A DNA stretch of 61,533 nt, filler included. It is 9 parts of 9 records of this genome, joined end to end, with 100 filler letters (N's around TTAATTAATTAA, not from the genome) between each part and the next. Parts side by side here need not be neighbours in the genome. Positions count along the whole stretch, not along the records: positions 1 to 15,217 come from SRR7504441_1131; positions 15,318 to 20,231 come from SRR7504441_1135; positions 20,332 to 27,342 come from SRR7504441_1136; positions 27,443 to 35,503 come from SRR7504441_1169; positions 35,604 to 42,556 come from SRR7504441_1194; positions 42,657 to 46,354 come from SRR7504441_1196; positions 46,455 to 49,972 come from SRR7504441_1197; positions 50,073 to 56,805 come from SRR7504441_1198; 1 more part is not named here. The stretch is one strand, 5' to 3'. Each line of letters starts with the position of its first letter. Within the stretch, counting starts at the first letter, position 1. The notes under the pieces are model-generated. The model was given only the letters and a program-made list of their open reading frames with translations. It did not search any database and was not told the origin of the DNA. This document shows positions 1 to 61,533 of this stretch, in pieces. The position numbers and the translations under genes were made by a program.

Positions 1-187
1 TACAACTGACTTGTATAATTACATTTTAGTACATAGTACCATTCTTCATCCCGATCCTCTCGCCGGCCAAAGCTCAAAGGTCCGAAGGTCGCGGCGGTCT
101 GCAAGAGTGTCATAGTGTATTTCTGAGTCATTCCGGGGGACGGGATGTGCACTTTCCTCCCGGTCGTTGATCATGGCAGTCGCAGTC

Positions 188-1483
188 TCATTTGGTGATG
201 GTGACGTCGCTGCACGAGTTCCAAACCTGGGTCGACTCCTCGCAGTCCCACCGCCAGCCGAGCACCCAGTCGCCCGCTGGCAGGTCGGCCGGCAGCCGCA
301 GTGTGTCCACAACATCAACCTTGTACAGGTCTCCGTCGCCACTCCCAGAGCACTTGCACGGCCAAGTTCCCTCGGAGCGGTCATGCCCCGCCGGAGTGGG
401 CGGGCGCACATGCGCGTTGCGGCAGGCGGCCGGTTCATCGCATACTGGGTTGTAGCTCGAGCCCCAGTTGTACCATTCCCACGGCCCGCGCGGGAACGGT
501 CCACGGCGCCAGGTGGAGCCTTCGGGCATCGTGCCGACAGAGACGTCCGTGGCGTTGAACACGAGCTCTTGCCCGCCCTTGCCACCCCAGCGGAGCATGC
601 TCAAGCCGTCGGCGAACGGGACGGGGGTCTTCTGGAAGCACTGCTCACTGAGCTCCTGATCGGCAGGGCAGAGGCGGTACTGGTAGCCACCGCCATGCCA
701 GGCTTTTTGGACCCAGGAGACCCCCACCTCGTCGCCAGCGCGCCAGACCACGCCGGATGGACGGGCCGGCAGCTTGCTGCCCAGGTCGCCGCGCTTGGCG
801 TGGACGGTAGGCTGGTAATCGCCGCCTGCAGCTGCCGGGCCTTGGCCAGGGAGGACCCCACCAGCCAGACCGCACGCATCGGTCACCGGGGCCGAGCCCG
901 GGGCGCGCCATGGTGCAAACTGGAAGAAGTCGGTCTCACTGTGGCAGGGCGCGTCGATGTTGAGGGTGCGCAGCTCCCGGGCGCAGATCGTAGCATTGCG
1001 CTTGGGCACCTTGCAGATGGACAGCCGGCTGGAGCTTGGGTCGTCCGGGCGGGCGGCATGGTCGATCGGGTTGGGGCGCTTGGGGTCCGGCTGGATCCCG
1101 CGGGTAGGGTCCTCCCAGTCGGGAGCGTTCCCCTGGCCGGTCCAGATGAACTTGGGGTGCACCACTTGGCCGGTCCGGCCGTCGCACTCATCGCACGAGA
1201 TGTCTGCCCCACAGCCGGTCAGCGGACACACCGGGCGGGTCTTACCGCAACCGTTGTTGAACCAGAAGCAGGCTTGCCCGTTGTTGCCCGATACGTTGCG
1301 CGGGTCGGCAGACGCTGAGTCCGGGATGGCGCACCAGAACATGAACGGGATGGCCCCGGGGACGGAACCGTTCCAGGGGGCCACGGAGGCGTCGATGGCC
1401 TGCCGTGGTGGAGGCCAGGACACCGAACCGTGCGACATCGCGGCGGGGATGGCCAGCGCCAAGCACAGCCAGGTGAATGCCAT
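188..1483 (-). CDS. Secreted LPMO-like His-brace copper protein (one 42-nt intron, 1204-1245)
   Basis: Signal peptide MAFTWLCLALAIPAAMS is followed directly by His (HGSVSWPPPR). The second His lies in WHGGGYQYRLCP and the C-terminus reads WRWDCEESTQVWNSCSDV. An in-frame GTAAGA...CTGAC...CAG intron sits inside the ORF. Confidence 0.8.
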   Translation of the reverse strand: MAFTWLCLALAIPAAMSHGSVSWPPPRQAIDASVAPWNGSVPGAIPFMFWCAIPDSASADPRNVSGNNGQACFWFNNGCGKTRPVCPLTGCGADISCDECDGRTGQVVHPKFIWTGQGNAPDWEDPTRGIQPDPKRPNPIDHAARPDDPSSSRLSICKVPKRNATICARELRTLNIDAPCHSETDFFQFAPWRAPGSAPVTDACGLAGGVLPGQGPAAAGGDYQPTVHAKRGDLGSKLPARPSGVVWRAGDEVGVSWVQKAWHGGGYQYRLCPADQELSEQCFQKTPVPFADGLSMLRWGGKGGQELVFNATDVSVGTMPEGSTWRRGPFPRGPWEWYNWGSSYNPVCDEPAACRNAHVRPPTPAGHDRSEGTWPCKCSGSGDGDLYKVDVVDTLRLPADLPAGDWVLGWRWDCEESTQVWNSCSDVTITK

Positions 1484-1730
1484 TCTTTGATTGTGGATCA
1501 GGACGTCCGTTCCACATCACCGGCCTAGAAGGAGCCGGTCAGCATGGGTCAGCATGCGCGGCATGCGTTTTTGAAGAAGATAAATCTTCATCTACTTTAT
1601 TTCGAGGAAATAGATCCACATGTACAGGGATCAGTACTAATGTCTCAGTTGACCGGCATAATTAAGCCAAATACTGGTAACTGTAATGACCGGATCAAGA
1701 TCGAATTTTGGTACAATCGTGAGAGTGAGC

Positions 1731-2990
1731 TCAGCCCTTGCCCTCGAGCGCATCGAAATAACTCATAACGATCAGCACGCTGAACACGGCTATCTCCACT
1801 ATAATCAGCAGCACACTCGCCAACCTGAACTTGACTGCAAGCAGCCCCTGGACTGCCTCCAGCCCGGCTTCCCCGCCGCTCTGCACAACATCCGGCACCT
1901 CCGTGTTGAGCGCGCCCTCGACTGCCTCGATCCCCTGATTCAGCCGGCTCATGGCCACGTCTGAGGTCTGCTGGATTGTCTCAGCGTAGAGTTCGTCACC
2001 CCGGCCGCTTGCCCAGTCCACATAGGCAATTCTCCCAAGCCTGTGGAGCCGGGCCGCCATCAGAATCGAAGTCCAGGCCGAGTAGGCCGGTTCCAGGCTC
2101 ATCTGGAGCCCCCAGCAGAGCAGCACCACCCCGGCGTCCAGTCCGAGCCTCGGCTTGGTACACAGCTCACCCAGACCAATAAAATAACAATGCAGCAGCG
2201 TATCAACCAGGAAAAGCCAGTAAATGTCCGACCGCACCTGGTAGAGCGCCTCGGCGGCCGATGGCTCGTCCAGCCAGGTCTCCCACAGCGAGTCCGGCCC
2301 GAACTCAAGCAAAACAAACGCTACGAACATCCCGGAGACTATCAGCGTCAGCCCGACTACGTACACATGCACCAGTGGGTGGTCCAAGTAGAAGCGGACT
2401 CTCTGCAAGTACCAACCGGGCCGGTGGTTGAGGTCCTGGAAGTACTCCCAGTAGGTGCCGGCGTTGTACAGCGCGTACGGGATCCGGAGGCAGATGAGCA
2501 GTCCTACCCAGTCGCACGCGCCACCCAGCCAGCACTGGGCCAACTCGAAGTAGAGAAGCACTCCAATAACACCACAGTAGAGCACGTACGAGAGCATGGT
2601 GAACAGCCGGATCCCGTACACCATCAACAAGCAGAGCACGTCTATCACTAGAACAGACAATATGAACCGCGAGCCACCCTGCAGCGCGTGCGAGAGCAGC
2701 TCGAGCTTTGCGGGCGGCCCGAACAGCCTGTACCCAATCATGGCCTCCAGCGTGATGAAGAGCGCGTCGAGCGTGATGAGCAACGACATGACCAGTTTGA
2801 AGAGTGGGGCCTCGACCAGCTCGGCCAGCTCGGCCCGCAGGTTGGCCAGCGTGACCCCCGTGTTCCGGATGGCCGAGAAGTCGCTCTCGGCCATCATCTT
2901 CTCCGGGTCCAGCTCGATCAGCGGCTCGGTCCGATCCAGCCGCGAGAGCATCCGCTCCTCCATCGGGCTCGGCTCTGTAGAGCGAGCCAT
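1731..2990 (-). CDS. Membrane protein with two tandem Hv1-like voltage-sensor (S1-S4) domains and a C-terminal TM helix
   Basis: LLITLDALFITLE resembles Hv1 S1 (LVVLDALLVLAE), and GLLICLR resembles the start of S4. The second repeat has LDAGVV (S3) and ARLHRLGR (S4). ATG at 2990. Confidence 0.7.
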   Translation of the reverse strand: MARSTEPSPMEERMLSRLDRTEPLIELDPEKMMAESDFSAIRNTGVTLANLRAELAELVEAPLFKLVMSLLITLDALFITLEAMIGYRLFGPPAKLELLSHALQGGSRFILSVLVIDVLCLLMVYGIRLFTMLSYVLYCGVIGVLLYFELAQCWLGGACDWVGLLICLRIPYALYNAGTYWEYFQDLNHRPGWYLQRVRFYLDHPLVHVYVVGLTLIVSGMFVAFVLLEFGPDSLWETWLDEPSAAEALYQVRSDIYWLFLVDTLLHCYFIGLGELCTKPRLGLDAGVVLLCWGLQMSLEPAYSAWTSILMAARLHRLGRIAYVDWASGRGDELYAETIQQTSDVAMSRLNQGIEAVEGALNTEVPDVVQSGGEAGLEAVQGLLAVKFRLASVLLIIVEIAVFSVLIVMSYFDALEGKG

Positions 2991-3080
2991 GGCCCCACCA
3001 ACCGACACGATTCAACAGGCCGGCTCCAACGTAAAAAAACCGACAAAAACGGTCACCGGTGGCGCCACCTGCAAGCAAAG

Positions 3081-3979
3081 ATGCCGATGGATGCTGAGAC
3101 GAAGGCGCGGCTGGCGGCCGAGCGGCAGGCCGCGCGCGAAGAGGTAGCAAAGCGCCGGGCCGCGGAGGCCAACGCTGCCCCCCCGCCGTCGGCGCCCAAA
3201 CCGCGCACGCGCTCCGAGTCGCAGACGGCTCTGGACCAAGACATCGAGAGGGTCGAGGCCTCCCCGCGCTCCAGGGGGGCCGTGGCCGCCTCCAAGCCCA
3301 AGGGCGCCGACCCCGGACCGGACGGAATCCCCGGCAATCCGCTCACGCGCAACCCGGACCGGAAAGTCCTCGACTGCGGGTTCGCGCAAAACGATCGTGT
3401 GGCGCACGCCAAGCGCGGGCCCGGGCTGGTCCTCGGGTTCAGCGGGGACATGGTGATGGTCCAGTTCGACTCGGAGCCAAACGGGAAGCACAACTATAAG
3501 CACGACAAGGCCCGGCGCTGCCTGAGCTTCTCGGACGCCCCATTCTCGGGCCAGAAGCCGGCTCCGGCCGCCAAGTCCAAGGCCTCCGACAGCTTCGGGG
3601 CCCGCCCGGCGAACCGGAGCGCGCGCTACGAGGAGGAGGAAGAGGAGGAGGAGAGCTCGCCCTCGCCTATCCGGGCCAAGCCCGTGAGCAAGCCGAGCAA
3701 ACCTGTCAGCCTGCCCTCTGCTAGCACCCTCAATGACGAGGAGCGCGAAGAGACCGACAGGTGTGCCGGTCGACCGGGCGCCGGCTGAGCTGGTTGGGCA
3801 GCGGTTTCGCCCAGGGGGATCGGGTGAAGCACACTAAGCGCGGACTCGGGAGGTGCATCGGATTCTTTGGAGAATTTGTGTTGATTCAGTTTGATGACGA
3901 ACCGCACGGCCGGCACAAGTATACTCATGAACAAGCCCGGAAGAAGGTCTCGATCATCGGCTGGGAGAAGCAGGCCTAA
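3081..3979 (+). CDS. Protein with two Tudor/SH3-like beta-barrel repeats (intron 3761-3801)
   Basis: Removing the 41-nt GT-AG intron restores a second repeat, GFAQGDRVKHTKRGLG, matching the first, GFAQNDRVAHAKRGPG. The spliced CDS is 858 nt. Confidence 0.7.
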
Positions 3980-4148
3980 GCGCCGGCTGGCTGCCCGTGT
4001 ACACTAGACACTGTGATTAACGAGGTAACAGACCACGGTCCCGCGTGGCAACCACTCTCAATCTCTCTCAATCAATTCGATTTACAAGTGAAAACATGCT
4101 GCATGACATTGTATTAAAAAGCCCTACTCGTACATGGGTTAGCACGTG

Positions 4149-6771
4149 TCACGTAGATTTTCTCACATGCGCTATCACCGCGAGTTCTATTCTCTCGAGT
4201 GCCTCAACTAACATCGCGCGAGGGCAAGCCACATTGATCCTCTGATAGTGAGCTGTTGGTGCACCACCAAATGACCATCCGTCACTGAGCTTGACCCTAG
4301 CTTTCTCGAGCATGAAAACACACAACTCCGATTTCTCGCCGCCACAGGTAGCATCCAGCCCTAGACCAGCACAATTGAGGAAGACAAGGAAGGACGCTTG
4401 AGGCCGAACCACTCTGATCTCGGGCAGCCGCTCCTTGCAGAATGCCTCAGTGAACTGAATCTGGCTCTCAAAGTAACGGCACACCCGATCTCGCCACTCC
4501 CTGCCGTTCTGATAGGCGGCGACCATCCCGACAGTGGCAAAAGTGCTCCCAAAGTGCGCGTACGTATGCTCGACCACTGACAAGTACTTCTTCCGGTGGA
4601 CTGGGTTCTGTAACACCACGAACCCACTATGAAGTCCGGCCAAGTTCCAAGTCTTCCCCGGCGAGGAGGCCGTCATTAGATCGTCGTACTCGACTTGCTG
4701 GCATACCAGCGCCATCGGGACATGTCGCTGGCCCCACAGTGTCAGATCTGAATGGATCTCGTCGGCGATGATAAAAACTCCGAGCTCCTTACACAGCGAA
4801 GCCACTGCGAGCAGTTCGGCTCGAGTCCACACTCGGCCGTACGGGTTATGAGGAGAGCACCAAATCAGCGCCTTTACGTGTTCGGCTACGAGCGCAGCCC
4901 GGAGGTTTGTCATATCGAGCGCCATTTGACTGTCTGGGCTGTCAGGAGCAGCAGCAGCTACGATCAGCCGCCGACCGGAGCCGGTTATTGCTTGCTGCAG
5001 CGGAGTGTAGAGAGGTGATATCAGCGCAATTGCGTCGCCGGGCTGTGTGAAGGCGTGCAGTCCGTTGACTGTGGCTGAGACAAGATTGCCAGTGAAAACA
5101 AACTCATCCGCACCGACCCGCCATCCGTGCTCCTCCTCCAGCCACCGCGCCACCGCCGCCCAGAGCTCGGTCGGCTGGATTGTGTAACCAAAGCACGGGT
5201 GGGTGGCCCGCGCTTGGATTGCACTGAGCACGGCCTGGCAGACTGGGAGGTCCATATCTGCTACCCACATGGGCAGCACTCCGGCTGGACAGAGGTTGTA
5301 CTTGACACAGTACGAGTCAGTTCGGTCGATTGTCTGTTGGAATTCGGAAAACTGGTCGGGGCGGGCGCTCGCCCCTCGAGCCGCCCGCCCTGCACGCACC
5401 ACAGCGAGCGCAGCCTCGGCCTCTTCGCGGGCAGCAGCCGCCGTTCGCCTGGCTGCGGCCATCGCGGACTGCGGGCCCTCGTTGGGCTCAAGCGGCTGCT
5501 CGGCTGCGCTTGTTGGCTGCTTTAGTCCTGCCAGCTCGACCTCCAGCTTAGCCACCACCGCTTGCAGCCTGGACTGCTCGGCCTGGCTCTCGGCCAGCTG
5601 TGCCTCTAGCACAGCCGTCACCGATTCCGACCTCAACTGCTCCTCAGCGGGACCACCCTCAGTTGTGCCTGCAGCGACCGGTCGGTCTACGGAAGCCTCA
5701 GCGGCCGCTGCAGGCTCAGGCATCGGTTCCGGCTCCTCGGCGGCAGCGGCTGTAGCTGATCGTTCAATAAGAATATAAGGGTCCTCCGAGGTGGTCTCCC
5801 TCTCAGTTGCGCTTGCTGATACCAACTCGGTCTGATTCTCAGCCGCCGCCTGGGCTGTCACAGCCGCTGGCCTCGTCTCCTCTTGCAGCAGCGCTTGGCC
5901 TGACCCACCGTGGTTAGCGCGAGCCTGCCGTGTGTGAGGTGCCTTCTGGTCCGATTAGCTTGATGCAGGCAGCTCGCAGCTTCTTAAACCATGCGCGTGT
6001 CCGCTTGGGCACCTCGCCTTTGGCAAAGCTGCGCATGAATGCGTTGAGCTTGGAATCTACGTGGTTGATTGTGGTGATGGTGCACCCCTCGGCCGTGGCG
6101 CGTACCAGAGTGCAGCTCGTCATGATCACCCCGCTGCACCCAACCCTCACAGCACAGCCCAGCCGGGGCCGCCACACCGCTTGGGCCCCTTCTTCACCGG
6201 CGCAGGCGCTTGGGGCAGCCCGCTGCCGTCGACGTACACGGTGGCTTCGTACCCGTCGCCTCGTGAAATCCGGCTCGCATCCACGAAATCCCGGTCGTCT
6301 ATCGGCCCGGAGCCCTGGTATCACTCAACCCGAGGAGGGAGCAGGGAGGACAGGCCTTGTATAGCGTGCGGGTCACTGCAGTCGCCTCGTCGATCGGCTC
6401 CAGACTGCAGTACACTACCTCCTTGTCCCACCTGCCAGCTCCCTGCAGGCCCGGCAGCAGCCGGCGCACTCTCGCCGCACGTCCAGCTGGAGGGCCTGAG
6501 CAACCGTCTCGAGCCCAATATCGGTGAAGCTAGTCTTGGCTCGGATCTGGCCGAGCGCCTGGGCACACTGGCTGCGGCCGGCGCACCATCGGGTCCTTGC
6601 TGCCCGGCACTGCCCGGCTCTCGATCTGGAGCTCCTTGAACTTGGATTTGACCGGCTTCCAGCCGTCTGACTGGTCGGCTTCGAGAGACCATAGCCGTTC
6701 GAACGCCTGCCGCCCTCTGTTCGCCCCACCTGCTCGGCCCGCACCTCCGCAAACCGGGCTTCGATATCCAT
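4149..6771 (-). CDS. START lipid-binding domain fused to a MalY/PatB-type PLP-dependent C-S lyase/aminotransferase (about 792 aa, 6 introns)
   Basis: Introns at 6707-6744, 6547-6586, 6432-6469, 6315-6355 (GC-AG), 6134-6177 and 5900-5942 (GC-AG) give DGWKPV, RREWDK and DDRDFVD (START). The last exon has PMWVADMD, SPHNPYG, ADEIHSD and SPGKTWNLAG (PLP lysine). The spliced length, 2379 nt, is a multiple of 3. Confidence 0.8.
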
Positions 6772-6987
6772 TGACCGTGCCGTTAGGCCCGCCTTTGCAA
6801 GTGGGGGGGTCAAAGTGAGGGTAAGGCTGCAGCCTAATGGGGTACGTAGATCTCGGCCCCTTTTTTTATTACGCTCATGTAACGTGCATGGCCTTTTCCC
6901 GTAATACATGTGTTTGAACATATTTCATGTACCTAATCACTACCTAATCACACTTCACACAGTCCGCAGTGCCGCTTGTGTTCACGA

Positions 6988-8496
6988 TTAGTCTGCCTTG
7001 CTGCTGATCTTGGTGCCGTTCTTGAGCTTGGGCGTCTCGAACTCGCTCACAGTGCAACCAGTTGCCACAAGCCTCTCGAGCAGCGGCCTGCCCAGCCCAC
7101 ACGCAGGCGTCCACACCCCGCCCTTGGACGTCTTCGACTGAGCCTCTGCAAGCAGCAGCCCCGATTCAATGAGCATCCTGGCCGTATCCACGTAGCCGGG
7201 GTCCGTTGGGAAGAAGATGCTGGCCTGGCCACGAGCCCCGCCACAGCCCCGACCAAACGCCGTGACCTTGAGGAAGCCCTTGGCCATTGAAGCCGCCGAC
7301 GGCCCTTGGCCAGGCGAAGGCAGGGTCTTGCGCAGCACGTACTTGAGCGGTGGCAGTGCCATCGCAGTGCCAAAGTAAAGCATTGAGATAAGGTCAACCA
7401 GCCCGGCCTTGAACGAAGGGTACACCTTGGCCTCGTGGTAGCTGAACGGTGCGCCCGAATACCCGAGCACGGCACCCGACCGGCGGACGGCGTTGATGTT
7501 GCAGAGTGCCATGACGAATGGGCCGCACCAAGCCCCGAACTCGGACGAGTACGAGAGGAACTTGGCCAATTGATCGCGCACCGACACGCCCTTGCTCCCA
7601 TCGACGGTCTTGAGCAGTGGGTCGAACCCGAGTGCCGCCCGGTGCTGGACTGGCCTCTCCAGGCTTGCGAACAGGGTCTCGATTGTGCCTCCGGAGGGGG
7701 CGGACCGGATCTCATCGTAGCAAGAGATCGACGAGAGCTCGTCTCCGTTGGCCTTGAGCCCGTCGGCGAGCATCATGGTGATCAGATCCCACGGGATGCA
7801 GTCGTGCCCGCAGCAGTGCACTATCCGGGCCCCGGTGCTCCGGGCGGTATCGTCATGCATGTCTATCATCTGGCGGACCCACGCGATCTCTCCTGTGATG
7901 TCTGCGTAGTGGGTGCCGTTGGTCGCGCACACCGCCACGAGCATGCTGCCATACCGCGCGAACGGCCCGACGGTGGACGCCACCGCCTTGGTGCTCCTCG
8001 CCAGCTCGGTCAGTTCGGCCTCGGAGTCGGCGTTGGCCTTGATCAGCGGCAGCTCGGCCAGGGCAGGGTCAATCTGGCAGAGCTCCTCCCGTACGGCCTC
8101 CAGCTTGCTCACGGAGCGGCCGGCGATCGCCCACTGCACCGAGTTACCGTACTGCCGGGCCATATACTTTGCCGCTAGGCCTCCGGTGAACCCCGTAGCG
8201 CCGAGGAGGACCAGATCGTACTTGCGGGCGGCCGGCGGCGGGACAGGCTCAGCCGGGATAGCGCTGGTGGGCGCGGGGGGCATCCGTGCCGGCTTGGAAG
8301 GCGCGACCAGCCGGACCAGCCGAGCCAGAACGGTCCAACAGATTGCGAAAGGAAGGAGGACCACCAGCCAGATGGCCAGCGCCACCAGCGAGATCGCCAG
8401 GCGCGAGAGCCCACCGTCGCCGGGCAGCCGGCATCCGTCCGGCAGCGGCTCGCCGGGGGCCACTTGGGGCGCCGCTTTGGTCTCGTCTCCGCTCAT
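6988..8496 (-). CDS. SCCPDH: Saccharopine dehydrogenase-like oxidoreductase with N-terminal TM segment
   Basis: GATGFTG Rossmann motif, IAGR, VGPFARYG, YADITGE, CGHDCIPWD, SGGT and DPGYVDTARML. The likely ATG is at 8496. Confidence 0.85.
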   Translation of the reverse strand: MSGDETKAAPQVAPGEPLPDGCRLPGDGGLSRLAISLVALAIWLVVLLPFAICWTVLARLVRLVAPSKPARMPPAPTSAIPAEPVPPPAARKYDLVLLGATGFTGGLAAKYMARQYGNSVQWAIAGRSVSKLEAVREELCQIDPALAELPLIKANADSEAELTELARSTKAVASTVGPFARYGSMLVAVCATNGTHYADITGEIAWVRQMIDMHDDTARSTGARIVHCCGHDCIPWDLITMMLADGLKANGDELSSISCYDEIRSAPSGGTIETLFASLERPVQHRAALGFDPLLKTVDGSKGVSVRDQLAKFLSYSSEFGAWCGPFVMALCNINAVRRSGAVLGYSGAPFSYHEAKVYPSFKAGLVDLISMLYFGTAMALPPLKYVLRKTLPSPGQGPSAASMAKGFLKVTAFGRGCGGARGQASIFFPTDPGYVDTARMLIESGLLLAEAQSKTSKGGVWTPACGLGRPLLERLVATGCTVSEFETPKLKNGTKISSKAD

Positions 8497-8593
8497 TGGT
8501 GGCGTGGGCGGGTCCTGAAGGAGGCCGGCCGGGTGTGCCTGGCGACCGTTATTCGATCGGGTTTCGACGCGACGCAACCGCACCGGGTCACAG

Positions 8594-11500
8594 ATGAGCC
8601 GCTCAGGGAGCGCGATGCGCAACCTGCAGGCGCGTTACTCGCCTCCGCGGACCCGGTCCCCCGAGCGGCCTCGCGAGCCTCTCCCGCCCCCGCCCCCCCG
8701 CCCGCCGCTGCTGCCAGCGGTCTCCGGGGCCCACCCGCCCCTGCCCGACGTGCTCCCTGCGGCCCCGGCGCCCGACCCGGAGGCCGAGGCCCAGCTGCAC
8801 GTGTTCCACTCGCAAGCCAACGCCGAGGAGGCCCAGCGCCGGATCGGGATGATGGAGTCCTGGTGGGCCGGCGGGCGGGGCCGGCTGAATGCTGGGGGCA
8901 GGCTGGAGGAGGAGCCCACCTACCTTCTCGGGTGCGACGTCGGGGGCAGCTTCACCGACTTCGTACTGATCGCCACCCGGAGCTCGCACATCGTGGCCCG
9001 GCACAAGCGGCCCACCACCACTGACCCGTCCGACGCCATCGACGCCGGGATCGCGGCTGTCTGTCAGCAGGCCGGGGTGCCGCGCAAGCAGATCCGAGCG
9101 GTGTTCCACGGGACCACTGTGGCCACCAACGCCATCCTGGAGCGGTCCGGCTGTCGCGTCGGGCTGGTAGTCACGCACGGCTACAGACAGGTGCCGCGCG
9201 CAGCCAAAGTGCGCACTCACTGGGCGGCAGATGCTTCACGTGGACAGGAGCGCCGTGCCTGAAGGGTTCGACTGGGAGCGCGGGTGCACGTACACCACCC
9301 GGGACCGGCTGCCGGCCGGGGCGGCCCCGCAGCGGTTTCAGACTTGGAACCAGCCGGAACTGCTCGCGCCTCTAGACTGCACTGTCGAGGCCAAGGAGCG
9401 TGTTGATACGTGGGGCAACACGCTAGCGGAGGTGGACGAGGAGCACCTGCGCGAGCAGCTGGTCCGGCTGGACGGCGAGGTGGACGTGCTGGTGGTGGCA
9501 CTGATGAATTCTTACGCCAACGGCGCAAACGAGCGACAAGTCGAAAGAGTGGCGGCCGAAGTGCTCCCAGGAGTGTCGATCGCGCTGTCCCACCAGGTGC
9601 TCCCGGAGCAGTGCGAGTACGAGCGCGCGGCCACCACGGTGGCTAACAGCTACATCCGGCCTGTGGTCGACGACTACCTGAACTTGATCGAGGAGCGTAA
9701 CCAGCTCGCTGGGTTTGATACCTCTATTCAGGTCCTCAGGGCAGACGGAGGTCTGGCCGGCCCGGACTCGGCCCGCGAGCTGCCTGTGAACCTGATCGCC
9801 GGCGGCCCAGCCGGCGGGCTGGTTGGAGCAGTCCAGCTTTGCGGTGTGGCTGGGCATAAGGATCTCATCACTCTGGACATGGGAGGCTGCTCCACTGAGG
9901 CCGGAGTGGTGGTCGGCGGCAAGCTCCCGATTCGACGGGAGATACGGGTGGCCGACCTGGTGGTGCGGGCCCCGGCGCTCGACGTGCACACAATCGGATC
10001 CGGGGGTGGCTCGATTGTCAAAGTGCCGCAGTTCAGCCGTGCACTGAGAGTTGGACCTGAGAGCGCCAACGCCAACCCGGGCCCGGCGTGCTATGGGCGC
10101 GGCGGGCAGCAGGCCACGCTGACCGACGCCAACTGCGTGCTGGGGCACCTGCCTGGCCGAGGGCTGCTCGGAGGCCAGCTGGAACTGGATAGGGAGGCGG
10201 CTCAGCTGGCGGTGCAGCACGTGGGTGAGGCGCTCGAGCTGGCTACTGCAGCGGCGGCCGAGGGCATCATCGATGTGGCCAACGAGGCCATCCTCGGGGC
10301 AATGCGCGTGATGCTAGTCCGGAAAGGGCTGGATTCACAAAAGTTCTCGCTCGTGCCGTTCGGAGGCGCTGGGCCTCTGCACGCCTGTGCGATCGGCAAG
10401 GCCCTCGGCTCGTGGCCAGTGCTAGTCCCGCCGAGCCCCGGGCTGATGGGCGCAATGGGCGCGCTAGCCAGCTCACTGCGGAGCGTCAAGGGCTGCACGG
10501 TGGGCAAGGCGCTCGAGGAGGTCACTCCAACCGAGCTGCGGACGGTGCTAGAGCTGCTGGCTGAGGACGCCAGGACCGACCTGGAGCGGGACGGCATCCC
10601 CTGGGAGACCCAGATTGTGAGCTATGAAGTGGACATGCGGTTCAAGGGCGAGGCGCTGGACATGGTGACCACAATTGAGGTCGACATCGAGTCGATGGCC
10701 GAGGCACGTAACCTGGAGCAACTCAAGGAGATCCTGGAGATGGAGCACCTGCGGGCATACACTTTCTCGCTCAGCGAGGGGCACGAGGTGGTCTCGGTGC
10801 GCAGCGTGGTGACAGGCCCGCCCCACTGGGTCAAGCTGCTAGAGATTGGGGCTGGCTTGCCTGAGCCACCTCTGGAGGCGCTCGTGGGCGTGCAGGAGCA
10901 ATACTATGGCGGCACACTGCACGAGGCAGCCGTCTGGGACAGGAGCCTGCTGCTGTGCGGTAACGAGCTCGAGGGCCCGGCGCTGGTGCTCGAGGACAAC
11001 TCAACCACGCTGATTCAGGTCGGCTGTGCGGCCCGAGTGGACAAGTACGGGCTTCTCGTGATTAGCCCGAGCCCAGGCGCGGTCCCACGGAATCCAATCG
11101 ACAGCAACGCCAGCCGAGTGGACCTGGAGGTGATCGAGCTCGCGCTGCGTGCTACCAAGCAGGAGATGGACGCGGTGGTGCTCAGGACGGCGATGAGTCC
11201 AGGGATTCGCGAGCAGCGCGAGCAGCACCCGGTGATCTCAGACCCGCTCGGGCACATGGTGATGGGCCAGTTTGGCTCGTTTATCCCTTCTTTCCTGCAG
11301 ACGTACACTCAGGAGGTGTATGACGGCGACGTGATCCTGCTCAACGACCCTTACACGTGCCGTGGGGCGACCTCGCACCTGAATAACTACCTGGTGCTCA
11401 CCCCGATTTACTTTGGCGGCGTGCTGGTCGGATGGGCCTCGATGTTTGGGCACATGACCGATGTGGGCGGGATGCAGCCCGGCTCTGTGCCCAACCAGGC

Positions 11501-14039
11501 GCAAGAGGTGTTCCAGGAAGGGCTGATGATCCCTCCGACCAAGCTCTACTCCAAGGGCGTGCTCAATCTGGAGGTGCAGCAGCTGCTGCTCCACAATGTG
11601 CGGATCCCAGAATGGAACCGGTGCGACCTCAAGGCGTTGGTGGCCTCGTGCGAGGTGTGCAAGATCCGGGTGCAGCAGCTGTGTGCTCGATTCGGGCGTG
11701 AGACATACTTACAGTCGCTGGCGCTGCTGCTCCGGCGGAGCTGGAGCTCTATGCACGAGATAATCCAGACAATGACTGCGCCGCTGCATACCGAGTGGAG
11801 ATACTACTTTGAAGACTACGTGGATGATGATGGGCAGGGGCACGGCCCGCACCGGATCTCGTGTTCGATGGACAGGGTCTTCCACGAGACCACGCAGGAG
11901 TACCATATACACTTTGATTTCACTGGGACCGACCCGCAGACCCCTTCGGCCATCAACCTTTACCAGAACATCGAACAGTTCAAGATGCTAGTCGGCTCAC
12001 ACCTGACCCATTTCTTTGACCCAGAGATGAGCCCGAACGATGGATTCTATCCACTGATCGAGGTGCATATCCCCAAAGGCACCATCCTCAATCCGACCTT
12101 CCCAGCAGCTGTCTCCTGCTCAGCACCAGTGCTTGGCCGGCTGCTCGACGTGGTAAATGGTTTGCTTGGACAACACGCACCCGAGCTCATGTGTGCGGCT
12201 GGATACAGCGACCAGCCCACCCTCCAGTACTATGGGCAGGACGACGGCCGTGGCAAGCCATTCATGTACTACGGAGTGCTGTATGGCGGCGTCCCAGGCA
12301 AGCCAGTGGGTGATGGGCCTGACGGGCACTCGATCTGGCCGTCATACTCAAGTGTGCCTAACGAGTTCCTCGAGCGCGAGCTGCCCATCCGAGTGGAAGC
12401 TCGTGACACGGTGGTCGACTCAGGCGGTGCTGGGCTGCACCGCGGTGGCAACGGCGTCAAGCTGGTGTACAGGCTGCTCGCAGACGGGTGCATCAGCATC
12501 CACGACGACCGGTGGCTCACCAAGCCGTGGGGCGTGAACGGCGGCCGGGCAGCGCAGGGCTCGTCCAAATACATCTACAGGGTGTGTGCTGATGACCAAA
12601 TGAGTACAGATATGATGGAGCTTGTCCCGGCCAAGTGTGACCAGTTCCCTGTCAAGGCAGGCGATGTGCTCGTGTTTGTCACCTGGGGCGGCGGCGGCTG
12701 GGGCAACCCTCTGGCTCGGGATGTGAATCTAGTCTGGCAGGACATGAACTCCGGCCTGATCAGTATTCAGGGCGCACGGAACAATTATGGTGTAGTGATG
12801 ACTAAGCAGGATGGTGTCGACCTCAGGGAGACGGCAGCTCTCCGCCAAAAGCTCCAGAAGGAGCAGCTCGCGATGACTGAAGTGCGCAGGCACCACGACT
12901 TAGCGTTCGGGCCACATGCCAGCTTCGATTTTGGATGGAAATTCGGGATCCGTGCCACAGAGGAGAGCGTCACCGAGCTCCGGGCCAACTGCAAGGCCAA
13001 CACTGGCTATGACCCACCCCAGCCGAATGTGGTGCCAGTGCCAATGATTGCGGACCAGCCCGGGCAGTACGCTGGTGGAGCAGGGTTCCAGCCTTATGGG
13101 AGTCCCGGCAAGTGGACTCCATATGATGAGGGCGACCCTGTCTTGGCGGGTGCCTATGTACCTGATGCTATAATCGCTGAGCCAATGCCAATCCCACCGG
13201 ATCCGCATGCACCACACATTCCATCGCGGCCGCAACTGCCCACACAACGGCCACCAATCCCGATAACCGAATTCCCAATCCCTGATCTGGCGCCTCCTGA
13301 GGAAGTTCAAGAATCGATTCGGCTGAGTCCTGTGATGATGTCACCACCCGTCGAGCGGTCTCTGGCTCCAACAACAATGGCGCCGCCGTCGGACTGCCGG
13401 CTCCCTAGTCCACCAAGAGACGTGGATCCCAATCACCCATGGGACCCTCAAGTGTACTTTGACCCGGCCGCCCGCGCAATGGCTGCCCGAGCATCACCCT
13501 CTGTGGTCGCCTCGCCCGATCCATTGATGGCTGCCCCAACGGATCAACTTCTAGAAATCCCAGTTGCCACCAGCCCGCCACGGAAGCTCCGCGATGGCAT
13601 GATGGCAGACATGTCAGCTGGGCCACTCCTAGGAGCCGCTCGCCCGCGCCAAGAGTCTCCCATCAGCACGCGGGACCGGTTGGCAGCGCGGATGGCCCAG
13701 CCCTCACTCAACGCACGGGTGAGTCTCGAAGAGAAGCGGTCAATAGCAGAGGCGCGAGCCCTGGCCGAGGTGGCGCAGCACATTGTGCCACGGCGGTTTC
13801 ACGTGAGTGGGTTCGGGGACCGGTCTGTCTCACCAGTACGACAAGGCTCACCAGTACGGCAGCCCGACCTGAGGGCCACATCCCCACAGGAGAGTTTCCT
13901 CCAGCGCCACATGCGGGCTCAGCGAGAGGCAGTTGACAGGCCATCGGAGGCCATCCCGGGGCTTGACGGTCAGGCTCAAGATACTGGATTGAGCTCACTG
14001 CCCACCTCTCCGCTTAGATCTCGGTTCAGCGTCAACTAA
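8594..14039 (+). CDS. Fused hydantoinase/5-oxoprolinase A+B family protein with Pro-rich extensions (intron 9191-9230, about 1801 aa)
   Basis: A part: DVGGSFTD, HGTTVATNAILE, DMGG, GPESANANPGPACYGRGG and FGGAGPLH. B part: GHMTDVGG, QEGLMIPP, DSGGAGLHRGG and TWGGGGWG. A 40-nt GT-AG intron joins the two ORFs. Confidence 0.9.
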
Positions 14040-14197
14040 GCTGATCAGACACAGTCGACATATATTAGTATCATGATGGAGGGGCTATGAATCACATCTT
14101 AGTGATGTAATTTGACGCAGTACATGTAGCTAACGCCCTTCAGTTTTTATGTCAGTAAATTAATGATTGAAATCGTTGTAATCAGAAGGATCTTTAT

Positions 14198-15142
14198 TTA
14201 ATCAAACGTCCTGGTGGGCGTGAGTCCGATGCCACTAGTTTCCTCAAACTTTGTCTGTGGCGTGTAGTAGTCTTCATGCACATGTACCTCAAGCTCTGGC
14301 GTGAGCCCTGTACCAAAAATCTGAGGATTTGCAGCATGCTCCGCACTCTGGCTTGCAGCCGTCTTATTGAACATGTAGCGCAGTACTAAAAACACAACAA
14401 CTCCGACGAGCACCAACACTCCTGCAAATGCGCAAAGCACGATCTTGATTGTGCACCAACCGTGGCAACCGATGTCACCTTGCCCGTCCCGCCTGTCGAG
14501 CTTTAGGCAGGCCTCGGAGCCTTCGCTCTTGACGCACGCAGTTGCGTATGGGCAGCCACCCGGATGCGTCACCGGATGGAGTCCACCCTGCAGCGAGATG
14601 CCTCGCCGGACAGCTGCCGCCCGGGCCGCCGCCAAGCTGACCGGCGAGGCGACCGGCTCGCGGGAAAGAATCCACAGCCCGCCAAAGTAGTACGAGGCCT
14701 TACTAGTACACAGCCCGTCCTCGGCCTCCTCGCTGGGCTGGCCGGTGATAACCGCCCAGCTGTACCGCCCCTGCTGGTCCGCTCCCACAGCCACCACCCA
14801 GTGCTCCTCTCCGAAGAGCTCCCGAAGAGCTCCCGGTAGCCAGCAGGGCGCCAGCGCTAGCCGGCCAGGCTCGGAGCGGTCCCGAACCGTCGCACAGAGC
14901 GTGTCGCCCCCCAACCTGCTTGATGCGTGCTGTACGGACAGGACCTGGTGGCGCCCAGTGGGCTGGGCCTGGTCGGCGTAGGTACAGGAGAGCGGGACCG
15001 GGTCTCGGACGAGCTGGACAAACCAGGCGGCCCGGCCGAACTCAACGGGGTCAAGCGCTCGCCCCAGAGGCGACAGCGTCATGCAGCCGAGCGCCGCCCC
15101 GAGTCCGGATACATACATCATCAGCAAGAGTGCGTGCGCCAT
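14198..15142 (-). CDS. Lipocalin-like type I membrane protein
   Basis: Signal peptide, then lipocalin-like motifs (GRAAWFVQ, WVVAVG...YSWAVI, GLWILSR), then a C-terminal TM helix and a short tail. Confidence 0.6.
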   Translation of the reverse strand: MAHALLLMMYVSGLGAALGCMTLSPLGRALDPVEFGRAAWFVQLVRDPVPLSCTYADQAQPTGRHQVLSVQHASSRLGGDTLCATVRDRSEPGRLALAPCWLPGALRELFGEEHWVVAVGADQQGRYSWAVITGQPSEEAEDGLCTSKASYYFGGLWILSREPVASPVSLAAARAAAVRRGISLQGGLHPVTHPGGCPYATACVKSEGSEACLKLDRRDGQGDIGCHGWCTIKIVLCAFAGVLVLVGVVVFLVLRYMFNKTAASQSAEHAANPQIFGTGLTPELEVHVHEDYYTPQTKFEETSGIGLTPTRTFD

Positions 15143-15187
15143 TGAATGGACGCGTCTCTTGGGTTAATCAAGGGATTGCTCAGACAC

Positions 15188-15217
15188 GATGCAAAACTGA
15201 TGCAAAACTGATGCAAA
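15188..15217. repeat. 11-bp tandem repeat (GATGCAAAACT, about 2.7 copies) at the contig end
   Basis: Read directly; it runs into the N linker. Confidence 0.85.
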
Positions 15218-15317
15218 NNNNNNNNNNNNNNNNNNNNNNNNNNNNNNNNNNNNNNNNNNNNTTAATTAATTAANNNNNNNNNNNNNNNNNNNNNNNNNNN
15301 NNNNNNNNNNNNNNNNN
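15218..15317. other. Artificial contig linker
   Basis: N44-TTAATTAATTAA-N44, with stop codons in all six frames. Confidence 0.98.
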
Positions 15318-18300
15318 GGCGGCTACAACCTCTAAGAGCCTTGCGCACGGCCGGCATCTTCTTAACTGGCTCGACAAGATCATCAAACATGTCGGCGTAG
15401 CGCTCCAGGCTGTTGCGGCTGCGAAAACGCGAGTCGCCGTCTGTAGGTTGTAAGGGCGGCGTCTTTTTCCATGGTGGCATGCTCTGCGACTTTCTCCGTC
15501 CAGGTCGAGCCGTGCTAGAACAATCCTTGAGCGCCTGAATGATCTTTTTGGGTTCCTTGGTGCGGAAAGTGAGGGTCTGGATCCTCTGTTTGCTGTCACA
15601 TACCTCCAGCCCGAAGGAATCCTGAGAGGACAGCCACGTTTGAATTCGGTCAAAAGGATAGAAGTGAATTTTCTTTTGAGTCTCAGAGTCGAGCAAATTT
15701 ACACCTGGCTTTGCAACACAGATAATAACTCGGCTACTAATTTGTCTGATCGTCTGATCAATGGGTGCGACGACAAATTCTTGCGTTTTTCCGGCGTTTT
15801 GAGTCTGGTCACGGACTGGCTTGAGAGATTCTATGTCGTGCTGTGGGTTTTGAAGTGGTGGATACGTGACCTGAGGCTGCTTAGGTTTATGCTTTTTGGT
15901 CCAAGGGGGTATGGGCTGAGTGGTGTGGAATTCGTCGTGGACTGCCTTAGTTGGATGTGGCACTCCAGGTGATAATGGATCTCCTTCATCTTTACTCGGT
16001 CCACCGCCAAGGGAATCCTGGCCAGGTTTTGCACTCCGCTGCTTAGGCTTAGTCCGTTCAGCCTTTTTCTTCATGTGATCGTTTACAAACACTTCCGAGT
16101 CCCAGCGACTCGGCTGAAAAGAACGCTCATCCAGTCCAATAAGACCTGCACCCCAACTTGGCTCAGCTTTCTGATTCGACCAATCGGGTTTCGCAACCAC
16201 GCCCTGGAAGACGGGAGCTGGCTGTTGCCGGTTCAGCCCACGCTTCTCCGCGAGTAACTCTGCAGCTCGAGCTTTTCTTTCACCGAGCTTGTATCTTAGT
16301 GATTGAATTTGTTGCTCTAACTGCTTATTCTGACGCTCAGTTTTCTTCAGCAGCACCCGTGCATTAGCAAGCTCAAGATCCTTGTTGGATGCACATGATT
16401 TCAATTCTTGTGCCTTTCGCCGAATATCGATAGCGGCCTGTGTTGCCTCTTTGTCGCTTGAGTCCAGTTGCACAGCGGCGGCTGCCTTTTCGAGCAGCTC
16501 AGCAACTTTTATCAACTCAGCTGCATCCGACGTCTTCAGCGTTTCTAACTTTTCTAGTGTAGAGAAAACTTGCATAGCCATGGATTCTGGGAGTGAAACC
16601 GAGAGGCTTACGACCTGCTCAATCACATCCTGCTTCACTTCACGAAGAATTGGGTTCTTTCGTTTCTCGGCTGGTGGGGCTTGGCCCTTGATGCTCCCTA
16701 GGATTTCACACCACGTCTCATGCACCTCACCGCCATCCTTCTCAATGTTATCCCAAAACTCCCGTAGTAGCCACAATAGTTTCCGAAACTCAGACCTGGC
16801 CTGCTCAATCTGTGCCTGCTCTTCCATGATAGTCTCCTCCTTTTTCAGCAGTTCAGTCTCGAGCGCAGTTTGATCCTCTCCGTGCAGATCCTCAAGCGAC
16901 TCGAACATAATCTCAATTTGGACAACTTGAGCTTCAAAAGCGACAATGGCTTCTGAGTTGCACACCTTGCGAATCTGTACCAAGGCAGCCTTTAATAGTC
17001 GTGTCAAATCGGCTGCAGACGTGCTCTCTGCTGCTACTGCTTTTGGACTGCCAAGGGGCTGTTCAATGACCGCAGTTGGCAGTTGTTCAGCCGACGAAGA
17101 GCTGCTTGCCATGAGATGAGGAAGTTCCTGCTGTTGCTTTTGCACAATCACAGGCTGTTTCAATTCTGCTGGCGAGGCACTGACTCTGTTCTCAAGCAAA
17201 TCATTGCTCTTCCCCTCATCCGCTACTTGCCTAATCACCGACCTCTCTTTGGTACCAACTTGTTGTTCTGATACAATCGCTGGAGCACTGGTTGGCTCTA
17301 TTTCTTCTCGTGAGGGGAGCTGACCTAATGTTTGCTGTTCTACTGCAGGCTTAGCTGCTCTTTGGGTAGAGCTTGAGGGGGCATTTCCCGCCTCCAAAGC
17401 CGCACTAGGTTCTGATGGGCACTGGTTCTGAAGTCCTAGAGCAGCAGCGTTTCCAGGCTCTGTTTCGTCAGTCCAGGCTAATTTGGAGTTTGATTCCTTG
17501 CTTCTGTTCTCAAGTTTATGGACGAGGCTGAGAGCATGACTCCAACTAATAAGATTGTCTGCAAGGGCCAATTCTTTGGCGTCAATCAAATCTTTGCCCT
17601 TAGCATGTTCAAGTTCTGCCAGTTTCCTTCCCTTTCCAGGGACCATTCCTCTAATGATCTTTAGTTCCTCATCCCAGGCAAGGCGTTTGGCTGCTATCTG
17701 CAGGGACAGCCGGGAATGGGTGAACTCAGCCTCCAAATCTTGGAGCAGTGCAATGATTGCTTTAGAGGAAGGGTGCTGCATCGATGCTGCATTTATATTA
17801 ATAATTTCCTCCTCAGCAGCTGCAACTGCCACCCGCGACTCCTCTAGCTGCTCATTTGCTCCGTGAACAGCTGTCTGATGCTGCTTCAGCTCGGTTTTGA
17901 GCTGGTCAATCTCCACTTGCTGATGATAAGCTGCTTGCTTCTGAGCTTCCAATTGCTGTTGTAGCCTCACCAATGCCTTGTCTTGATCTTGCTCTGCCTC
18001 GAGACTCGACAGCGCAAGTCTCCCTGCTGGCTTCTCCCCCTCGGCTGGCTTTTCCACCTCTGCTGGCTGCTCACCCTCTGTCGCCAGCTCAAGTTCCTCT
18101 GCTATCAGTACCACATCAGCACGTGCCTGAGAGCTGGTATTTTCTTCTTCTAGATGCAGCCTGTGGACGTCTGCCGCAGCCGCCTCAATTGTTTGTTGCA
18201 ACTCTGAAGCCTTTGCTCCAGCATCCATTGTACCCTTGGCATGCTCTTGCATTTGTGCTGCTGCAGAAGCTGCCTTCGCCTTTTCAGCAGAAAGCTCACC

Positions 18301-20210
18301 TTCCAGCTGCGCCACTCTTGCCCTAAGATCCTCAGAAGCAGCAACACTTGAGCCATCAACCTCACTTGCCTTCACTTCCAGCGAGGTCACCTACAGAGTG
18401 TAATACTCAGCACCAGCATCCCCAACTGTGATCAAAAGTCAAGGCATTACTTGGGCTGAGAGCTCCATGCACTTCTGCTTTGCAGCCAGCGCCTCTGCCT
18501 CCATGTGCTGCACTGCCGCACCGCTTTCTTGCTGGAGTTTAGTCACCTCTTTGTGTCTTTCCGACTTTTCATCTGCAAGCGCTAGCTCAAGCATCACCAC
18601 CTGACCACTGCATGCCTGGCACTCTTGTATAATGGCTATGCTGACCTTATCCTCTGCACTTAAGGCCACTGCAGTTAGTCTGGTTACCTCACGTTTCAAT
18701 TTATCGGCTGCAGACTGGCATCAATGTAAGGGCCAGTTTGCAGTTTGGCTCGCACCTCATTCTTATCACGCAAAATCAGTGCCTCCTGCAGCAGAGACTC
18801 CACTTGGTATGTCAATCTAGCATTTTCCTTCTCTGATGTCAATTTGAGCTCCTCTAGCTCTTTTCCAGCTGACTCGCGCTCTTGTTCCCGGACCTGAGAG
18901 AAAAAGTTGGAACAACTATGCTGATTGGAACTACCCGTTGCTCTGCCCCGGCCATCTCTCGAGAAAAGTGGAGCATTTTATGTTGGCACTGCTGAATTTC
19001 CTCTGCTTGTCCAACTGCTTGCTTTCGATACATATCCATGCGGTCCCATACCTGCTCCTCAACTTTCAGCTCCGTCTAATGCTTGAGAGTCAGTCACCTG
19101 TGATAGAGTCCTCCCAAGTTTGCCCCCACAGGTTCGGAGTCCAAGGAGCACATCTTCAATCTGTTCCTCGACAGCAGTTGCAATGTCTTCGGTATCATCT
19201 CCCCGTGACTGGTCGATCATCTCACTGATCTCCTGAGCATGCTGAAAAAGTTTTCTTTCGCCTGTTGGCCAGTCACAAAATTTCCGTGGTTGAATCCAAC
19301 CTACCCTCGTTTGCCACCTTCTTTGCACGTTCAGACACTCCGCTGAACATTTCGATAAATTCTGAGGTCAGGTAGTCCCCAGTCTGCAATAAGGTTCTAT
19401 CGTCTCTACCACTGTGATAATAGTCACCTCAGTCATAGTGTTCTGAGCCATAAAGCGCTTGAAGCCAGCTGGGTCATTCAACGAGTCTGGCGGCTTCCCA
19501 TCAGCCTGGCTCCCCTCCTGATTCTTTAGCTGTCGCAGCTGCCCCGACGTGGTGAGTGCAGGGTCATGAAAGCATGCTGGTTGTGCACCTCCCGTGTTAT
19601 GTCTGTCATTCGCTTTCGTCTCTCATCAAAGTCTTCAGGGGCATCTCCTGGCACTGTGCTCAGCTGTGCCGCAGTGACGACTAGGTTTAAGCAGCGAGGC
19701 AGCACAAATCTGCACGACGCTAGGACGCAGGGCCTCACCCTCTCTGGGCTGCAGGTGCTCCGCAAACCAGTCGTCGCTCTCGTCTCCCATCACCATCATC
19801 GCAATCTCCTCCTCCAGGATCCCGTAAGAGCCCTCGAAACTGCGCTACAGCTGGCCCCAGCCACCGGCAGCCGCCACACTGGTCGCAGGCCGAATCGACC
19901 CGATCTTTGATCTCGTGGAACTCTCGCAGAATTCTGTCCTTGGGTGGAGTGGCCACCTGGGCTCCCAGGTCGCAGGTGCTCTCCTGCGGGGGGGCACCTT
20001 TGCAGCTGCAGCTGCGTTCCTATTGCCCTTCGACTGCCGGGCGATCCGCTCGAGTTGCCTCTGCTGCCTGCAGGCCGCCGGCTGTGGCTGACGGCAGCGG
20101 CGGGCTGACCACTGCGTGCTGATCTCCTTGCGCTGCTTGCGGGGCATGAAGAGCAGCTGCTGGGGCGGGATTTCGCTCACCATGCCGCTCTCTGCCTCGC
20201 GCCCAGTCAT
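15318..20210 (-). CDS. Large coiled-coil protein with a C-terminal FERM-C/PTB-like (PH-fold) domain; 3' partial, multiple introns
   Basis: Long E/Q/K/A-rich ORFs are joined by introns such as 18391-18450, 18715-18755 and 18894-18934. GVNLLDSETQKKIHFYPFDRIQTW resembles FERM F3. The 5' exon structure is only partly resolved. Confidence 0.6.
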
Positions 20211-20231
20211 CCCATCGATACTGGAGTGCTC

Positions 20232-20331
20232 NNNNNNNNNNNNNNNNNNNNNNNNNNNNNNNNNNNNNNNNNNNNTTAATTAATTAANNNNNNNNNNNNN
20301 NNNNNNNNNNNNNNNNNNNNNNNNNNNNNNN
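20232..20331. other. Artificial contig linker
   Basis: N44-TTAATTAATTAA-N44. Confidence 0.98.
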
Positions 20332-20333
20332 TG

Positions 20334-20759
20334 GTCGAGCTGTCGGAAACAGCTGCTGAGTGCCTGGAGTCGAAGACGGAGGTCAGGGACCAGGATAGGA
20401 CCGACACGCGCAACGAGCTTGTCAGTAAGATTGCTGAGAAATATGGTCTTACGCCAAGGTCTCATGCGACGTCACAAGTGGCAATGGTGGGTGCAACTGC
20501 CAAGTCCTCGGCGGCACAAGAGGGGTCTGACGCATCGCACGGGCCTGACGATACCCAGGAGGATGTAGAAATCCCGGAATCTTGGTTGCGGAGGGCTGTC
20601 AAGTCTGAAATGGAGGCTGGTACGCGGCCAAGGCTGATTCATGACAAGCTTGTCAATAAGTTTGTTGATAAGTACGGTCAAGATGTTAGTCCAAAGTCTC
20701 GTCGTGGTCGCGATAAAAAGACGCCGGCGTCCCCTTCAGGGGACGCCGTCATGGTATAA
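20334..20759 (+). CDS. Hypothetical protein, 5' partial
   Basis: The frame is open from the contig edge to TAA at 20759, followed by an AT-rich spacer. It has an internal repeat (LVSKIAEKYG / LVNKFVDKYG). Confidence 0.5.
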   Translation, partial: VELSETAAECLESKTEVRDQDRTDTRNELVSKIAEKYGLTPRSHATSQVAMVGATAKSSAAQEGSDASHGPDDTQEDVEIPESWLRRAVKSEMEAGTRPRLIHDKLVNKFVDKYGQDVSPKSRRGRDKKTPASPSGDAVMV

Positions 20760-20946
20760 CTCATTTTGCTCAAAATTGTGCGACTGTGCACGACCCTAAT
20801 GAATACAATTAATATATTGCTACGAGTACTTGTACGTACACAGCCCTGGTATTATTACATGTACAATCATGTAGTAGTGCCATTCGAAATATCCACGTAT
20901 TTCAACGCAATGCACGATTGGTGTTTATGAACAGACTATGATCAGA

Positions 20947-23900
20947 CTAATAGAAGTTCTCCCGAATGACCCGGTCCGACGAACTGCGCGCCAGCACTAC
21001 CTTAGCTGCTACCTGTCCGGCCTACTGAGTCTCCCACTTAGCTCTAGCTCGCCTTGTTAGAGAGCCAAAGTCGTTGCAGCTGGTCCACCTGTTTCTGGTC
21101 CAGGAACAGCGGCCTGCACCAAGGTCGGCCAATCGCCCAGCTGTGTGGCAGCACCGGCCACGCTGTGTGGTGTTGGCCATGTGCTCCCCAAACTGATCGC
21201 AGTACAGTGTGCCGTTGTATGCCGCCTTGCCTCGCCGGACAAGCAGAACACAGCACTCTTGCACTAAAAAGAACACCCCCACCTGCCACAGGCCCGATGG
21301 GTACACACAACCTGTGGGCTGCACCTCGCCGCTGCATCGCTGCACGTGGAGCGAACATGCAGCTGCCCCGTTCTCGACGTCGACCACAGTAGCTGGGACA
21401 GTGGCGCCACAGACCAGACAGAGGGCTGGCCGCTGGACTGAATCTCCGACGGTGCCCATGATATCGCTGTACAGGCTGGCAAACGATCTTGGCAGCGTGA
21501 TGAGAGGCTTGGGCAGGAGCACCGCGCACTTCAGACTACTTAGATTCAATGGCCTGTCCGAGCACAGAGTGTTACACAGCTACTTTTCCAATTCCAGGAG
21601 CTAAGCAGGTAAGGGGCTGCGGGGGTGGTCACCTTCGCCACGTGTAAAGTCGGGCAGCTGCTTCTAGCGCATCAACAGCCAGCTCCGCTGCCGCAGATGG
21701 CGCGCCCAGCAGCTCACGCAGCAGGCTAAGCTGTCTGAGGAAAACTTGCTGCTGTGCAAACGTCTGAGGCAACGATCCGTCAGGGATAGCTAGCCCGAGA
21801 GCCGCTGCTACACGTTCGGTGCTAGTGCAGCATTGCTGTAATTCAGGGCAGCTAAGTCCAGTATCAGTGTCCATAGGTGTCTCAGTGCATCTACTCAAAA
21901 GCTCGAGCTGGTGCACAACTGCCACAACTTGCAGCACCTATCGCCCAATGCTCGCACAAGGCCGGCAAATTGGCCACCTGGGCCAACGCTGCCGCGGGCC
22001 GAAGCACTACAGAGCCCGTGTAGCACGCAAACCCAACGGCCGCCTCAAATAAATCGAACTGTGGGCTCACCCAGCAGCACTCGCTGCTGCACTGGGCCTC
22101 GCCTCCCCAACATACCGTGGATCCAGTGCACATCCACTCCGCCTGCCGCCACTTGGGCTGGCGCTGCAGTAGAGCGATCCAATCCTTGAGCGGAGAGCTA
22201 ACGAGCGGCTGTCCTGCAAGGCTGGTCCGCTCCGCAGCTGCAACAATCAGCATCAGGCAACAGCCTGCTATGAGCGCACCCGCAAACTTTAGTGTATCAC
22301 ATAGGCATACGAGTGCGGATTGCTCTGTGCCTCCGCGGAGCTCGGTCTCTCCATTCGGTCCAAATGTTGCTGAAGCCAACTTCTTTTGGAACTGTGAAAT
22401 GGCCAACACGGTGTCCTCAGGGCACTCTGCGTCAGACTCTGACAAATCTGCGCTCGTCACAGCCGGAACCAACACGTTGGATACTGCTTTACACAGCGGA
22501 CACAGCCATTCACCCTGCACAAACAGCGATCTCTGAGCTTGTGTGGCTTGGCAACAAACCTTGGCTGGGTCAACCGAATGCTGTGATGTCAACTGATCCC
22601 TCAGATTAGCTACCCAGTTGAGGTGGCAGCTGTGGTGGACAAAGTGTCCGCAGAACTGCACAGCGCACATCTGCCGCTTGGCCGATGCATCGTGTGCCGT
22701 CTGATGATATGGTGCTAAGGGCTGCACAAAGCCTACATGCGCTAAAGGACTATCAGCGTTGCCCGGCTCGTTACAAATCATGCAACAGCCTTGCTCTTCC
22801 GCTTGTTCAACTGGGCTGACCGCCCCGCATAGCCGCTCCGCGCCCGTTCCCCGTGCAAACGCTGCCTGGCTCTTCCTAGCCTGCACTAGCCCAGTCACAG
22901 CGCGCATGGGTCTAGCGCACGCGCCTTGAGAAGCGCTTGCTGCTTTGCATGTCGCTTGCGTTGCTGCAGTCGGTCCTGTACCTTGGACGGCGACTGCGTT
23001 TCGTCCTCACACTTTTCGCCCCCCTCGCCTAATGCTGTCAGCAGCCATCTGGACCATAGAATGGCCTGTGTATCAGTGCCAGCAGTCAGCTGCTTCAGGA
23101 GCGCGACGCAGCCGTTGCTGCTATCTGCGTTCCACAGCTGCCGTAGGAGTTGGTAGAAACTCTGATCGGCGTTGCAGACGTGTACAGCCAATGTAAGCAG
23201 CTGGATCGCAGCATCACGAAGCATCACATTACCGCCCTCCGATCTAGTGGATGCATGAAGCGAGGCAAGACCGATCTTAGCACATAGCGGGTGGAAGAGG
23301 ATTGACTCACGGAACTGCAGCACAGACATGTCATGACAAGTCATTAGTAAGAAGTGCCATGTCACCCCATCGAAGCAGCCACAGGCCTCGGGCGGGGCAC
23401 AAACTATTGGGGATGGTGCAGCAGAGTAGATGCGGCGACTTGCAGCCTTTTCACGGGCGCCATCGCGTATATGTACGTATAAAGGATCGACACTTGGCCA
23501 TAAATCGGGCACAAGTGAAAACTGGTCCGGCTTGTCTTGTTGCCGGGGAGTTTTGACAGCCACCTAAGTATAACACCAGTTAGGCACGCAACCAAAGGCC
23601 AAAGGCTAAAGGCTGGACCTCTTGGAGCAACTGATCTAAACGCGCCTCTTCGTACCCAGAGCAGCTCTCGAGCTCGCAGAAAGCGCTCAGCTCGGAATGC
23701 GTTGAATCTTTGCACGCCAGTGTGTGGATCAGCTCGCGTTTCAGCTTGACTCCACCATGCAGCGCTGCAGCAGGTGGCGGCAGCTCTGTCACAAGTTGAA
23801 CCACCAACCGCACCAATTCAACCGCCAGCGCCGCCTGGTGTGGCTCTGGCGTCTCGGGTTGGTCGATCCAAGCCTCCAACCCGAACCTCGCCACCAGTGT

Positions 23901-25736
23901 GCTGAGCAGGGCAGCAGGCGAGACAGCAGCCGCTGCAAACTGCACAGCAAGCCGGTCTTTGTCTACAAAGTTGAGACACAGCGGCCATCGATTGTAATTC
24001 AACAACTGGTCTCGGATCGTACTCCCGTTCCGCACCCACATACCTGTCCGGATCTGAGCTGCCAGCACAAACGTCCGGATGGGTGCTTCCATCAGCCGAA
24101 GTGCCAGTGGCTCAGTGAGCTCAGATTCAAGCACAGCCTTCACAGCACGTGACCCGTGCACATCGATTGAGCAGAGGGTGGCAAGAATGGACGCGATGAA
24201 CCGCTCGGCCAGGTTGTGGAACGTAGCGGGCTGGCTGGCGACGTTGTATGGCTCGAGTGTGGCGCATTGCCAACGGTGGTTGGCATGCAGACATGTTGGG
24301 GCAGGTTGCCCGAGCATAGCTGCAGTGGGGCGGAAGAAAACATCTAACAGCTGCTCGGCCGCTGTGAGCACCTGCGCCTCCCCGTCGAAGCTCCGGATGC
24401 AAGTAGTCACGCTGCAGACTAATTTGTCGAGGGTCGAACTAAGAGTGAGTCCCAGGTTAAACGCTGTCATCCATTCACTGCTCTCGTACACCACATGCTG
24501 ATCAACAGCCCTCGTCTGCAGATGCAGCCACCGCAGGTGCGCCAGCAAGCCCACCAGTTGGCGTATCTCAGCGGCCAGTTCAGGCTGTTGGACAATTGCG
24601 AGTGAGAAAGTCGGATGTGAGAAGCAATACTTAAGGTCCTTAATCACAGGCGTGTAGCTCTTGGTTTCTGGCAGGGCCCCCGCCTCGTCGAGCGCTAAAC
24701 TGGGTGGGAGCTGATCTTTGAGCACAGCCACGATCGAGCCGAGCAGGCCGTGTTGGGTGACCAGCTGTCGGATGTGCGTTTCTCTGTTTAGAAACTGCAC
24801 CGAGAATAAGAACAAATTGGCCGAATTGTTCTTTGCAAGCAGCTGATACTGAGCGGCATAGACGCGCCCAAAGATCTTCTTAAATTCCGAATCGACCAGC
24901 AGCTGAAGCATTAACTTGTCGCTCAACGCCACCACAGTCGACGACAGCCTGGGTTGCTCAGAAACCATCAGAGTGAGCAGTGAAGGCTCACCGAGCTCCA
25001 TTGCAGAGATCACGAGCCGCGCCAGGCCGTCAGCCGCCTGGGCTGCCCGAATCAGCCACAGCAACAGGCCGTCCATCAGCTGCTGCCCGTCTGTTGGTGC
25101 CGCCAGCCTGCGCTGGAGCTCCGCACCCACGGAGCCGATTACAACTCGCGCACATTGCGCCAGCCCAGGCTCCAAATCATCCACGGGATTGTGGTCCTCC
25201 CTCCGCCCGTGCTTGTTGCAGAAGCCTGCCCGCCTGTGAGCGCGCTGCCCCGGAGTCTGGCCGCACCCCGCGGGTCCCAGGCCGACGGGTCGCCGCAGTC
25301 GCAGCAGCCCTGGGTGTTGGAGTAGAAGAAGAAAACTTCGTGCCCCACGTGGTCCGACGCGTGGAAGCAGTCGTTGCACAGCACGCACGTCTCGTCCGCC
25401 TGGCCCGGCTCAGCCCAGACCAGCCGGCTCGCTGACCTGGCAATCGCGGCAGTTCCACACCAGATCCCCGTCCTTGAAGCAGTAGCTGCACACTGCCTGC
25501 GGGGTCTCGATTGCGTCCACCAGCAGCCCGGCCTCCGCCTCGCTCACCTCCGGCCGGTGCGTCCAGAGCAATCGATCCAGCCCACCGGCCAACGGTTCTG
25601 GTTCCAGGCCCAGCCCCAGCAGCTCCGAGGTGAGCCGCGCCACAAGCCCCGCGGTGTCGAGCGAGCCGTCCCTCCGGAGCTCCGCCATCCGGTCGGCCAG
25701 CCGCCAGCCCGCCGCGGGCTCGCTCGCCTCCTCCAT
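20947..25736 (-). CDS. UBR-box RING E3 ubiquitin ligase (N-recognin, UBR1-3/PRT6 family), multi-exon
   Basis: UBR box: CSYCF...NCRDC...CVLCNDCF...H.GH...GCCDCGD...FCNKH. It also has WVRNG, a RING (CMIC...CGHFVHHSC...CPLCK) and the C-terminal PALCLVCG. Introns include 25400-25436, 25226-25266, 23564-23618, 23315-23365, 22515-22559 and a GC-AG intron at 21013-21052 that gives the terminal exon VAAKVVLARSSSDRVIRENFY*. Confidence 0.9.
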
Positions 25737-25954
25737 GCCTCAAGGGGCTAATCCAGCAGCCACTGCTGCCCTATGGCCGTGCCCGCCAAGGAACACGATC
25801 GCCACTGATTTGGCATGGAGCTTGCAGGTCGGCAAAGTACTTGCATGCGCAGCTGGTATTTATAAAGTCAGCTTACGAAATCTAAATATTAAAGTTGGCC
25901 TTAATTGAATGGACGAATCACAAGCTACGCCCGCCTGGAATGCGCGGACATTTA

Positions 25955-27297
25955 TCAAGCGAGCTGCCAGGGCAGTTGTTGCCGCATCAGGTACCCGCAC
26001 TCACTCGAAGAACACCGCTCTTCTATTTGAACCCTCGTAGGCATGCTCGGCATTGCCCCGGGCACTTCCACCGCCAGCGAGCCGGCCGCGGCCGCCCAAC
26101 GCAGCGCTTGAGGAATCTCCAGCCCCAGCCCATACCTTGCGGCGACAAACGACCCACGGAAGCAGTCGCCGGCGCCGGTAGTATCGGCCGGCTTGCCGTC
26201 GGCCGTCTGGAGACGGAACACACCCATCGCGGTCTCGGGGCCGTCCCTCCCGAAATATATTGAGCCGTGCGACCCGAGCGTGACCAGCACCTCCACGAGC
26301 TCGTTCGGCGGGCTCGCGGCAGCAAACTTCTCCCGTAGCGCTGTGACCGCCTGCCGGACCAGAGCCAGATCGAGGCCGTCCGGTCCCGTGGTGGCAACCC
26401 CGGAGATCCAGCTCAACTCGCCTGCGCCTGCCGTGAGCTATTGCGCACCGGGCGGCGTACTCTCGTTGGGTGCAATTAATGAGACGTAGCCCATCAGCTT
26501 TGGATCGAGCGGAGCGTCAGTCCCGCCGACGTCCATCACCACCGGGACGCCCGCCTGGTGCGCCGCGCGCGCTACCTCCAAATTGACCCTGTCCGGCACT
26601 TCTCGTTGGAGCATGACCACCGCTGCCTCGCGCACGGCTGCAGCCAGCGGGCTCGGGAGGTCCTGAGGCCAGCTCTGATTGGCGCCGCCTACCAGCACGA
26701 TCGAGTTCTCCCCGCCTGTGTAGATGAAGATGAATGCCGTCCCAGTCGGCCCTGGCACCAGCCCACACCGTCCGAGCTCCACACCGCTCCTGCCACCCGG
26801 CTCGGCAGGTCCGCGGCGGGGGGCGACCTTTGGAAGTCGCTCAGCAGCTGCTGGTTGGCGGCCTCGGAGGCGGCCCCGAAGTTGCCAATGAATTCGCTCA
26901 CGCATCTCCCACCGGCGCACGAGAGCCCGGCGGCTGCGGCGGTGTTGGCGCCCTTGCCGCCGGTTACTTGGGTGAACGGGCCGGGCAGCGCGAGCATCAG
27001 GGCCTCTTCGTCTCCGGGGGCGACCGACTCGGGCAGCTGGGCCGCGATCTGTGGCTGCCGTACCCAGGAGCCGGCCGGCAGGGTCTGGCCGACGCACGAG
27101 CTGATGTCCAGGCTGACGTCGGGGCTGAGCGGCAGGTTACCGCCGGCCACCGGCTGGAGCAGATCCACGTTGATCGAGCCCACCACCAGGATCCGCGCCG
27201 GCTGGGCCTCGCCGCGCGCCGGGGACGGCAATGCTGCCAGCCCGACCGCCGCGGCTGCCGCCCCGGCGATCCTCCCGCACCGAGCTGCCGCCAGCAT
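25955..27297 (-). CDS. RBKS: Ribokinase (pfkB family); introns 26790-26827 and 26422-26460
   Basis: VVGSINVD, GGKGANTA, GENSIVLVGGAN, PNESE (restored by splicing), VTLGSHG and DTTGAGDCF. Confidence 0.85.
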
Positions 27298-27342
27298 CGG
27301 GCCAAAGTAAAAGTTGCAAAAGAGCTTGCAGCACCCAGGGTT

Positions 27343-27442
27343 NNNNNNNNNNNNNNNNNNNNNNNNNNNNNNNNNNNNNNNNNNNNTTAATTAATTAANN
27401 NNNNNNNNNNNNNNNNNNNNNNNNNNNNNNNNNNNNNNNNNN
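27343..27442. other. Artificial contig linker
   Basis: N44-TTAATTAATTAA-N44. Confidence 0.98.
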
Positions 27443-28698
27443 GTGCCGTAAACTGAGTTTACGAAGAAGCGGCGCGAGCTCACTATGCGACCGGAGCTGT
27501 TCCGGCAGGCCGAGCAGTCGGTGCACGCCACAGAGGAGTTGAACGAGCTGCTCGAGCGGACCACCAGCAGCCTGGGCACGACCCGCCGGCACAAGCTCGA
27601 CGCAGCGATGGCACTGAACAGGCAGCCGGCTATCTCAGAGCTGGCCTCGACGATCTGTATAAGCTGTTCCACATGCAAGGGATTACACTGAACAAGATCG
27701 AGATCAAGGAGATCATGGATCACTTTGATTTCAACATGGATGGCTCGATGAACTGCGTCGAGTTGACCCATGAGCTGCTAGATCTACCCCTCCCGTCACA
27801 TGTGAGGCATGGTCTTCCAGTGCCTAGACGTCATTTCCGCCCCAAGCTTGGCCCTAGGACACGGCAGCTCATGGAGCTGCTTCGACAGCAGTCTCGTCGA
27901 GCTGCGGTGTCACACAAGAAGCTTGACCACATGTTCACAGTCTACGACAAGGATGGCAGTGGCTCTATTGCTTACGACGAGATTGATTCTATGGTCAAAG
28001 AATTTCATCTCGAAATCGAGGGAGCAGATGCGGCTGCAATGATATTAGATAAGTTTGCGCCAACCGGAGCAATGTCGTACGATGACTTTTGCACGAAAGT
28101 AATAGGTTTGCCTTCAGGGAGTCACAAAAACAAGGTACTAGACCCAGAGGTGGAGAGGCTGAATCCGCAAAATCTTCGCGATCAAATCGCCACAGCCATA
28201 AAAAAGAAGGTCTACTGTAATCCTTCTGCAATCAAGAAGGCATTTGTCATGTTCGACAAAGATGCTGGTGGAGAAATCTCAAAGATTGAGTTTCATGACG
28301 GTTTCCGCAGCTTGAAGCTACCAGCAACAAGCAAACAGATCACACAGCTTTTCAATGATTTTGACGATCAGGACGAAGGCTACTTGAGGACTCCCGATTT
28401 TGCGAGGATCAGCCTTGAGGTAGACAGCGAGGCTGAAGCCCTTGCGAAGCCTAGGAATACTCCCAAGGCAGCTACACCAGATCGACCTAGAGGCGCTCTT
28501 GCAATGCAAATTGGTGCAAATTCAGGTACGTTGTCCAGGCCTGCATCCACAGCAGCTCGACGTTTGCTCGAGCCCCTTAAGGAAGTTACTAGTCCCGCAA
28601 GACCAAGTGCGCGACTCTCCCGTGCAGCAACAGCAGCTCCAAACCATGTCGGTCCTAGGCCAAGGACCATGTCGAGGCCGGCAAGTGTCGCTGTATGA
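27443..28698 (+). CDS. Multi-EF-hand calcium-binding protein, 5' partial
   Basis: EF-hand loops DFNMDGSMNCVE, DKDGSGSIAYDE, DKDAGGEISKIE and DDQDEGYLRTPD. One upstream intron near 27575-27640 is unresolved. Confidence 0.85.
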
Positions 28699-28982
28699 GA
28701 GTCTACAGGTCATAGTCTGTCCCTTGAACTAATTGCTTGGCCAAGCGGCTAAGGCACCTGGTCTGAGATTACGCTGTGGCCACGTTAGGACTAGTTAGGA
28801 CGAAACTGCGTATGTAAAATCACGATTAAAAGCTTCGAGCGTTTCAGTCATACAGCACATGTATTAAATTATCATCAAATTTGGATGACACCTTGATTTC
28901 AAATTAATTGAGTTCATTGATGAATCGCGCACAATGTCGCGACCATCGTTTGCTATCACCGATTTGCCGCAATTGTTATGTA

Positions 28983-31900
28983 TCAATAACCGAGGCCAAG
29001 ATCACAAGGTTTCTTCGCACCTGACATCGCCGCTGCTAAAGTTTTCACCACAGCGGCAGCCCTCTCCTCCTCTATGCCGGGAAGTCCAATCCCGCCACCA
29101 TAGTGCGGCGTCATCAGGCAATTTTCAAGTGTGTGGAAATCGAATTTGCTCGAACGGAAGTTTTGTGTGCTGGCATCGTCTGCAATGCCCATAACTCCGG
29201 GTTCCTGCCACCACACCTGCCCCACTGTCAGGTGTGCGTTAATTAAGGGCTTTTTTACGTCAGCAGCATAGCCCAGCCGTCCACTACTGACATGTTGCCA
29301 CAGGGCCTCCTCATCAACCAGCTCAGCCCTCGCAACATTGACGATGTTGCACCCGTCGGGACAGGCCTGCAGCATGGCGGCATCAAGCAGGCCGCGTGTC
29401 TCTTCAGTGAGCGGTGCAGTGAGGATCACTGCATCAGCTTGGTGCAATAAATCGCGCAACATGCCCGCAGGGTGTACTGTCACACCTTGGTCGCACTCTG
29501 GCTCCACGACACTCCTCCGTGTGGCCAGTACTGTAACGCCCATCGCTTGAAGCGTTCGAGCAACGTGCCAGCCCACTGACCCGAGGCCTACCACTACAGC
29601 TGTCTGACAGTACACCAAGCGGCACCCAGATTCAGGGCTCTGTGAGCGCTTCTTAAAGCTCCAGTCACCAGAGCGGCATGTTCGATTTGCCGTCATGAGT
29701 CGCCTGTTGAGCGCCAGCAGTAGCATGAGTGCAGTCTCCCCAGTGGCTCTGCAGTTGTGGTGCACATTGTACACGCCCCCAGGGACTCCGGCAGATTCTT
29801 CAACTGCAGACTTCACGCTGGTGGGGATGCCTGCATGTGGAATCACAATCATGCCAGGCTTGTGCTGTCTGATCCACTCAGCCTCGATATTCTTGCCAGG
29901 TATGAGTGCGGCTGTCAGGTTGGATGGCGGCATGGCTGGGGGACAGGTTACTGTCCAGTCAAGCCCTTGTGACTGCACTTGCTCGGCTACCAGGCCGGCC
30001 AGAAGTGGCCAAACTCTGGCTGCGCTTGGGTGGACATATAGCTCAACTCTGCTGGAGGCTTTGGTGCAAACGAGCTGCCAGGCAACAAGAGCAAGCACCA
30101 CACGACAGGCCACAGCATCTGGCCCGGAGCTTACATCAAACATATCTTGGGCATCCTGCAGGTAAGGGTGCAACGAGCCACCAGCCAGCACTCGCTCCAG
30201 CGCATTGGTACATGAGACACAGAGGGCTTGACCAGCAGCTAGTTGAACCTCGTCGATTCCCCCCAACATTGTCTGGGCTGGTCGCTTCAGCCCTCTGACC
30301 AAGGCTAGCTCATCCACTGTGGGAGCCTTGAGGTCCAAGTGCAACCTCACCAGAGCCATCAGCAGCAAGGAATGAGCCTCAAGCCGCTCACTAGGCTCAA
30401 GCTCGCCCGCTTCGGAGCAGCACAGCACTTGAGGATCACCGATGCACCCCAGCTCATCCACAAGCCGTTGTCGCATGTGCTCACTCCCACTGTCAGCCGC
30501 CAATCTGCAAGGAGCGGCCGCCTGATACTCGCTGGCAAGCAACCCGATGGCTTCAAGCTCTGAGTCGACCCAAGGAATGTCCGAGCCCCTGCCCCTCGCT
30601 TCCAGCTGCAGCCGGACACAGCGGCGCGCCAGCTCGAGCAAGTGGAGCCGAGTGCCGATGTGGTTCAGGTTGTATCGCATGACGCCGCCGTGCGCTGGAG
30701 TCCTCTCGAGGCCATACACCTCTCCTAATGGACCAGGGCACTGGCAGAGCACAGCCTGAATCTGCCTCAAGTCCTGGCCACTGAGCTGCAGCTGAGCTGC
30801 AGCATGGGTGCTGTCCAGGTGACGCGAATCGCGCGCGCCAACAATGAGACACCCAACCGCCGGTCGGGAGAGGACCCATGCTGAGGCGACCATGGCGATC
30901 GTAGCACTGTGCCGATTCGCCACCTGTCGCAGCACCTGGAGCAGATGCTGGAACCGTCCCCATCCGCCAAACTCCTGTATGATGAGCGCGTACTTGGTAA
31001 GTGACCGGTTCTCTTGCGCAGCGGCCAGGTCGGGGGAGTCGACCCCGAGCCAACGATCTGTCAGAAAGCCTCCCGCGAGCACACCGTAGCATGCCAGCCG
31101 GGCGCCGCAGTCCAAACAGAGCTGGACCATCCCATCGCTCTCCGGCCGCCGGTCCAGCAGCGAGTACTGTACCTGACTTATAGCCACAGGCACACCCGCA
31201 TCGACCATCTCTGCCATCCTGCGGGTGCTGAAGTTGGTCAACCCGATTCGCCTCACCAGCCCTTCTTGTTTGAGCCTGGTGAGTGCCAGAGCCGCCTGCA
31301 CGTAGCTGCCCGCGCCATACTCCCACCAGTGGAACTGCACCAGATCCAATTGCTGCTGCCTCAACCGGTTGAGCGACCGCAGCACAACAGCCGCCACGTG
31401 CTCGGGAGTGAGGTCTCCAAGCACACGGCGGTCAGGGACTAGCTTAGTGTGGACCCGGAGCGCCGGCTGCTTCCCGCGCGCCGCGTGCACTCCGATCAGC
31501 TCCTCGACCCCGCTGTAGATGTCTCCGCAGTCCACACAGTGGTACCCAGCCCCTGCCGCCGAGTCCAAATCTGCCACAGCTCTCTCGCTGTCGAAACCAC
31601 CATGGTGCCCGGTCGACAGCTGCCAGCCGCCCCGTACAACCACCGGGCAGTTCTCATACCCGAGCCCGTCAGCCCGTCGGATCGGCCCGGGCCTGAGCTG
31701 GTGCTGCAGCCGGCGCGCGTGCATTGTCATGATCTGGCCCATAAAGTCGAGGCTCGGCCGCTCAGCCGCACACGCCACAAGCTCCATCCCGCGCGGCCAC
31801 AAGGCCCGGTCGCAGCAGCCCAGCATCCACAGCCCGCAGTAGTACCGGGCGTAGGCCGGGGCGTCCTCCCTCGCCTGCCGAGCCGTGAACCCGTCAGGCA

Positions 31901-32351
31901 TCGGCCCAGCCGGCAGCTCCGCGGCGGCATCCCCGGCTCGCAGCACCGCCTCCACCCGCTCGGCGGCTGCATCGCCCCCGTCGGCCGGCCCGGAGCGATA
32001 CAGCGCCAGCAGCGCGTGCATCACCGGGCGTGGGTCCGCAACCGCAACAGGCAGCTCAGCGGCGGCGGCGGCAGCGGCCACCGGTCGGCGGGCCCCGTCA
32101 GCCACGTCGGCCTCCACGCGGGAGAGCAGCCGCCAAATGAGCTCCTCGGCGTCCTGTCCGTTGACGGCCAGGTCCTGCTCGAACTGGGCAGCCGCCTCCA
32201 CGAACCGACCGGCCAGGTATCCAGCCAGCCCCCGCTGCCAGAGCCGAGCACGACCCGCCGGGCCGGCCGCCGCCCACAGCCCGTCGAACAGCCGCACCGC
32301 CCGCCCGATCTCGCCGGCCGCCAGCAGCTCGGCCGCCTGCTCGGCTGTCAT
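28983..32351 (-). CDS. Three-domain fusion: NlpI-like TPR, aldo-keto reductase and D-2-hydroxyacid dehydrogenase (intron 29217-29258)
   Basis: TPR: LWQRGLAGY...QFEQDLAVNGQDAEE. AKR: DCGDIY, VHTK, QFHWW, GLTNF and QYSLLDRRPE. Dehydrogenase: GLGSVG, PLTEETRG, NVAR, DVWWQEP (after splicing) and TPH. Confidence 0.85.
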   Translation of the reverse strand: MTAEQAAELLAAGEIGRAVRLFDGLWAAAGPAGRARLWQRGLAGYLAGRFVEAAAQFEQDLAVNGQDAEELIWRLLSRVEADVADGARRPVAAAAAAAELPVAVADPRPVMHALLALYRSGPADGGDAAAERVEAVLRAGDAAAELPAGPMPDGFTARQAREDAPAYARYYCGLWMLGCCDRALWPRGMELVACAAERPSLDFMGQIMTMHARRLQHQLRPGPIRRADGLGYENCPVVVRGGWQLSTGHHGGFDSERAVADLDSAAGAGYHCVDCGDIYSGVEELIGVHAARGKQPALRVHTKLVPDRRVLGDLTPEHVAAVVLRSLNRLRQQQLDLVQFHWWEYGAGSYVQAALALTRLKQEGLVRRIGLTNFSTRRMAEMVDAGVPVAISQVQYSLLDRRPESDGMVQLCLDCGARLACYGVLAGGFLTDRWLGVDSPDLAAAQENRSLTKYALIIQEFGGWGRFQHLLQVLRQVANRHSATIAMVASAWVLSRPAVGCLIVGARDSRHLDSTHAAAQLQLSGQDLRQIQAVLCQCPGPLGEVYGLERTPAHGGVMRYNLNHIGTRLHLLELARRCVRLQLEARGRGSDIPWVDSELEAIGLLASEYQAAAPCRLAADSGSEHMRQRLVDELGCIGDPQVLCCSEAGELEPSERLEAHSLLLMALVRLHLDLKAPTVDELALVRGLKRPAQTMLGGIDEVQLAAGQALCVSCTNALERVLAGGSLHPYLQDAQDMFDVSSGPDAVACRVVLALVAWQLVCTKASSRVELYVHPSAARVWPLLAGLVAEQVQSQGLDWTVTCPPAMPPSNLTAALIPGKNIEAEWIRQHKPGMIVIPHAGIPTSVKSAVEESAGVPGGVYNVHHNCRATGETALMLLLALNRRLMTANRTCRSGDWSFKKRSQSPESGCRLVYCQTAVVVGLGSVGWHVARTLQAMGVTVLATRRSVVEPECDQGVTVHPAGMLRDLLHQADAVILTAPLTEETRGLLDAAMLQACPDGCNIVNVARAELVDEEALWQHVSSGRLGYAADVKKPLINAHLTVGQVWWQEPGVMGIADDASTQNFRSSKFDFHTLENCLMTPHYGGGIGLPGIEEERAAAVVKTLAAAMSGAKKPCDLGLGY

Positions 32352-32547
32352 CGTGGCCCTGGCAAGCCGGGCTGGCAGCTCCCCCGAAGCTCCGCGCGAC
32401 TGAGAAAAACCCGGCCGTTGACCGGTCTCGCGACGTGAGCGCGACCGGATCACGCGTTACAGTGGTACGGCTCACACGTCGCTGCTCATCACCCTTGCAG
32501 CAAGCAGGTGTCGCAGCCTAGGCTTGCACCAGCGCCCGACCAGCCAG

Positions 32548-33094
32548 ATGGGGAACTGCCAGCCCCGTCCGTGCGACCAGGACTTCTGCGTGTGCCCCCG
32601 TTGCTCTCTCGCCCGGGTGCACTCTGCCAGGATCGCCGCCAAGCGCCGGGCGGCCAAGCTCGCCGAGCTGGCCGAACAGGCCTCCAACGAGCCAATCGAG
32701 CGCACCGGCCCCCGATCGATCGGTTGGCCCGATTGGGACGATCACGGCAACCGGCCGATCGCAGAGTTCAGGGAAGTGCCCCTCCGGTGCGATTCGCGCC
32801 CGCAGCCCAAAGCGCTGGACGAGGCGGCTGCTGCCCACGGCCGGAGAGATGGCTGATGGAATGGAAAGAAGGAAGCTCGTGCCTGACGGGGTGTCTCCCG
32901 GAGCGCGAGCTGGAATTCAGTCTGCTCCGTACCGCGACACTGGCGGTCTGCGGATTGACCCCGCCAAGGCCCCGCCCTGGGGCGATCACCGGACGCATGG
33001 CCGGCACGGCTCGGAGGCCCCGGCGTCAGAGTGGCAGATGCGCAAAGTGGGCGTCCAAAGCCAGACGTGTGTAGGCCGCATGGCTGCGCACTAG
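32548..33094 (+). CDS. Small hypothetical protein with MGNC N-terminus (possible myristoylation/palmitoylation); exon structure uncertain
   Basis: GC-rich segment between two minus-strand genes, ATG at 32548, with an AT-rich spacer after 33094. Splice sites were not fixed. Confidence 0.35.
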
Positions 33095-33311
33095 CCGCGC
33101 ACCGCCCCGGTCGATGCACGCAAGGAGGCCCGCGCAGCGCACAGGGGCCACCCAAAGCTGGACCAACCCAATGATTACGAGTGTGCCCGTCGTGGTATAC
33201 GAGTCTGCGCCTGACTATCTTGCGGCATTAGCTACGAGTAAACACTCGCAGGCAAATCGGAGACATGAAATCGGATTGATTAATTATTAAAATCCCAACT
33301 TTACTTCTCTA

Positions 33312-34043
33312 TTAGTGGCGACCCTCTCGCTTTCGGCACAGCTCAATCTGCAGGATGGTCCGTTGGCCGGCTGTCACCGGCTCTATCCAGTGCTCGCACA
33401 ATTCACCGCGAAACAACGCTGCATCTCCTAGCCCGAGCTGCACACTGCGCGGCTCCGGCGGGGCCTCGCCCGCCGCCTCCCTGGCCTCGCGCGTCAGCTT
33501 GCTCTCGCCGGCCTCGAACACGTTCGCTCCGCCCGCGAAATCCCCTCGCGCCGGGTCGCGGAGCATACACACTAGTGTTATCACCGACGAATTGTCCACG
33601 TGCGGTTCAATGTGCGGGGCCGGCCGGCCGGGCTTATGGACGTAATCGATCAGCTCTATCTCCGGGTGCAGGTGTCGGGCCTCCCGCCCGTCCTGCGGCA
33701 GCCGGCGCCAGTAGGCCCGATCCACGGCCTCGCAGCACGCCAGCACCCGCGCCTTGATCTCCGGGGCAGTCTCCTCCAGCGCGCCCTCGATCCGGTGCAC
33801 CCGGTGGTCGAACGCCAGCGCGGCGTCGCGGTCGTGCCCGCACGGCCGGGCCAGAGGGTGGCTGCTGGCGGCGAGGAGAGGCTGGATCATCTCGATGCTG
33901 AGCAGCTGAGGGACGAGCACCACTCCGAGCTCAAAGTCCTCGGCCGGCCGGAGCCAACGGACTTGGTGCTGCTCCAGCCCGAACAGCGCCTGCTGACCCG
34001 GCCTGCTCGGCTTCCGGGACGCCCCTTTATTACGGCGCCCCAT
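33312..34043 (-). CDS. 2-oxoglutarate/Fe(II)-dependent oxygenase
   Basis: HxD in PHVD, FAGG, distal His in EHWIEPVTAGQR, and the Arg that binds 2OG. Confidence 0.85.
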   Translation of the reverse strand: MGRRNKGASRKPSRPGQQALFGLEQHQVRWLRPAEDFELGVVLVPQLLSIEMIQPLLAASSHPLARPCGHDRDAALAFDHRVHRIEGALEETAPEIKARVLACCEAVDRAYWRRLPQDGREARHLHPEIELIDYVHKPGRPAPHIEPHVDNSSVITLVCMLRDPARGDFAGGANVFEAGESKLTREAREAAGEAPPEPRSVQLGLGDAALFRGELCEHWIEPVTAGQRTILQIELCRKREGRH

Positions 34044-34110
34044 CGCCTTGTCTGATCGATCAACACGCCCGTGCGGTCGAGCCGCGGCCGGTCTAACGGT
34101 TTTTCGAGCT

Positions 34111-35385
34111 ATGCTGGCTATGCACCGCAAGTTGGTTGGGGGGCTGCTGGCGGTCGCGGCGGTGTGGGCCGGCTGCCGTACCGACAGCGACTGCCAACTG
34201 AACGGAGTGTGCGCCGAGCAGCAGTGTGACTGCGACGCGGCCTGGCGCGGCCCGAGCTGCCAGGAGATGGCGCTCGATGGCGACGGCGCCCTGGCCTATG
34301 GCGGCCCCGAATCCGGCCTGACCAGCTGGGGCGGCGGGCCTCCAGTGCTGGACCCAGTCCACGGCTGGACGCTGTTTGTGACCGAAATAGCCGGGCACTG
34401 CGGCCTGTCAGAGTGGAGCCACCAGTCAACAGTGGTGCGGGCCACCAGCGGCAGCCCGATGGGACCGTTCGTGCGGCAGCAAGTAGCCATCGGCGCCCAG
34501 GCGCACAACCCGTACTACGCATACGACCGCCAGACCCGGAGCCACGTGCTCTTCCATATCGGTGACGGCCACCCACGCGGCAGCCTGCGCAAGTGCACCA
34601 ACGGGACAACGCCGCCTTCGTCCGGCCACGGCTCGCGTGTAGCGCAGCGCGCGGCGATGGGATCCGGATGCCCCGGCTGCGTGAGCCCGTGCGGCAGCTA
34701 CGTCCACTACTCGTCTTCGCTGGCTGGCCCATGGCGCAGTGTGAGCGTACCGTTTAACAGAGCCAATCGAACAAGCCACGGGAGCGGCTTTGTAATGGAT
34801 AATCCGGCGCCATACATCTTCGCCAACGGCACCACCCTGGTCTTGTTCCGGAAGATCAACTCGTGCGCGGCGTCGACTCCGCCGAGCTGCGACGCGGCGC
34901 TGACAGAGATTTGGCTGGCGCGGGCGACCTCTTTCAAGGGGCCGTACGAGGTCGTTGGCGATGGCCCGATCACACGCAGCACGCGCGCGGAAGACCCGAC
35001 GATATGGCGCGATCATCGCGGCCACTTTCATGCAATATTTCACGGCCCAGGCCATGCGTGGTCGACCGACGGTGTGAGCTGGAATTTCAACGGAAGCTTT
35101 GTGGCGCCTGGAAGCCCTCCAAAGTGCAGAGAGGCCGGGGATGCGAGCGGCTGCGGCGGGCCGTATGTCAGCACGCTGCGACGGGCGGACGGCAGCGTGG
35201 AGGCGTTATACGATGCAGAGAGGCCAAGGGTCTGGGTGAATGCGAGCACAGGGCTGCCTAGTCTGCTGTTCTACTCTAGCGGAGGGCCTGACCCAACCGC
35301 CAAGGATGGCCGGGCACGAGGCATCACGGTGGTGCAGCGGATACGAACAGCCAAACTTGGTCGCATGCACAACGGTATAATGTAG
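34111..35385 (+). CDS. Secreted five-bladed beta-propeller glycoside hydrolase-like protein (GH43/32/62 superfamily) with N-terminal EGF-like module
   Basis: Signal peptide, EGF-like CQLNGVC...CDCDAAWRGPSC, then SWGG, AHNP, EDPTIWRD and ERP motifs. Confidence 0.7.
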   Translation: MLAMHRKLVGGLLAVAAVWAGCRTDSDCQLNGVCAEQQCDCDAAWRGPSCQEMALDGDGALAYGGPESGLTSWGGGPPVLDPVHGWTLFVTEIAGHCGLSEWSHQSTVVRATSGSPMGPFVRQQVAIGAQAHNPYYAYDRQTRSHVLFHIGDGHPRGSLRKCTNGTTPPSSGHGSRVAQRAAMGSGCPGCVSPCGSYVHYSSSLAGPWRSVSVPFNRANRTSHGSGFVMDNPAPYIFANGTTLVLFRKINSCAASTPPSCDAALTEIWLARATSFKGPYEVVGDGPITRSTRAEDPTIWRDHRGHFHAIFHGPGHAWSTDGVSWNFNGSFVAPGSPPKCREAGDASGCGGPYVSTLRRADGSVEALYDAERPRVWVNASTGLPSLLFYSSGGPDPTAKDGRARGITVVQRIRTAKLGRMHNGIM

Positions 35386-35503
35386 ACGCCTTCGTTTCGT
35401 AATATAAATTTGAACCTTCGCTTAGCCGCAACCGTTGCTGTTGCCCTATAATGTTTTAATATCTACGTATGTACTCATAGGATGCAATAAAGACATTGAT
35501 TGA

Positions 35504-35603
35504 NNNNNNNNNNNNNNNNNNNNNNNNNNNNNNNNNNNNNNNNNNNNTTAATTAATTAANNNNNNNNNNNNNNNNNNNNNNNNNNNNNNNNNNNNNNNNN
35601 NNN
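35504..35603. other. Artificial contig linker
   Basis: N44-TTAATTAATTAA-N44. Confidence 0.98.
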
Positions 35604-35733
35604 CAGCATTCTGCTTTGCTCATTGCCCGAACATTAGAATCGCGAACAACCGACACCGCCACGCCCAGGAGGTGCTGCTGGCTCTTCGACGAGAGCTGCC
35701 GAGCCAGGGGGGGCTGCAGGCTGAGCTGCGAGC

Positions 35734-37440
35734 ATGTTCGGAATGCCGCCGCCGTTCGCGCACCGCGGCAACCCAATGCCCAACTGGCACAACCCCTTCG
35801 CCCCCCCGCCCGGCAACCCCGGCGGCGCCCCGGCCGGCCGGCCCTGCGGCGGCGGCGTGGTGCGGCTTGTCGACTGGCTGCGGGGGGCGAGCGCGGGGCA
35901 GGGCGATAACGGACGAGTCAAGTGGCGCAAGACGCTCGGGCGAGGTGCCGGCCGCCGCCGTGTGGCCGCGCAGCGGGGGCGCAGGGAAGTTTGGTGAGAC
36001 CTGGGAGGTGGAGTACAACGGCCGGGTGTGTGCGGCCAAGGTGCCGGCGGCGGGCCGGGCGGTCGGTTGATTGGCGTTGAAGGTGACCTGCTGCCCTGAG
36101 GGCTTCCGGCCCATCGAAGTCGAGATGCTCCAGCGGGCTCAGGTGCCCCAAAACCTCGACGGTGTGCTGTACCTGACGCGACCGGTCGCAGGGCCCGTTC
36201 ACGTGCAAGTACATCGGCAAGGAGGAGCGCACGCCCAAGGCGCCGCCCGGTTCCGGGCTGGTGCGACGGCCGGCTGCAGGGTACGTGCCTGTTGATGGAG
36301 CTTTATCCTTCGAACCTGGAGGAGCAAATAACAAGCCAACGGCACCCGGATAAGCGGGCCCGTGCCGGCATGCCGCGCGAGCAGTTCCTGCGCTCCCTGG
36401 AGCAGGCGGCTGGGCTGCGGCGGCTTGGCTGAGCGGCGTGGCAGATCACAGAGGGGCTGTCGTGGCTGCATGAGCGGCACATAATGTTCGGGGACCTCAA
36501 GCCCGGTGATTGTCTCCGCCCCAACCGCTCACTGCCGGCTGCAGACAACCTGCTGTTCGACCCCGACGAGCAGCGGCTGGTGTTTTGCGACTTTGGCGAC
36601 TCACAGGTCGGCTTTAATTGAATTATTCAAGCTGAGCCGAGCTGCAGCAAATGGAGAGCGAGCAGGCCGGCCGGCAGTTTAGGAACCCAGAGGAGGTCGG
36701 ATGGTGCCTCCGCCGCCGGTTGATATTCGGTTGATTTCGGTTGGCAGGGGCCACCCGAACTACCACGCGGTGCCGGACGTGATCTCCAAGCAGCTGTGGC
36801 AGCAGAGCGACATGTGGATGCTCGCGCAGACGGCCTACCACATGTGGACGGGCGAGATGCCCGATCAGAACCCGGCCATCCTCCCTGCCCGGTGAGCCGG
36901 CACCATCAGGCGGCCCGGCAGCCGGCGGCGCAGGATACCTCTCCGGAAGACTCTTCTCAAGTGTTACAACTCTAATCCCTCCAAGCGGCCGTCGGCCAAG
37001 GAGTTAGTCCAGCTGCTCCGCGAGTGAGCCCGGCGCTTAACGCTTATTGATCCGGCTGTAGGTACGACGCGGCCTCCGCCTCCGAGGAGGAAGTAGAGCA
37101 GGAGCAGGTAACAGATTCTAACTGATTTTAACGAACAATTGATGGTGTGGCAGGAGGAGCAGCAGCCGGAGCAGAAGCCCCGGGCGAGGCGGCGCGGGTC
37201 CTTGGCAGATCCACGGTGCGGCGGAGGCCGGTTGGGGCTCGAGTGGAGGGCAGGGGGGCACCGGGGCAGTACGGGCATGCGCCGGGAGGAATGGTAGGGA
37301 TGATCCACCAGATCCATGGGCGGCAGCAGAATGTGAGCGAAGGGATGATCCACCCCGGGATGATGCAGCCGATCCCCCAGGGGATGCAGATGCACGGAAT
37401 GATGCAAGGCCGGCCAGCTCGCCGCCGGTCCGTGTATTAG
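35734..37440 (+). CDS. Protein kinase (388 aa) split by 13 mini-introns
   Basis: Introns: 35860-35901, 35945-35984, 36041-36082, 36143-36191, 36240-36279 (GC), 36406-36444 (GC), 36506-36544, 36607-36647, 36704-36747, 36892-36933, 37024-37061, 37108-37153, 37216-37253. The spliced 1167 nt gives LGRGKFG, CAAK, LLMELY, FGDLKPDN, DFG, SDMW and PSKRPS. Confidence 0.85.
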
Positions 37441-37745
37441 ATGTATTAGGCGGCTCGGAATGGATTCGATGCGGCGGATGAGCTTATTAAGTGGAACACG
37501 GCTAATGTTAATAACGGGTTTATGACTTGTTTTGTACGATCAAAAGCGCTCATGATACCGGATTAATGCAGTTTAAAAGCTCTTAATTAATGTTGAACAG
37601 TGTTGGATTCTAGCCTCGTCATGGCCTCGTAGCCTCGAGATCTGGATTGATGGACGGATGGATTAGTGATGGGATTAGTATTAGTAGTGGCTCTGTATCG
37701 GAATGATTAAAGCTCGGTAACTAACTAACCAACTATCAATGTCGT

Positions 37746-39250
37746 TCACGAACTATGATACGCTTGCACTGGCGCCGGCCGCGGTGCAGGTCTAGCGGCA
37801 ACCTCGGCTTTCACCCGTTCGATGTCCGCTAGGAGCCGCTCCTCCATCGAAGGGGACCTGGCCGCACCATGAGTCAACGCACCCTCGCTCAGCCTCACCG
37901 GCCTAGGTGGTGCCACAGCTGGGTCGGTGGACGTGGCTCGGCCACCTCCAGTTCTATCTTATACTCAAGCTTCTCGATCTCAAACTGCCAGTCCACTCGA
38001 GCCAGCCAGGCCGGAGCTACCTTGAGCTTCCCGTCTGTTGGGCTGGCCTCCAATTTGAGCTGGGCCACCTCCAGCTGGGCCTGGAGCAGCTCCAGCTTCA
38101 GCTGAGCTCGCTCAGTTGATGCTTGACGCTCAGCTGCCGCGTACTTGGAGAGCGCTGAGTGCACAGTGGTCTGAGGGCCCGATCAGGCCCCCACTGGCAC
38201 GTGCATGAGCACCTGGCGCTCCTCGGTCTGCCCACGATCCACCAAGTCGTTCATGTAATTCTCCAGACTTCGAGTGCCTGACCACTCGCTTGGCCACGCG
38301 TGCACGAGGCGTGACCTGCGGCGAGCGCGATGGCGCCGAGCATCAGATCTGTGACGGCCTTTGGGCTCTCGCACTTTAGGATCCTTTCGTGTCCGATGTG
38401 CCGCGCCCACTGATCGCAGATAGCAGGGTCCTCGTTCGCCCGATGAGAATACTCTTTCTTAATTAGAAAAACCTGCTCTCGCTACATAAGGCAGCGCATG
38501 CCCCGCCAGTCGTTGCACTCTCACCTCGTACTTTTGGCGCAGCTGGCGGAACAACTCGGCGGTGGGCACATCCTCGTTCTTGCCACCACAGATTCGATCG
38601 ATGTTCAGCCCGAGGCATGTCTCGTTCATATATTCGTCAGCTGTGAAGAGCAGAATCGGCTTGCTGGTGGCGTTCGGGCACCGGACGCTGCCTAGACCAT
38701 CAGCATGTGCTGTGCTGGCGGTGGAACCGGTTACAGAAGAACCAAGCGGCCATTTCGTAAGCCTCGTGGGCGCTTGCTGACCCGCCGCCCCCGCCGAGTC
38801 CCAGCAGCGCGAGCTGGCTATCCAGATCGTTCCCTGTGCCCACGGTGGGCGCCGTGGGGCAGGCTGGGCGCACCCTGCGCGAACTCGGTCACGGCGAGTG
38901 TGGCCTGGTTGAGGTTGTAGTCGGCGGTCTGAGCTGAACAGCTCAGCCGGGGCGGCCGCTGGGCGCACCGCGACGAACATGACTGCTGGATCCTCGAGGT
39001 AGCCTTGGAGCATCATTTGGCCGTAGAACATGGGCAGCTTGTCGAAGACGACTTTGGGCCAGTCCCCCATGCTTCCTGTGACGTCCATGGCGCAGATGAT
39101 CGGATTGCGCGCGGAGCAAGTCACCACCCGGTTGAATGGGTCTGCCTCCGGATGAACCTTGTTGTTGCGCCGGAAGGCCTGGCTCGATGCCGCCGAGTAG
39201 GTGCTCGCTGAGGTGTTGATCTCGCGCGAATCGAAGTAGCCGCCTCCCAT
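37746..39250 (-). CDS. vWA-domain protein with C-terminal coiled coil (391 aa, 8 introns)
   Basis: MIDAS-like DVTGSM, GGGGG...EAYE and LFTADE. Introns: 38929-38968, 38834-38873, 38688-38727, 38473-38524, 38278-38315, 38171-38212, 37985-38020, 37858-37898. The spliced length is 1176 nt. Confidence 0.75.
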
Positions 39251-39377
39251 CTCTTCCAAGCCACACTGCCACACCGCAAACACGAAGATTTGCCGTTACT
39301 ACCGCTACTGCAGGAGGTTAACGGCACGGCCGAGCGCAGCACACCGGGCCCCGGCTTTACACGCGGCTAGCTATGCG

Positions 39378-42347
39378 ATGAGCAATCATCGGGGCGAGGA
39401 GCACGAGTACTACCGGCGGCACCGCGTCACCGGCGGGCCCGCCCCGCTCCCCCCGCCGGTGCGCAGCTTTGGAGCGGCCCCCTTCCCCCGGCTGCGTCCG
39501 GCGCTCCTGGCCACTGGCTGGGAGGCCCCCACCCCGGTGCAGGCGGCCAGCTGGGCGGCGCTCGCAGCCGAGCGAGACCTTGTGGCCATCGCCCAGACTG
39601 GGGCGGGCAAGACGCTCGCCTACTTGGTCCCGGCGCTGCATGCGTGCCTGCTCGCCGAGGCCGGGGCTCCCACCGCGCTGGTGCTGGCACCCACCAGGGA
39701 GCTGGCCGTCCAGATCTACCAACAGGCCGAGCAGTTCGGGGGCCGCGACGCCCGGTGCGTTTGCTGTTGCGGCGGGCGCGATCTCGAGCCCCAAATGGCC
39801 GCGCTGGCGACTGGTAGCCGGATGGTGGTAGGGACGCCCGGCCGGCTGCTCTACCTGTGCGGCCGGGGGGCGGCTGACCTGACTAAGGTGCGGTTCTGGG
39901 TGCTGGACGAGGCCGACCGGATGCTAGACATGGGCTTCGCCCCGCAAGTGACCTCGCTTGCAGCTGACCTGCCTCGAGACCGTCGGACTGCGCTGCTGAG
40001 CGCCACTTGGTGCTCTGAGCTGGATGAACTGTCGGAGCAGCTGCTGAGCAAGCCGCTGCGCTTGTTCATCAACCAGTCGGACCAGACCGCTGCCACGCCG
40101 TGCAGGCAGATCGAGCAGGCGGTGGAGGTGCTCCCTGCGGAGTCAAAGCTCACCCGACTGCTCCAAGCGCTCGCCCAGCTCCCCGAGGCCAGCAAGGCTC
40201 TAGTGTTCGCCAACACCAAACGAGGCTGCGACGAATTGGCCTCTCAGCTCCGCTGGAAAGGGTTTGCCGGGGCTGACGCGATACACGCCAACCGAACCCA
40301 GTATGAACGGGAGGTGGCTCTCACAGCCTTCAAGTCTGGAGAGTCTCCGGTGCTGGTGGCTACCGACGTGGCGGCCCGTGGGATCGACGTGAGCGGGATC
40401 GCGCTCGTGGTGAACTGGGACTTCCCCTGCACGCTCGGAGCGGCCGGGGTAGAGGACTACGTTCACAGGATCGGGCGGACGGCGAGGGCCGGGGCGACAG
40501 GCAAGGCGCTCACCTTCTTCCCGACCAAGCCCGACGACAAACACCCGGCCAACTCGCACCACCTTGTCAAGCTGCTCCGGGCCTGCAGCATGCCGGTATC
40601 AGACGCGCTAGCGAGACTGGACCGAGGCGACACTGTCTCGGCCCGGAACCAACGTAAGCACGGGAAGCAAATGCAGATGGTGGCTGTCAGCGGCTCAGCC
40701 GCACAAAGGGCCCGCCGATTCGACTTAGTGAAGGAGCTGCAGGCCGCGGGGGACGCGCGCGATCGGGCAACGGCCGAGCAGGTGTGGGCTCGATTCGGGG
40801 CTGAACAGCTACCTCATTCGGTGTATAGCTTTGCGGCCGGCGTGAAGGCGGCAGTGAGCTGTGGGGATGTGGCGAGGGCCGCGGCAATGGTGGCCCAGAT
40901 GAGTTCAGAAGGGCTCCAGCCGAATATCGTAGTGCACACCACGCTGCTCAAGGGGTATGCAGCGGTCGGTGACATGGCCGGTGCTGAGCGCCAAATGAGC
41001 GAGATGCTTTCAAGCGAATCTGCAATCGATCTGCGGGCAGCCAACACCTTCCTCCGAGGGTGCGTCAGGGTAGGAGCAGCCGCGGCCGCGCTGCGTGTGT
41101 TCAACAAAATGGAGTCCGAGTGGGGGCTACAGCCCGATGCAACTAGCTACAAGTATGTCTCACGCTTGCTCGCCCAGACGCTTCAGTACCAAAAGCTAAA
41201 GAAGATGCTAAGCAAACTCCGAGCCGCCGAGCGCAAAGCCGATAAGCAGGCTGCCCGCGTGCTTAGTGAGTTGGGGAATTGGACCGCCATGCACCTGGAC
41301 TTAGCGGGGGCGGCGGCTGTGCTTGGCAAGTTCAAGACAGCCCGAGCCAATCTGGATAGAGCATTACAAGTGGCTGCAACCAAGCGGCCCGACACGCTGT
41401 TCGATCTGACGCGCAGGGAGGAGCTGGAACGGGCAGCGCGGGTGTGGGAGCCTTTCGTGGCGGCGGCCGAGCTTGCGCCGGGGATTGAGCGGCTGTTCGC
41501 CCGGGTGCTGCTGTTTGGTTCGCAGCTTGGACTCGAACAGGCGGGCGAGTCGGGGCCTGAGGTGGCAGCGGGGCTGGTTCGTCAGCTGCAGGAAACTTTC
41601 GGGCTCGGGCAGATGGGCGCTGCGCTGGAGGCCGAGGCTGCGAGGAGGATACACAGCTGCATTTCGGAGCAGGGGCAGCTCCGGTGGAAGCGAGTGTTCA
41701 GCGCCAAGCGGAAGCGCGGCAACGGGACTGAGCTGCCTGTCAAGATGGAGATTTGCTGCGGCAGTGGCGACTGGGTGGTGGCACAGGCGGCTGCGGAGGC
41801 TGGGGTGGCCAACTGGGTGGCAGTTGAGCTTCGACACGACCGGGTGCACAGCGTGTGGCAGAAGATGCTAGCCCGCGGTCTCGACAATTTGAGCGTTGTG
41901 TGTGTCGACGCCAGCAGGCTGCTCAAGCAACACGTCAAGCCTAGCTCGCTTGCGTGTTGCTGCATCAACTACCCCGAGCCGCCGCACTGGACTGGTAACG
42001 CGCAGGCTGAGAGCATGTTGCATTTGCTCTCGCCCCAATTTTTCCGGCGGGTGCATGCGGTGTTAGAAGCTGGCGGCAGGCTCACTATATTATCCGACAA
42101 CCAGCAATACTGCCAGTCACTGGCTGCGGAGATGGGTAAGCTGCGCGGCCGTGGGGCGCACCCGCTGTTTACAAATACACGGCTGGATGAAACTAGCCAG
42201 CATGGAGCGTTCCAAGAGATTGAGGTGCATTGTGGGCTTCCGGGAGCAGAAAGTGGGCATATAGTTCAAGAAAGTTCGCAATTCGACCGCTTTTGGGCAA
42301 ATGGACAATATACAAACCGTTATTTTATTGCGGTAAATAAAGCTTAG
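39378..42347 (+). CDS. Fusion of DEAD-box RNA helicase, PPR repeats and TrmB-like tRNA m7G methyltransferase (989 aa, single ORF)
   Basis: Helicase: Q motif, AQTGAGKT, PTRELA, TPGRL, DEAD, SAT, TDVAARGID and HRIGRTAR. About three or four PPR repeats (e.g. PNIVVHTTLLKGYAAVGDMAGAERQMSEM). TrmB: MEICCGSG, VAVELR, NYPEP and ILSDN. Confidence 0.9.
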   Translation: MSNHRGEEHEYYRRHRVTGGPAPLPPPVRSFGAAPFPRLRPALLATGWEAPTPVQAASWAALAAERDLVAIAQTGAGKTLAYLVPALHACLLAEAGAPTALVLAPTRELAVQIYQQAEQFGGRDARCVCCCGGRDLEPQMAALATGSRMVVGTPGRLLYLCGRGAADLTKVRFWVLDEADRMLDMGFAPQVTSLAADLPRDRRTALLSATWCSELDELSEQLLSKPLRLFINQSDQTAATPCRQIEQAVEVLPAESKLTRLLQALAQLPEASKALVFANTKRGCDELASQLRWKGFAGADAIHANRTQYEREVALTAFKSGESPVLVATDVAARGIDVSGIALVVNWDFPCTLGAAGVEDYVHRIGRTARAGATGKALTFFPTKPDDKHPANSHHLVKLLRACSMPVSDALARLDRGDTVSARNQRKHGKQMQMVAVSGSAAQRARRFDLVKELQAAGDARDRATAEQVWARFGAEQLPHSVYSFAAGVKAAVSCGDVARAAAMVAQMSSEGLQPNIVVHTTLLKGYAAVGDMAGAERQMSEMLSSESAIDLRAANTFLRGCVRVGAAAAALRVFNKMESEWGLQPDATSYKYVSRLLAQTLQYQKLKKMLSKLRAAERKADKQAARVLSELGNWTAMHLDLAGAAAVLGKFKTARANLDRALQVAATKRPDTLFDLTRREELERAARVWEPFVAAAELAPGIERLFARVLLFGSQLGLEQAGESGPEVAAGLVRQLQETFGLGQMGAALEAEAARRIHSCISEQGQLRWKRVFSAKRKRGNGTELPVKMEICCGSGDWVVAQAAAEAGVANWVAVELRHDRVHSVWQKMLARGLDNLSVVCVDASRLLKQHVKPSSLACCCINYPEPPHWTGNAQAESMLHLLSPQFFRRVHAVLEAGGRLTILSDNQQYCQSLAAEMGKLRGRGAHPLFTNTRLDETSQHGAFQEIEVHCGLPGAESGHIVQESSQFDRFWANGQYTNRYFIAVNKA

Positions 42348-42556
42348 CATCTTATTACTGAGAGCTGTTCGGCCGCCGGAGCACATCGGCGATGCTGCTG
42401 TCCTCGAGCAGCTGCACGGCCGGATCTGGTCAAGCTGCACAGCCGGCAAGCAGCACTACCGGTAGGCTGGATCCTAGCACTACAGTAACTACTCGTAATG
42501 TTACGTAACTTACGTAACAAATTCCCTTTTGAGTAACTTTTGTAACGATTTGCCTT

Positions 42557-42656
42557 NNNNNNNNNNNNNNNNNNNNNNNNNNNNNNNNNNNNNNNNNNNN
42601 TTAATTAATTAANNNNNNNNNNNNNNNNNNNNNNNNNNNNNNNNNNNNNNNNNNNN
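42557..42656. other. Artificial contig linker
   Basis: N44-TTAATTAATTAA-N44. Confidence 0.98.
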
Positions 42657-42780
42657 CGCAACCGCCATTGCCAACGGAAAAAGCCCGATTGATGGATAGC
42701 CCTGGAGGAGCGTAGAAAATATAGTTACGCAATATAGCGATAGTACCGTTATCTAATTACCGAGTTGTACGGTATTTCAT

Positions 42781-42837
42781 TTTCAAGGAACGATCGAGCG
42801 ATTTCAAGGAACGATCGAGCGGTTTCAAGGAACGATT
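42781..42837. repeat. 21-bp minisatellite (TTTCAAGGAACGATCGAGCGR, about 2.7 copies)
   Basis: Units start at 42781, 42802 and 42823, with no spacers between them. Confidence 0.85.
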
Positions 42838-42978
42838 GATGTAAACCCGCTGACTCGGGCACCCTACAACGTTCAACCTTGGTTTTACCTTGGTTTGCAT
42901 TTAATTTTGATACTATTGACAGAAATGAATCACGGATCACATATTTGATCACGCCTTCGTACGATCGTGATACGATGC

Positions 42979-45900
42979 TCAATTGGCACCGATTTGATTA
43001 CTTGTTGTAGCCGTCGGGCGATATTGCCACGAAATCTCTAAGCTGATCAGACCAACCGCTTTGTCATTTGCCATGATCTCGAATTGGCCTTGCAAAGACT
43101 CTTTACGAAGCAAAGGCTCCAGCCTCACCAATGCTGAGCCGATTATTGTATCTGGTTGAGGACCGGAGTCATCAAACACAGTGAAGTCAAGCTCACATGA
43201 GCGAATATAGTTCTTGATATGATTATCGTTCACAACCTGCAGCCAAAGACACGTAAGAATTTGCGTCGTATAATGTCATAAGGCGTGTAAGGAATTTCTA
43301 CCTCAAAAAAACGCAAGTCGTTGAACTGCGGGTTTGGTGTACTCAACTCCACACAAGTATCGGTGGGCGGGAAGTTGAAGAATTGGTACGCCACACATGG
43401 TGAGGGTGGCCCTGAGCGATCCATCCTTAGGCCTGTGCATCCAATCACATGAATCGCAATCGTAGCACGTGGATCTGCTGATGATGCTGCCGTAGTGCGA
43501 GAGACAGCCTGGTGTAGTGTGGCATTGAGCGCATTTGACGAGTGCTGCATAAAGCGACTTGCTACTGCGGAAATCGATTGCCTCATTCCAGCTGAGAGCT
43601 GGATTGACCCAATGCACCGAGCAACCACCCCAGCCTTTGCTTCTGTGAGCAGGTCTACTCGCTCCAATACTCGTTGCTCTGGATGTCTCAACAGATTGCC
43701 TAGAGACAGCGTACCAGTAGCAAATGGGTCGTTACATGCGGTGTCCTGTGTCACAATGCCAGCTCCTGTGCGGATGTAGAACTCAACAATCAGTGGCTCC
43801 TCAAGCAGCAGTTCAAGGAAGAACGCATCCACCTCGACAGTGTACTCGATATCTAGGTCAAAACGAGGTGACAATCCAGCTGCCAGCTTAGTGGTGGTCG
43901 GCTGATGCGAGGCGAAGTCCACCAGCACAAATGATTGGAGCACTGCTGGACTGTATCCAAGATCTTCGATTGCAACCTGGCTCAAGGTGGCATGCATCAC
44001 ACCCACCTCGAGCACATTGCCACCAGCTTCAAACTGAGATAGGTCCACAACATCCTTCCGCTTTGCAATCTCAGTCGCAACCTTGACAGGACCAGAGGGG
44101 GAAGGCACCGGACCAACCCTAGCTTTTTCCACATCCAGCAGTTGTTTCAGCCGCAGATTTTCCTTACTTAAAGCATCAATTTTGTCCTGCATCGCGGCGT
44201 TGTTAGAGGTGGCAGATGCAGAGCCGCCAGCCCCAGGGACACGTTTCCTCTCCCTGAGAGCTGCTAACTCTTGCTCTGCCTTTGTGGCTCGTGAGAGCAT
44301 CTCGGACTCGGTCTGCTTCCTAAGCTCTTTCTCTGTTTTGAGCAGCGTAGTCAAGGTCTGGCACTCCTGCAGAGTATTCTTCTGGTCTCGCCTGGCGTCA
44401 TCACGCTCGAGCATCAACGCTGCTGAAGTCTCACTACCACTTGTGCCGTCAGTGCCGATCCGCTGCATGTGCTTGAGCTGCTCATCATCAGCTCCAGTGG
44501 CCCCCTGTACACAGTGTCAGCTAAGACAAGTAGACTACCGCTTTCACCTGTAGCAAGTCCAGCTTTTGTTGCAGCTCGGAATTCTTGCCTGCCTCATCGG
44601 CCAACTTGCTCCCGTGCACGTTGAGCCGGGTCCTTAAAAATGATGTCATCCAGTTGACGATACAATGGTTTCTTTTCAGGTTTGATAGTGCAGATCGGTC
44701 AAAGTGACCAAGAAGCATCAAGCAGGCTCGATTTCTCTGCTCTTTCTTTATATCGTCAGCGACCTTGGCCAGCGCACCCTTGCCTTCAGCTCCAATTTGG
44801 AAAATCTGAAATCCATCATGGTGAGGTACAATGGGAGGGAGGCTAGACAGAATAATAGAAATGAACAGTTTCGGGCAAGGGTGCCAACCCCCTCCCCCTA
44901 GAGTCAGTCAGGCGATTAGAAAGCGGGAGGGATCAGCAAAGCGCTACCTTCTGAGTCAGCCGCTTGTTGTCGGCCTCGGCATCCTTACGCATCTCATCAG
45001 CCTCGCGCACCCGACTCTTCTCAAAATCTACTTGGTCCTGGAGTTTCGGAACGAGCTTGTCAGCTCCACTCGACCGGAGCTCTGCCGCTCTCAGCTCCCT
45101 TAGTTCATTAGTCTTGGCCTCTAGCTCCTTAATCAGCCTCTGGTTATTTGCTGCCATTGCATCAGACTGGCGTATGACTGTCTCGTGTTTCAGCTCTTCT
45201 TTCTTGAGCGTTATCAGTTGATTTCGCATTTCCCTTTGGAGTGCTTCGTAATCCTCGTCACTGTACATCTGTTGTTGTCTGCTCTTAGACAGTGGCGCTG
45301 GGCTGCTGCGTGTCACAGCCCCTGACTGCTTGTTCATGGCAGCCACTGCCAGCTGCCCCCCGCCTACTTACACCGCTGCCCGTTAGTATCAGCGGCACCT
45401 GCTGCTGCAGCTTGGCGTTTCGCTCCTCTGCCGCTTTGATCTGTGCCTGAGCCTGCTGCAGCTCAAACTGGAGCCCATCCAAACGGCCGTCATCAGCCCT
45501 GGCCACGGGTGCTGGATCAGCAACAGCCTGAAACGCCCGTGAAAACGAGCCCTAAGCGCGGCACGCACCGCCGGCTGGGCCGGTTGGTCCTCTGCAAGCA
45601 CAGGGAACTCTGGCTCAATATCATTCACCTCAACAGGTCGGCGAGCCCGAGGTGCCGTGGCCGTCCGACGACGGGCAGGCCGTGACTTGGAGCCCTTATT
45701 GTTGTTGGGCACGAGCTGCTGAAGGTATTCGTTCTTCCTTCGGAGCTGCTCGCACTTGCGGGTCAGCTCGCGCACCTGCAACCGCTGGGGCAGCGCTGCT
45801 GGTCTGGCCCACCTCTTGCTGCAGCTCAGCGATCCGTTCCTCCGCCATATAGTCGCGGACTCGCGGACCCTTGGGCCCACCGGCATTCTCTTCCTCGTAC

Positions 45901-46186
45901 CTCCTCTTTAGATCAGCTGTGATCCGGACGAGCTTGGTGGCCATCCTGCGGCACTGTCAGGTGACCGAGCGGGCGACTGTGGGCGCACTGTTTCATCTTG
46001 ACTTCCTGCTCGTTGTTGTGCACCTTGAGGTCCTTGTTTGCTTTCTGTCCAGCCCAGGGCTCCCGCCGGCGCGAGTGGGCAGCGCACCCGTAGGTTGAGG
46101 TAGAGGTGGAGCAGTTCATCCGGCTCTTTGAGCAGGGCCAGGTCGGCTTTGGTCGGCAGCTCTTCCTTCGCTGCTCGCGGAGGCAT
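42979..46186 (-). CDS. RPGRIP1L: RPGRIP1/RPGRIP1L (fantom/MKS5/NPHP8)-like ciliary transition-zone protein, multi-exon
   Basis: N-terminal LKVHNNEQEVKMKQ-MATKLVRI, then coiled coils and two C2 domains (GNVLEV...VDF...PRFD; PCVAYQFFNFP...NPQFND...FTVFDD). Introns include 46045-46087, 45946-45988, 45776-45812, 45528-45568, 45353-45398, 44806-44947 and 43237-43301. Confidence 0.8.
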
Positions 46187-46354
46187 GGTCGACCTCTCGC
46201 GGACGAGGTGGTGGCAGGTAGAGGGGCGAAGAACTCACTGCAGTGCCGCCGGACTCCTCCTTTGCCTCCCCGAGTCCCTGACGATCAAAATTTTCCCAAG
46301 AATAGACCAATTTCCTGTGCGACTGGTTATCTGGTACACACCCAGACCTCTCAG

Positions 46355-46454
46355 NNNNNNNNNNNNNNNNNNNNNNNNNNNNNNNNNNNNNNNNNNNNTT
46401 AATTAATTAANNNNNNNNNNNNNNNNNNNNNNNNNNNNNNNNNNNNNNNNNNNN
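46355..46454. other. Artificial contig linker
   Basis: N44-TTAATTAATTAA-N44. Confidence 0.98.
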
Positions 46455-46542
46455 AATCGATGGGGGGGCGGAGCGCTCGGGTCTCATTCACAGAAATAAT
46501 TGTTTGATGTTATTGAAAATAAAACGCTCTAAAATTTACAGA

Positions 46543-47567
46543 TTAGCTTGGGATATAACTATCCATTGAGGACATGGCAACAATTGAATTGCCCTCGTAC
46601 AATACATTGTTGTACTCGTATGACAGTATCAACTGCCCATCTTGTATGCAAACATTTCCCTTTGACACGTGGCTAGCTCTAGGTTGACCTGAGAACAAAG
46701 TTAGCATTCGTACATCTCCGATCTGGGTTCTAACCAGCTTAAATTCCTTGCGTAGGTCTGAACTCGCCTCCACCTCTCGCTGCAATCCCAGTTGTGAGAC
46801 GGGCCATTATGGGTCACACCTCGAGCAACTCTTTCACCTGCTCGACCTCCTTTTCACTAGCCTCTAATTTTGCTTTCAGCTCCCGCCTCTCTAGCTGCAG
46901 AGCCTAGATGAACACGAGGCATAGGGGAAGTTGAGCACCAATATGAGCCCAATCTCAGCTTCCATCTTTGCCTGCTGCTCAGCCTTGTCCTGGATCGTCT
47001 TCTCTCTCTCGGCCACTGCTGAGTCTCTTTCAGACCGCAGCTCTGCGACTAGTACCTGCGCGGGAGCAGCTCAGGATCAGGCAGGCTCGAGGCGCACCTG
47101 CGTCTCAGTGAGCTGCTTGCTCATTTCCTGAAGCACTGCAGCTGCATTCTCCACCATAGGAGGGGCATCACTGGAGCCAGCCCCAATCCCGTCCACCTCA
47201 TCACCTGCTGCACCAGAATCACGCTGCGCCGTCACCGCTAAATAATATTGACCATGCAGCTCTGGCTCATCGCCTGCCAGCTCATTTTCATCATCATTAT
47301 CGCAACCGCTGAACGCCCAGTTTTCGAGCCAGCTGCCGGATTGGCTCTCAGCCAATCGCAGCACCAACCGGCGCACCTGAGCAGCAGGCGCTTCTCGAAA
47401 GCCCCATGCACTGCGAACGCCACCAGGTCCAGCAGAATCTTGGCTGCCTGAGGCCGGTGAGTGGCAGGGCTGGTCAGCTCCACCTTCTCGTTCTCCGCCA
47501 AGGGCTGGTTGGCCTGAGAAAAGCTCTCCAGCTTCTTGCGCTTCATTGCCGCAAGTTTGGAGGACAT
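46543..47567 (-). CDS. Hypothetical coiled-coil protein, multi-exon; 3' end uncertain
   Basis: ATG at 47567 (MSSKLAAMKRKK). Several GT-AG introns of about 40 nt link E/K/Q-rich exons. Confidence 0.5.
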
Positions 47568-47637
47568 TGTGCTCCGCCTACAGCTCCGACTCCCACCACC
47601 TGACCAACTTTTTCTTTCGGTGGCCCCAGCAGGCAGC

Positions 47638-48678
47638 ATGTCCGAAGCCGAGTTCCAGGCCTGGGTTCGACGGCACCGGCCGGGGTCGGCTCCCCGCCTC
47701 GCGGCCACGTATTACCAGCCACCCGCGCGCTCCCGCTCCCCCCCGCGCCGCTCGCCGCCCCGCTCCCGACCGCCGCCCCGCCGCCCCGCCGCCAGGAGTG
47801 GGCCCGGTCGCGCGGCCCGGGGGGTGGCCTCTGCCGGGCTGCTGCGTGCGGCCGACCAGCAGGACTGGGAGAGGCTGCATGAGCTGCTGGCTGAGGGCGC
47901 AGACCCCAACCAGCGCGACTCGCCGGCCATGCAGAGCGGGACAGCGCTGCACAAGGCGGCCTGGCACGGGGCCTCGGAGGCCGTGGCGCTGCTCTGCGCG
48001 CACCGAGCTGATCCGAACGCAGTGGACGACAGAGGCGCCTCGCCGTTGCACGCAGCAGCAGCTCGGGGTAAGGTCGTGGCCGCAGAGACCCTGCTGGCTG
48101 CAGGGGCCTGTGCGACCATTCTGGATAATGCGGGAGAGACGGCATGGTCGCTGGCGAGAGCTCTCGGCGAGAGGCGGGTGGCCGAGCTGCTGGCGCGTCA
48201 ATCTGGGCACGAGATGGGCGAGCCGGGGGTGCCGGGGGTGCCCGAGCTCGGGAGTTCATCTGCAGTGTGGGGGCACCAAATGAGGGAGCGGGACCTTGCT
48301 GGGCTCGAGGAGGAACTTTTGGAGAGAGTCAAACAAGGAATATTGGAATCGCGGCATGCAAGGGAGCAGCTTGAACGATCAGCAGCAAGCTCCCCCGCGC
48401 TGAGGGAGACGCCCCTACTTAGGTCGGCGCTAGCTCGGCCTGAGCTGGTAAGCTCCACTCCTGCAGGCCTAGGTGCACCACCGCTTTCAAAGGGTCCGAC
48501 AGATCCCTACTTGGCTGCCGGGCTGGCGCAAATCGGATTAAGTGAGCTGCTTCCAACATTTGAAGCAGAGCGCGTGACTGTGGCGACTCTAAGGTCAATG
48601 ACGAAGACAGATCTGAGATCAATGGGGCTCCCCATGGGTGCGTGTGTCACGATTCATGCATGGGCACAAACTATTTGA
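47638..48678 (+). CDS. Ankyrin-repeat and SAM-domain protein
   Basis: Ankyrin motifs GTALHKAA, GASPLHAAA and GETAWSLA. C-terminal SAM-like LAQIGLSELLPTFEAERV...DLRSMGLPMG. Confidence 0.85.
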   Translation: MSEAEFQAWVRRHRPGSAPRLAATYYQPPARSRSPPRRSPPRSRPPPRRPAARSGPGRAARGVASAGLLRAADQQDWERLHELLAEGADPNQRDSPAMQSGTALHKAAWHGASEAVALLCAHRADPNAVDDRGASPLHAAAARGKVVAAETLLAAGACATILDNAGETAWSLARALGERRVAELLARQSGHEMGEPGVPGVPELGSSSAVWGHQMRERDLAGLEEELLERVKQGILESRHAREQLERSAASSPALRETPLLRSALARPELVSSTPAGLGAPPLSKGPTDPYLAAGLAQIGLSELLPTFEAERVTVATLRSMTKTDLRSMGLPMGACVTIHAWAQTI

Positions 48679-48828
48679 TCAATTGTATAATCAATTACAT
48701 AGTATACTCATAAATATGCACAATAACTGTTAGCAATAACCATTGAATTTTCATTTAGAGACACTGGTAAGGATCTCAAGGCTTGATTAAGGCGCCACAA
48801 TCAAAAGCTTATACTCGTAATTGTGTAA

Positions 48829-49972
48829 TCAGCGCTTCTTGAATTCTCGGAACTTAGCAATCTCTAACCGGCACAAGGCTCGCCCAGCAGCTGGAGATGG
48901 CCGTGATGCAACCCGTGTGTGAGCTATCGTCTTGACTGCTGCCATCAATTCTTCCCCCGAGCCGTAGCTGGACTGTGCAAGCCGAGAGGTTGCTTTATGA
49001 CTCGGCTTGAGGCCTTCATGAACATTCTCCTTGTCCGGCGAGGAAAGTCGCCATTTAGTACCAGCTTTGGCGGTGGTTATTGGGCAGCTGGAGCTTAGAT
49101 CACGAAATGCTGCGCTAGGTTGCTGGGGCAAACGCGCGCCCGATCTGGTTGAGCGGCAGGTGTCAGTGATGGTTTGCACCATCTCTAGCGCTCTATCCTT
49201 TTGCCACCTACTGTGTCCAGCGTGCCCCGAAGCTTTCATGTGGCCAAGCAGTGCCGAAGAGACAGCGATCCCAGAGAGTCCAAGCCCGGGCTTGAGCCAT
49301 GACTGCAATTCAGTTGAACTCAGGCCTAGTCCAGACAGTATCAGCGGGAGTTGTTTCATCCGTGAGGGGAGTGCCTTGAGCACAGCTGCTGGCCAGCTGG
49401 CAGGTGGGTATAAAAAGATTGCATCAGCACCTGAGAGATGACACTGCCAGAGCTCTGAAGGAGTAGCAGAGCCCATAAAGGCCAATAGCATCACTTCATG
49501 AGCAGACTCAATTAGTTCTCGGTTTCCTACAGGAGAGCTAACGAAGTCTATTCCGAGGTTTGCAAACTCGACAAACATGGTTGCATCCAACACATCGGCA
49601 ACACCGATCAAACAGTCTGTAGATTTGAATAGCCCAACCATCGCTTCGAGCACAGCGTTGAACTCTTTGTGCTCTATGCTGACTTGGAAAGCACGGCAAC
49701 CAGCCTCAGCAAGCACGCCACAACGGATAAGTAGCTCATCTGAGAACTCCACCCCAGCTTTGATTGTGACTATGACAGGACCTGGCTCTTGCTGAGCCCC
49801 CGGGACAGACTTGTGTGCGTTCGGGCGCATGCTAATAGGGTTGGGCCTTTCAGCTGGCTCTGGAGCAGCTGAATACGACTCCAACCATTCCTGATCCGGA
49901 TTGAAGCTGTTTGAACATCTCTGAGCATTTGTTAGCTCTCCAAGCTGAGTGCGCACCAGTCCAGCCTTGATG
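48829..49972 (-). CDS. KDPG/KHG aldolase (Eda)-like protein, probably inactive; 5' partial
   Basis: LIGVADVLD, GIDFVSSP, GSATPSE and GADAIFLYP follow the Eda pattern (IGAGTV, GAxFxVSP, GxxTPSE, GxxxxKxFP). Confidence 0.65.
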
Positions 49973-50072
49973 NNNNNNNNNNNNNNNNNNNNNNNNNNNN
50001 NNNNNNNNNNNNNNNNTTAATTAATTAANNNNNNNNNNNNNNNNNNNNNNNNNNNNNNNNNNNNNNNNNNNN
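49973..50072. other. Artificial contig linker
   Basis: N44-TTAATTAATTAA-N44. Confidence 0.98.
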
Positions 50073-52110
50073 TGAGTGGGCTGCAGGCTCAGCTGGCGGC
50101 ATTGGCTGAGCAGGCGAGCGCAGCACTGACACAGGCTCGGAGCTTTGCAGAGGCCAATGCAGCTCTGGCTCAGCAGCTCGAGGCGAAGGACGCAGAGATG
50201 AAGGAGTTGAGAACAAAGCTGGCGGAATGGGATGTAAAAGCAGCGAACTCTCAAGCCGAGCTGGCTGAGGCCAAATCGACCCTAGGTCAGGTCAGCACCG
50301 CCAAGACAGAGGTAGATGCCAGGGCGAACCAGATGAGCAGCGAAGTGGAGGCACTGAAGCAACAGCTGGAGGGCCAGCAGGCCAGGGAAGTGCAAGGGGG
50401 CGACGAGACGAGGCTGGTCAGCCTCATGACTCAGCAGGAGGCTGACCTGCAGGGCTTGCGTGGCCAGCTGGAGCTAAAGGAAACTGAGCTCAAGGAGATG
50501 AGTAGTACGGCTGAGGTCCTGATAATGCAAAGGCTGAGTGTTCTGTTTGAGAGACTGGATCGCCGAGACTGTGGCAGCATCAGCAAACAGGTCGCCTGCA
50601 GATCTGTAACGAGCTGAGTTTTGTATGTTGACCTGCAGGAGTTGTTAGATGCATACAGTGGCGAGCTACACCAGCTTTTCTCGGCATTGGGGGCTGACCA
50701 GCAGGGGCAATCGACCATAGAGGACTGGAACGCTCTGTTTGAGAAGATGAAGCTGACTCTCGACAGCAAGTCGATGCAAGAGTTTATCCTTAAGCTGGAG
50801 CAGGCTGAATCTACCCAATCGAAACAGCTGTACAAGGAGATGTGCAGTAAGCTGCAGGAGACGGAGGAGCAGGGGTCATCAAGTGAGAAGCTGGCAGCCA
50901 AAGATGCCGAGCTCAGGATGTTGCAAGCTGCAGCCGAGGAGCTCATGCAAGGCCAGGAAACGCTAAAGCAGCAGCTTCGGGACGCGTCTCTTTCATCAGC
51001 AAGGCAGCCCTCACTAGGACCAGCAAGCCCAACCCCGGATCCTCCGAGTCTCGTCTCGGCCTCGCCTGAAGCAGCTCAATCCGCCAAGCCCAGTCCGCGG
51101 CCTCAAGCAGCGCCCTCCGAGAAGCCACCGGTTGTAGTCAGACCAGCTATGACTCCTCCGAGCGCTGTGCCATCGCTAAAACTGGGCAAGTTGTGTGCTA
51201 ACCGAGCACGCTTTAGCACGCTCACCCCGGTGTCTCCGAGGGGTTGGGCCAACGCTCGTCTAAGAGCTGCAGCTGAGGCGCTGGGCTCGATTCGGCAGGA
51301 GTCGCCTCGCGCGCGTCAGCCGTTGCCTGGCCACGAGCAGGAGGTAACCAGGTCCAGGGTGCTCCAAAAGGAGGCGCACTCGAAGCTGATTGAAGACACA
51401 GTCGCGGCCGAGGCAGAAAAGCGCCGCTCTGCGGATTCTCAGCAACCGCAGCCGACCGAGGCGGCGCCTGCACCCGGGTCAGCAGCGGATATGGAGAGGC
51501 AACGATTGGCGGAGATGCTTCGGGCAGTCCGAAGTCAATCCGAGCCTGGCCCGACATCTACTGATACTGATGCAAATAAGCTCAGACAACAGAAGACCGG
51601 AGAGGCACATGTCATAGATGCGAATGTGCCCAAGGCTGCCCACAGTGTCGAGCGAAGCCATGAGCCGCGCGTGTTGATGGAAGACATCATGAATGAACGG
51701 AGAGCTGCCAAACAAGCACAGCTGATTAGCGCCACCGTCGAAGCTGAGGCACAGCTGCGGCGGCGCGGCGACAGCAACATGAACGTGGCTGATCCGCACC
51801 CCATCATAAAGCCCTTCCCGCACAACTTAGCCCAGCTTGCCGATCGAGAGGGAGGCCTCGAGGTGATGCAACTTGCGGGTCTAGGGGCTGATGGAACGGT
51901 TTGCAGGACCCAGCTGTCGCAAGCTGGCTGAAACAGGCCATCCCGCCGAGGCACACACGATCCTACCCCATATCGCAACAGCTCGAGCAGAGCATGCGAG
52001 AGTACACCAGACCCGGGGAAGCTGTGCATGCAGATCCACTGCCCTTCACACCCGCCGGGATGGCAGGTAATGTACGGTCTTTGCTTCTCAAACCACCGGG
52101 CATTAGCTAG
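50073..52110 (+). CDS. Coiled-coil protein with degenerate EF-hand pair; 5' partial (introns 50591-50638, 51863-51906)
   Basis: Splicing restores DRRDCGSISKQE, and the frames join across both GT-AG introns. Confidence 0.6.
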
Positions 52111-52275
52111 CTACATGTACCGATCCTGCATGTAGGGCATAATTGAAACATAATAAAAATAACAACGATTACTTACTCGGAAGAGAGCACGGAATCTAAA
52201 CACTTACCGCAGTACTTAGAGAGTAAAGTAAGAGCGGCCCCGTCTTTATACAGTATACGTACATGCATACAAATA

Positions 52276-52291
52276 CTAACCCTAACCCTAA
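52276..52291. repeat. Short interstitial telomere-like (CCCTAA) motif
   Basis: CTAACCCTAACCCTAA in a convergent intergenic spacer. Confidence 0.5.
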
Positions 52292-52333
52292 ATTCAATGT
52301 CATGTACTGATCTATTGGATATACGCAGTAGTA

Positions 52334-53971
52334 TTATTGGGCAGGGGGGTCGTTCGGTGCCGGTCCGGGAACCCGATTCTGTTGTGCGGCTATGATCCTC
52401 GCCAGGCCAGCCTCCCAGCCTTTGAGTCCATCCTCTCCTCGTGCTGGTGCAGGCTGCAAGCCGCCGTGTCCGCCGATCCCCACAATTGAAGCCTGGTCAA
52501 ACTCCTTAAGTGCCCTCATGGCTTCCCACTGGGCTTCGCCTGCCATGTACAGCACCTCGAACTCACTGTCCTGCCCTGAACACCCCGGTGGGTCGCTGCA
52601 CCAGATATGCTGCTGGTGGTCAGGCATCCGAGCCAGATATTGCTCCAAGCTTGACAGCTTCCCTTGTATGCTCGATTCGAAGAGCATGAGCCGGGCTAGT
52701 TTGGTCCTGTTGGAGCTGTCGTGGGTCACTCCATAAGCGATCAAGTCCCCGAAATTACGCCAGAGCTGGACATGGGCTTCGTGATCTTCGGCCAGAGCTA
52801 GCAGCATCAGAATGCTCCTCCTGGCAAGCTGCCTCTTGACCACTTTGCAGATCTTGGAACCACTTTGCAGATCTTGCAGATCTAAGTCGGCACTATCAAC
52901 AACCCCTTGGATGAACGACAAGTGATACGGCAGCATCTCGAGGTCTGCAGCGTCCGAATGGAATTTGCAATCTAAGTAGAGCCGCAGCCCTTTCGTTAAG
53001 GAGCGCGGGCGTAAAGCAGGGCAAAACAGCAAAATGTACAGTTCGATTTGACCATTAACAGCGATGTGTTTGGTACTCGACGGCCTGGAAGGGTGCGTCA
53101 CCAGCCAGGGCATGACGAAATGCGACCAAACCCGGGAGCACATTCTGCCACTGACGGTAAGCTGATCACCTAATCGGAGCAGCCACGCGGCTTTTCGTCG
53201 CAAACTGGGACTGTATTCAAGGTCTGTTTCAGGCGACCAGCCATCGTGGGCTTCGGCCTCAAACGTGGCCCTGTAGTACTCCAGATATTCCTCTGGAGAC
53301 ACCTCGGCCGGCTCCCTCCGCCAGATCGGCTCCAACGTGCGCCCCTCAACCCAGCACGGCTCAGCCCCATCTGAATCCGTCCACAGCCGCACGCTATGTG
53401 CACCCGGCCTGCCGGTGCGGTGCATTTCGACCGCCCGCTGGAGCATCGCCGGCTGCAGGAACCCTTCGCACCCGGGCCGGAGCTGCAGCACCACCACCGT
53501 CCCCCGCCCCAGGCTAATCCTCTCGAAACCGGGCACAGGCCCCGCCGGCCCTGAAGTCAGGTCCGCGCCCGACACGCCGTCCGAGGCCAGCACGGCCTGC
53601 TCGAGCTCCCCATCCCCCCGCGAGTAGACCTCCAACCAATCAGCCAGGGCGAACGCCGTGGGGAATCCCAGGTTGTGGAAGTGGCTGTCGGGTGCGGCCG
53701 GGTCGCTCAGCAGGATCTGTCCCCACTTGTTCGGTCTGCTGACCAGCTGGTGCAGCGCTGTTAGGTCCATCCCGCATCCGCAATCCTGCACCGCCAGCCG
53801 GCCGCCCGACACGTGCAGCTCGACCCCGTTGAGGGACTGCTGCCCGCGCCACTGCTGTCGGTCGAGCGCCGCGTCGCAGTTGGAGAGGAGCTCGGCCAGC
53901 GCCTGCTCAGGCGGCACAGCCTGGCGGATCCGCGCGATGAGCGCTACCGTGTCCGGATGGAGCACCGGCAT
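52334..53971 (-). CDS. Divergent Hsp90-like protein (ATPase and middle domains; no C-terminal dimerisation domain)
   Basis: AELLSN, DCGCGM, RGT, PIWRREPAEVSPEEYLEYY, FIQGVVDS, HDSSNRTKLARL and SLEQYLARM. Confidence 0.8.
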   Translation of the reverse strand: MPVLHPDTVALIARIRQAVPPEQALAELLSNCDAALDRQQWRGQQSLNGVELHVSGGRLAVQDCGCGMDLTALHQLVSRPNKWGQILLSDPAAPDSHFHNLGFPTAFALADWLEVYSRGDGELEQAVLASDGVSGADLTSGPAGPVPGFERISLGRGTVVVLQLRPGCEGFLQPAMLQRAVEMHRTGRPGAHSVRLWTDSDGAEPCWVEGRTLEPIWRREPAEVSPEEYLEYYRATFEAEAHDGWSPETDLEYSPSLRRKAAWLLRLGDQLTVSGRMCSRVWSHFVMPWLVTHPSRPSSTKHIAVNGQIELYILLFCPALRPRSLTKGLRLYLDCKFHSDAADLEMLPYHLSFIQGVVDSADLDLQDLQSGSKICKVVKRQLARRSILMLLALAEDHEAHVQLWRNFGDLIAYGVTHDSSNRTKLARLMLFESSIQGKLSSLEQYLARMPDHQQHIWCSDPPGCSGQDSEFEVLYMAGEAQWEAMRALKEFDQASIVGIGGHGGLQPAPARGEDGLKGWEAGLARIIAAQQNRVPGPAPNDPPAQ

Positions 53972-54049
53972 GCCGCGAGATTCCCTCTGGTACCTGGTAG
54001 TTAACAGTAGATAATATAAAAAATGAGAAGGCCGAGGTTTCCCGGAGCA

Positions 54050-55516
54050 ATGCTGCGGACAATCACAGTGGCGCTCCTGTTGTCGGCGCTGTTTGGCACG
54101 GTGGCCGCCGGCCGCGGGGACGACCTCGCGGCGCTCAAGCGCGACCTAGCGGCGATCGTCGACGCCCGGGCTGAGCACTACAACTGCAGCTTCTCCATCG
54201 CCGTCCGCACCCCGGGGCTGGGCGACAGGTCGCTGGCCATTGGGTCGGCCGGGACCACTCCGGGCTCCCGGTACGCTTGGGGCTCCATAACCAAGATGTG
54301 GACGGGCGCCCACGTGATGCAGAAAGTGGCCCAAGGCAAGCTGGACTTGCATCAACCGGCGGCCCCGCTGGTGGATGCGCAGTTGGCCGCTATGCGGAAG
54401 GCCGGCTTCCCGGGGATGGACAAGTTCGCGCGGCTCAAGGATCTGTATGGGGAGCAAGTGGCCCAAGTGACGCTGCACGACCTGCTCGCGATGCAATCCG
54501 GCATCCCGGACTTTGATACGGTGCCCGGCCGCTCAGCGGTTGGCTGACGACCCAGGCGGCAGGCCAACCCGAGCCGGACCGGGAAAGATCTCGACCCGTT
54601 CAGGGCCACAGTGTACGCCAACCCGACGCGGAACTTCCTGGAACCCACCCTGATGTCCGAGCCCTGGGTGGCGACCGGCAACCTGAGCGGGTGTGAGGGC
54701 GACCCCGGCTGCCCAGGGAGTGGTTTCCACTGTGAGCTTACGCCCGATGGCGCTGAGCCGGCTGGGCAGACTCGTCCACCAACTTTGGGTTGCTCGGATT
54801 GATTCTTTCAGGGATGGCGGGGCAGCCGGATTACCGCAAGCTCAACCAGTGCCTTTGCTGTCCTGCCTGGCCTGAGGTTTGGTGGCAGGTCCACATTTAT
54901 TCCGGAACAGTATGCGTACCTGGCCGACCAGATCAGCTGGGCCGTGGCTGGCTCCCCGCGAGAGCACAAAGTCGTGCCCGGGTTCGACCGCACCGACTAC
55001 AACGGCCAGGATCCCAAACGAGACCCCGCGGGCGTCCCTGTGGTAGACGTGGCTGGGGTCTTTGCAGGCTACTCGGCAGCCGACTTCGTGGGCTCGGCTT
55101 CAGCAGTGGCGGACCTTGGATATGCACTGTGGGGCAAATCGAGCGAGCTGGTGCCGGAAAAATTCCGGGATCTCATGGTCCCAAATTTGACTTCGCACGA
55201 CTTCCGAAACGCGTTTTATGGCCTGGCAGCACAGAACGTTGGCCTCATGGGGGTGACTGGCGACAAGGGCGAGGCTGGCGTGGCGTACGGGCATCTCGGA
55301 GCAACGTACGGCTATGACTCGATTTTTGGGTACAATCCGACACTGGATCTTGGGATTGCGATCGCGACCAATATTGAGACCTCGAGCCAGACACAGCCGG
55401 CGGACGCTTTTTGCAGGGTGTTCAATCGGGTGAAGAACTACATCAACAAGGAGCGGGTGCAAGTCTGTGTGTATACCACCTATGGATACTACGGCGGGCA
55501 ATGCGTCTGCAAGTGA
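54050..55516 (+). CDS. Secreted serine beta-lactamase/PBP-like hydrolase (introns 54521-54562, 54732-54769, 54849-54888)
   Basis: Signal peptide, SxxK in GSITKM, LLAMQSGI, HYSSTNF (restored by splicing) and GHLGATYGY. The spliced length is 1347 nt. Confidence 0.85.
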
Positions 55517-55800
55517 TTCGGGGTACATGACATTGTAAGTGATTTCACCGGGTACGAGTATTCACCGGGTAGCATCGATCGCGATACGATCGCGGATTAG
55601 AGCTCGAACTCTATTGTACTTTTAGCTACGGTTGCGTTGTGAAGTGAGGTAATCGTTGATGTTTAAATCCTAACTAGTATAGCTTTCGGGGCCTTGGTGC
55701 ATCATTGAGTGAGACAAATCATGGTAAAATCATGGTCCGGTCATTGTGTTGTCTCGGCAATCAGAAGCCCAAGTACATACAATAAACATGATTGACTAGA

Positions 55801-56711
55801 TCAATCGAACGGATTTGCTCTTCCAGTCGCCGAGTTCAGAGACTCTATGCCCCTTGCATAGATGTCTGACCGCACCCCGGCGTTCTCGTTGTACTTGTTC
55901 TTTCCAGGGCCATTCATTTGGCTACCCATGTCTGGCCGGCTTCGGCTGTACAGCGCACGGGTGTTGTGCAGACGTTTCATAGTGCTCTTCTTCTCCGAAG
56001 GCTTGAGTCCCTGCTCGACCGCAACGATCCAGGTCTTACCTGCACACGCGTTACCACTGGCACGAATGCGTTGTCGTGCCTTTCTCTCGGAAAAACCCTT
56101 TCTCGCCAGCACCTCGCTGGACTCCACGGGCAGTAGGGGCACCCCAGCCCCCGGTGCCCACTGAGCCTATCAGCTTGACCTCCGGCAGATCATCATCCCG
56201 CTGGATCTTTGGAGGCGGCTTCTCCTCGGGCGCCTTCCGGCCGCCCTTGGTGTATCGTGCACCGAGCGTTTCATGTGCCCTCACAACCTGTCGACTGCTC
56301 AGCCCGGTACACCTAGCCGGCGAACGCACATTCCCGCGGGCGCCGGCAGACGAGAGGTAGCTCAGCAGAGTGGGCTGCTCGTGCAGCGAGTAGGAGGTGG
56401 CATCGAGTGCGTCGATACGTCGACCAGGGGTCTCCGACACCTCGCTGCCTGCGTACCACGAGCTGCCACGCTTCGTTCAGGCCCGGCCGGCCTCTCTCAG
56501 CTCACCCAGATGTGGTCTCGAACCCCGCCGTCGACTGAAGCATCGTGGAGGCGAAGGTGACCCCGGTGCACCCCAGCTGGCCGTATCCGGAGCTGGCGGA
56601 GGTCCGGGGCCGAAGCAATGAGATACGGGGCACCGGCGTCTGATCGGCCTCGTCCGGGTCACCCCGGCGGCGCCGCTCCTTGTCCTTCCGCTTCTTCTGG
56701 TGCAGCGTCAT
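55801..56711 (-). CDS. Hypothetical basic protein, multi-exon (probable GC-AG intron 56040-56079)
   Basis: ORF pieces can be joined by introns of about 40 nt. No family recognised. Confidence 0.45.
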
Positions 56712-56805
56712 GGTGGCGCTCCCGTCTGCGGCACCCGTCTGCGGCCGGCCGCTGTCGCTGCGACACCGGTGAGCGGCTGCGGCTGCTGCAAAGGTACCTG
56801 GCGTA

Positions 56806-56905
56806 NNNNNNNNNNNNNNNNNNNNNNNNNNNNNNNNNNNNNNNNNNNNTTAATTAATTAANNNNNNNNNNNNNNNNNNNNNNNNNNNNNNNNNNNNNNN
56901 NNNNN
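56806..56905. other. Artificial contig linker
   Basis: N44-TTAATTAATTAA-N44. Confidence 0.98.
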
Positions 56906-56977
56906 ATGTACACAAAAAGAAAGCCACAAAAAAAAATCCACCAATCAGGGTGCACGTTGGAATAAATTCTGAGCCAG

Positions 56978-59900
56978 ATGGCAAACAGAGGAGCCAAGTG
57001 GTGGCTCGCCATGGCCGTCCTCGCGGTGGTGGCGGCGCAGACGCCGGACGAAGCCGACTGTGGCAGCCTGCAGCAAGGTGGCTCGCCGCTGGCCGGCCGC
57101 GCCGCTGATCCGGGCTGGACAGAGGCCGACCAGGCCACCCAGGCGGCCTCCCTGGCCAGCCAGCGGGCGGCCGAGGCTCGCTCGCTGGCCAAGGCTCGGG
57201 GGCGCGAGATGCGTCGCGCTGCGGCCCGGGTCGATTCCCTGCAAGCCGGGGTGAAGGCCTTGTCGCGGGAGGGTGGCCGGCTCCGGCGGGATGCGGCTGC
57301 GGCGGACAACCGGGCCCGGGTGCTGCAGGGCGAGCTCCGGCAGGCCAAGCAGGAGGCCGGGGCCGCCCAGGTGAGCACCGACGCCAAGCACGAGCGAGAG
57401 GCGGTCGCCCGTCGGGCGGTGGAGTCCACAGCAGAGCTGGCGACAAACGCCAAGCGGCGAGTCGCTGGAGCGGTCAAGGAGGCCAAGGAGCTGGAGCGTC
57501 GGCTGAGGAAGAGCATGACTGAGGCCGCCACCGCCAAGGAGATGGAGAAGCTGCGCAAGGCCGAGGACGCCGAGAGCGGTTGGGCGCTCGGAGGTGGCCG
57601 GCTGAGCATGTGGGCAGGCGCCAAGGCTGAAGCCGAACAGATGGAGTCTGGGATGGCGGCGGCCGAGGCCAAGTTCGACCGGGAGCAGGAGCAGGAGGAG
57701 CAGGAGGCCAAGGCCCAGCGGGCGGCGGCGACTGAGGAGGCGATCAAGGGCCAGATGGCTGCCACCAAACAGGATCTTGAGGAGCAACAAGCGGTGGCTC
57801 TTATGAGAAAGAGCCTCTGATCCAAGGGCCGGGCAGGCGGTCCAGCGATCCAAGGGCCGGGCCATCCGGGAGGAGGCGGCCGAGCGGCTGGCGGTGCGGC
57901 AGATGACCGACCAGAAGGAGGCTGCCAAGCGGGCGGTGCGGCCCCGGGCGGGTTGATCAAGCCGGGTGCAGGCGTCGGAGGCGGTCAAGGCGGACGCCAT
58001 CAGCCAGACTTCCCCGCATACCATATCCGCCCGCGGGCACGCCGAGAGCGCAGAGCGGTTGGTCGAGTCGCTCGAAGATATGGTGCCTTGGAAGATACGG
58101 TTAGAGCGACTGAATCGGCTGCTGGCAGGTGAAGAAAGACAAGCTCCGTCTATCAGAGACCGAGGACCTGATGGAGGAGCGCCAGGCGGCGCTGCGAGAC
58201 CGGCAGAAGCGGCTGGACAGCGAGCGGACAGCACTCGAGGCGGCCACGGCTGCGCGGATCAGCACTGCGGAGGAGGTGGCGCTCAATCCGAAAAAGTCGG
58301 CTCCGGAGGAGGAGGCGGCGCCGGCAGTGGCGGTGACCAGTCCGGAGCAGCTGCGGCTGGACAAGGCGGAGGCTCTTGTGAAGCAAGACCAGCGCGAGGA
58401 AGCGCACCGCGAGCGCGAGCTCAAGCTGCTCAAGCAGAAGAGCGACCGCGCCAACGAGGCGCACCAGGCCGCCGAGGCCGCGCTCGAGGCCGCCAAGGAT
58501 GCCAGGGGCGACGCAGACGCGCGACAGAAGAGTGCGGACGAGCAAGTTTTGAGCGCCAAGCAGCGAGCGGATACAGCGCGGACTGAAGCGACTCAACTGG
58601 AAGCAAAGCACCAGCAGACGCTGCAACAGGCGGCAAACAAAGCAAAAGAGGCTGCGGTGGCCGCCCAGAAGCACGATCGAGCGGAAAGCGGTGCTCGGGA
58701 GGCGGCGGCAGCTGCATACCAAGCAGAGAGAGCAGCGATGGTCGCCAGTCACGTGGCGACCAATGCAGAGAGGGAGGCAGCCGAGGCTAAACTGAGGCTG
58801 GCCAAGCAGAAGAACGCCGAGGAGGAGGTGGCTGCCGCAGCCCGCCGGCAGCGAGATCGGCAAAGGAAAGCGGAGGCGCGCGCAGCGGCTGCTGTTCAGG
58901 CCTCTCAGGACGATGCGCGCAGAGCAAGCGAGCAAGTCTTGAGGCAGAAGGCGTTGTCAGCCAAGGCGGAGCGGGCGGCGGCCGACGCGCAGGAGCTGGA
59001 GGCTAATGCTGATCATGCGCGCAAGGCGATTGCGGACCAGCAGGCCGAGCAGGAGCGAGAGCGGGTTGAGGTTTGGACAGGGTGCAGCGAGCGACTGAGT
59101 GTGCTAATGCAGGCACAAGCGCAGAGCGAGCAGCAGTGGGAAGCGAACAAGGAGCGGGCACGGGCGGCTCAGACAGCGGCTGACAAGATCGAGGAGCAGG
59201 CAACTGTACAGGAAAACAAGCTTCAGAACACCCGCGCCCACCATCAAGCTGCAGTCTCTGCAGTGGAGGTGGCAACAAAGCAGGACCGCGATGCTAAAAA
59301 CAAGGCGGCTGAGGCCATGGCCGCAGTCAAACGGAAGGCCGAGGCAGATATCGAATCGCAGGCGATCAAGGTGGAGAAGTTGCAGAAAGATCTGAGTCCA
59401 ATCCAGGAAGAGGAGCAACAGGTGCGTATCAAGCGGGACTGTGGCTGACAGCGCTGGTGGCAGGCCATAGGCGGATTGAGCCAAGCGCAAGCTTCTATTG
59501 GCAGAGCCAGGACGAGAATCTCTGACGCGAGCGGAGAAGCCGAGAAGGACAAGGCTGAGGCTGCGCTTGTGACTGCGGAGGAGGCCGCGCGACAAGCAGA
59601 GATGGTGCTGCAGCAGGTGTGGCCCATGCCAAGCCCGATTGCTGAGGGGTGCATGGCCAGGCTTCTGGCAAGAAGGAATCTGCCCAGGGGCAGCTCAAGC
59701 AAGAACAGCAGCGGCTGACTCAAATCAAGAAGCTCGCAAAGCAAGAGGTGGACGGCGTGACAAGGGAGACGGAGCAAGCGGTACAAAATGGAGCCCTTGT
59801 GCTTGCACGAGCAATTGAACTCGAAAAGAAGACTCGAGCTGCGCTTGACAAGCAAGAAAGAGAGGCTGGTGTGCATAAGGAGCAAGCAGCCGCCGCACAA

Positions 59901-61047
59901 GACAGGGCTGATGGCCTGGCAAGCAAGGTACGCGAAGACCAAGAGCTAGCCAAGGTCCAACGGGACGCCGCAGCAAAGGCCAACGAGAAGCGATTGAATC
60001 AAGAGCAGGAGGCGGCTGTGCATAAGATGACGGCCTCTGTGGATCAGGTGAGCTACTTGGTGCTGTTTGGGCGCTAAGCCATCTGTGGTCCAGGCGGAGC
60101 TTGCCAGCGATAGTGCGCTGATGAATGCTGAATCACGACTGCAGCGTGCATCTGCAGAGTCGCAGAGGCTTGGAGCGCTCGTGTTGTCCAGCCAGGCGAG
60201 TGTGGTCGGTCTCAAGGATGAGCTGGCGGAGGCTGAGCGCAAGGTGACCTTCGATTCCGGGCCGGGCTGACAAGGAATCCAGGTGAAGGCTGCGACCACG
60301 GAAGCTGCAGACAGCAAGAAACAGTACGCTGCCCAGCAGATAAAGCTTGCTAAAACAACACAAGGGTTAGAGAAAAGGTTAGTCAAATTGTCCGAAAAGG
60401 AAGAGAACCTTGCCAAAGTGGCCGACTTGGCCAGGAAGACTGCCTCCCGCAGCAGGGCAGCTGGGTTGAAGGACGACCAGGCAGAGCAGGCGGAGCTCGC
60501 TTCGTACACTGCGGAACAGCGCTGGCGGAAGGCGGTCGATGTAATCAAGCAAGCTAAAGCTAGCGCGGGGGCTGCCAAGCAAGCGGAGGAAGACGCTCGC
60601 GAGCAGCACACCAGCGAGCAGCGCACGTTGCAGAGCTCATTGGAAGCGGCCACCAGCGAGCATCGCAAGTTGCAGAATGCGGTGACCAGCCATGATCGCT
60701 CTAGCTGAGGCTGCTGTGGATGCAGCTGGAGGCGGCCGAGAAGAAGCACCAAGAAGCAAAATTGGACGCGGCGCGGGCCCAGGGCGTGGCCAAACAAGCC
60801 GAGGAGGATCAGATGACCGCCGCAAGTGCGAAAGTGGACGCTCGAAAGCAAGCGGTGCGGCTTTGGTGTGCTGTGTTGGCCTTACCCTGCTGTCTTCCAG
60901 GCGCAGATGGCTGAGGAGCAAGCGCGGAATGCCCAAAGGCGACAGTTTGAAATGAACCGTCAAGTGCAAGCCGTTGCCGACCTCGCTGCAAACGCAGATG
61001 GATTGGAGGCTCTGTCGAGGCCAATTACGAGTAACTATGATAATTAA
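56978..61047 (+). CDS. Signal-peptide-bearing Ala/Glu/Lys/Gln-rich long coiled-coil protein (about 1185 aa, 12 introns)
   Basis: Introns: 57078-57122, 57579-57617, 57794-57836, 57936-57971, 58083-58128, 59071-59112, 59422-59463, 59617-59660, 60048-60093, 60244-60282, 60682-60725, 60855-60900. The spliced 3558 nt is one open frame. Confidence 0.75.
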
Positions 61048-61533
61048 TAGTACCGCAACAGTACGAGCTATTGACCAGTGAAAATTAAAGCATTCACGCA
61101 TTCAGAAGGAGCACACTTTTATGAGTATTGGATTACTAATCAAGACCACCCCGACTAAAATCACTTTTAACCCCGCTCCGAGCACTTGGTCCCCGGCATA
61201 TTAACTGCACGTTCACAAAAATCATGGGCCCAAGTGAGTGCATCTGCGGGGCCGCAGCACAAGGTAAGCAAGAGCACACACGATACTAAGCGATGTGCGT
61301 GTGAGAGCTGCGCGAGCATGTAGTTGTAGCTACAGCGAGCGAGCGCGGATTTTGAATACCAACGGATCAGCCTGCGATGGGGCACTGTCAGCCACAAACG
61401 CATTAACACTAGTACCTCGTTCCAGCCGACATCGAGGGCTGAGAGCCGCACATCTGTAACGAGCACAAAAAATCCGTTGAGATCAATTGCTTACTGTCCA
61501 ATGGCGCAAATGTCTAATGGTGACAAGCCTAAC

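Follow-up and report, generated by a model that had tools for sequence, protein, structure and literature searches.

The mini-introns predicted in this DNA are probably ordinary U2-type spliceosomal introns of a compact, GC-rich marine protist genome, shrunk to a narrow length class and, in some cases, of the GC-AG type. The window, meaning the whole stretch of 61,533 nucleotides that was analysed, consists of nine metagenome contigs with N/TTAATTAATTAA spacers between them and is not one locus or region; the contigs are compact eukaryotic DNA of the GC-rich marine protist kind, with 47-69% GC. Introns were inferred from a gene-finder parse of the window, and the kinase gene was additionally parsed by hand. 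Both the gene finder and the signal models were trained on introns of the same window, which makes logos and counts partly circular. Leave-one-out scoring, in which each signal feature was dropped in turn, reduced this circularity and gave more false calls (85-92 introns). The stop codons in the gene-finder training set were TAA (6), TAG (1) and TGA (8).

The parse contains 77 predicted introns, 65 with GT and 12 with GC donors (Table 1), close to the roughly 70 mini-introns proposed in a first-pass annotation of this DNA. Seventy-three of them are no longer than 60 nt (median 41 nt), and 66 of these 73 short introns fall within 36-46 nt, the range which that annotation had given for most introns; the shortest measures 34 nt. 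When all lengths from 15 to 300 nt were given equal prior weight, 51 of 68 GT introns were still 34-50 nt long, so the length peak survives. Moreover, the composite motif G GT[GA]..CT[GC]AN..CAG, with a total length of 34-50 nt and using no coding information, occurs 47 times in the window versus 16.5 +/- 4.9 times in 100 dinucleotide shuffles, none of which reached 47. The GC-donor version of this motif showed no excess (29 versus 39.2 in shuffles).

Coding content points in the same direction. In the hand parse of the kinase gene, splicing restores the GxGxxG, VAAK, LMELY, DLKPDN and DFG motifs. The order of Pfam profiles is preserved across introns, with PRT6_C positions 319-425 followed by 434-451, and Pkinase 107-126 standing directly after 36406-36444. 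Matches to PfkB, Hydant_A_N and Beta-lactamase are in each case divided between two frames. Taken together, the mini-introns look real as predictions from the DNA. None of the 73 short predicted introns has a U12-like donor, and no pairing between intron ends was found (4.96 versus 4.76 paired positions of 12). One gene-finder intron in the kinase gene, 37024-37061, is probably false, as the hand parse ends the gene at a TGA that this intron would bypass. An RNA contig of 538 nt, 90-95% alike, matches positions 55000-55553 and spans no predicted intron.

Table 1. Predicted introns of the gene-finder parse. All end in AG; a slash directly after AG marks the exon-intron border.
Position	Strand	Length (nt)	Donor	Signal score	Remark
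1204..1251	-	48	GTTGCG	-0.5	
3761..3801	+	41	GTGTGC	4.3	
5900..5942	-	43	AAG/GCACCT		GC candidate, better supported; GCTAAC branch-like motif; joins START-match exon to linker and aminotransferase exon
6134..6177	-	44	GTGTGG	0.4	
6315..6355	-	41	AAG/GCCTGT	-4.4	GC candidate, better supported by coding gain; poor signal
6432..6469	-	38	GTGCGC	1.6	
6547..6586	-	40	GTGCGC	-4.4	
6707..6744	-	38	GTGCGG	2.0	
8863..8901	+	39	GTGGGC	3.9	
9191..9230	+	40	CAG/GTGCCG..CTCAC..GGCAG	2.2	oxoprolinase gene; joins frames bearing Hydant_A_N 2-91 and 106-175
13823..13862	+	40	GTCTGT	-2.3	
16146..16202	-	57	GCGTGG		GC candidate, weak; gene score gain 1.0 over GT-only parse
19539..19588	-	50	GTGCAC	-7.9	low confidence
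19648..19738	-	91	GTGAGG	-2.5	low confidence
19840..19879	-	40	GTGTGG	-7.1	low confidence
19957..19997	-	41	GTGCCC	0.8	
20068..20109	-	42	GTCAGC	-2.6	
21013..21052	-	40	AAG/GCGAGC	1.3	GC candidate, better supported; before last exon of UBR-type E3 ligase gene
21114..21154	-	41	GTGCTG	2.6	flanking exons match PRT6_C 319-425 then 434-451
21554..21632	-	79	GTGACC	-6.6	low confidence
21938..21977	-	40	GTGGCC	-7.3	low confidence
22238..22279	-	42	GTGCGC	4.1	
22515..22559	-	45	GTTTGT	1.5	
22881..22924	-	44	AAG/GCGCGT	1.6	GC candidate, better supported
25226..25266	-	41	GTGCGG	4.1	
25400..25436	-	37	GTCAGC	1.5	
26422..26460	-	39	GTACGC	0.6	PfkB kinase gene; between frames matching PfkB 81-192 and 221-302
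26790..26827	-	38	GTCGCC	3.2	
28493..28538	+	46	GCGCTC	-4.1	GC candidate, weak; 183-nt GT alternative
34546..34583	+	38	GTGCTC	-5.4	low confidence
35945..35984	+	40	GAG/GTGCCG	1.9	kinase gene; splicing yields LGRGKFGETWEV, GxGxxG loop
36041..36082	+	42	AAG/GTGCCG	0.9	kinase gene; after VCAAK
36143..36191	+	49	CAG/GTGCCC	3.3	kinase gene; hand parse and gene finder
36240..36279	+	40	AAG/GCGCCG	2.6	GC candidate, better supported; kinase gene; frame restored into GTCLLMELY
36406..36444	+	39	CAG/GCGGCT..GGCTGAG..GGCAG	2.8	GC candidate, best supported; kinase gene; in-frame TGA
36506..36544	+	39	GTGATT	0.3	kinase gene; splits DLKP/DN
36607..36647	+	41	GTCGGC	2.3	kinase gene; after DFGDSQ
36704..36747	+	44	GTGCCT	2.5	kinase gene; hand parse and gene finder
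36892..36933	+	42	GTGAGC	0.8	kinase gene; hand parse and gene finder
37024..37061	+	38	GT	-4.4	gene finder only; probably false
37858..37898	-	41	GTGAGG	2.3	
38171..38212	-	42	GTGCTC	-5.2	low confidence
38278..38315	-	38	GTCACG	-5.0	low confidence
38473..38506	-	34	GCGGGG	-4.1	GC candidate, weak; 52-nt GT alternative, same acceptor
38688..38727	-	40	GTTCCA	-7.0	low confidence
38834..38873	-	40	GTGCGC	1.8	
38929..38968	-	40	GTGCGC	-2.4	
44505..44538	-	34	GTAGTC	-1.2	
44764..44947	-	184	GTAGCG	-7.8	low confidence
45353..45398	-	46	GTGCCG	0.5	
45499..45536	-	38	GCGTTT	-0.1	GC candidate, weak; gene score gain 4.5; 41-nt GT alternative 45528-45568
45776..45812	-	37	GTGGGC	4.9	
45946..45988	-	43	GTGCGC	2.9	
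46045..46087	-	43	GTGCGC	-3.9	
47056..47097	-	42	GTGCGC	4.7	
47333..47376	-	44	GTGCGC	5.0	
50591..50638	+	48	GTCGCC	0.6	
51023..51298	+	276	GCAAGC	-4.9	GC candidate, weak; atypical length; gene score gain 4.8
51863..51906	+	44	GTGATG	2.0	
54521..54562	+	42	GTGCCC	5.3	beta-lactamase-family gene; between frames matching Beta-lactamase 43-110 and 199-318
54732..54769	+	38	GTGAGC	0.2	
54849..54888	+	40	GTGCCT	2.8	
56040..56079	-	40	AAG/GCACGA	-3.7	GC candidate, weak; gene score gain 3.3; 103-nt GT alternative, same acceptor
56288..56329	-	42	GTGCGT	3.1	
56463..56505	-	43	GTGAGC	-3.9	
56758..56797	-	40	GTACCT	1.3	
57078..57122	+	45	GTGGCT	0.5	
57579..57617	+	39	GTTGGG	3.1	
57794..57836	+	43	GTGGCT	-1.8	
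57936..57971	+	36	GTGCGG	4.4	
58083..58128	+	46	GTGCCT	0.2	
59422..59463	+	42	GTGCGT	6.6	
59617..59660	+	44	GTGTGG	2.9	
60048..60093	+	46	GTGAGC	2.8	
60244..60288	+	45	GTGACC	4.4	
60682..60725	+	44	GTGACC	-2.1	
60855..60900	+	46	GTGCGG	-0.7	

The donor signal of these introns is weak and reads (C/A)AG/GTG(C). Under leave-one-out scoring, G was found at -1 in 60 of 85 introns and at +3 in 57 of 85, with C at +4 in 41 of 85, and position +5 is G in 34 of 62 GT introns. The earlier impression that donors have almost no consensus thus captures a weak 5' signal and is somewhat overstated, as G/GTG(C) is a consensus. The branch motif CTSAN lies 9-19 nt from the 3' end in 57% of introns versus 12% of exon controls; in the leave-one-out analysis, CTNAN was present in 41 of 72 introns versus a fraction of 0.119 in exon windows, in keeping with the frequent branch site reported before. 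The acceptor is GCAG/G, with C at -3 in 69 of 92 leave-one-out introns. The stretch before it is G-rich, A-poor and not pyrimidine-rich, with 47% pyrimidines and 38% G at -14 to -4 (leave-one-out), which means that a G-rich tract occupies the usual place of the polypyrimidine tract and that the latter is, as had been described, mostly absent.

GC is the only non-GT donor type that stands out when all 16 dinucleotides are allowed. Scored alike, these gave 56 GT and 10 GC introns, and 32 for the other 14 types together (none with more than 5); at a signal score of at least -1.5, the same parse retained 46 GT, 6 GC and 9 others (at most 3 each). When one donor was added to GT, the summed gene score gain was 101.1 for GC, 70.0 for CA, 46.8 for CG and no more than 27.3 for the rest. 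The CA, CG and AA decoys share their acceptors with the GC introns, from which they are offset by multiples of 3, so those loci need a non-GT intron; since the CA decoy recovers 70.0 of the 101.1 gain, the exact 5' border there does not follow from the data alone and leans on the fact that, of the alternative donors, only GC is well known.

Six of the 12 GC candidates in the parse are better supported and six are weak. The seven GC-start segments of the first-pass annotation each run from GC to AG on their own strand, and each follows exonic AAG or CAG. Six of them, including 22881-22924, which had been listed as a possible seventh, retained support, and 56040-56079 proved weak, with a low signal score and a longer GT alternative; no homology was found for the gene that carries it. 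Exonic AG precedes all six better-supported GC introns versus 27 of 62 GT introns (Fisher p = 0.010), in agreement with the earlier remark that all GC-start introns follow exonic AG. With six better-supported cases among about 70 introns, the GC-AG share is far above 1%, as had been suggested, and seems to be about 5-10%, or roughly one in ten at the upper end of this sequence-based estimate.

Rival readings exist for three of the six better-supported GC introns: a 19-nt GT intron, a gene end and a gene boundary. The kinase gene, whose score rises from 63.8 with GT only to 82.6 when GC donors are allowed, holds two of the six. For 36406-36444, no frame-keeping GT donor was found, and the best option of the GT-only parse is a 184-nt intron that removes the LLMELY exon; the in-frame TGA and the lack of a usable GT, both claimed previously, were thus confirmed. 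The exon that follows matches Pkinase profile 107-126 and the PDB kinase helix alphaE/HRDLKP. The unspliced read-through also aligns gap-free to kinase profiles, so the case for splicing this segment rests on the TGA. At 36240-36279, an in-frame 19-nt GT intron exists as an alternative and is the sole frame-keeping GT option, yet such an intron would be shorter than the 34-nt minimum of the short introns.

The segment 21013-21052 could instead be the end of the ligase gene, given that a TAG lies two codons into it, right behind the last position of the Pfam PRT6_C profile (451/451). Human UBR2 chain 9wbv_A has 1755 residues; beyond the position that aligns with its residue 1704, the predicted protein continues for 49 residues with the spliced last exon and for 30 without it. 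The GT-only parse truncates this gene, scoring 19.1 versus 42.7 with both 22881-22924 and 21013-21052, and forbidding GC at 22881-22924 calls up a CG decoy that shares the acceptor and is shifted inward by 3 nt. Similarly, 5900-5942 could be the boundary of two genes, as a stop follows after 9 read-through codons, and the START-domain match in the exon joined by this candidate intron is weak (profile 149-205 of 207, E 0.045). Allowing GC at 5900-5942 and 6315-6355 jointly raises the gene score from 104.6 to 135.6. The candidate intron 6315-6355 is needed for the frame between two coding-like exons, for which no match was found in Pfam or PDB.

In the explanation favoured here, introns would have shrunk until almost all fell within 34-50 nt, and they would most likely be recognised by intron definition, the whole intron being read as one unit. 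The cues may include the short 5' signal, a branch motif (GCTGAC, GCTGAG or CTCAC) whose A stands 9-19 nt upstream of the 3' end, and the acceptor, together with tight spacing between these elements. In roughly 5-10% of introns, C would replace T at +2, giving GC-AG introns. Such donors most likely arose from GC-biased sequence drift, a cause already put forward for other GC-rich marine algae, and may be tolerated after exons with a terminal AAG or CAG. No snRNA genes were found within the nine-contig window, and the first-pass proposals of divergent U1/U6 snRNAs and of donor choice by exonic AG plus a fixed length gained no support here. The canonical U1 5' end could still base-pair with the donor at -1 G, +1 G, +2 U and +3 G, and at +5 where G is frequent, so neither an altered U1 nor an exotic spliceosome would be required.

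The premise that GC-AG introns make up about 1% of introns universally fails for GC-rich marine protists, going by published figures: of 241 junctions mapped by hand in Emiliania huxleyi, 56% are GC-AG (PMC4028052), and the share is 14-17% for Aureococcus and Pelagomonas (bioRxiv 10.1101/2024.10.30.620910). The high GC-AG share in the window, where introns are predicted from DNA, resembles that of such GC-rich marine algae, and the introns of about 41 nt resemble the already published introns of about 40 nt in diplonemids. A high GC-AG share and introns of about 40 nt are thus both kinds of feature already known in marine protists, and an exotic spliceosome would not be needed for these predicted introns.

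Gene structures in the window were predicted with a gene finder that combined codon log-odds, trained on the Pfam-matched parts of open reading frames, with an intron model scoring donor flanks, the branch 7-mer, acceptor flanks and length. In the final run, GT and GC donors were permitted and the better strand was chosen at each locus, while the AG acceptor was imposed by the parser. The resulting parse contains 77 introns, comprising 65 with GT and 12 with GC donors. They form a narrow class of mini-introns: 73 of the 77 measure 60 nt or less, and these have a median of 41 nt and a range of 34-57 nt, with 66 of the 73 falling at 36-46 nt and no preference in length modulo 3 (21, 29 and 23). 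Since the length term had been trained on the window itself, the run was repeated under a flat prior over 15-300 nt, and 51 of 68 GT introns still measured 34-50 nt. The GT introns are likewise supported by a composite motif that takes no coding information, G GT[GA]..CT[GC]AN..CAG, which occurs 47 times at 34-50 nt on both strands, compared with 16.5 +/- 4.9 in 100 dinucleotide shuffles, none of which reaches 47. A test of all donor dinucleotides by coding potential only lacked power (36-46 nt bin: GT 9 vs 1-11 for the others), and shifted pseudo-donors near true introns also pass it. Two early passes of the gene finder, one with a flat intron cost (94 introns, mostly implausible) and one with a low penalty (386 introns), were dropped as too permissive.

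Homology supports individual introns. In the kinase gene, three-frame reading and fixing of borders yielded nine introns of 39-49 nt, and their removal brings LGRGKFGETWEV, VCAAK, LLMELY, DLKPDN and DFG into a single frame that ends at TGA. A 40-nt intron of the oxoprolinase gene, CAG/GTGCCG...CTCAC...GGCAG (the slash marking the exon-intron border), links two frames, and PRT6_C profile positions 319-425 and then 434-451 flank intron 21114-21154. The PfkB, Hydant_A_N and Beta-lactamase profiles are each divided between two frames. Some calls are less secure: about 20 GT calls with poor signal scores (the score of the intron model) are of low confidence, and the call at 37024-37061 is probably false, only skipping the kinase stop codon. 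Pfam returned nothing for three of six small exons in one set and three of six queries in another, exon 36748-36891 gave an unrelated weak match alone (Entericidin, E 0.16), and scores for the large exon 58114-59445 in the ESM Atlas were all at or below 0.82. Intron density is very uneven, with nine introns in about 1.3 kb of the kinase gene and 11 in the gene at 56978-61047. The open reading frames at 28983-32351, 39378-42347, 52334-53971 and 1731-2963 are intron-free, all six introns of the aminotransferase gene lie at its 5' end, and the oxoprolinase gene has two near its start, plus a low-score call near its 3' end (13823-13862).

To limit circularity, splice signals were read with one scoring term switched off per run, the corresponding feature being taken from the resulting calls. 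The donor has -1 G in 60 of 85 calls, +3 G in 57 of 85, +4 C in 41 of 85 and G or C at +5, and carries about 1.8 bits beyond GT, most of them at -1 G and +3 G. The first-pass annotation, which had described almost no donor consensus, was thus correct about weakness and overstated the rest, since the filtered set displays a recognisable (C/A)AG/GTGCG(C)C, with +5 G in 34 of 62. Its observation that a branch motif is often present is borne out: CTNAN occurs in 41 of 72 introns and CT[GC]AN in 36 of 72, with the A 8-20 nt from the 3' end (distances found, 9-19 nt), compared with 12% (0.119) and 10% in exon windows. At the acceptor, -3 is C in 69 of 92 calls and -4 is G in 51 of 92. The stretch from -14 to -4 is G-rich and A-poor (G 0.38, T 0.21, pyrimidine 0.47); in the leave-one-out calls, a polypyrimidine tract between branch and acceptor is absent, in agreement with the first reading that such tracts are mostly missing.

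Tracts that are short or atypical have been described in diplonemids as well (PMC12621601), so the missing polypyrimidine tract is compatible with the U2-type family. U2-type features found here are the GT or GC start, the branch motif, and frame and homology restored on removal. None of the 73 short introns begins with the U12-like [AG]TATCC, and AT donors, with 4 of 98 calls, do not exceed the other decoys in frequency. The intron ends pair at 4.96 of 12 positions, compared with 4.76 in shuffles, and folding is unremarkable (mean z -0.41, with 7 of 73 below -2). Introner-type (transposon-derived) introns are marked by many near-identical copies; the introns of the parse have just the short signals in common. 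The canonical 5' end of U1 is ACUUACCU-like, and that of a standard U1 should be able to pair with the kept donor positions -1 G, +1 G, +2 U, +3 G and +5 G; the canonical U6 sequence is ACAGAGA. A search of the window with Rfam at gathering thresholds returned no RNA genes, and hence no snRNA to compare with the donors.

Positions of the candidate GC-AG introns and of the contigs and spacers that make up the window (gene score, total of the gene finder with GT donors only and with GT and GC donors)
Positions	Strand	Gene or element	Description
36406-36444	+	kinase	39 nt, in frame, TGA inside; strongest GC case
36240-36279	+	kinase	frame restored into LLMELY; sole GT rival is a 19-nt intron, 36261-36279 (minimum here 34 nt)
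22881-22924	-	UBR-type gene	together with 21013-21052 lifts gene score from 19.1 to 42.7
21013-21052	-	UBR-type gene	together with 22881-22924, as above
5900-5942	-	START-aminotransferase gene	together with 6315-6355 lifts gene score from 104.6 to 135.6
6315-6355	-	START-aminotransferase gene	together with 5900-5942, as above
56040-56079	-		weak; signal score -3.7, gene score gain 3.3, 103-nt GT alternative
1-15217		contig
15218-15317		spacer
15318-20231		contig
20232-20331		spacer
20332-27342		contig
27343-27442		spacer
27443-35503		contig
35504-35603		spacer
35604-42556		contig
42557-42656		spacer
42657-46354		contig
46355-46454		spacer
46455-49972		contig
49973-50072		spacer
50073-56805		contig
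56806-56905		spacer
56906-61533		contig

The seven segments originally proposed as GC introns all have GC at the start, AG at the end and AAG or CAG immediately before them. Six of them are better supported, and 56040-56079 is weak, as are five further GC calls; six of the 12 GC calls add fewer than 10 score units, mostly with GT alternatives. The claim that the kinase depends on 36406-36444 is the best supported, in that the segment has an in-frame TGA and no usable GT. A parse restricted to GT donors must drop the LLMELY exon and reaches a gene score of 63.8, compared with 82.6 when GC is allowed. Pkinase profile positions 107-126 begin directly after the segment; the unspliced reading can likewise be aligned with kinase helix alphaE, with no gap, so that the case is decided by the stop codon. 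Reading TGA as a sense codon was rejected, as TGA ends 8 of 15 training genes and the kinase itself. A search for close relatives of the kinase, with the query read through the 39-nt segment and X at the TGA, found none, and thus the collections searched offer no spliced orthologue to fix this junction.

In the UBR-type gene, segment 21013-21052 has a stop codon two codons in, at the very point where the PRT6_C profile of Pfam ends. When this segment is spliced, 49 residues follow the point aligned to residue 1704 of a 1755-residue UBR2 chain, and unspliced 30, whereas the UBR2 chain itself has 51. PDB searches found no match for the last UBR exon or for two START-region exons. Segment 5900-5942 contains the branch-like motif GCTAAC and its preceding exon has a weak START match (E 0.045); with a stop nine codons in, it could instead separate two genes. 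Segment 6315-6355 has a signal score of -4.4 and shifts the frame within the gene, and its flanking exons gave no homology match in Pfam or the PDB. When metagenomes were scanned with the aminotransferase ORF, 80 loci matched its residues 166-600 with identities no higher than 39%, and the intron-bearing N-terminal part of the gene was in none of them. The architecture of this gene (4149-6771, minus strand) is an observation in its own right: the model links an intron-rich N-terminal part with the weak START match to an intron-less aminotransferase domain, whose nearest metagenome matches (at most 39%) are, by record names, mostly gut, sediment and other environmental contigs. It may have arisen by fusion of a bacterially derived gene with a eukaryotic domain.

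Decoy donors provide a measure of how far GC stands out. When all G+N donors were permitted, the parse picked GT 59 times, GC 15, GA eight and GG two. With all 16 dinucleotides and retrained models, the 98 calls comprised 56 GT, 10 GC and 32 of the other 14 types together (at most five each); at a signal score of at least -1.5 the counts were 46, 6 and 9 (at most three each). When GT was supplemented with a single further type of donor, the summed gene score rose by 101.1 with GC, 70.0 with CA, 46.8 with CG and at most 27.3 with any other. The CA, CG and AA decoys share acceptors with GC introns, their donors being shifted by a multiple of 3, which indicates that these loci need an intron without a usable GT. 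The border with the highest score at these loci, and the only conventional one, is GC behind exonic AG, and the data alone leave the exact base unfixed. A run that excluded GC yielded 32 short non-GT introns, 12 of them with an in-frame GT alternative; an in-frame AG/GC is present at four loci, and AG/GA and AG/GG at none.

An exonic AG precedes all six better-supported GC donors, compared with 27 of 62 GT donors (Fisher p = 0.010). The intronic parts of the GC donors (GCACCT, GCCTGT, GCGAGC, GCGCGT, GCGCCG and GCGGCT) show no AAGT match, and the GT introns of the window likewise have none. The signal-only composite pattern shows no excess with GC donors (29 vs 39.2 in shuffles), as is expected when few GC sites stand against a large background. 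Overall, the true GC-AG introns are estimated at 4-7 among about 70, or roughly 5-10%.

The window has a GC content of 0.47-0.69 per 2 kb. Its eight spacers each consist of 44 N, TTAATTAATTAA and 44 N, and because the nine contigs are separate and stitched together, distances and gene order across spacers have no meaning. The long ORFs encode eukaryote-type domains (protein kinase, UBR/PRT6_C, RPGRIP1-type C2, Ank-SAM, PTB and EF-hand) as well as oxoprolinase, PfkB, aldo-keto reductase, DEAD-box helicase and HSP90-like middle domains, and predicted genes change strand every 1-3 kb. In a sequencing-run search with 50073-56805, near-identical DNA was found solely in marine or aquatic metagenome runs, three in number: two of DNA (word shares 0.36 and 0.06), both with sequence 95-99% alike, and one metatranscriptome (0.05). 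The best protein identities overall are 56-66%, to environmental sequences. The top matches of the oxoprolinase are 55-57% identical, the best named one being the hemistasiid diplonemid Namystynia karyoxenos (55%), and identity to Nannochloropsis is 47-48%. For the aldo-keto-reductase part, the top match has 66% identity, and the named relatives, Polarella (a dinoflagellate) and Acanthoeca (a choanoflagellate), have 48-49%; the DEAD-box part shows 44-48% identity to plants and to Tribonema equally. No single lineage was consistently favoured in the searches with these two parts, in which plants, Tribonema, Polarella and Acanthoeca lie at 44-49%. The source organism is a marine protist of unplaced lineage.

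Several genes and related strains deserve separate mention. At 28983-32351 (minus strand), an unbroken frame of 1122 codons carries aldo-keto reductase and D-2-hydroxyacid dehydrogenase domains; its halves match separate proteins, and none of the best 150 representatives spans both. The alternatives are a fusion specific to this lineage and two genes that share a frame. The intron-less 990-codon frame at 39378-42347 (plus strand) unites a DEAD-box helicase, PPR repeats and a TrmB-type methyltransferase, an unusual combination. The HSP90-like ORF at 52334-53971 (minus strand) matches just positions 115-338 of the 518-position HSP90 profile, and a domain search detected no ATPase domain in it; either this member of the family is truncated or divergent, or its model is incomplete. 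Between convergent genes, at 52173-52332, a contig from one DNA run (95-99% alike) swaps these 158 bases for 115 others, and it has many single-base differences elsewhere too, so that a second strain or population of the same organism is present in public data. A single RNA contig from the metatranscriptome run (538 nt, 90-95% alike, 55000-55553) covers the end of the beta-lactamase-family gene and crosses no predicted intron, so that its coverage has no bearing on splicing. It is without 16 bases at 55516, beside the predicted stop, and comes probably from a relative rather than from the window's organism.

Classical GC-AG introns compensate for the mismatch with a near-consensus AG/GCAAGT. 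The intronic donor part described here, unlike theirs, has no such match. In animals, fungi and plants they make up about 0.3-2% of introns (bioRxiv 10.1101/2024.10.30.620910). What they have in common with the introns here is the termini, the presumed involvement of a U2-type spliceosome and an exonic AG that is stronger in front of GC donors. The ciliates Paramecium and Nyctotherus have AT-rich genomes. Their introns, of about 25 nt, fall into one very narrow length class (PMC5014332), and nearly all introns here similarly belong to one narrow short class, implying recognition across the intron. The ciliate introns are, however, shorter, and a raised GC-AG share is not mentioned for them in the accessible part of that source (PMC5014332).

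Closer parallels for the donors are found among GC-rich marine algae, where, as here, GC reportedly replaces GT at many donors and the acceptor AG is constant. In Emiliania huxleyi, 135 of 241 hand-mapped junctions (56%) are given as GC-AG, some of them RT-PCR-verified, and linked to 65% genomic GC (PMC4028052). About 14-17% of introns are predicted to be GC-AG in Aureococcus anophagefferens and Pelagomonas calceolata, which is attributed to GC content, and 0.32% in Aureoumbra, which has lower GC (bioRxiv 10.1101/2024.10.30.620910). The predicted GC-AG share here, about 6 of 70, is lower than in E. huxleyi and the pelagophytes; pelagophyte introns average 103-177 bp (bioRxiv 10.1101/2024.10.30.620910), in contrast to the median of 41 nt here, and the window's proteins have no close relative in these algal lineages among the matches listed.

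For intron length, the nearest counterparts are diplonemids, with medians reported as 41 nt in Diplonema japonicum, 42 in Sulcionema specki and 37 in Artemidia motanka (PMC12621601). According to the same source, the donor motif of S. specki is limited to G/GT and its pyrimidine tract is the shortest, while the branch motif is variable and the parts of the spliceosome are conserved; it gives 97-98% GT-AG introns in the Diplonemidae species and about 97% non-GT-AG introns, with pairing ends, in hemistasiids (PMC12621601). Diplonema papillatum has mostly GT-AG and few GC-AG introns (PMC10161547). The window differs from these reports in having about 85-90% GT-AG and about 10% GC-AG introns by prediction and no end pairing; a possible link to Diplonemea comes from one 55% match, and gene order here often switches strand. 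Both unusual features, introns of about 41 nt and many GC-AG donors, have thus already been published singly, and a limited literature search found no report of the combination of 41-nt introns, about 10% GC-AG and a G-rich pre-acceptor tract.

The first-pass observation is largely right, and its interpretation goes beyond the evidence. A remodelled spliceosome, in which the 5' site is chosen by exonic AG and a fixed distance to the branch and 3' site, with U1 divergent or dispensable and U6 pairing changed, is rather unlikely. The identity of positions +2 to +6 would then matter little, which agrees with the low donor information beyond GT, the very narrow length distribution, and GC donors that have no compensating intronic consensus and yet all stand behind AG. 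However, with exonic AG in just 27 of 62 GT introns there is no general requirement for it, and the conserved donor positions are those with which a standard U1 should be able to pair. Variation of U1 has a precedent in a second U1 gene of S. specki, reported to have a run of C at its 5' end (PMC12621601), but GC-rich algae with 14-56% GC-AG are described with no claim of an altered spliceosome in the accessible text (PMC4028052, bioRxiv 10.1101/2024.10.30.620910). A related reading, in which the contigs come from a marine protist lineage with no sequenced close relative and its spliceosome acts as a ruler of about 41 nt, measuring from a minimal G/GU to a branch and acceptor module behind a G-rich tract and accepting C at +2 after exonic AG, seems quite improbable. 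If true, choice of the 5' site would depend less on pairing with U1 than on spacing and on contacts at the exon end (U5/Prp8), and the system would be an intermediate step linking canonical introns to the border-free ones of hemistasiid diplonemids. That the non-GT introns belong to the euglenozoan nonconventional class, with variable borders and a cut defined by intron-end pairing, is very improbable indeed. The Namystynia match, the diplonemid medians of 37-42 nt with the noncanonical borders of hemistasiids (PMC12621601), and the ability of decoys such as CA to fit non-GT loci almost as well as GC would suit it. Yet 56-65 called introns are GT-AG (all calls end in AG since the parser demands it), GC alone stands out among non-GT types, and excess end pairing and strong folding are both absent; the strand switches are unlike the long co-transcribed gene groups reported for D. 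papillatum (PMC10161547), and other top matches are a dinoflagellate and a choanoflagellate.

It is unlikely, too, that the mini-introns are real while most GC-AG calls are parsing artefacts and the true share is an ordinary 1-3% or so. The UBR-type gene would then end at 21013-21052, START and aminotransferase would be separate genes, 36240-36279 would be either coding or a GT intron of 19 nt, and the weak candidates would be false. The early stops in 21013-21052, at the profile end, and in 5900-5942 agree with this account, as do the in-frame 19-nt GT alternative, the small gains of half the GC calls, the composite motif without GC excess and the non-trivial rate of decoy calls (32 of 98). 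It has greater difficulty with the TGA of 36406-36444, which sits mid-kinase domain, and with 22881-22924 and 6315-6355, which lie inside genes and shift the frame. GC also exceeds every decoy type in count and score gain, AG/GC is the one such border in frame at non-GT loci when GC is forbidden, the UBR2 tail length fits a spliced last exon, and 19 nt is far under the 34-nt minimum.

The effect on wider questions is modest at present. The findings are consistent with a GC-AG frequency driven by GC pressure on the genome and not by a special spliceosome, and they add one more GC-rich marine lineage with common predicted +2 C donors, here together with a 41-nt intron class and a G-rich pre-acceptor tract. 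For annotation, the consequence is that with GT-only donors the kinase, UBR-type ligase and START-aminotransferase genes all lose exons, and many of the organism's genes would be broken by callers that expect such donors and introns above about 50 nt.

Follow-up and report, generated by a model that had tools for sequence, protein, structure and literature searches.

The window, by which we mean the whole stretch of DNA analysed (61,533 nucleotides), carries on its minus strand a gene for a predicted nine-helix membrane protein, in which a short cytoplasmic linker connects two tandem Hv1-type voltage-sensor domains (VSDs), and a helical segment and an extra transmembrane (TM) helix come after the second. 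We hold this architecture and the Hv1 homology of the window protein with high confidence. Judging from sequence, it is a member of a small eukaryotic family, as yet without a name, whose origin lies in the internal duplication of an Hv-like VSD. By alignment, its two halves miss different hallmark residues, the S1 Asp and the S4 Arg triplet falling in different VSDs.

The ORF listing of the window gives a reading frame at 1731..3008 on the minus strand, which from a GTG codes for 425 amino acids. Its first ATG lies at 2990 in the context gccATGg and yields 419 amino acids, and an in-frame TGA is read in the DNA upstream, at 3014..3012. An earlier note on this DNA had placed the protein at 1731..2990, which agrees with this ATG; the frame is indeed open, and the four motifs that the note quoted lie where it had put them. 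Residue numbers are counted here from the GTG at 3008, and subtracting 6 gives the count from the ATG. The features referred to below are as follows.

1731..2990, minus strand: coding sequence, single exon, from the ATG at 2990 to the TGA stop at 1733-1731 (ORF listing and collinear relatives)
2814..2990, minus strand: N-terminal segment, residues 7-65, predicted cytoplasmic (conservation count and positive-inside tally)
2454..2813, minus strand: VSD I, S1-S4, residues 66-185, of Hv1-like type, its S4 degenerate (domain-1-only profile against PDB)
2780-2757, minus strand: LITLDALF in S1 of domain I, residues 77-84 (motif location)
2766..2768, minus strand: the S1 Asp of domain I, Asp81, which aligns to the selectivity-filter Asp112 of hHv1 (HMMER alignments to 5oqk and 3wkv)
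2511..2534, minus strand: S3-S4 loop of domain I, C159-D166, predicted outside (invariant columns, block and HMMER alignments)
2454..2510, minus strand: S4 of domain I, residues 167-185 (block and HMMER alignments)
2489-2469, minus strand: LRIPYAL in S4 of domain I, residues 174-180 (motif location)
2388..2453, minus strand: inter-domain linker, residues 186-207, predicted cytoplasmic (family alignments)
2007..2387, minus strand: VSD II, S1-S4, residues 208-334 (family profile against PDB)
2337..2339, minus strand: Val224 in S1 of domain II, at the D112 column (block alignment and profile alignment to Hv1)
2141-2124, minus strand: LDAGVV in S3 of domain II, residues 290-295 (motif location)
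2051-2031, minus strand: RLHRLGR in S4 of domain II, residues 320-326 (aligned with R205-x-W207-R208-x-x-R211 of hHv1)
1854..2006, minus strand: post-S4 segment, residues 335-385, predicted helical and cytoplasmic (low-confidence model and conservation count)
1755..1853, minus strand: ninth, C-terminal TM helix, residues 386-418 (hydropathy peak at 396-414 and alignments)
2991..3080, no strand: 90 bp gap between divergent ATGs, that of this gene at 2990 (minus) and that of its neighbour at 3081 (plus)

The divergent neighbour on the plus strand is listed as an ORF at 2688..3788, and other long ORFs overlap on both strands of this GC-rich DNA, for example 2305..3150 (minus) and 2043..2651 (plus). 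No second copy of the gene was found within the window, where tRNA genes and Rfam matches both numbered zero. The gene has no introns, and the host is an intron-poor eukaryote.

Kyte-Doolittle hydropathy peaks and the positions of charges fit two successive S1-S4 sets and a final, strongly hydrophobic helix, whose peak reaches 2.92 at residues 396-414 and corresponds to the extra C-terminal TM already noticed in the earlier note. The resulting topology places 6 Lys or Arg among the 40 residues of the inner loops and 3 among the 59 of the outer loops. The last 20 or so residues of the N-terminal segment are conserved in the family (G51, T53, R58, L61 and V65). The inter-domain linker is short (about 22 residues), harbors no coiled-coil-like stretch and gives way to a D-x-P-x-x-H-V motif opening S1 of domain II, in which D209, P211, H214 and V215 are invariant. 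After domain II, a C-terminus of about 90 residues ends in the TM helix; its post-S4 segment is poorly conserved between the clades of the family (1 of 50 columns invariant), and DSSP assigns helices to residues 336-367 and 372-422 in a low-confidence AlphaFold model. The ninth TM helix is found in both clades and is absent from canonical tandem Hv-type proteins. A Pfam search with the window protein returned no family at E<=10 and thus no pore, phosphatase or effector domain, in line with the note's claim that the first two are lacking.

The homology to Hv1 is supported for each half. Against PDB, a domain-1-only profile matched 3wkv_A (E 3.6e-7) and 5oqk_A (E 5.6e-6), the next match being at 0.1, and domain 1 of the window as a single sequence matched 3wkv_A at E 0.0094. 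3WKV is a mouse Hv1 chimera and 5OQK the human Hv1 VSD. The family profile matched the same two entries through domain II (E 3.1e-14 and 5.2e-13, respectively), followed by TPTE2 (1.9e-7) and Ci-VSP (8.9e-4), so that Hv1 and then these two voltage-sensing phosphatases (VSPs) are the best PDB relatives of domain II, and below E 0.01 the profile searches matched no PDB entries other than Hv1 and VSP voltage sensors. The two Hv1-like VSDs in one chain that the note had described are borne out by these matches and by the comparison of the halves with each other given below. The strong E-values rest on profiles that take in the sister clade, the window sequence alone being a weak matcher: a profile from the window protein's clade alone matched 3wkv_A at 0.012 and TPTE2 at 0.013 through domain II, and the window's domain II by itself had no PDB match at E<=10. 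The Pfam family PF00520 (Ion_trans, gathering cut-off 25 bits) exceeds its cut-off in two sister-clade relatives, at 28.6 bits in P0007 (2 stretches) and at 26.5 bits in P0009; the window protein does not match it at E<=10, and neither does the close relative P0002 match it.

The two halves also resemble each other. By hhalign, domain 1 aligned to domain 2 collinearly over S1-S3 with a score of 39.1 (probability 84.6%, E 6.8e-6), higher than all 60 column shuffles (maximum 17.6) and the reversed control (10.6); the halves are about 14% identical over the match. By BLASTP, with E-values that apply only to a small set of 18 collected VSD sequences, domain 1 of the window matched domain 2 of P0014, a canonical tandem Hv-type protein (E 1.3e-6), and domain 2 of the window matched domain 1 of P0014 (E 2.1e-6).

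AlphaFold gave low-confidence models, both for the whole protein (11 sequences; pLDDT 57.5, pTM 0.36) and for its core, residues 45-340 (13 sequences; pLDDT 66.4, pTM 0.43), and in both models S4 of domain I has a pLDDT below 50. With these models, Foldseek searches of PDB gave no match at E<=0.001 among the 441 and 284 obtained at E<=10. Among the matches listed, those of the second search, all weak, are voltage-gated channels or VSDs, and CydDC, at rank 47, is the sole exception in the first search. Among compact superpositions, the low-confidence model fits best on the VSD of Ci-VSP (136 columns, rmsd 4.8 Å, target-normalised TM-score 0.65).

The hallmark residues are distributed unevenly between the halves. 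Asp81 of domain I, within LITLDALF, aligns with the selectivity-filter D112, as the note had stated, and its column holds Asp in 5 of the 6 family rows that cover it, with Ser in P0008. S3 of this domain has no Asp, a further claim of the note that the alignment refines, since Tyr144 stands at the D174 position of hHv1 and Glu155 at the D185 position. The S4 has the single Arg that the note read in LRIPYAL, R175 at the R205 (R1) position; Pro177, invariant in 7 of 7 rows, replaces W207, and Tyr178 and Tyr181 stand at the R208 and R211 positions, which leaves the R2 and R3 positions without Arg. The gasket position is a Leu, compared with Phe150 in Hv1. The S3-S4 loop carries a family-invariant Q-C-W...C-x-W pattern and falls, in the alignment, on the His193-bearing loop of Hv1, the invariant columns around it being E155, Q158, C159, W160, C165, W167 and G169. 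With the R2 and R3 arginines missing, a Leu at the gasket and Ser in P0008, domain I appears a doubtful proton pathway.

Domain II was described in the note as lacking the S1 Asp, keeping the S3 Asp in LDAGVV and having a three-Arg S4 with His in place of Trp, and the alignments reproduce each of these points. Val224 occupies the D112 column, and the S1 core contains no acidic residue, Asp209 and Glu235 lying at the helix ends. At the other Hv1 positions, domain II has Phe266 (F150), Asp269 (E153), His273 (K157), Asp291 (D174) and Gln302 (D185). In RLHRLGR, R320, R323 and R326 are in Hv1 register and His322 stands where Hv1 has Trp. The Hv signature RxWRxxR is therefore in neither half of the window protein, domain II having RxHRxxR and domain I a single Arg followed by I-P-Y.

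The family of the window protein is small and falls into two clades, P0006, P0007 and P0009 being included in the sister clade. A word-indexed protein search matched P0002 only, and the same kind of search with a profile matched P0002 and P0007; in prokaryotic genomes, 38 pattern matches were obtained with the window protein and none was confirmed, by a method that finds close relatives only. From the 12 matches of the relative search, we dropped P0010 and P0012, repeat proteins that matched query residues 186-247 only (10 and 6 stretches), and kept P0014 apart as a member of a different family. P0002 is 56% identical to the window protein (63% in domain I, 58% in domain II). P0007 is 30% identical to it in domain I and 23% in domain II, and its tblastn match (E 9e-27) is collinear over residues 1-379; collinearity extends along the full length in the relatives that share 56% and 24% identity with the window protein. 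Domain I is the better conserved half, with 11 of the 42 family-invariant columns in its S3 to S4, and both clades share its degenerate, proline-containing S4. These conservation figures indicate that domain I is not a decaying relic.

The clades differ at several hallmark positions, in a contrast that amounts to a single comparison with unpolarised changes, 3 of the 11 family sequences being full length. At the D112 column of domain II, the window clade has Val (2 of 2 rows) and the sister clade Asp (3 of 3 rows: P0007, P0006 and P0009); of the latter, P0007 and P0009 also have RxWRxxR in this domain (2 of 2 rows). All 3 complete rows of the window clade have RxHRxxR there. His322 is found in the 4 alignable rows of the window clade and is Trp in the sister clade; His273 is found in 5 of 5 rows, and the sister clade has K/E/E. 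In domain I, the R175 column (R1) is Arg in 3 of 3 rows of the window clade versus 0 of 4 in the sister clade, and the E153 column holds an S2 acid in 3 of 3 rows versus 0 of 3. As domain II still has both the S1 Asp and RxWRxxR in the sister clade, the loss in this domain would be specific to the window clade and would not date from the duplication. The complementary loss of motifs for which the note was written is thus real in the window protein and P0002, and does not represent a symmetric split from the duplication onward. Since domain II of the sister clade bears the full Hv signature, ancestral conduction probably ran through domain II, and the window clade may simply have lost it.

In Hv1, a C-terminal coiled coil continuing from S4 mediates dimerisation; the window protein differs in having a helical segment and a ninth TM helix in its place. 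It resembles Hv1, the best solved relative of both halves, in consisting of S1-S4 domains with no pore, in the S1 Asp of domain I, and in the three in-register S4 arginines, Phe gasket and inner acids of domain II. Two VSDs per functional unit are a further likeness (PMC7456152); unlike those of Hv1, the two are on one polypeptide and are not equivalent. Membership of the Hv family is described as requiring an acidic mid-S1 residue at the D112 position, and RxWRxxR as the Hv S4 signature (PMC4969798, PMC10377628); no single VSD of the window protein joins the two, the Trp position holding His in domain II and Pro in domain I. The VSPs, next-best solved relatives of domain II after Hv1, also lack the S1 Asp and the S4 Trp (PMC10377628) and differ by the phosphatase domain, of which Pfam found no trace in the window protein.

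Other proteins carry two Hv-type VSDs in one chain. The canonical tandem Hv-type proteins P0014/P0015 and P0016, from public assemblies, share this layout with the window protein, are collinear with it domain to domain, and show Ion_trans in 2 stretches each. They differ in their long charged linkers and tails and in having no ninth helix, and, unlike the window protein, P0014 and P0016 have both halves complete, with the S1 Asp and a protist-type RxWRxxRxxH; in P0015 the beginning of the first half is missing. The AU test rejects a common origin of all first domains (p 0.0057), and with it one ancient tandem duplication that the window protein would share with the canonical tandem Hv proteins; at least P0016 duplicated independently, since its two halves are sisters (support 97/99). 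Engineered Hv1 tandem dimers likewise link Hv1 subunits covalently and let the halves differ (PMC4969798); these are laboratory constructs of two full channels, whereas the window protein is the product of a natural gene with diverged halves. The papers retrieved by literature search contained no natural tandem Hv-type gene, and term searches in the main text of two recent reviews, PMC10377628 among them, met with none either.

How the two halves might work together can be proposed from these residues. Our tentative preference, which we rate at somewhat under an even chance, is a fused pair coupled as in the Hv1 dimer, in which domain II would do the gating and domain I or the domain interface would provide the proton path. 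Domain II would be the voltage sensor, having three S4 arginines in Hv1 register, the gasket Phe and both inner acidic countercharges; it is probably non-conducting alone because of the Val at the selectivity-filter Asp position, and so would by itself be impermeant to protons. Domain I carries hardly any gating charge and its S4 is kinked by a proline, yet it retains the S1 Asp, the acid of the E153 position, the outer Glu and, at R1, a single Arg. The two domains would pack as a covalent pseudo-heterodimer, coupled like Hv1 protomers, and movement of the domain II S4 would gate or tune the proton pathway in domain I or at the interface; candidate sites of regulation are the conserved Cys/Trp loop, predicted to face outward, and the two inner histidines. 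Hv1 protomers are described as gating cooperatively (PMC4969798, PMC7456152), with dimer contacts along S1 and from S1 to S4 (PMC7456152). The selectivity filter is given as the Asp together with the R3 Arg in the introduction of PMC7456152, an Arg that domain I lacks. The double mutants R205A/R208A and R205A/R211A of hHv1 still conduct, and activation shifts by -111 to -142 mV when D174 is neutralised (PMC4969798). A division-of-labour proton pathway in general we hold with a little more reserve. The stricter proposal that the jobs of Hv are split outright, an impermeant, charge-bearing domain II opening in trans, through the VSD-VSD interface, a domain I that holds the selectivity Asp, seems to us clearly unlikely.

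The main rival to the gated proton pathway is that the window clade has lost proton conduction and that the protein is a non-conducting voltage sensor or regulator similar to TMEM266 (c15orf27, HVRP1), any output then depending on contacts that the post-S4 helix, the ninth helix or domain I would make with proteins. TMEM266 has just one VSD, together with a coiled coil and a long disordered tail at its C-terminus. Compared by description, domain II resembles it in having three S4 arginines and no S1 selectivity Asp, and the window protein differs in lacking the Trp and in having a second, Asp-bearing VSD and a terminal TM helix. The Val at the D112 column of domain II and the absence of Trp argue for this rival, D112V of hHv1 giving no current and c15orf27 having RxWRxxR without Asp112 (both PMC4969798), as do the report that TMEM266 has no proton current although its S4 supports voltage gating (PMC6392501) and the loss of two of the three S4 arginines from domain I. 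However, Pfam detected no effector domain, the window clade retains the R1 Arg and the E153-column acid of domain I, and a simple loss of function leaves unexplained why the S1 Asp persists in 5 of 6 rows of what is the better conserved half. We regard this sensor-only role as possible, though on the whole unlikely.

Proton conduction by domain II itself, through His322 (S4, Trp position) and His273 (S2, K157 position), with domain I structural or regulatory, is very unlikely. From work on Shaker, histidines introduced into an S4 are known to transport protons, both residues are constant in the window clade rows that can be aligned and differ from the sister clade, and domain II retains its full charge array and gasket Phe. 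On the other hand, His322 lies two residues off the Arg positions and probably faces another side of the helix, the S1 core has no acidic residue, and neutral residues at D112 of hHv1 give anion conduction or no current (PMC4969798). Finally, that the protein is no voltage sensor at all, being an unrelated transporter or a chance ORF mimicking S1-S4, might be suggested by its lack of a Pfam family, by the long overlapping ORFs of this GC-rich DNA and by the absence of a significant Foldseek match for the low-confidence models, and is highly improbable given relatives collinear throughout at 56% and 24% identity, the clean shuffle control of the internal repeat (0/60), Foldseek matches that among those listed are voltage-gated channels or VSDs except for CydDC, and PDB matches below E 0.01 that are all Hv1 or VSP voltage sensors, which also contradicts an unrelated transporter family.

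Hv1 stands out among voltage-gated channels in that each VSD is sensor, gate and pore, and the coupling of the two across their membrane interface is debated (PMC7456152). If the fused pair of differently specialised VSDs that we favour is real, it would be a natural asymmetric dimer, for which the sister clade with a complete domain II and the other tandem proteins with two complete halves offer an evolutionary control. If its jobs are indeed split, coupling between VSDs alone would suffice to gate a proton pathway, and the two clades would constitute a natural swap experiment, because the signature is complete in the sister clade's domain II. Should the window protein conduct protons, it would reveal a minimal sufficient set of residues and whether gating in trans is possible; should it not conduct, it would join TMEM266 as a second, independent case of a sensor-only protein derived from Hv, this one in protists. 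The protein may show a way in which partner domains share out voltage sensing and proton conduction.

The gene encoding P0001, a protein with two successive Hv1-like voltage-sensor domains (VSDs; domain I and domain II, each S1-S4), is a single open frame preceded in the DNA read by an in-frame TGA at 3014-3012. Its first ATG lies at 2990 in the context gccATGg, so the likely product has 419 aa and one exon, in agreement with the coordinates 1731..2990 of the earlier note. Residues are numbered here from the GTG at 3008 (subtract six for ATG numbering).

1731..3008, minus strand: open frame of the VSD gene, 425 aa from GTG (ORF list)
3081, plus strand: ATG of the divergent gene upstream of the VSD gene, with 90 bp between the starts (ORF list and DNA read)

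The window is eukaryotic and gene-dense, and Pfam assigns PPR, ankyrin, EF-hand, RPGRIP1-type C2, oxoprolinase and Hsp90 domains to the adjoining ORFs. GC content per 2 kb ranges from 0.47 to 0.69 (0.47-0.57 at 14001-22000 and 42001-50000, and 0.59-0.69 over most of the remaining window). The 61.5 kb yielded neither a tRNA gene nor an Rfam family at gathering score, and tblastn identified no second copy of the VSD gene elsewhere in the window. The divergent neighbour (3081-3979, plus strand), for which no Pfam family matched, contains two copies of a motif of about 60 aa (31/64 identical, E 2e-19) each in a reading frame of its own (ORFs 2688..3788 and 3761..3979), which suggests an intervening intron or frameshift. 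A Cys-rich ORF of 431 aa with a hydrophobic, signal-like N-terminus (188-1483, minus strand) matched neither Pfam (E<=0.05) nor the PDB (E<=0.1). Pfam also assigned DEAD-box helicase, Helicase_C, PPR repeats and Methyltransf_4 to a single 989-aa ORF (39378-42347, plus strand), and aldo/keto reductase and D-2-hydroxyacid dehydrogenase NAD-binding domains to a single 1156-aa ORF (28983-32453, minus strand).

Hydropathy places 4 + 4 membrane segments in P0001, followed by a ninth helix of very high hydropathy (maximum 2.92, residues 396-414), which corresponds to the extra C-terminal TM segment claimed earlier. The sequence favours a topology with the N-terminus inside and domain I S4 crossing the membrane; a simple positive-inside tally gives 6 K/R in 40 residues of the inner loops and 3 in 59 of the outer loops. 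No Pfam family matched P0001 at E<=10, so the protein is without pore, phosphatase or other domain, the first two absences having been claimed in the earlier note. All the motifs quoted there were recovered in place:

Residues 77-84, domain I: LITLDALF
Residues 174-180, domain I: LRIPYAL
Residues 290-295, domain II: LDAGVV
Residues 320-326, domain II: RLHRLGR

The claim that domain I S3 has no Asp stands, with Tyr144 at the position of human Hv1 (hHv1) D174, and is refined by the presence of Glu155 at the D185 position. The S1 core of domain II, from which the earlier note had the Asp missing, contains no acid, and Val224 occupies the column aligned with the selectivity Asp D112.

An exhaustive representative search of 1.84 billion proteins gave 12 hits at E<=0.001, to which a word-indexed protein search added P0002, 56% identical to P0001 (223/395). 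Two of the 12, P0010 (669 aa) and P0012 (370 aa), were left out of the family: they are highly repetitive and match residues 186-247 alone, a region made up of the linker plus domain II S1 around a D-H-P-L motif, in many stretches (10 for P0010, E 8.6e-14; 6 for P0012, E 8.6e-8), and were treated as repeat-driven. With these dropped and P0014 kept apart, the family alignment has 11 rows including P0002, of which three are full-length (P0001, P0002 and P0007). The domain tree splits the family into two clades, the window's clade of P0001, P0002 and P0003 (support: domain I 93/89, domain II 100/100) and a sister clade of P0007, P0006, P0008 and P0009 (95/93 and 87/79); the fragments P0004, P0005, P0011 and P0013 were placed in the window's clade by alignment alone. 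Both clades share 42 invariant columns, 11 of which lie in domain I from S3 to S4 (among them Y153, E155, Q158, C159, W160, C165, W167, G169 and P177), and those of domain II include D-x-P-x-x-H-V at the start of S1 and R259, I262, Y263 and F266 in S2. Of the two halves, domain I is the more strongly conserved (63% identity to P0002, versus 58% for domain II; 30% versus 23% to P0007).

As a single sequence, P0001 had just two PDB matches at E<=10, each of them to Hv1 and through domain I: 3wkv_A (E 0.0094, query residues 45-176), 3WKV being a chimeric mouse Hv1 structure (PMC6392501), and 5oqk_A (E 0.7). A domain I profile (A2), built from the window's domain I and the fragments P0003, P0008 and P0006, matched the same entries at E 3.6e-7 and 5.6e-6 from S1 through the first S4 arginine; the third match was a bacterial sodium channel (E 0.1), and among the 32 rows listed at E<=10 those from E 0.16 up are retroviral integrases, at chance level. 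Through domain II, the profile of the 11-row family alignment (A1) matched both Hv1 entries again (E 3.1e-14 and 5.2e-13), followed by human TPTE2 (1.9e-7), Ci-VSP (8.9e-4) and calcium/sodium channels, which begin at 0.02; there are 14 rows at E<=1. The window's domain II as a single sequence matched nothing in the PDB at E<=10, and a domain II profile of the window's clade (A4, mostly S2-S4) matched only 3wkv_A (0.012) and TPTE2 (0.013), so the link of domain II to Hv1 is partly one of transitive homology. Judged from the alignments, its passage via P0007 is sound: P0007 matches P0001 in one stretch (residues 42-393, E 2.5e-19; tblastn E 9e-27), and human Hv1 is its sole PDB match at E<=0.01, via its domain II (E 1.3e-4). 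P0007, with 28.6 bits in two stretches, and P0009, with 26.5 bits, exceed the Pfam Ion_trans cut-off, which P0001 and P0002 do not. The ESM Atlas look-alikes, which serve as leads only, are ion-transport clusters (0.90-0.87 for the whole protein, 0.93-0.90 for domain I).

The two domains are also related to each other: hhalign of the domain I and domain II sub-alignments gave a probability of 84.6% (E 6.8e-6, score 39.1) over 104 collinear columns in S1-S3, a score reached by 0/60 column shuffles (maximum 17.6) and not by the reversed control (10.6). Predicted models of the whole protein (pLDDT 57.5, pTM 0.36) and of the core (residues 45-340, 13 sequences; pLDDT 66.4, pTM 0.43) are both of low confidence, all-helical and with the expected number of helices; in the core model, pLDDT is 72-83 for domain I S1-S3, 59-78 for domain II and <50 for domain I S4. 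With these low-confidence models as queries, Foldseek found no match at E<=0.001 among 441 and 284 at E<=10. All listed matches of the core model are voltage-gated channels or VSDs, and a single listed row of the whole-protein model is not (rank 47, CydDC). Compact superpositions were limited to two targets: the VSD of Ci-VSP, at rmsd 4.8 Å over 136 columns with a target-normalised TM-score of 0.65, and a single VSD of plant TPC1, at rmsd 3.8 Å over 133 columns.

Key residues in the two clades, by hHv1 column
Domain I, S1 Asp (D112): window's clade Asp 3/3; sister clade Asp 2/3 (Ser in P0008)
Domain I, S4 Pro at W207: window's clade 3/3; sister clade 4/4
Domain I, Arg at R1: window's clade 3/3; sister clade 0/4, with Arg after Pro-Tyr/Phe instead
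Domain I, S2 acid: window's clade at E153; sister clade one helical turn further in
Domain II, D112: window's clade Val 2/2; sister clade Asp 3/3
Domain II, S4: window's clade RxHRxxR in three complete rows; sister clade RxWRxxR 2/2
Domain II, gasket Phe (F150): window's clade 4/4; sister clade 3/3
Domain II, acid at E153: window's clade 4/4; sister clade 3/3
Domain II, acid at D174: window's clade 5/5; sister clade 3/3
Domain II, D185: window's clade Gln; sister clade Glu
Domain II, K157: window's clade His; sister clade Lys or Glu

The Pro at the W207 column and the degenerate S4 of domain I are present in both clades and thus represent a family trait, whereas Val and His in domain II, against Asp and Trp in the sister clade, point to a loss of Asp and Trp specific to the window's clade. 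Across the aligned columns, the two clades keep reciprocal subsets of the Hv1 residues.

Three canonical tandem Hv-type proteins from the databases, P0014 (436 aa), P0015 (342 aa) and P0016 (480 aa), have two VSDs per chain, with Ion_trans in two stretches of each (Pfam), but differ from the window's family by long charged linkers and by lacking the ninth helix. P0014 and P0016 have in each half the S1 Asp and RxWRxxRxxH, a protist-type motif (PMC10377628); P0015, a relative of P0014, misses the start of its first half. In the domain tree (18 rows, 138 columns, long internal branches, deeper placement support just 53/75), P0016 has its two halves as sisters (97/99), and a single clade of all first domains was rejected by the AU test (p 0.0057), so the tandem form arose more than once; the two domains of the window's family as one clade were not rejected (p 0.34). 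Our full-text literature search recovered no description of a natural tandem Hv or tandem VSD-only protein, including the P0014-P0016 type. Tandem, two-VSD or fusion forms are not mentioned in the main text of 'Voltage-Gated Proton Channels in the Tree of Life' (a review of 2023; PMC10377628), nor are tandem or pseudo- forms in that of the 2024 review 'Voltage sensors' (PMC13095418).

The Hv1 signature consists of RxWRxxR and the S1 Asp, and c15orf27 has the signature without the Asp (PMC4969798). Hv1 double mutants R205A/R208A and R205A/R211A retain conduction, and neutralisation of D174 shifts activation by -111 to -142 mV (PMC4969798). Replacement of Trp207 in Hv1 leaves proton conduction in place and speeds up gating, whereas D112V gives no current, other neutral substitutions giving anion conduction (PMC4969798). 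By analogy, domain II has the look of a competent voltage sensor, but one unable to conduct by the Hv1 mechanism. Domain I, for its part, looks like a nearly charge-free VSD holding the Asp, an inner acid, an outer Glu and one Arg, and its conservation indicates that it is under stronger constraint than domain II. The best reading of P0001, as we infer it, is a covalent pseudo-heterodimer. Its main rival is that the window's clade has lost conduction and that P0001 would be a sensor-only protein like TMEM266, which gives no proton current, yet has an S4 that supports gating (PMC6392501). A minor rival is conduction via domain II using two histidines gained in the window's clade.

The two protomers of Hv1 gate cooperatively (PMC4969798), and their interface runs along S1 and from S1 to S4 (PMC7456152). 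In the proposed covalent pseudo-heterodimer, the short linker would force domain I S4 beside domain II S1, and domain II would sense voltage and control a proton pathway that may lie either in domain I or at the interface.

Follow-up and report, generated by a model that had tools for sequence, protein, structure and literature searches.

A DEAD-Box Helicase Joined to a PPR Tract and a TrmB-Like Methyltransferase Domain in a Single Protein of a Marine Protist

Gene and Domain Architecture

The window analyzed here, 61,533 nucleotides in length, consists of nine contigs of a binned assembly that were concatenated via N44-TTAATTAATTAA-N44 linkers. On its plus strand, an open reading frame (ORF, 39378..42347) starts with ATG and can be translated without interruption into 989 amino acids followed by a stop codon. 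As far as the DNA reveals, it consists of a single exon. Upstream, the frame is open only to a stop at 39240 and holds no earlier common start codon. The gene lies wholly within one piece of 6953 bp (35604..42556) bounded by the linkers, and ORFs past these linkers are therefore not its physical neighbours. The contigs probably come from a diplonemid-like protist; two genes of the bin have diplonemid proteins as their best named relatives. GC3 drops along the gene in what we read as a gradient: the helicase has 0.83, the PPR tract 0.70, the further hairpins 0.75 and the methyltransferase domain 0.63.

The original prediction of a DEAD-box helicase, a PPR array and a TrmB-like domain in one 989-residue ORF is confirmed by the translation and by Pfam domains that score far above their cut-offs. 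The helicase core covers residues 10-416 (39405..40625, plus strand), including N- and C-terminal flanks of the Dbp2/DDX5/DDX17 type, as delimited by Pfam, PDB relatives and Foldseek. Both RecA-like domains of a DEAD-box (SF2) helicase are detected by the family models, namely DEAD at residues 52-217 (E 7e-42, 143.4 bits, cut-off 26) and Helicase_C at residues 257-372 (E 3e-25, 89.2 bits, cut-off 23.5). The core contains the strings PTPVQ (51-55), AQTGAGKT (72-79), PTRELA (105-110), TPGRL (153-157), DEAD (177-180), SAT (208-210), LVFANTK (275-281), ARGIDV (333-338) and HRIGRTARAG (363-372), which we take to be the helicase motifs Q, I, Ia, Ib, II (DEAD), III (SAT), IV, V and VI. All of them could be located and aligned to Dbp2, in line with the earlier claim that the motifs are intact, AQTGAGKT and HRIGRTARAG being minor variants.

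Over residues 10-416, the closest solved structures are Dbp2 (8ark, E 1.3e-85) and DDX17 (6uv0, E 1.9e-77), followed by DDX46 (E 5e-67). With the helicase model as query, Foldseek matched RNA-bound DDX17 (6uv4) with a TM-score of 0.84 (normalised to the target) and an rmsd of 2.9, and the best 10 matches were all Dbp2 or DDX17. Judged by these solved relatives and structural matches, the helicase appears to be specifically Dbp2/DDX5/DDX17-like. A five-residue insert (LGAAG, 353-357) is present ahead of motif VI, and a similar one is found at the same place in P0013, a transcriptome protein labelled Namystynia karyoxenos.

The helicase is followed by a basic junction (residues 417-440, 40626..40697, plus strand), which is modelled with low confidence (pLDDT 51-63) and still aligns with P0013. 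Next comes an alpha-solenoid (residues 441-707, 40698..41498, plus strand), in which ca five PPR-like hairpins (about 447-623) precede two to three further hairpins. The latter region had been read earlier as a linker, which is not what the predicted structures give. The tract is matched by the Pfam models PPR_2 (45 bits, cut-off 30, three stretches), PPR_long (residues 496-631, 29.6 bits, cut-off 27) and PPR_3 (30.5 bits, cut-off 25); P-class PPR proteins are defined by tandem helix-turn-helix motifs, each some 35 residues long, that PPR models recognise. The model of the tract has a pLDDT of 89.8 and a pTM of 0.87, the top Foldseek matches of the solenoid are all PPR proteins, and in the VIA comparison it superposes on PPR10 (4m57) with Z 17.3 and rmsd 3.3 over 216 aligned residues. 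The array itself was thus correctly predicted, but the count of three or four repeats was too low, since the models contain about seven helical hairpins, some five of them PPR-like by sequence. With three to five PPRs, there is little sequence specificity. In the family alignment, the tract is collinear with that of helicase-less relatives, in which the code positions are occupied by identical residues.

The PRORP PPR model PF17177 is also matched above its cut-off, and the PPR domain of tRNA-bound PRORP1 (6lvr) can be superposed on the solenoid (VIA; Z 14.1, rmsd 3.5, 190/193 aligned). This likeness is non-discriminating, however, as other PPR proteins reach Z 15-17, and PRORP is absent among the matches listed by Foldseek for the solenoid.

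We now consider the C-terminal part of the protein. An N-terminal extension of the methyltransferase (residues 708-786, 41499..41735, plus strand), delimited from the model, holds the string RLRW..F that is conserved in relatives. The TrmB-like SAM methyltransferase domain itself (TGM, residues 787-989, 41736..42344, plus strand) is defined by Pfam Methyltransf_4 (PF02390, residues 787-921, E 1e-21, 77.7 bits, cut-off 24), by TrmB relatives and by family conservation. Its characteristic strings are EICCGSG (791-797), VELRHDR (816-822), VDAS (843-846), NYPEPP (864-869), LSDN (905-908) and SQFDRFW (967-973). Among PDB sequences with E up to 1, the domain matches only bacterial TrmB chains, and no Trm8 or METTL1 chain. 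E. coli TrmB (3dxx) is found with E 9.5e-07, its 'ffpdpwh' lying opposite 'inypepph', and Clavichlamydia TrmB is 29% identical over 189 residues (E 7e-29). When the genomes of 185,579 prokaryotic species were scanned with patterns taken from the eukaryotic clade, one locus was confirmed, the TrmB of Ca. Clavichlamydia salmonicola; given the origin of the patterns, the scan is a narrow test rather than a ranking of all bacterial TrmBs. The TGM domain appears to be derived from a bacterial, chlamydia-like TrmB.

The score against the NCBIfam TrmB equivalog TIGR00091 is 49.8 bits, below the cut-off of 112.65, and other TrmB models score lower. The substitution of FPDPW by YPEP, noted in the original prediction, is real, but it is no peculiarity of this protein, as PEPP occurs in 34 of 35 relatives in the family alignment. 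The residue that matches E. coli D144, the Asp of FPDPW, is accordingly the Glu of NYPEPP, a conservative change. The stretch after the motif reads HWTGNAQAESMLH, where E. coli has 'hkarhnkrr' and Clavichlamydia has PKRRHAKNR, and the basic residues matching E. coli H151, R154 and R155 are replaced. LSDN aligns with 'matd' and 'ATDD', the Asp being kept and Ser standing for Thr of the pair T179-D180, which is proposed to hold the guanine in E. coli. According to the available text of PMC10130221, R154 and R155 of the E. coli enzyme are required for activity and D144 for turnover. The Glu at the D144 position, the loss of R154/R155 and the score below the TIGR00091 cut-off mean that strict TrmB function is not assured, and that the target could differ. 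On the other hand, 35 divergent relatives show hardly any variation in the G-x-G region, ELRHDR, GDA, PEPP, SDN and the C-terminal FDRFW, and such strong conservation of the strings at the SAM and catalytic sites speaks for an active enzyme.

Family Membership and Conservation of the Fusion

The PPR-TGM subfamily was described by Manna and Barth (2013, BMC Res Notes 6:525; PMC4029402), with PtcE of Dictyostelium as the founding member. In the accessible text of that paper, it is defined by 3-7 PPR motifs together with a tRNA guanine-N7 methyltransferase domain at the C-terminus, the latter being nearest to chlamydial TrmB; the members are scattered over protist lineages, some carry a CCCH zinc finger, and as to function only predictions are offered. 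By domain order, the present protein is a helicase-bearing branch of this subfamily, the paper's own 22 accessions lying outside our alignment. The link to PPR-TGM proteins drawn in the original prediction was right. The domain order fits the definition, and the closeness of the TGM domain to chlamydial TrmB agrees with what Manna and Barth describe. The words 'helicase' and 'DEAD' have 0 occurrences in the founding paper, and a full-text literature search found no description of a helicase-PPR-TGM fusion. This agrees with the earlier statement that no version with an N-terminal helicase was known to be described; the relatives present in databases are uncharacterised.

Several such relatives exist. 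P0013, which comes from an independent transcriptome assembly, aligns end to end with the 989-residue protein (P0001), with 41% identity over 1007 columns, both junctions included. In P0003, a metagenome protein truncated at its N-terminus, Helicase_C, PPR and Methyltransf_4 follow one another as they do in P0001, and helicase parts are also attached to this PPR-TGM backbone in five proteins of dinoflagellates. Public machine-annotated forms include 'RH20 [Symbiodinium necroappetens]', a Durusdinium trenchii protein and EukProt transcripts, and the named fused forms belong to one diplonemid and to dinoflagellates. The fusion is rare among PPR-TGM loci, none of the 80 metagenome loci (0/80) having a helicase nearby. 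As a separate observation, the DEAD-box core of the dinoflagellate proteins is possibly circularly permuted.

In a tree of the C-terminal half of the helicase (51 rows, quick search), the six fused rows form one group with an SH-aLRT of 86, 0 out of 500 shuffles being as low, and P0001 and P0003 form a pair (97*). In the TGM tree (53 rows), all seven fused rows fall within one 14-row clade (97/74). The helicase-less P0037/L039 nests inside this fused clade, so that at least one lineage can do without the helicase. A single origin of the fusion, followed by one or more losses, is most likely. The checks proposed with the original prediction thus had different outcomes: the architecture search yielded the fused EukProt transcripts and the TrmB-domain tree grouped the fused rows, but read support was not obtained. 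None of the reads placed on the contig bridges either junction, so that contiguity in the source organism rests on the assembly and on conservation.

Proposed Function and Alternatives

We somewhat favour, on balance, the view that the protein is a helicase-bearing PPR-TGM that acts in the nucleus or cytosol as an RNA guanine-N7 methyltransferase assisted by ATP and docked through its PPR tract, tRNA being the likeliest substrate. The PPR tract would dock the substrate in place of the basic loop of bacterial TrmB, which is lost here; this role is suggested by the E. coli requirement for R154/R155 and the replacement of the corresponding basic stretch in P0001. Driven by ATP, the helicase would clamp the RNA or open it locally, thereby exposing the target guanine, most probably G46 in the elbow of tRNA. 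In the available text of PMC10130221, G46 is buried in the elbow and binding seems to involve partial unfolding, which would be a job for the helicase. As read from the sequence, the mechanism of unwinding, recognition and methylation put forward in the original prediction is plausible. The 'structured RNA' target suggested there is a different matter. Since the PPR tract is collinear and conserved in helicase-less relatives, it suggests that they all act on a common, conserved RNA, for which tRNA is the simplest candidate, and argues against a new target. The likeness to the tRNA-bound PRORP1 domain, non-discriminating as it is, would fit such a target.

A number of other explanations have to be weighed against this proposal. 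A chimeric contig, or a mis-join of a DDX5-like gene and a separate PPR-TGM gene, might be suspected, given that the window is a binned and concatenated assembly, that no read or contig spans the junctions, and that GC3 is unequal between the ends of the ORF. We regard such an artefact as extremely improbable: the ORF is stop-free inside one contig, the junction region aligns with P0013, the domain order recurs in P0003, and the helicase part groups with other fused helicases and not with ordinary DDX5 homologues. A chimeric assembly, which the original prediction had named as its possible undoing, is thus not borne out; the fused protein is encoded by one authentic gene of a marine protist, and this gene is conserved. 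Another option is an organellar RNA-processing factor that acts on mitochondrial transcripts or imported tRNAs, like most PPR proteins. The predicted locations of PPR-TGMs are mixed, several being mitochondrial (Table 1 of PMC4029402), and the available part of PMC12699882 reports that 108 of the 121 PPR proteins of D. papillatum are predicted to be mitochondrial and that helicases are proposed as RNA-processing factors there; the two bin genes with diplonemid best relatives fit as well. Nevertheless, we consider this option distinctly unlikely, because the similarity to Dbp2 begins already at residue 10 and three Glu occur ahead of it or at it, within residues 1-10, so that a classical presequence would not fit in. 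This fits the earlier remark that no obvious targeting peptide is present. P0013 likewise has only ca 36 residues ahead of the helicase core, relatives begin with short basic clusters, and no earlier in-frame start lies between the stop at 39240 and the ATG, although an upstream exon is possible. The Dbp2/DDX5/DDX17 family is, moreover, nuclear. The most probable site of action would therefore be the nucleus or cytosol rather than an organelle.

It is also conceivable, yet unlikely, that what the fused branch methylates is not tRNA but a different structured RNA (pre-rRNA, spliced-leader or other small nuclear RNA, or internal mRNA sites), for the unwinding of which the helicase was recruited. 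The pocket is indeed unlike that of TrmB, with Glu for D144, the basic loop gone and a score below the equivalog cut-off. The Dbp2/DDX5 family acts on pre-rRNA and pre-mRNA and in RNP remodelling, and diplonemids and dinoflagellates, to which the named fused forms belong, both use spliced-leader trans-splicing. However, helicase-less relatives, one of them from a haptophyte, share both the changes in the pocket and the PPR code positions, which are thus not tied to the helicase, and a helicase-less member is nested inside the fused clade. Furthermore, we know of no TrmB-fold enzyme that acts on pre-rRNA, spliced-leader or small nuclear RNA, or mRNA. An ATP-driven, PPR-guided m7G writer for nuclear non-tRNA RNA (pre-rRNA, or the spliced-leader and other small nuclear RNAs of trans-splicing protists) is in our view quite improbable; if true, it would be without precedent among TrmB-fold enzymes in having a built-in motor and a target other than tRNA. 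That reading also has the dinoflagellate motor circularly permuted. Finally, the TGM could be a catalytically dead RNA-binding module and the protein a targeted DEAD-box chaperone, considering that the D144 match is changed and the R154/R155 matches are gone, positions at which alanine abolishes multiple-turnover activity in E. coli (PMC10130221, available text). The change from Asp to Glu is conservative, though, and the near-invariance of the active-site strings in 35 divergent relatives is the pattern of a working site, which makes this scenario very improbable.

The preferred reading, that of an ATP-assisted and PPR-docked methyltransferase, gives through its DEAD-box fusion a concrete and testable idea of how the PPR-TGM family reaches its target, in which the PPR tract replaces the RNA-binding loop of bacterial TrmB and the ATPase opens the RNA. 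If confirmed, it would represent a rare natural single-chain RNA-modifying enzyme combining motor, reader and writer, a model for access to buried nucleotides of the tRNA core, and a scaffold idea for programmable RNA methylation. The case also illustrates that domain fusions of uncultured marine protists can be validated through cross-lineage conservation alone.

Relation to Known Systems

With the published PPR-TGM proteins, the present one shares a PPR tract followed by a C-terminal TrmB-like domain nearest to chlamydial TrmB, but it adds a complete N-terminal DEAD-box helicase and has no CCCH zinc finger. To Dbp2/DDX5/DDX17 it is related by all core motifs and the flanking extensions, and the model superposes on RNA-bound DDX17; on the other hand, the long N-terminal region of Dbp2 that precedes chain residue 94 is missing, PPR-TGM replaces the usual C-terminal tail, and the five-residue insert stands before motif VI. 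The Methyltransf_4 fold and the order of motifs are those of bacterial TrmB (E. coli 3dxx, S. pneumoniae 1yzh, Clavichlamydia). The differences are the Glu for the Asp of FPDPW, the replaced basic stretch, the Ser for Thr before the conserved Asp, the score under the NCBIfam equivalog cut-off, and the embedding of the domain in a 989-residue multidomain protein. PRORP similarly combines a short PPR tract, which holds the tRNA elbow, with a catalytic domain acting on tRNA, but that domain is an NYN nuclease and not a methyltransferase, and specific kinship is unsupported since other PPR proteins fit better. In yeast Trm8-Trm82 and human METTL1-WDR4, which form m7G46 in tRNA, the catalytic subunit needs a helper for tRNA handling. 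In the fused protein, such helper functions would be built into the same chain, in the form of the PPR tract and the helicase, instead of being supplied by a WD40 partner.

Gene and domain architecture

The gene at 39378-42347 (+) starts with ATG and has a stop-free translation of 989 residues (protein P0001), which bears out the single uninterrupted reading frame of the original prediction. Upstream of 39378 the frame is open just to 39240, and this interval holds no ATG, GTG or TTG. The gene lies entirely inside a contig of 6953 bp (35604-42556), on which eight further ORFs match no Pfam family. A divergent 274-aa ORF at 38459-39283 (-), also without a Pfam match, is separated from the gene by a start-to-start gap of 94 bp (39284-39377), and the 3' flank of the gene (42460-42556) is AT-rich, with repeated GTAAC/TTACG-like words right before the contig end. 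GC3 declines along the ORF: it is 0.83 in the helicase and 0.63 in the methyltransferase (TGM) domain, with 0.70 for the PPR tract and 0.75 for the further hairpins in between. The other ORFs of the bin have values of 0.53 to 0.74.

It is important to point out that the eight linkers of the form N44-TTAATTAATTAA-N44 (15218-15317, 20232-20331, 27343-27442, 35504-35603, 42557-42656, 46355-46454, 49973-50072 and 56806-56905), which split the window into pieces with a GC content of 0.52 to 0.63, identify it as a concatenation of nine contigs from a binned assembly. The order of genes on either side of a linker carries no meaning, and an ORF end that touches a linker, such as the one in 15262..18390, is an artefact. 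The remaining pieces encode clearly eukaryotic genes (RPGRIP1-type C2, PTB, ankyrin, EF-hand, an HSP90 fragment and an oxoprolinase), which are bin-mates of the fusion gene and not its neighbours. One 1156-aa ORF at 28983-32453 (-) combines an aldo/keto reductase (residues 273-568) with a D-2-hydroxyacid dehydrogenase NAD-binding domain (909-1119), and is possibly another fusion in the same bin. Rfam and tRNA scans across the window gave no matches.

Pfam places a DEAD domain at residues 52-217 of P0001 (E 7e-42), Helicase_C at 257-372 (E 3e-25), and Methyltransf_4 at 787-921 (E 1e-21), together with PPR_2 (three stretches), PPR_3 and PPR_long (496-631), each above its cut-off. The set of DEAD-box motifs is complete. 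The nearest PDB sequences to the helicase part are yeast Dbp2 (E 1.3e-85) and human DDX17 (E 1.9e-77), both matching over residues 10-416 and thereby covering both flanks of the core, and the next helicase family in that search is DDX46 (E 5e-67). Dbp2 and DDX17 are also the first structural matches of the full-length AlphaFold2 model (pLDDT 84.4, pTM 0.62), which superimposes on closed, RNA-bound DDX17 with a TM score of 0.84 (target-normalised) and an rmsd of 2.9.

In the full-length model, residues 441 to 707 form helical hairpins. A second model, of residues 430-780 (pLDDT 89.8, pTM 0.87), has PPR proteins as its top Foldseek matches, and VIA-align gives PPR10 at Z 17.3. By these hairpins and structural matches, the stretch originally taken for a linker is instead further solenoid. 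The PPR domain of tRNA-bound PRORP1 aligns with the second model at Z 14.1 (190 of 193 residues); a specific kinship with PRORP was dropped as unproven, since it is outranked by higher-scoring PPR proteins.

Integrity and conservation of the fusion

An exhaustive HMMER search was made against 1.84 billion representatives, and Pfam was run on those 24 of the best 150 matches that have a C-terminal or multi-stretch alignment. The same order of DEAD, Helicase_C, PPR and Methyltransf_4 was found in one of the 24, P0013 (1017 aa), which comes from a EukProt transcriptome labelled Namystynia karyoxenos. In two more, P0014 and P0016, the helicase parts are arranged in another order; three are multi-helicase proteins without PPR or TGM, and 18 carry Methyltransf_4 without a helicase, all of them except P0030 with PPR motifs too. 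A word-based search with residues 430-989 returned 11 proteins, three of them with helicase parts: the metagenome protein P0003, whose N-terminus is cut and which has Helicase_C, PPR and Methyltransf_4; P0005, named 'RH20 [Symbiodinium necroappetens]'; and P0006 from Durusdinium trenchii. The ESM Atlas search gave no usable match.

A chimeric assembly would have joined a separate helicase gene to a PPR-TGM gene, and the evidence speaks against this. Residues 25 to 988 of P0001 align with P0013 at 41% identity over 1007 columns, the helicase-PPR and solenoid-TGM junctions included, and the trees group the fused forms. In the TGM-domain tree (53 rows, careful search; 54 of 108 rows removed beforehand for an identity of 90% or more to a retained row, and P0167 excluded), one clade of 14 rows (97/74) holds all seven fused rows; its other members are five N-truncated rows and the helicase-less pair of P0037 and L039. 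In this tree P0002 is the partner of P0001 (100/96), and the root, placed on a long chlamydial branch that meets P0126, is unreliable. In the tree of the helicase C-half (51 rows, quick search, using 45 of 126 non-fused matches) the six fused rows group together (SH-aLRT 86; none of 500 shuffles as low), with P0001 and P0003 paired at 97. The two trees agree, and a mis-joined contig would not give P0001 a helicase part that clusters with those of the other fused forms. We conclude that the gene is genuine and its fusion conserved.

P0002, the closest relative of the TGM part, is an ENA metagenome protein with a cut N-terminus. A sterile-alpha-motif (SAM_1/SAM_2) domain lies at 911-965 of this protein, some 480 residues past the Methyltransf_4 match, and reflects either an additional fusion or read-through in the gene model.

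Read support across the junctions, a check proposed with the original prediction, was not obtained from public data: a few pieces fit the 3' half of the gene, and neither domain junction is bridged by a piece from the four runs X1, X2, X3 and X5 over 35604-42556. Eight marine or seawater metagenome runs share just 0.05-0.15 of the sampled words, and the pieces matching the contig number 22 in X1, 25 in X2, 8 in X5 and 5 in X3. The majority are matches 31-51 bases long that fall on the region of the DEAD motif (39899-39950) between dissimilar flanks, and these derive from helicases of other organisms. Two joints, with sides of 21-23 bases at the DEAD motif, were disregarded. Short contigs that fit the 3' half with few differences come from X1 (41430-41805, 42015-42510), X2 (41895-42156), X3 (42084-42234, 42255-42405) and the RNA run X5 (41210-41360, 41422-41572). 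The read matches speak neither for nor against contiguity or transcription.

Distribution and source organism

Three related dinoflagellate proteins, P0164 from Gymnodinium smaydae, P0014 from Biecheleria cincta and P0016 from Cladocopium goreaui, begin with Met and 10-20 residues, followed directly by motif II. Motifs II-III, RecA2 and the C-flank come first, then a spacer of ca 55 residues, then the N-flank, which bears motifs Q, I, Ia and Ib, and then the PPR tract. In P0164 and P0014 a TGM domain comes after this tract, and the partial model P0016 has no TGM match. The sequence order suggests that the DEAD-box core of these proteins was circularly permuted or is what remains of a tandem duplication, and the apparent permuted order is seen in three genera. 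The gene models of P0005 and P0006 start at the displaced N-half.

A scan of metagenome contigs yielded 80 PPR-TGM loci, none with helicase similarity in the fetched flanks, where upstream sequence exceeds 1500 nt in just 47 of the 80; the five closest loci (L001, L002, L023, L027 and L028) end short upstream and are uninformative on the fusion. Proteins with the helicase make up a minority branch. P0037, a helicase-less PPR-TGM protein of 689 aa with 85 cluster members, is nested in the clade of fused forms, and the helicase was therefore probably lost secondarily in its lineage. L020, a near-copy of P0037, has 4.5 kb of upstream sequence without helicase similarity.

Two bin genes on different pieces have their best named relative in the transcriptome of the diplonemid Namystynia karyoxenos, with 55% identity for the oxoprolinase (9231-14036 (+), piece 1), where the argument is one of best named match and not of phylogeny, and 41% for the fusion gene via P0013. 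Parts of the sequence occur in runs from marine or seawater metagenomes. The source is likely a diplonemid-like marine protist, to judge from these matches.

In the available text of the founding PPR-TGM paper, 22 proteins are listed and a helicase is not mentioned (PMC4029402). The helicase-PPR-TGM fusion is likewise absent from the accessible part of a 2026 dinoflagellate review and from main-text passages of two diplonemid papers (PMC12699882, PMC10325924), and further literature searching gave nothing relevant on it. This agrees with the original statement that no version with an N-terminal helicase is described: as far as searched, the helicase-bearing PPR-TGM is undescribed and its function is predicted.

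Proposed mechanism and location

P0001 holds three intact, conserved modules in one chain. In an alignment of 22 relatives the PPR tract is collinear, with conserved repeat starts (e.g. '..NTFLRGC'), and the residues at the two code positions of the middle repeats are identical in fused and unfused members. By the PPR code these positions would read roughly A-G-U. The family-wide conservation of the tract, which extends to distant lineages, would suggest a single conserved target, with tRNA as the simplest candidate. In the mechanism we propose, the solenoid would dock the RNA in place of the lost basic loop, the DEAD-box core, with ATP, would clamp or locally open it, and the TGM domain would methylate N7 of a guanine. 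We judge tRNA G46 to be the target with a likelihood a little short of even, and consider another RNA an improbable one.

The protein is most likely nuclear or cytosolic. Similarity to Dbp2 from residue 10 leaves no room for a presequence, and the Dbp2/DDX5/DDX17 helicase family is nuclear. Short basic clusters are present at the N-termini of P0013 and the dinoflagellate proteins. A mitochondrial role for P0001 is conceivable, because diplonemid PPR proteins are mostly mitochondrial according to the consulted portion of PMC12699882.

Comparison with TrmB

At E up to 1, the only PDB sequence matches of the methyltransferase domain are bacterial TrmB proteins, from E. coli (3dxx, 9.5e-07) and S. 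pneumoniae (1yzh, 0.02). The NCBIfam TrmB equivalog model scores 49.8 bits, below its cut-off of 112.65. A pattern scan of prokaryotic genomes gave one confirmed locus, which encodes a TrmB of 232 aa in Ca. Clavichlamydia salmonicola (29% identity to P0001 over 189 residues, E 7e-29); since the patterns were drawn from the eukaryotic clade, this is a narrow test, and the lone chlamydial match does not rank bacterial TrmBs. At the sequence level, the match fits the chlamydial origin of the TGM domain proposed by Manna and Barth in the available text of PMC4029402.

For E. coli TrmB, the accessible sections of PMC10130221 report that Ala at R26, D144, H151, R154, R155, D180, T217 or E220 reduces the activity to below 10%, with D144, R154 and R155 substitutions abolishing it, and that G46 is buried in the tRNA elbow, partial unfolding seemingly being part of binding. 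E. coli without trmB is reported to be sensitive to peroxide. Compared with E. coli TrmB, P0001 has Glu for the Asp of FPDPW (NYPEPP), the basic stretch that follows is replaced, and the Thr-Asp pair is Ser-Asp. The original prediction had noted YPEP in place of FPDPW; the exchange of Asp for Glu stands, and it is not special to P0001, as 34 of 35 aligned relatives have PEPP and the remaining one, P0126, has PQPP. The strings around PEPP are nearly invariant among these relatives. Judged by this alignment, PEPP and the other departures from TrmB are traits of the family under selection and not signs of decay. The Clavichlamydia TrmB, unlike P0001, retains both FPDPW and the basic stretch.
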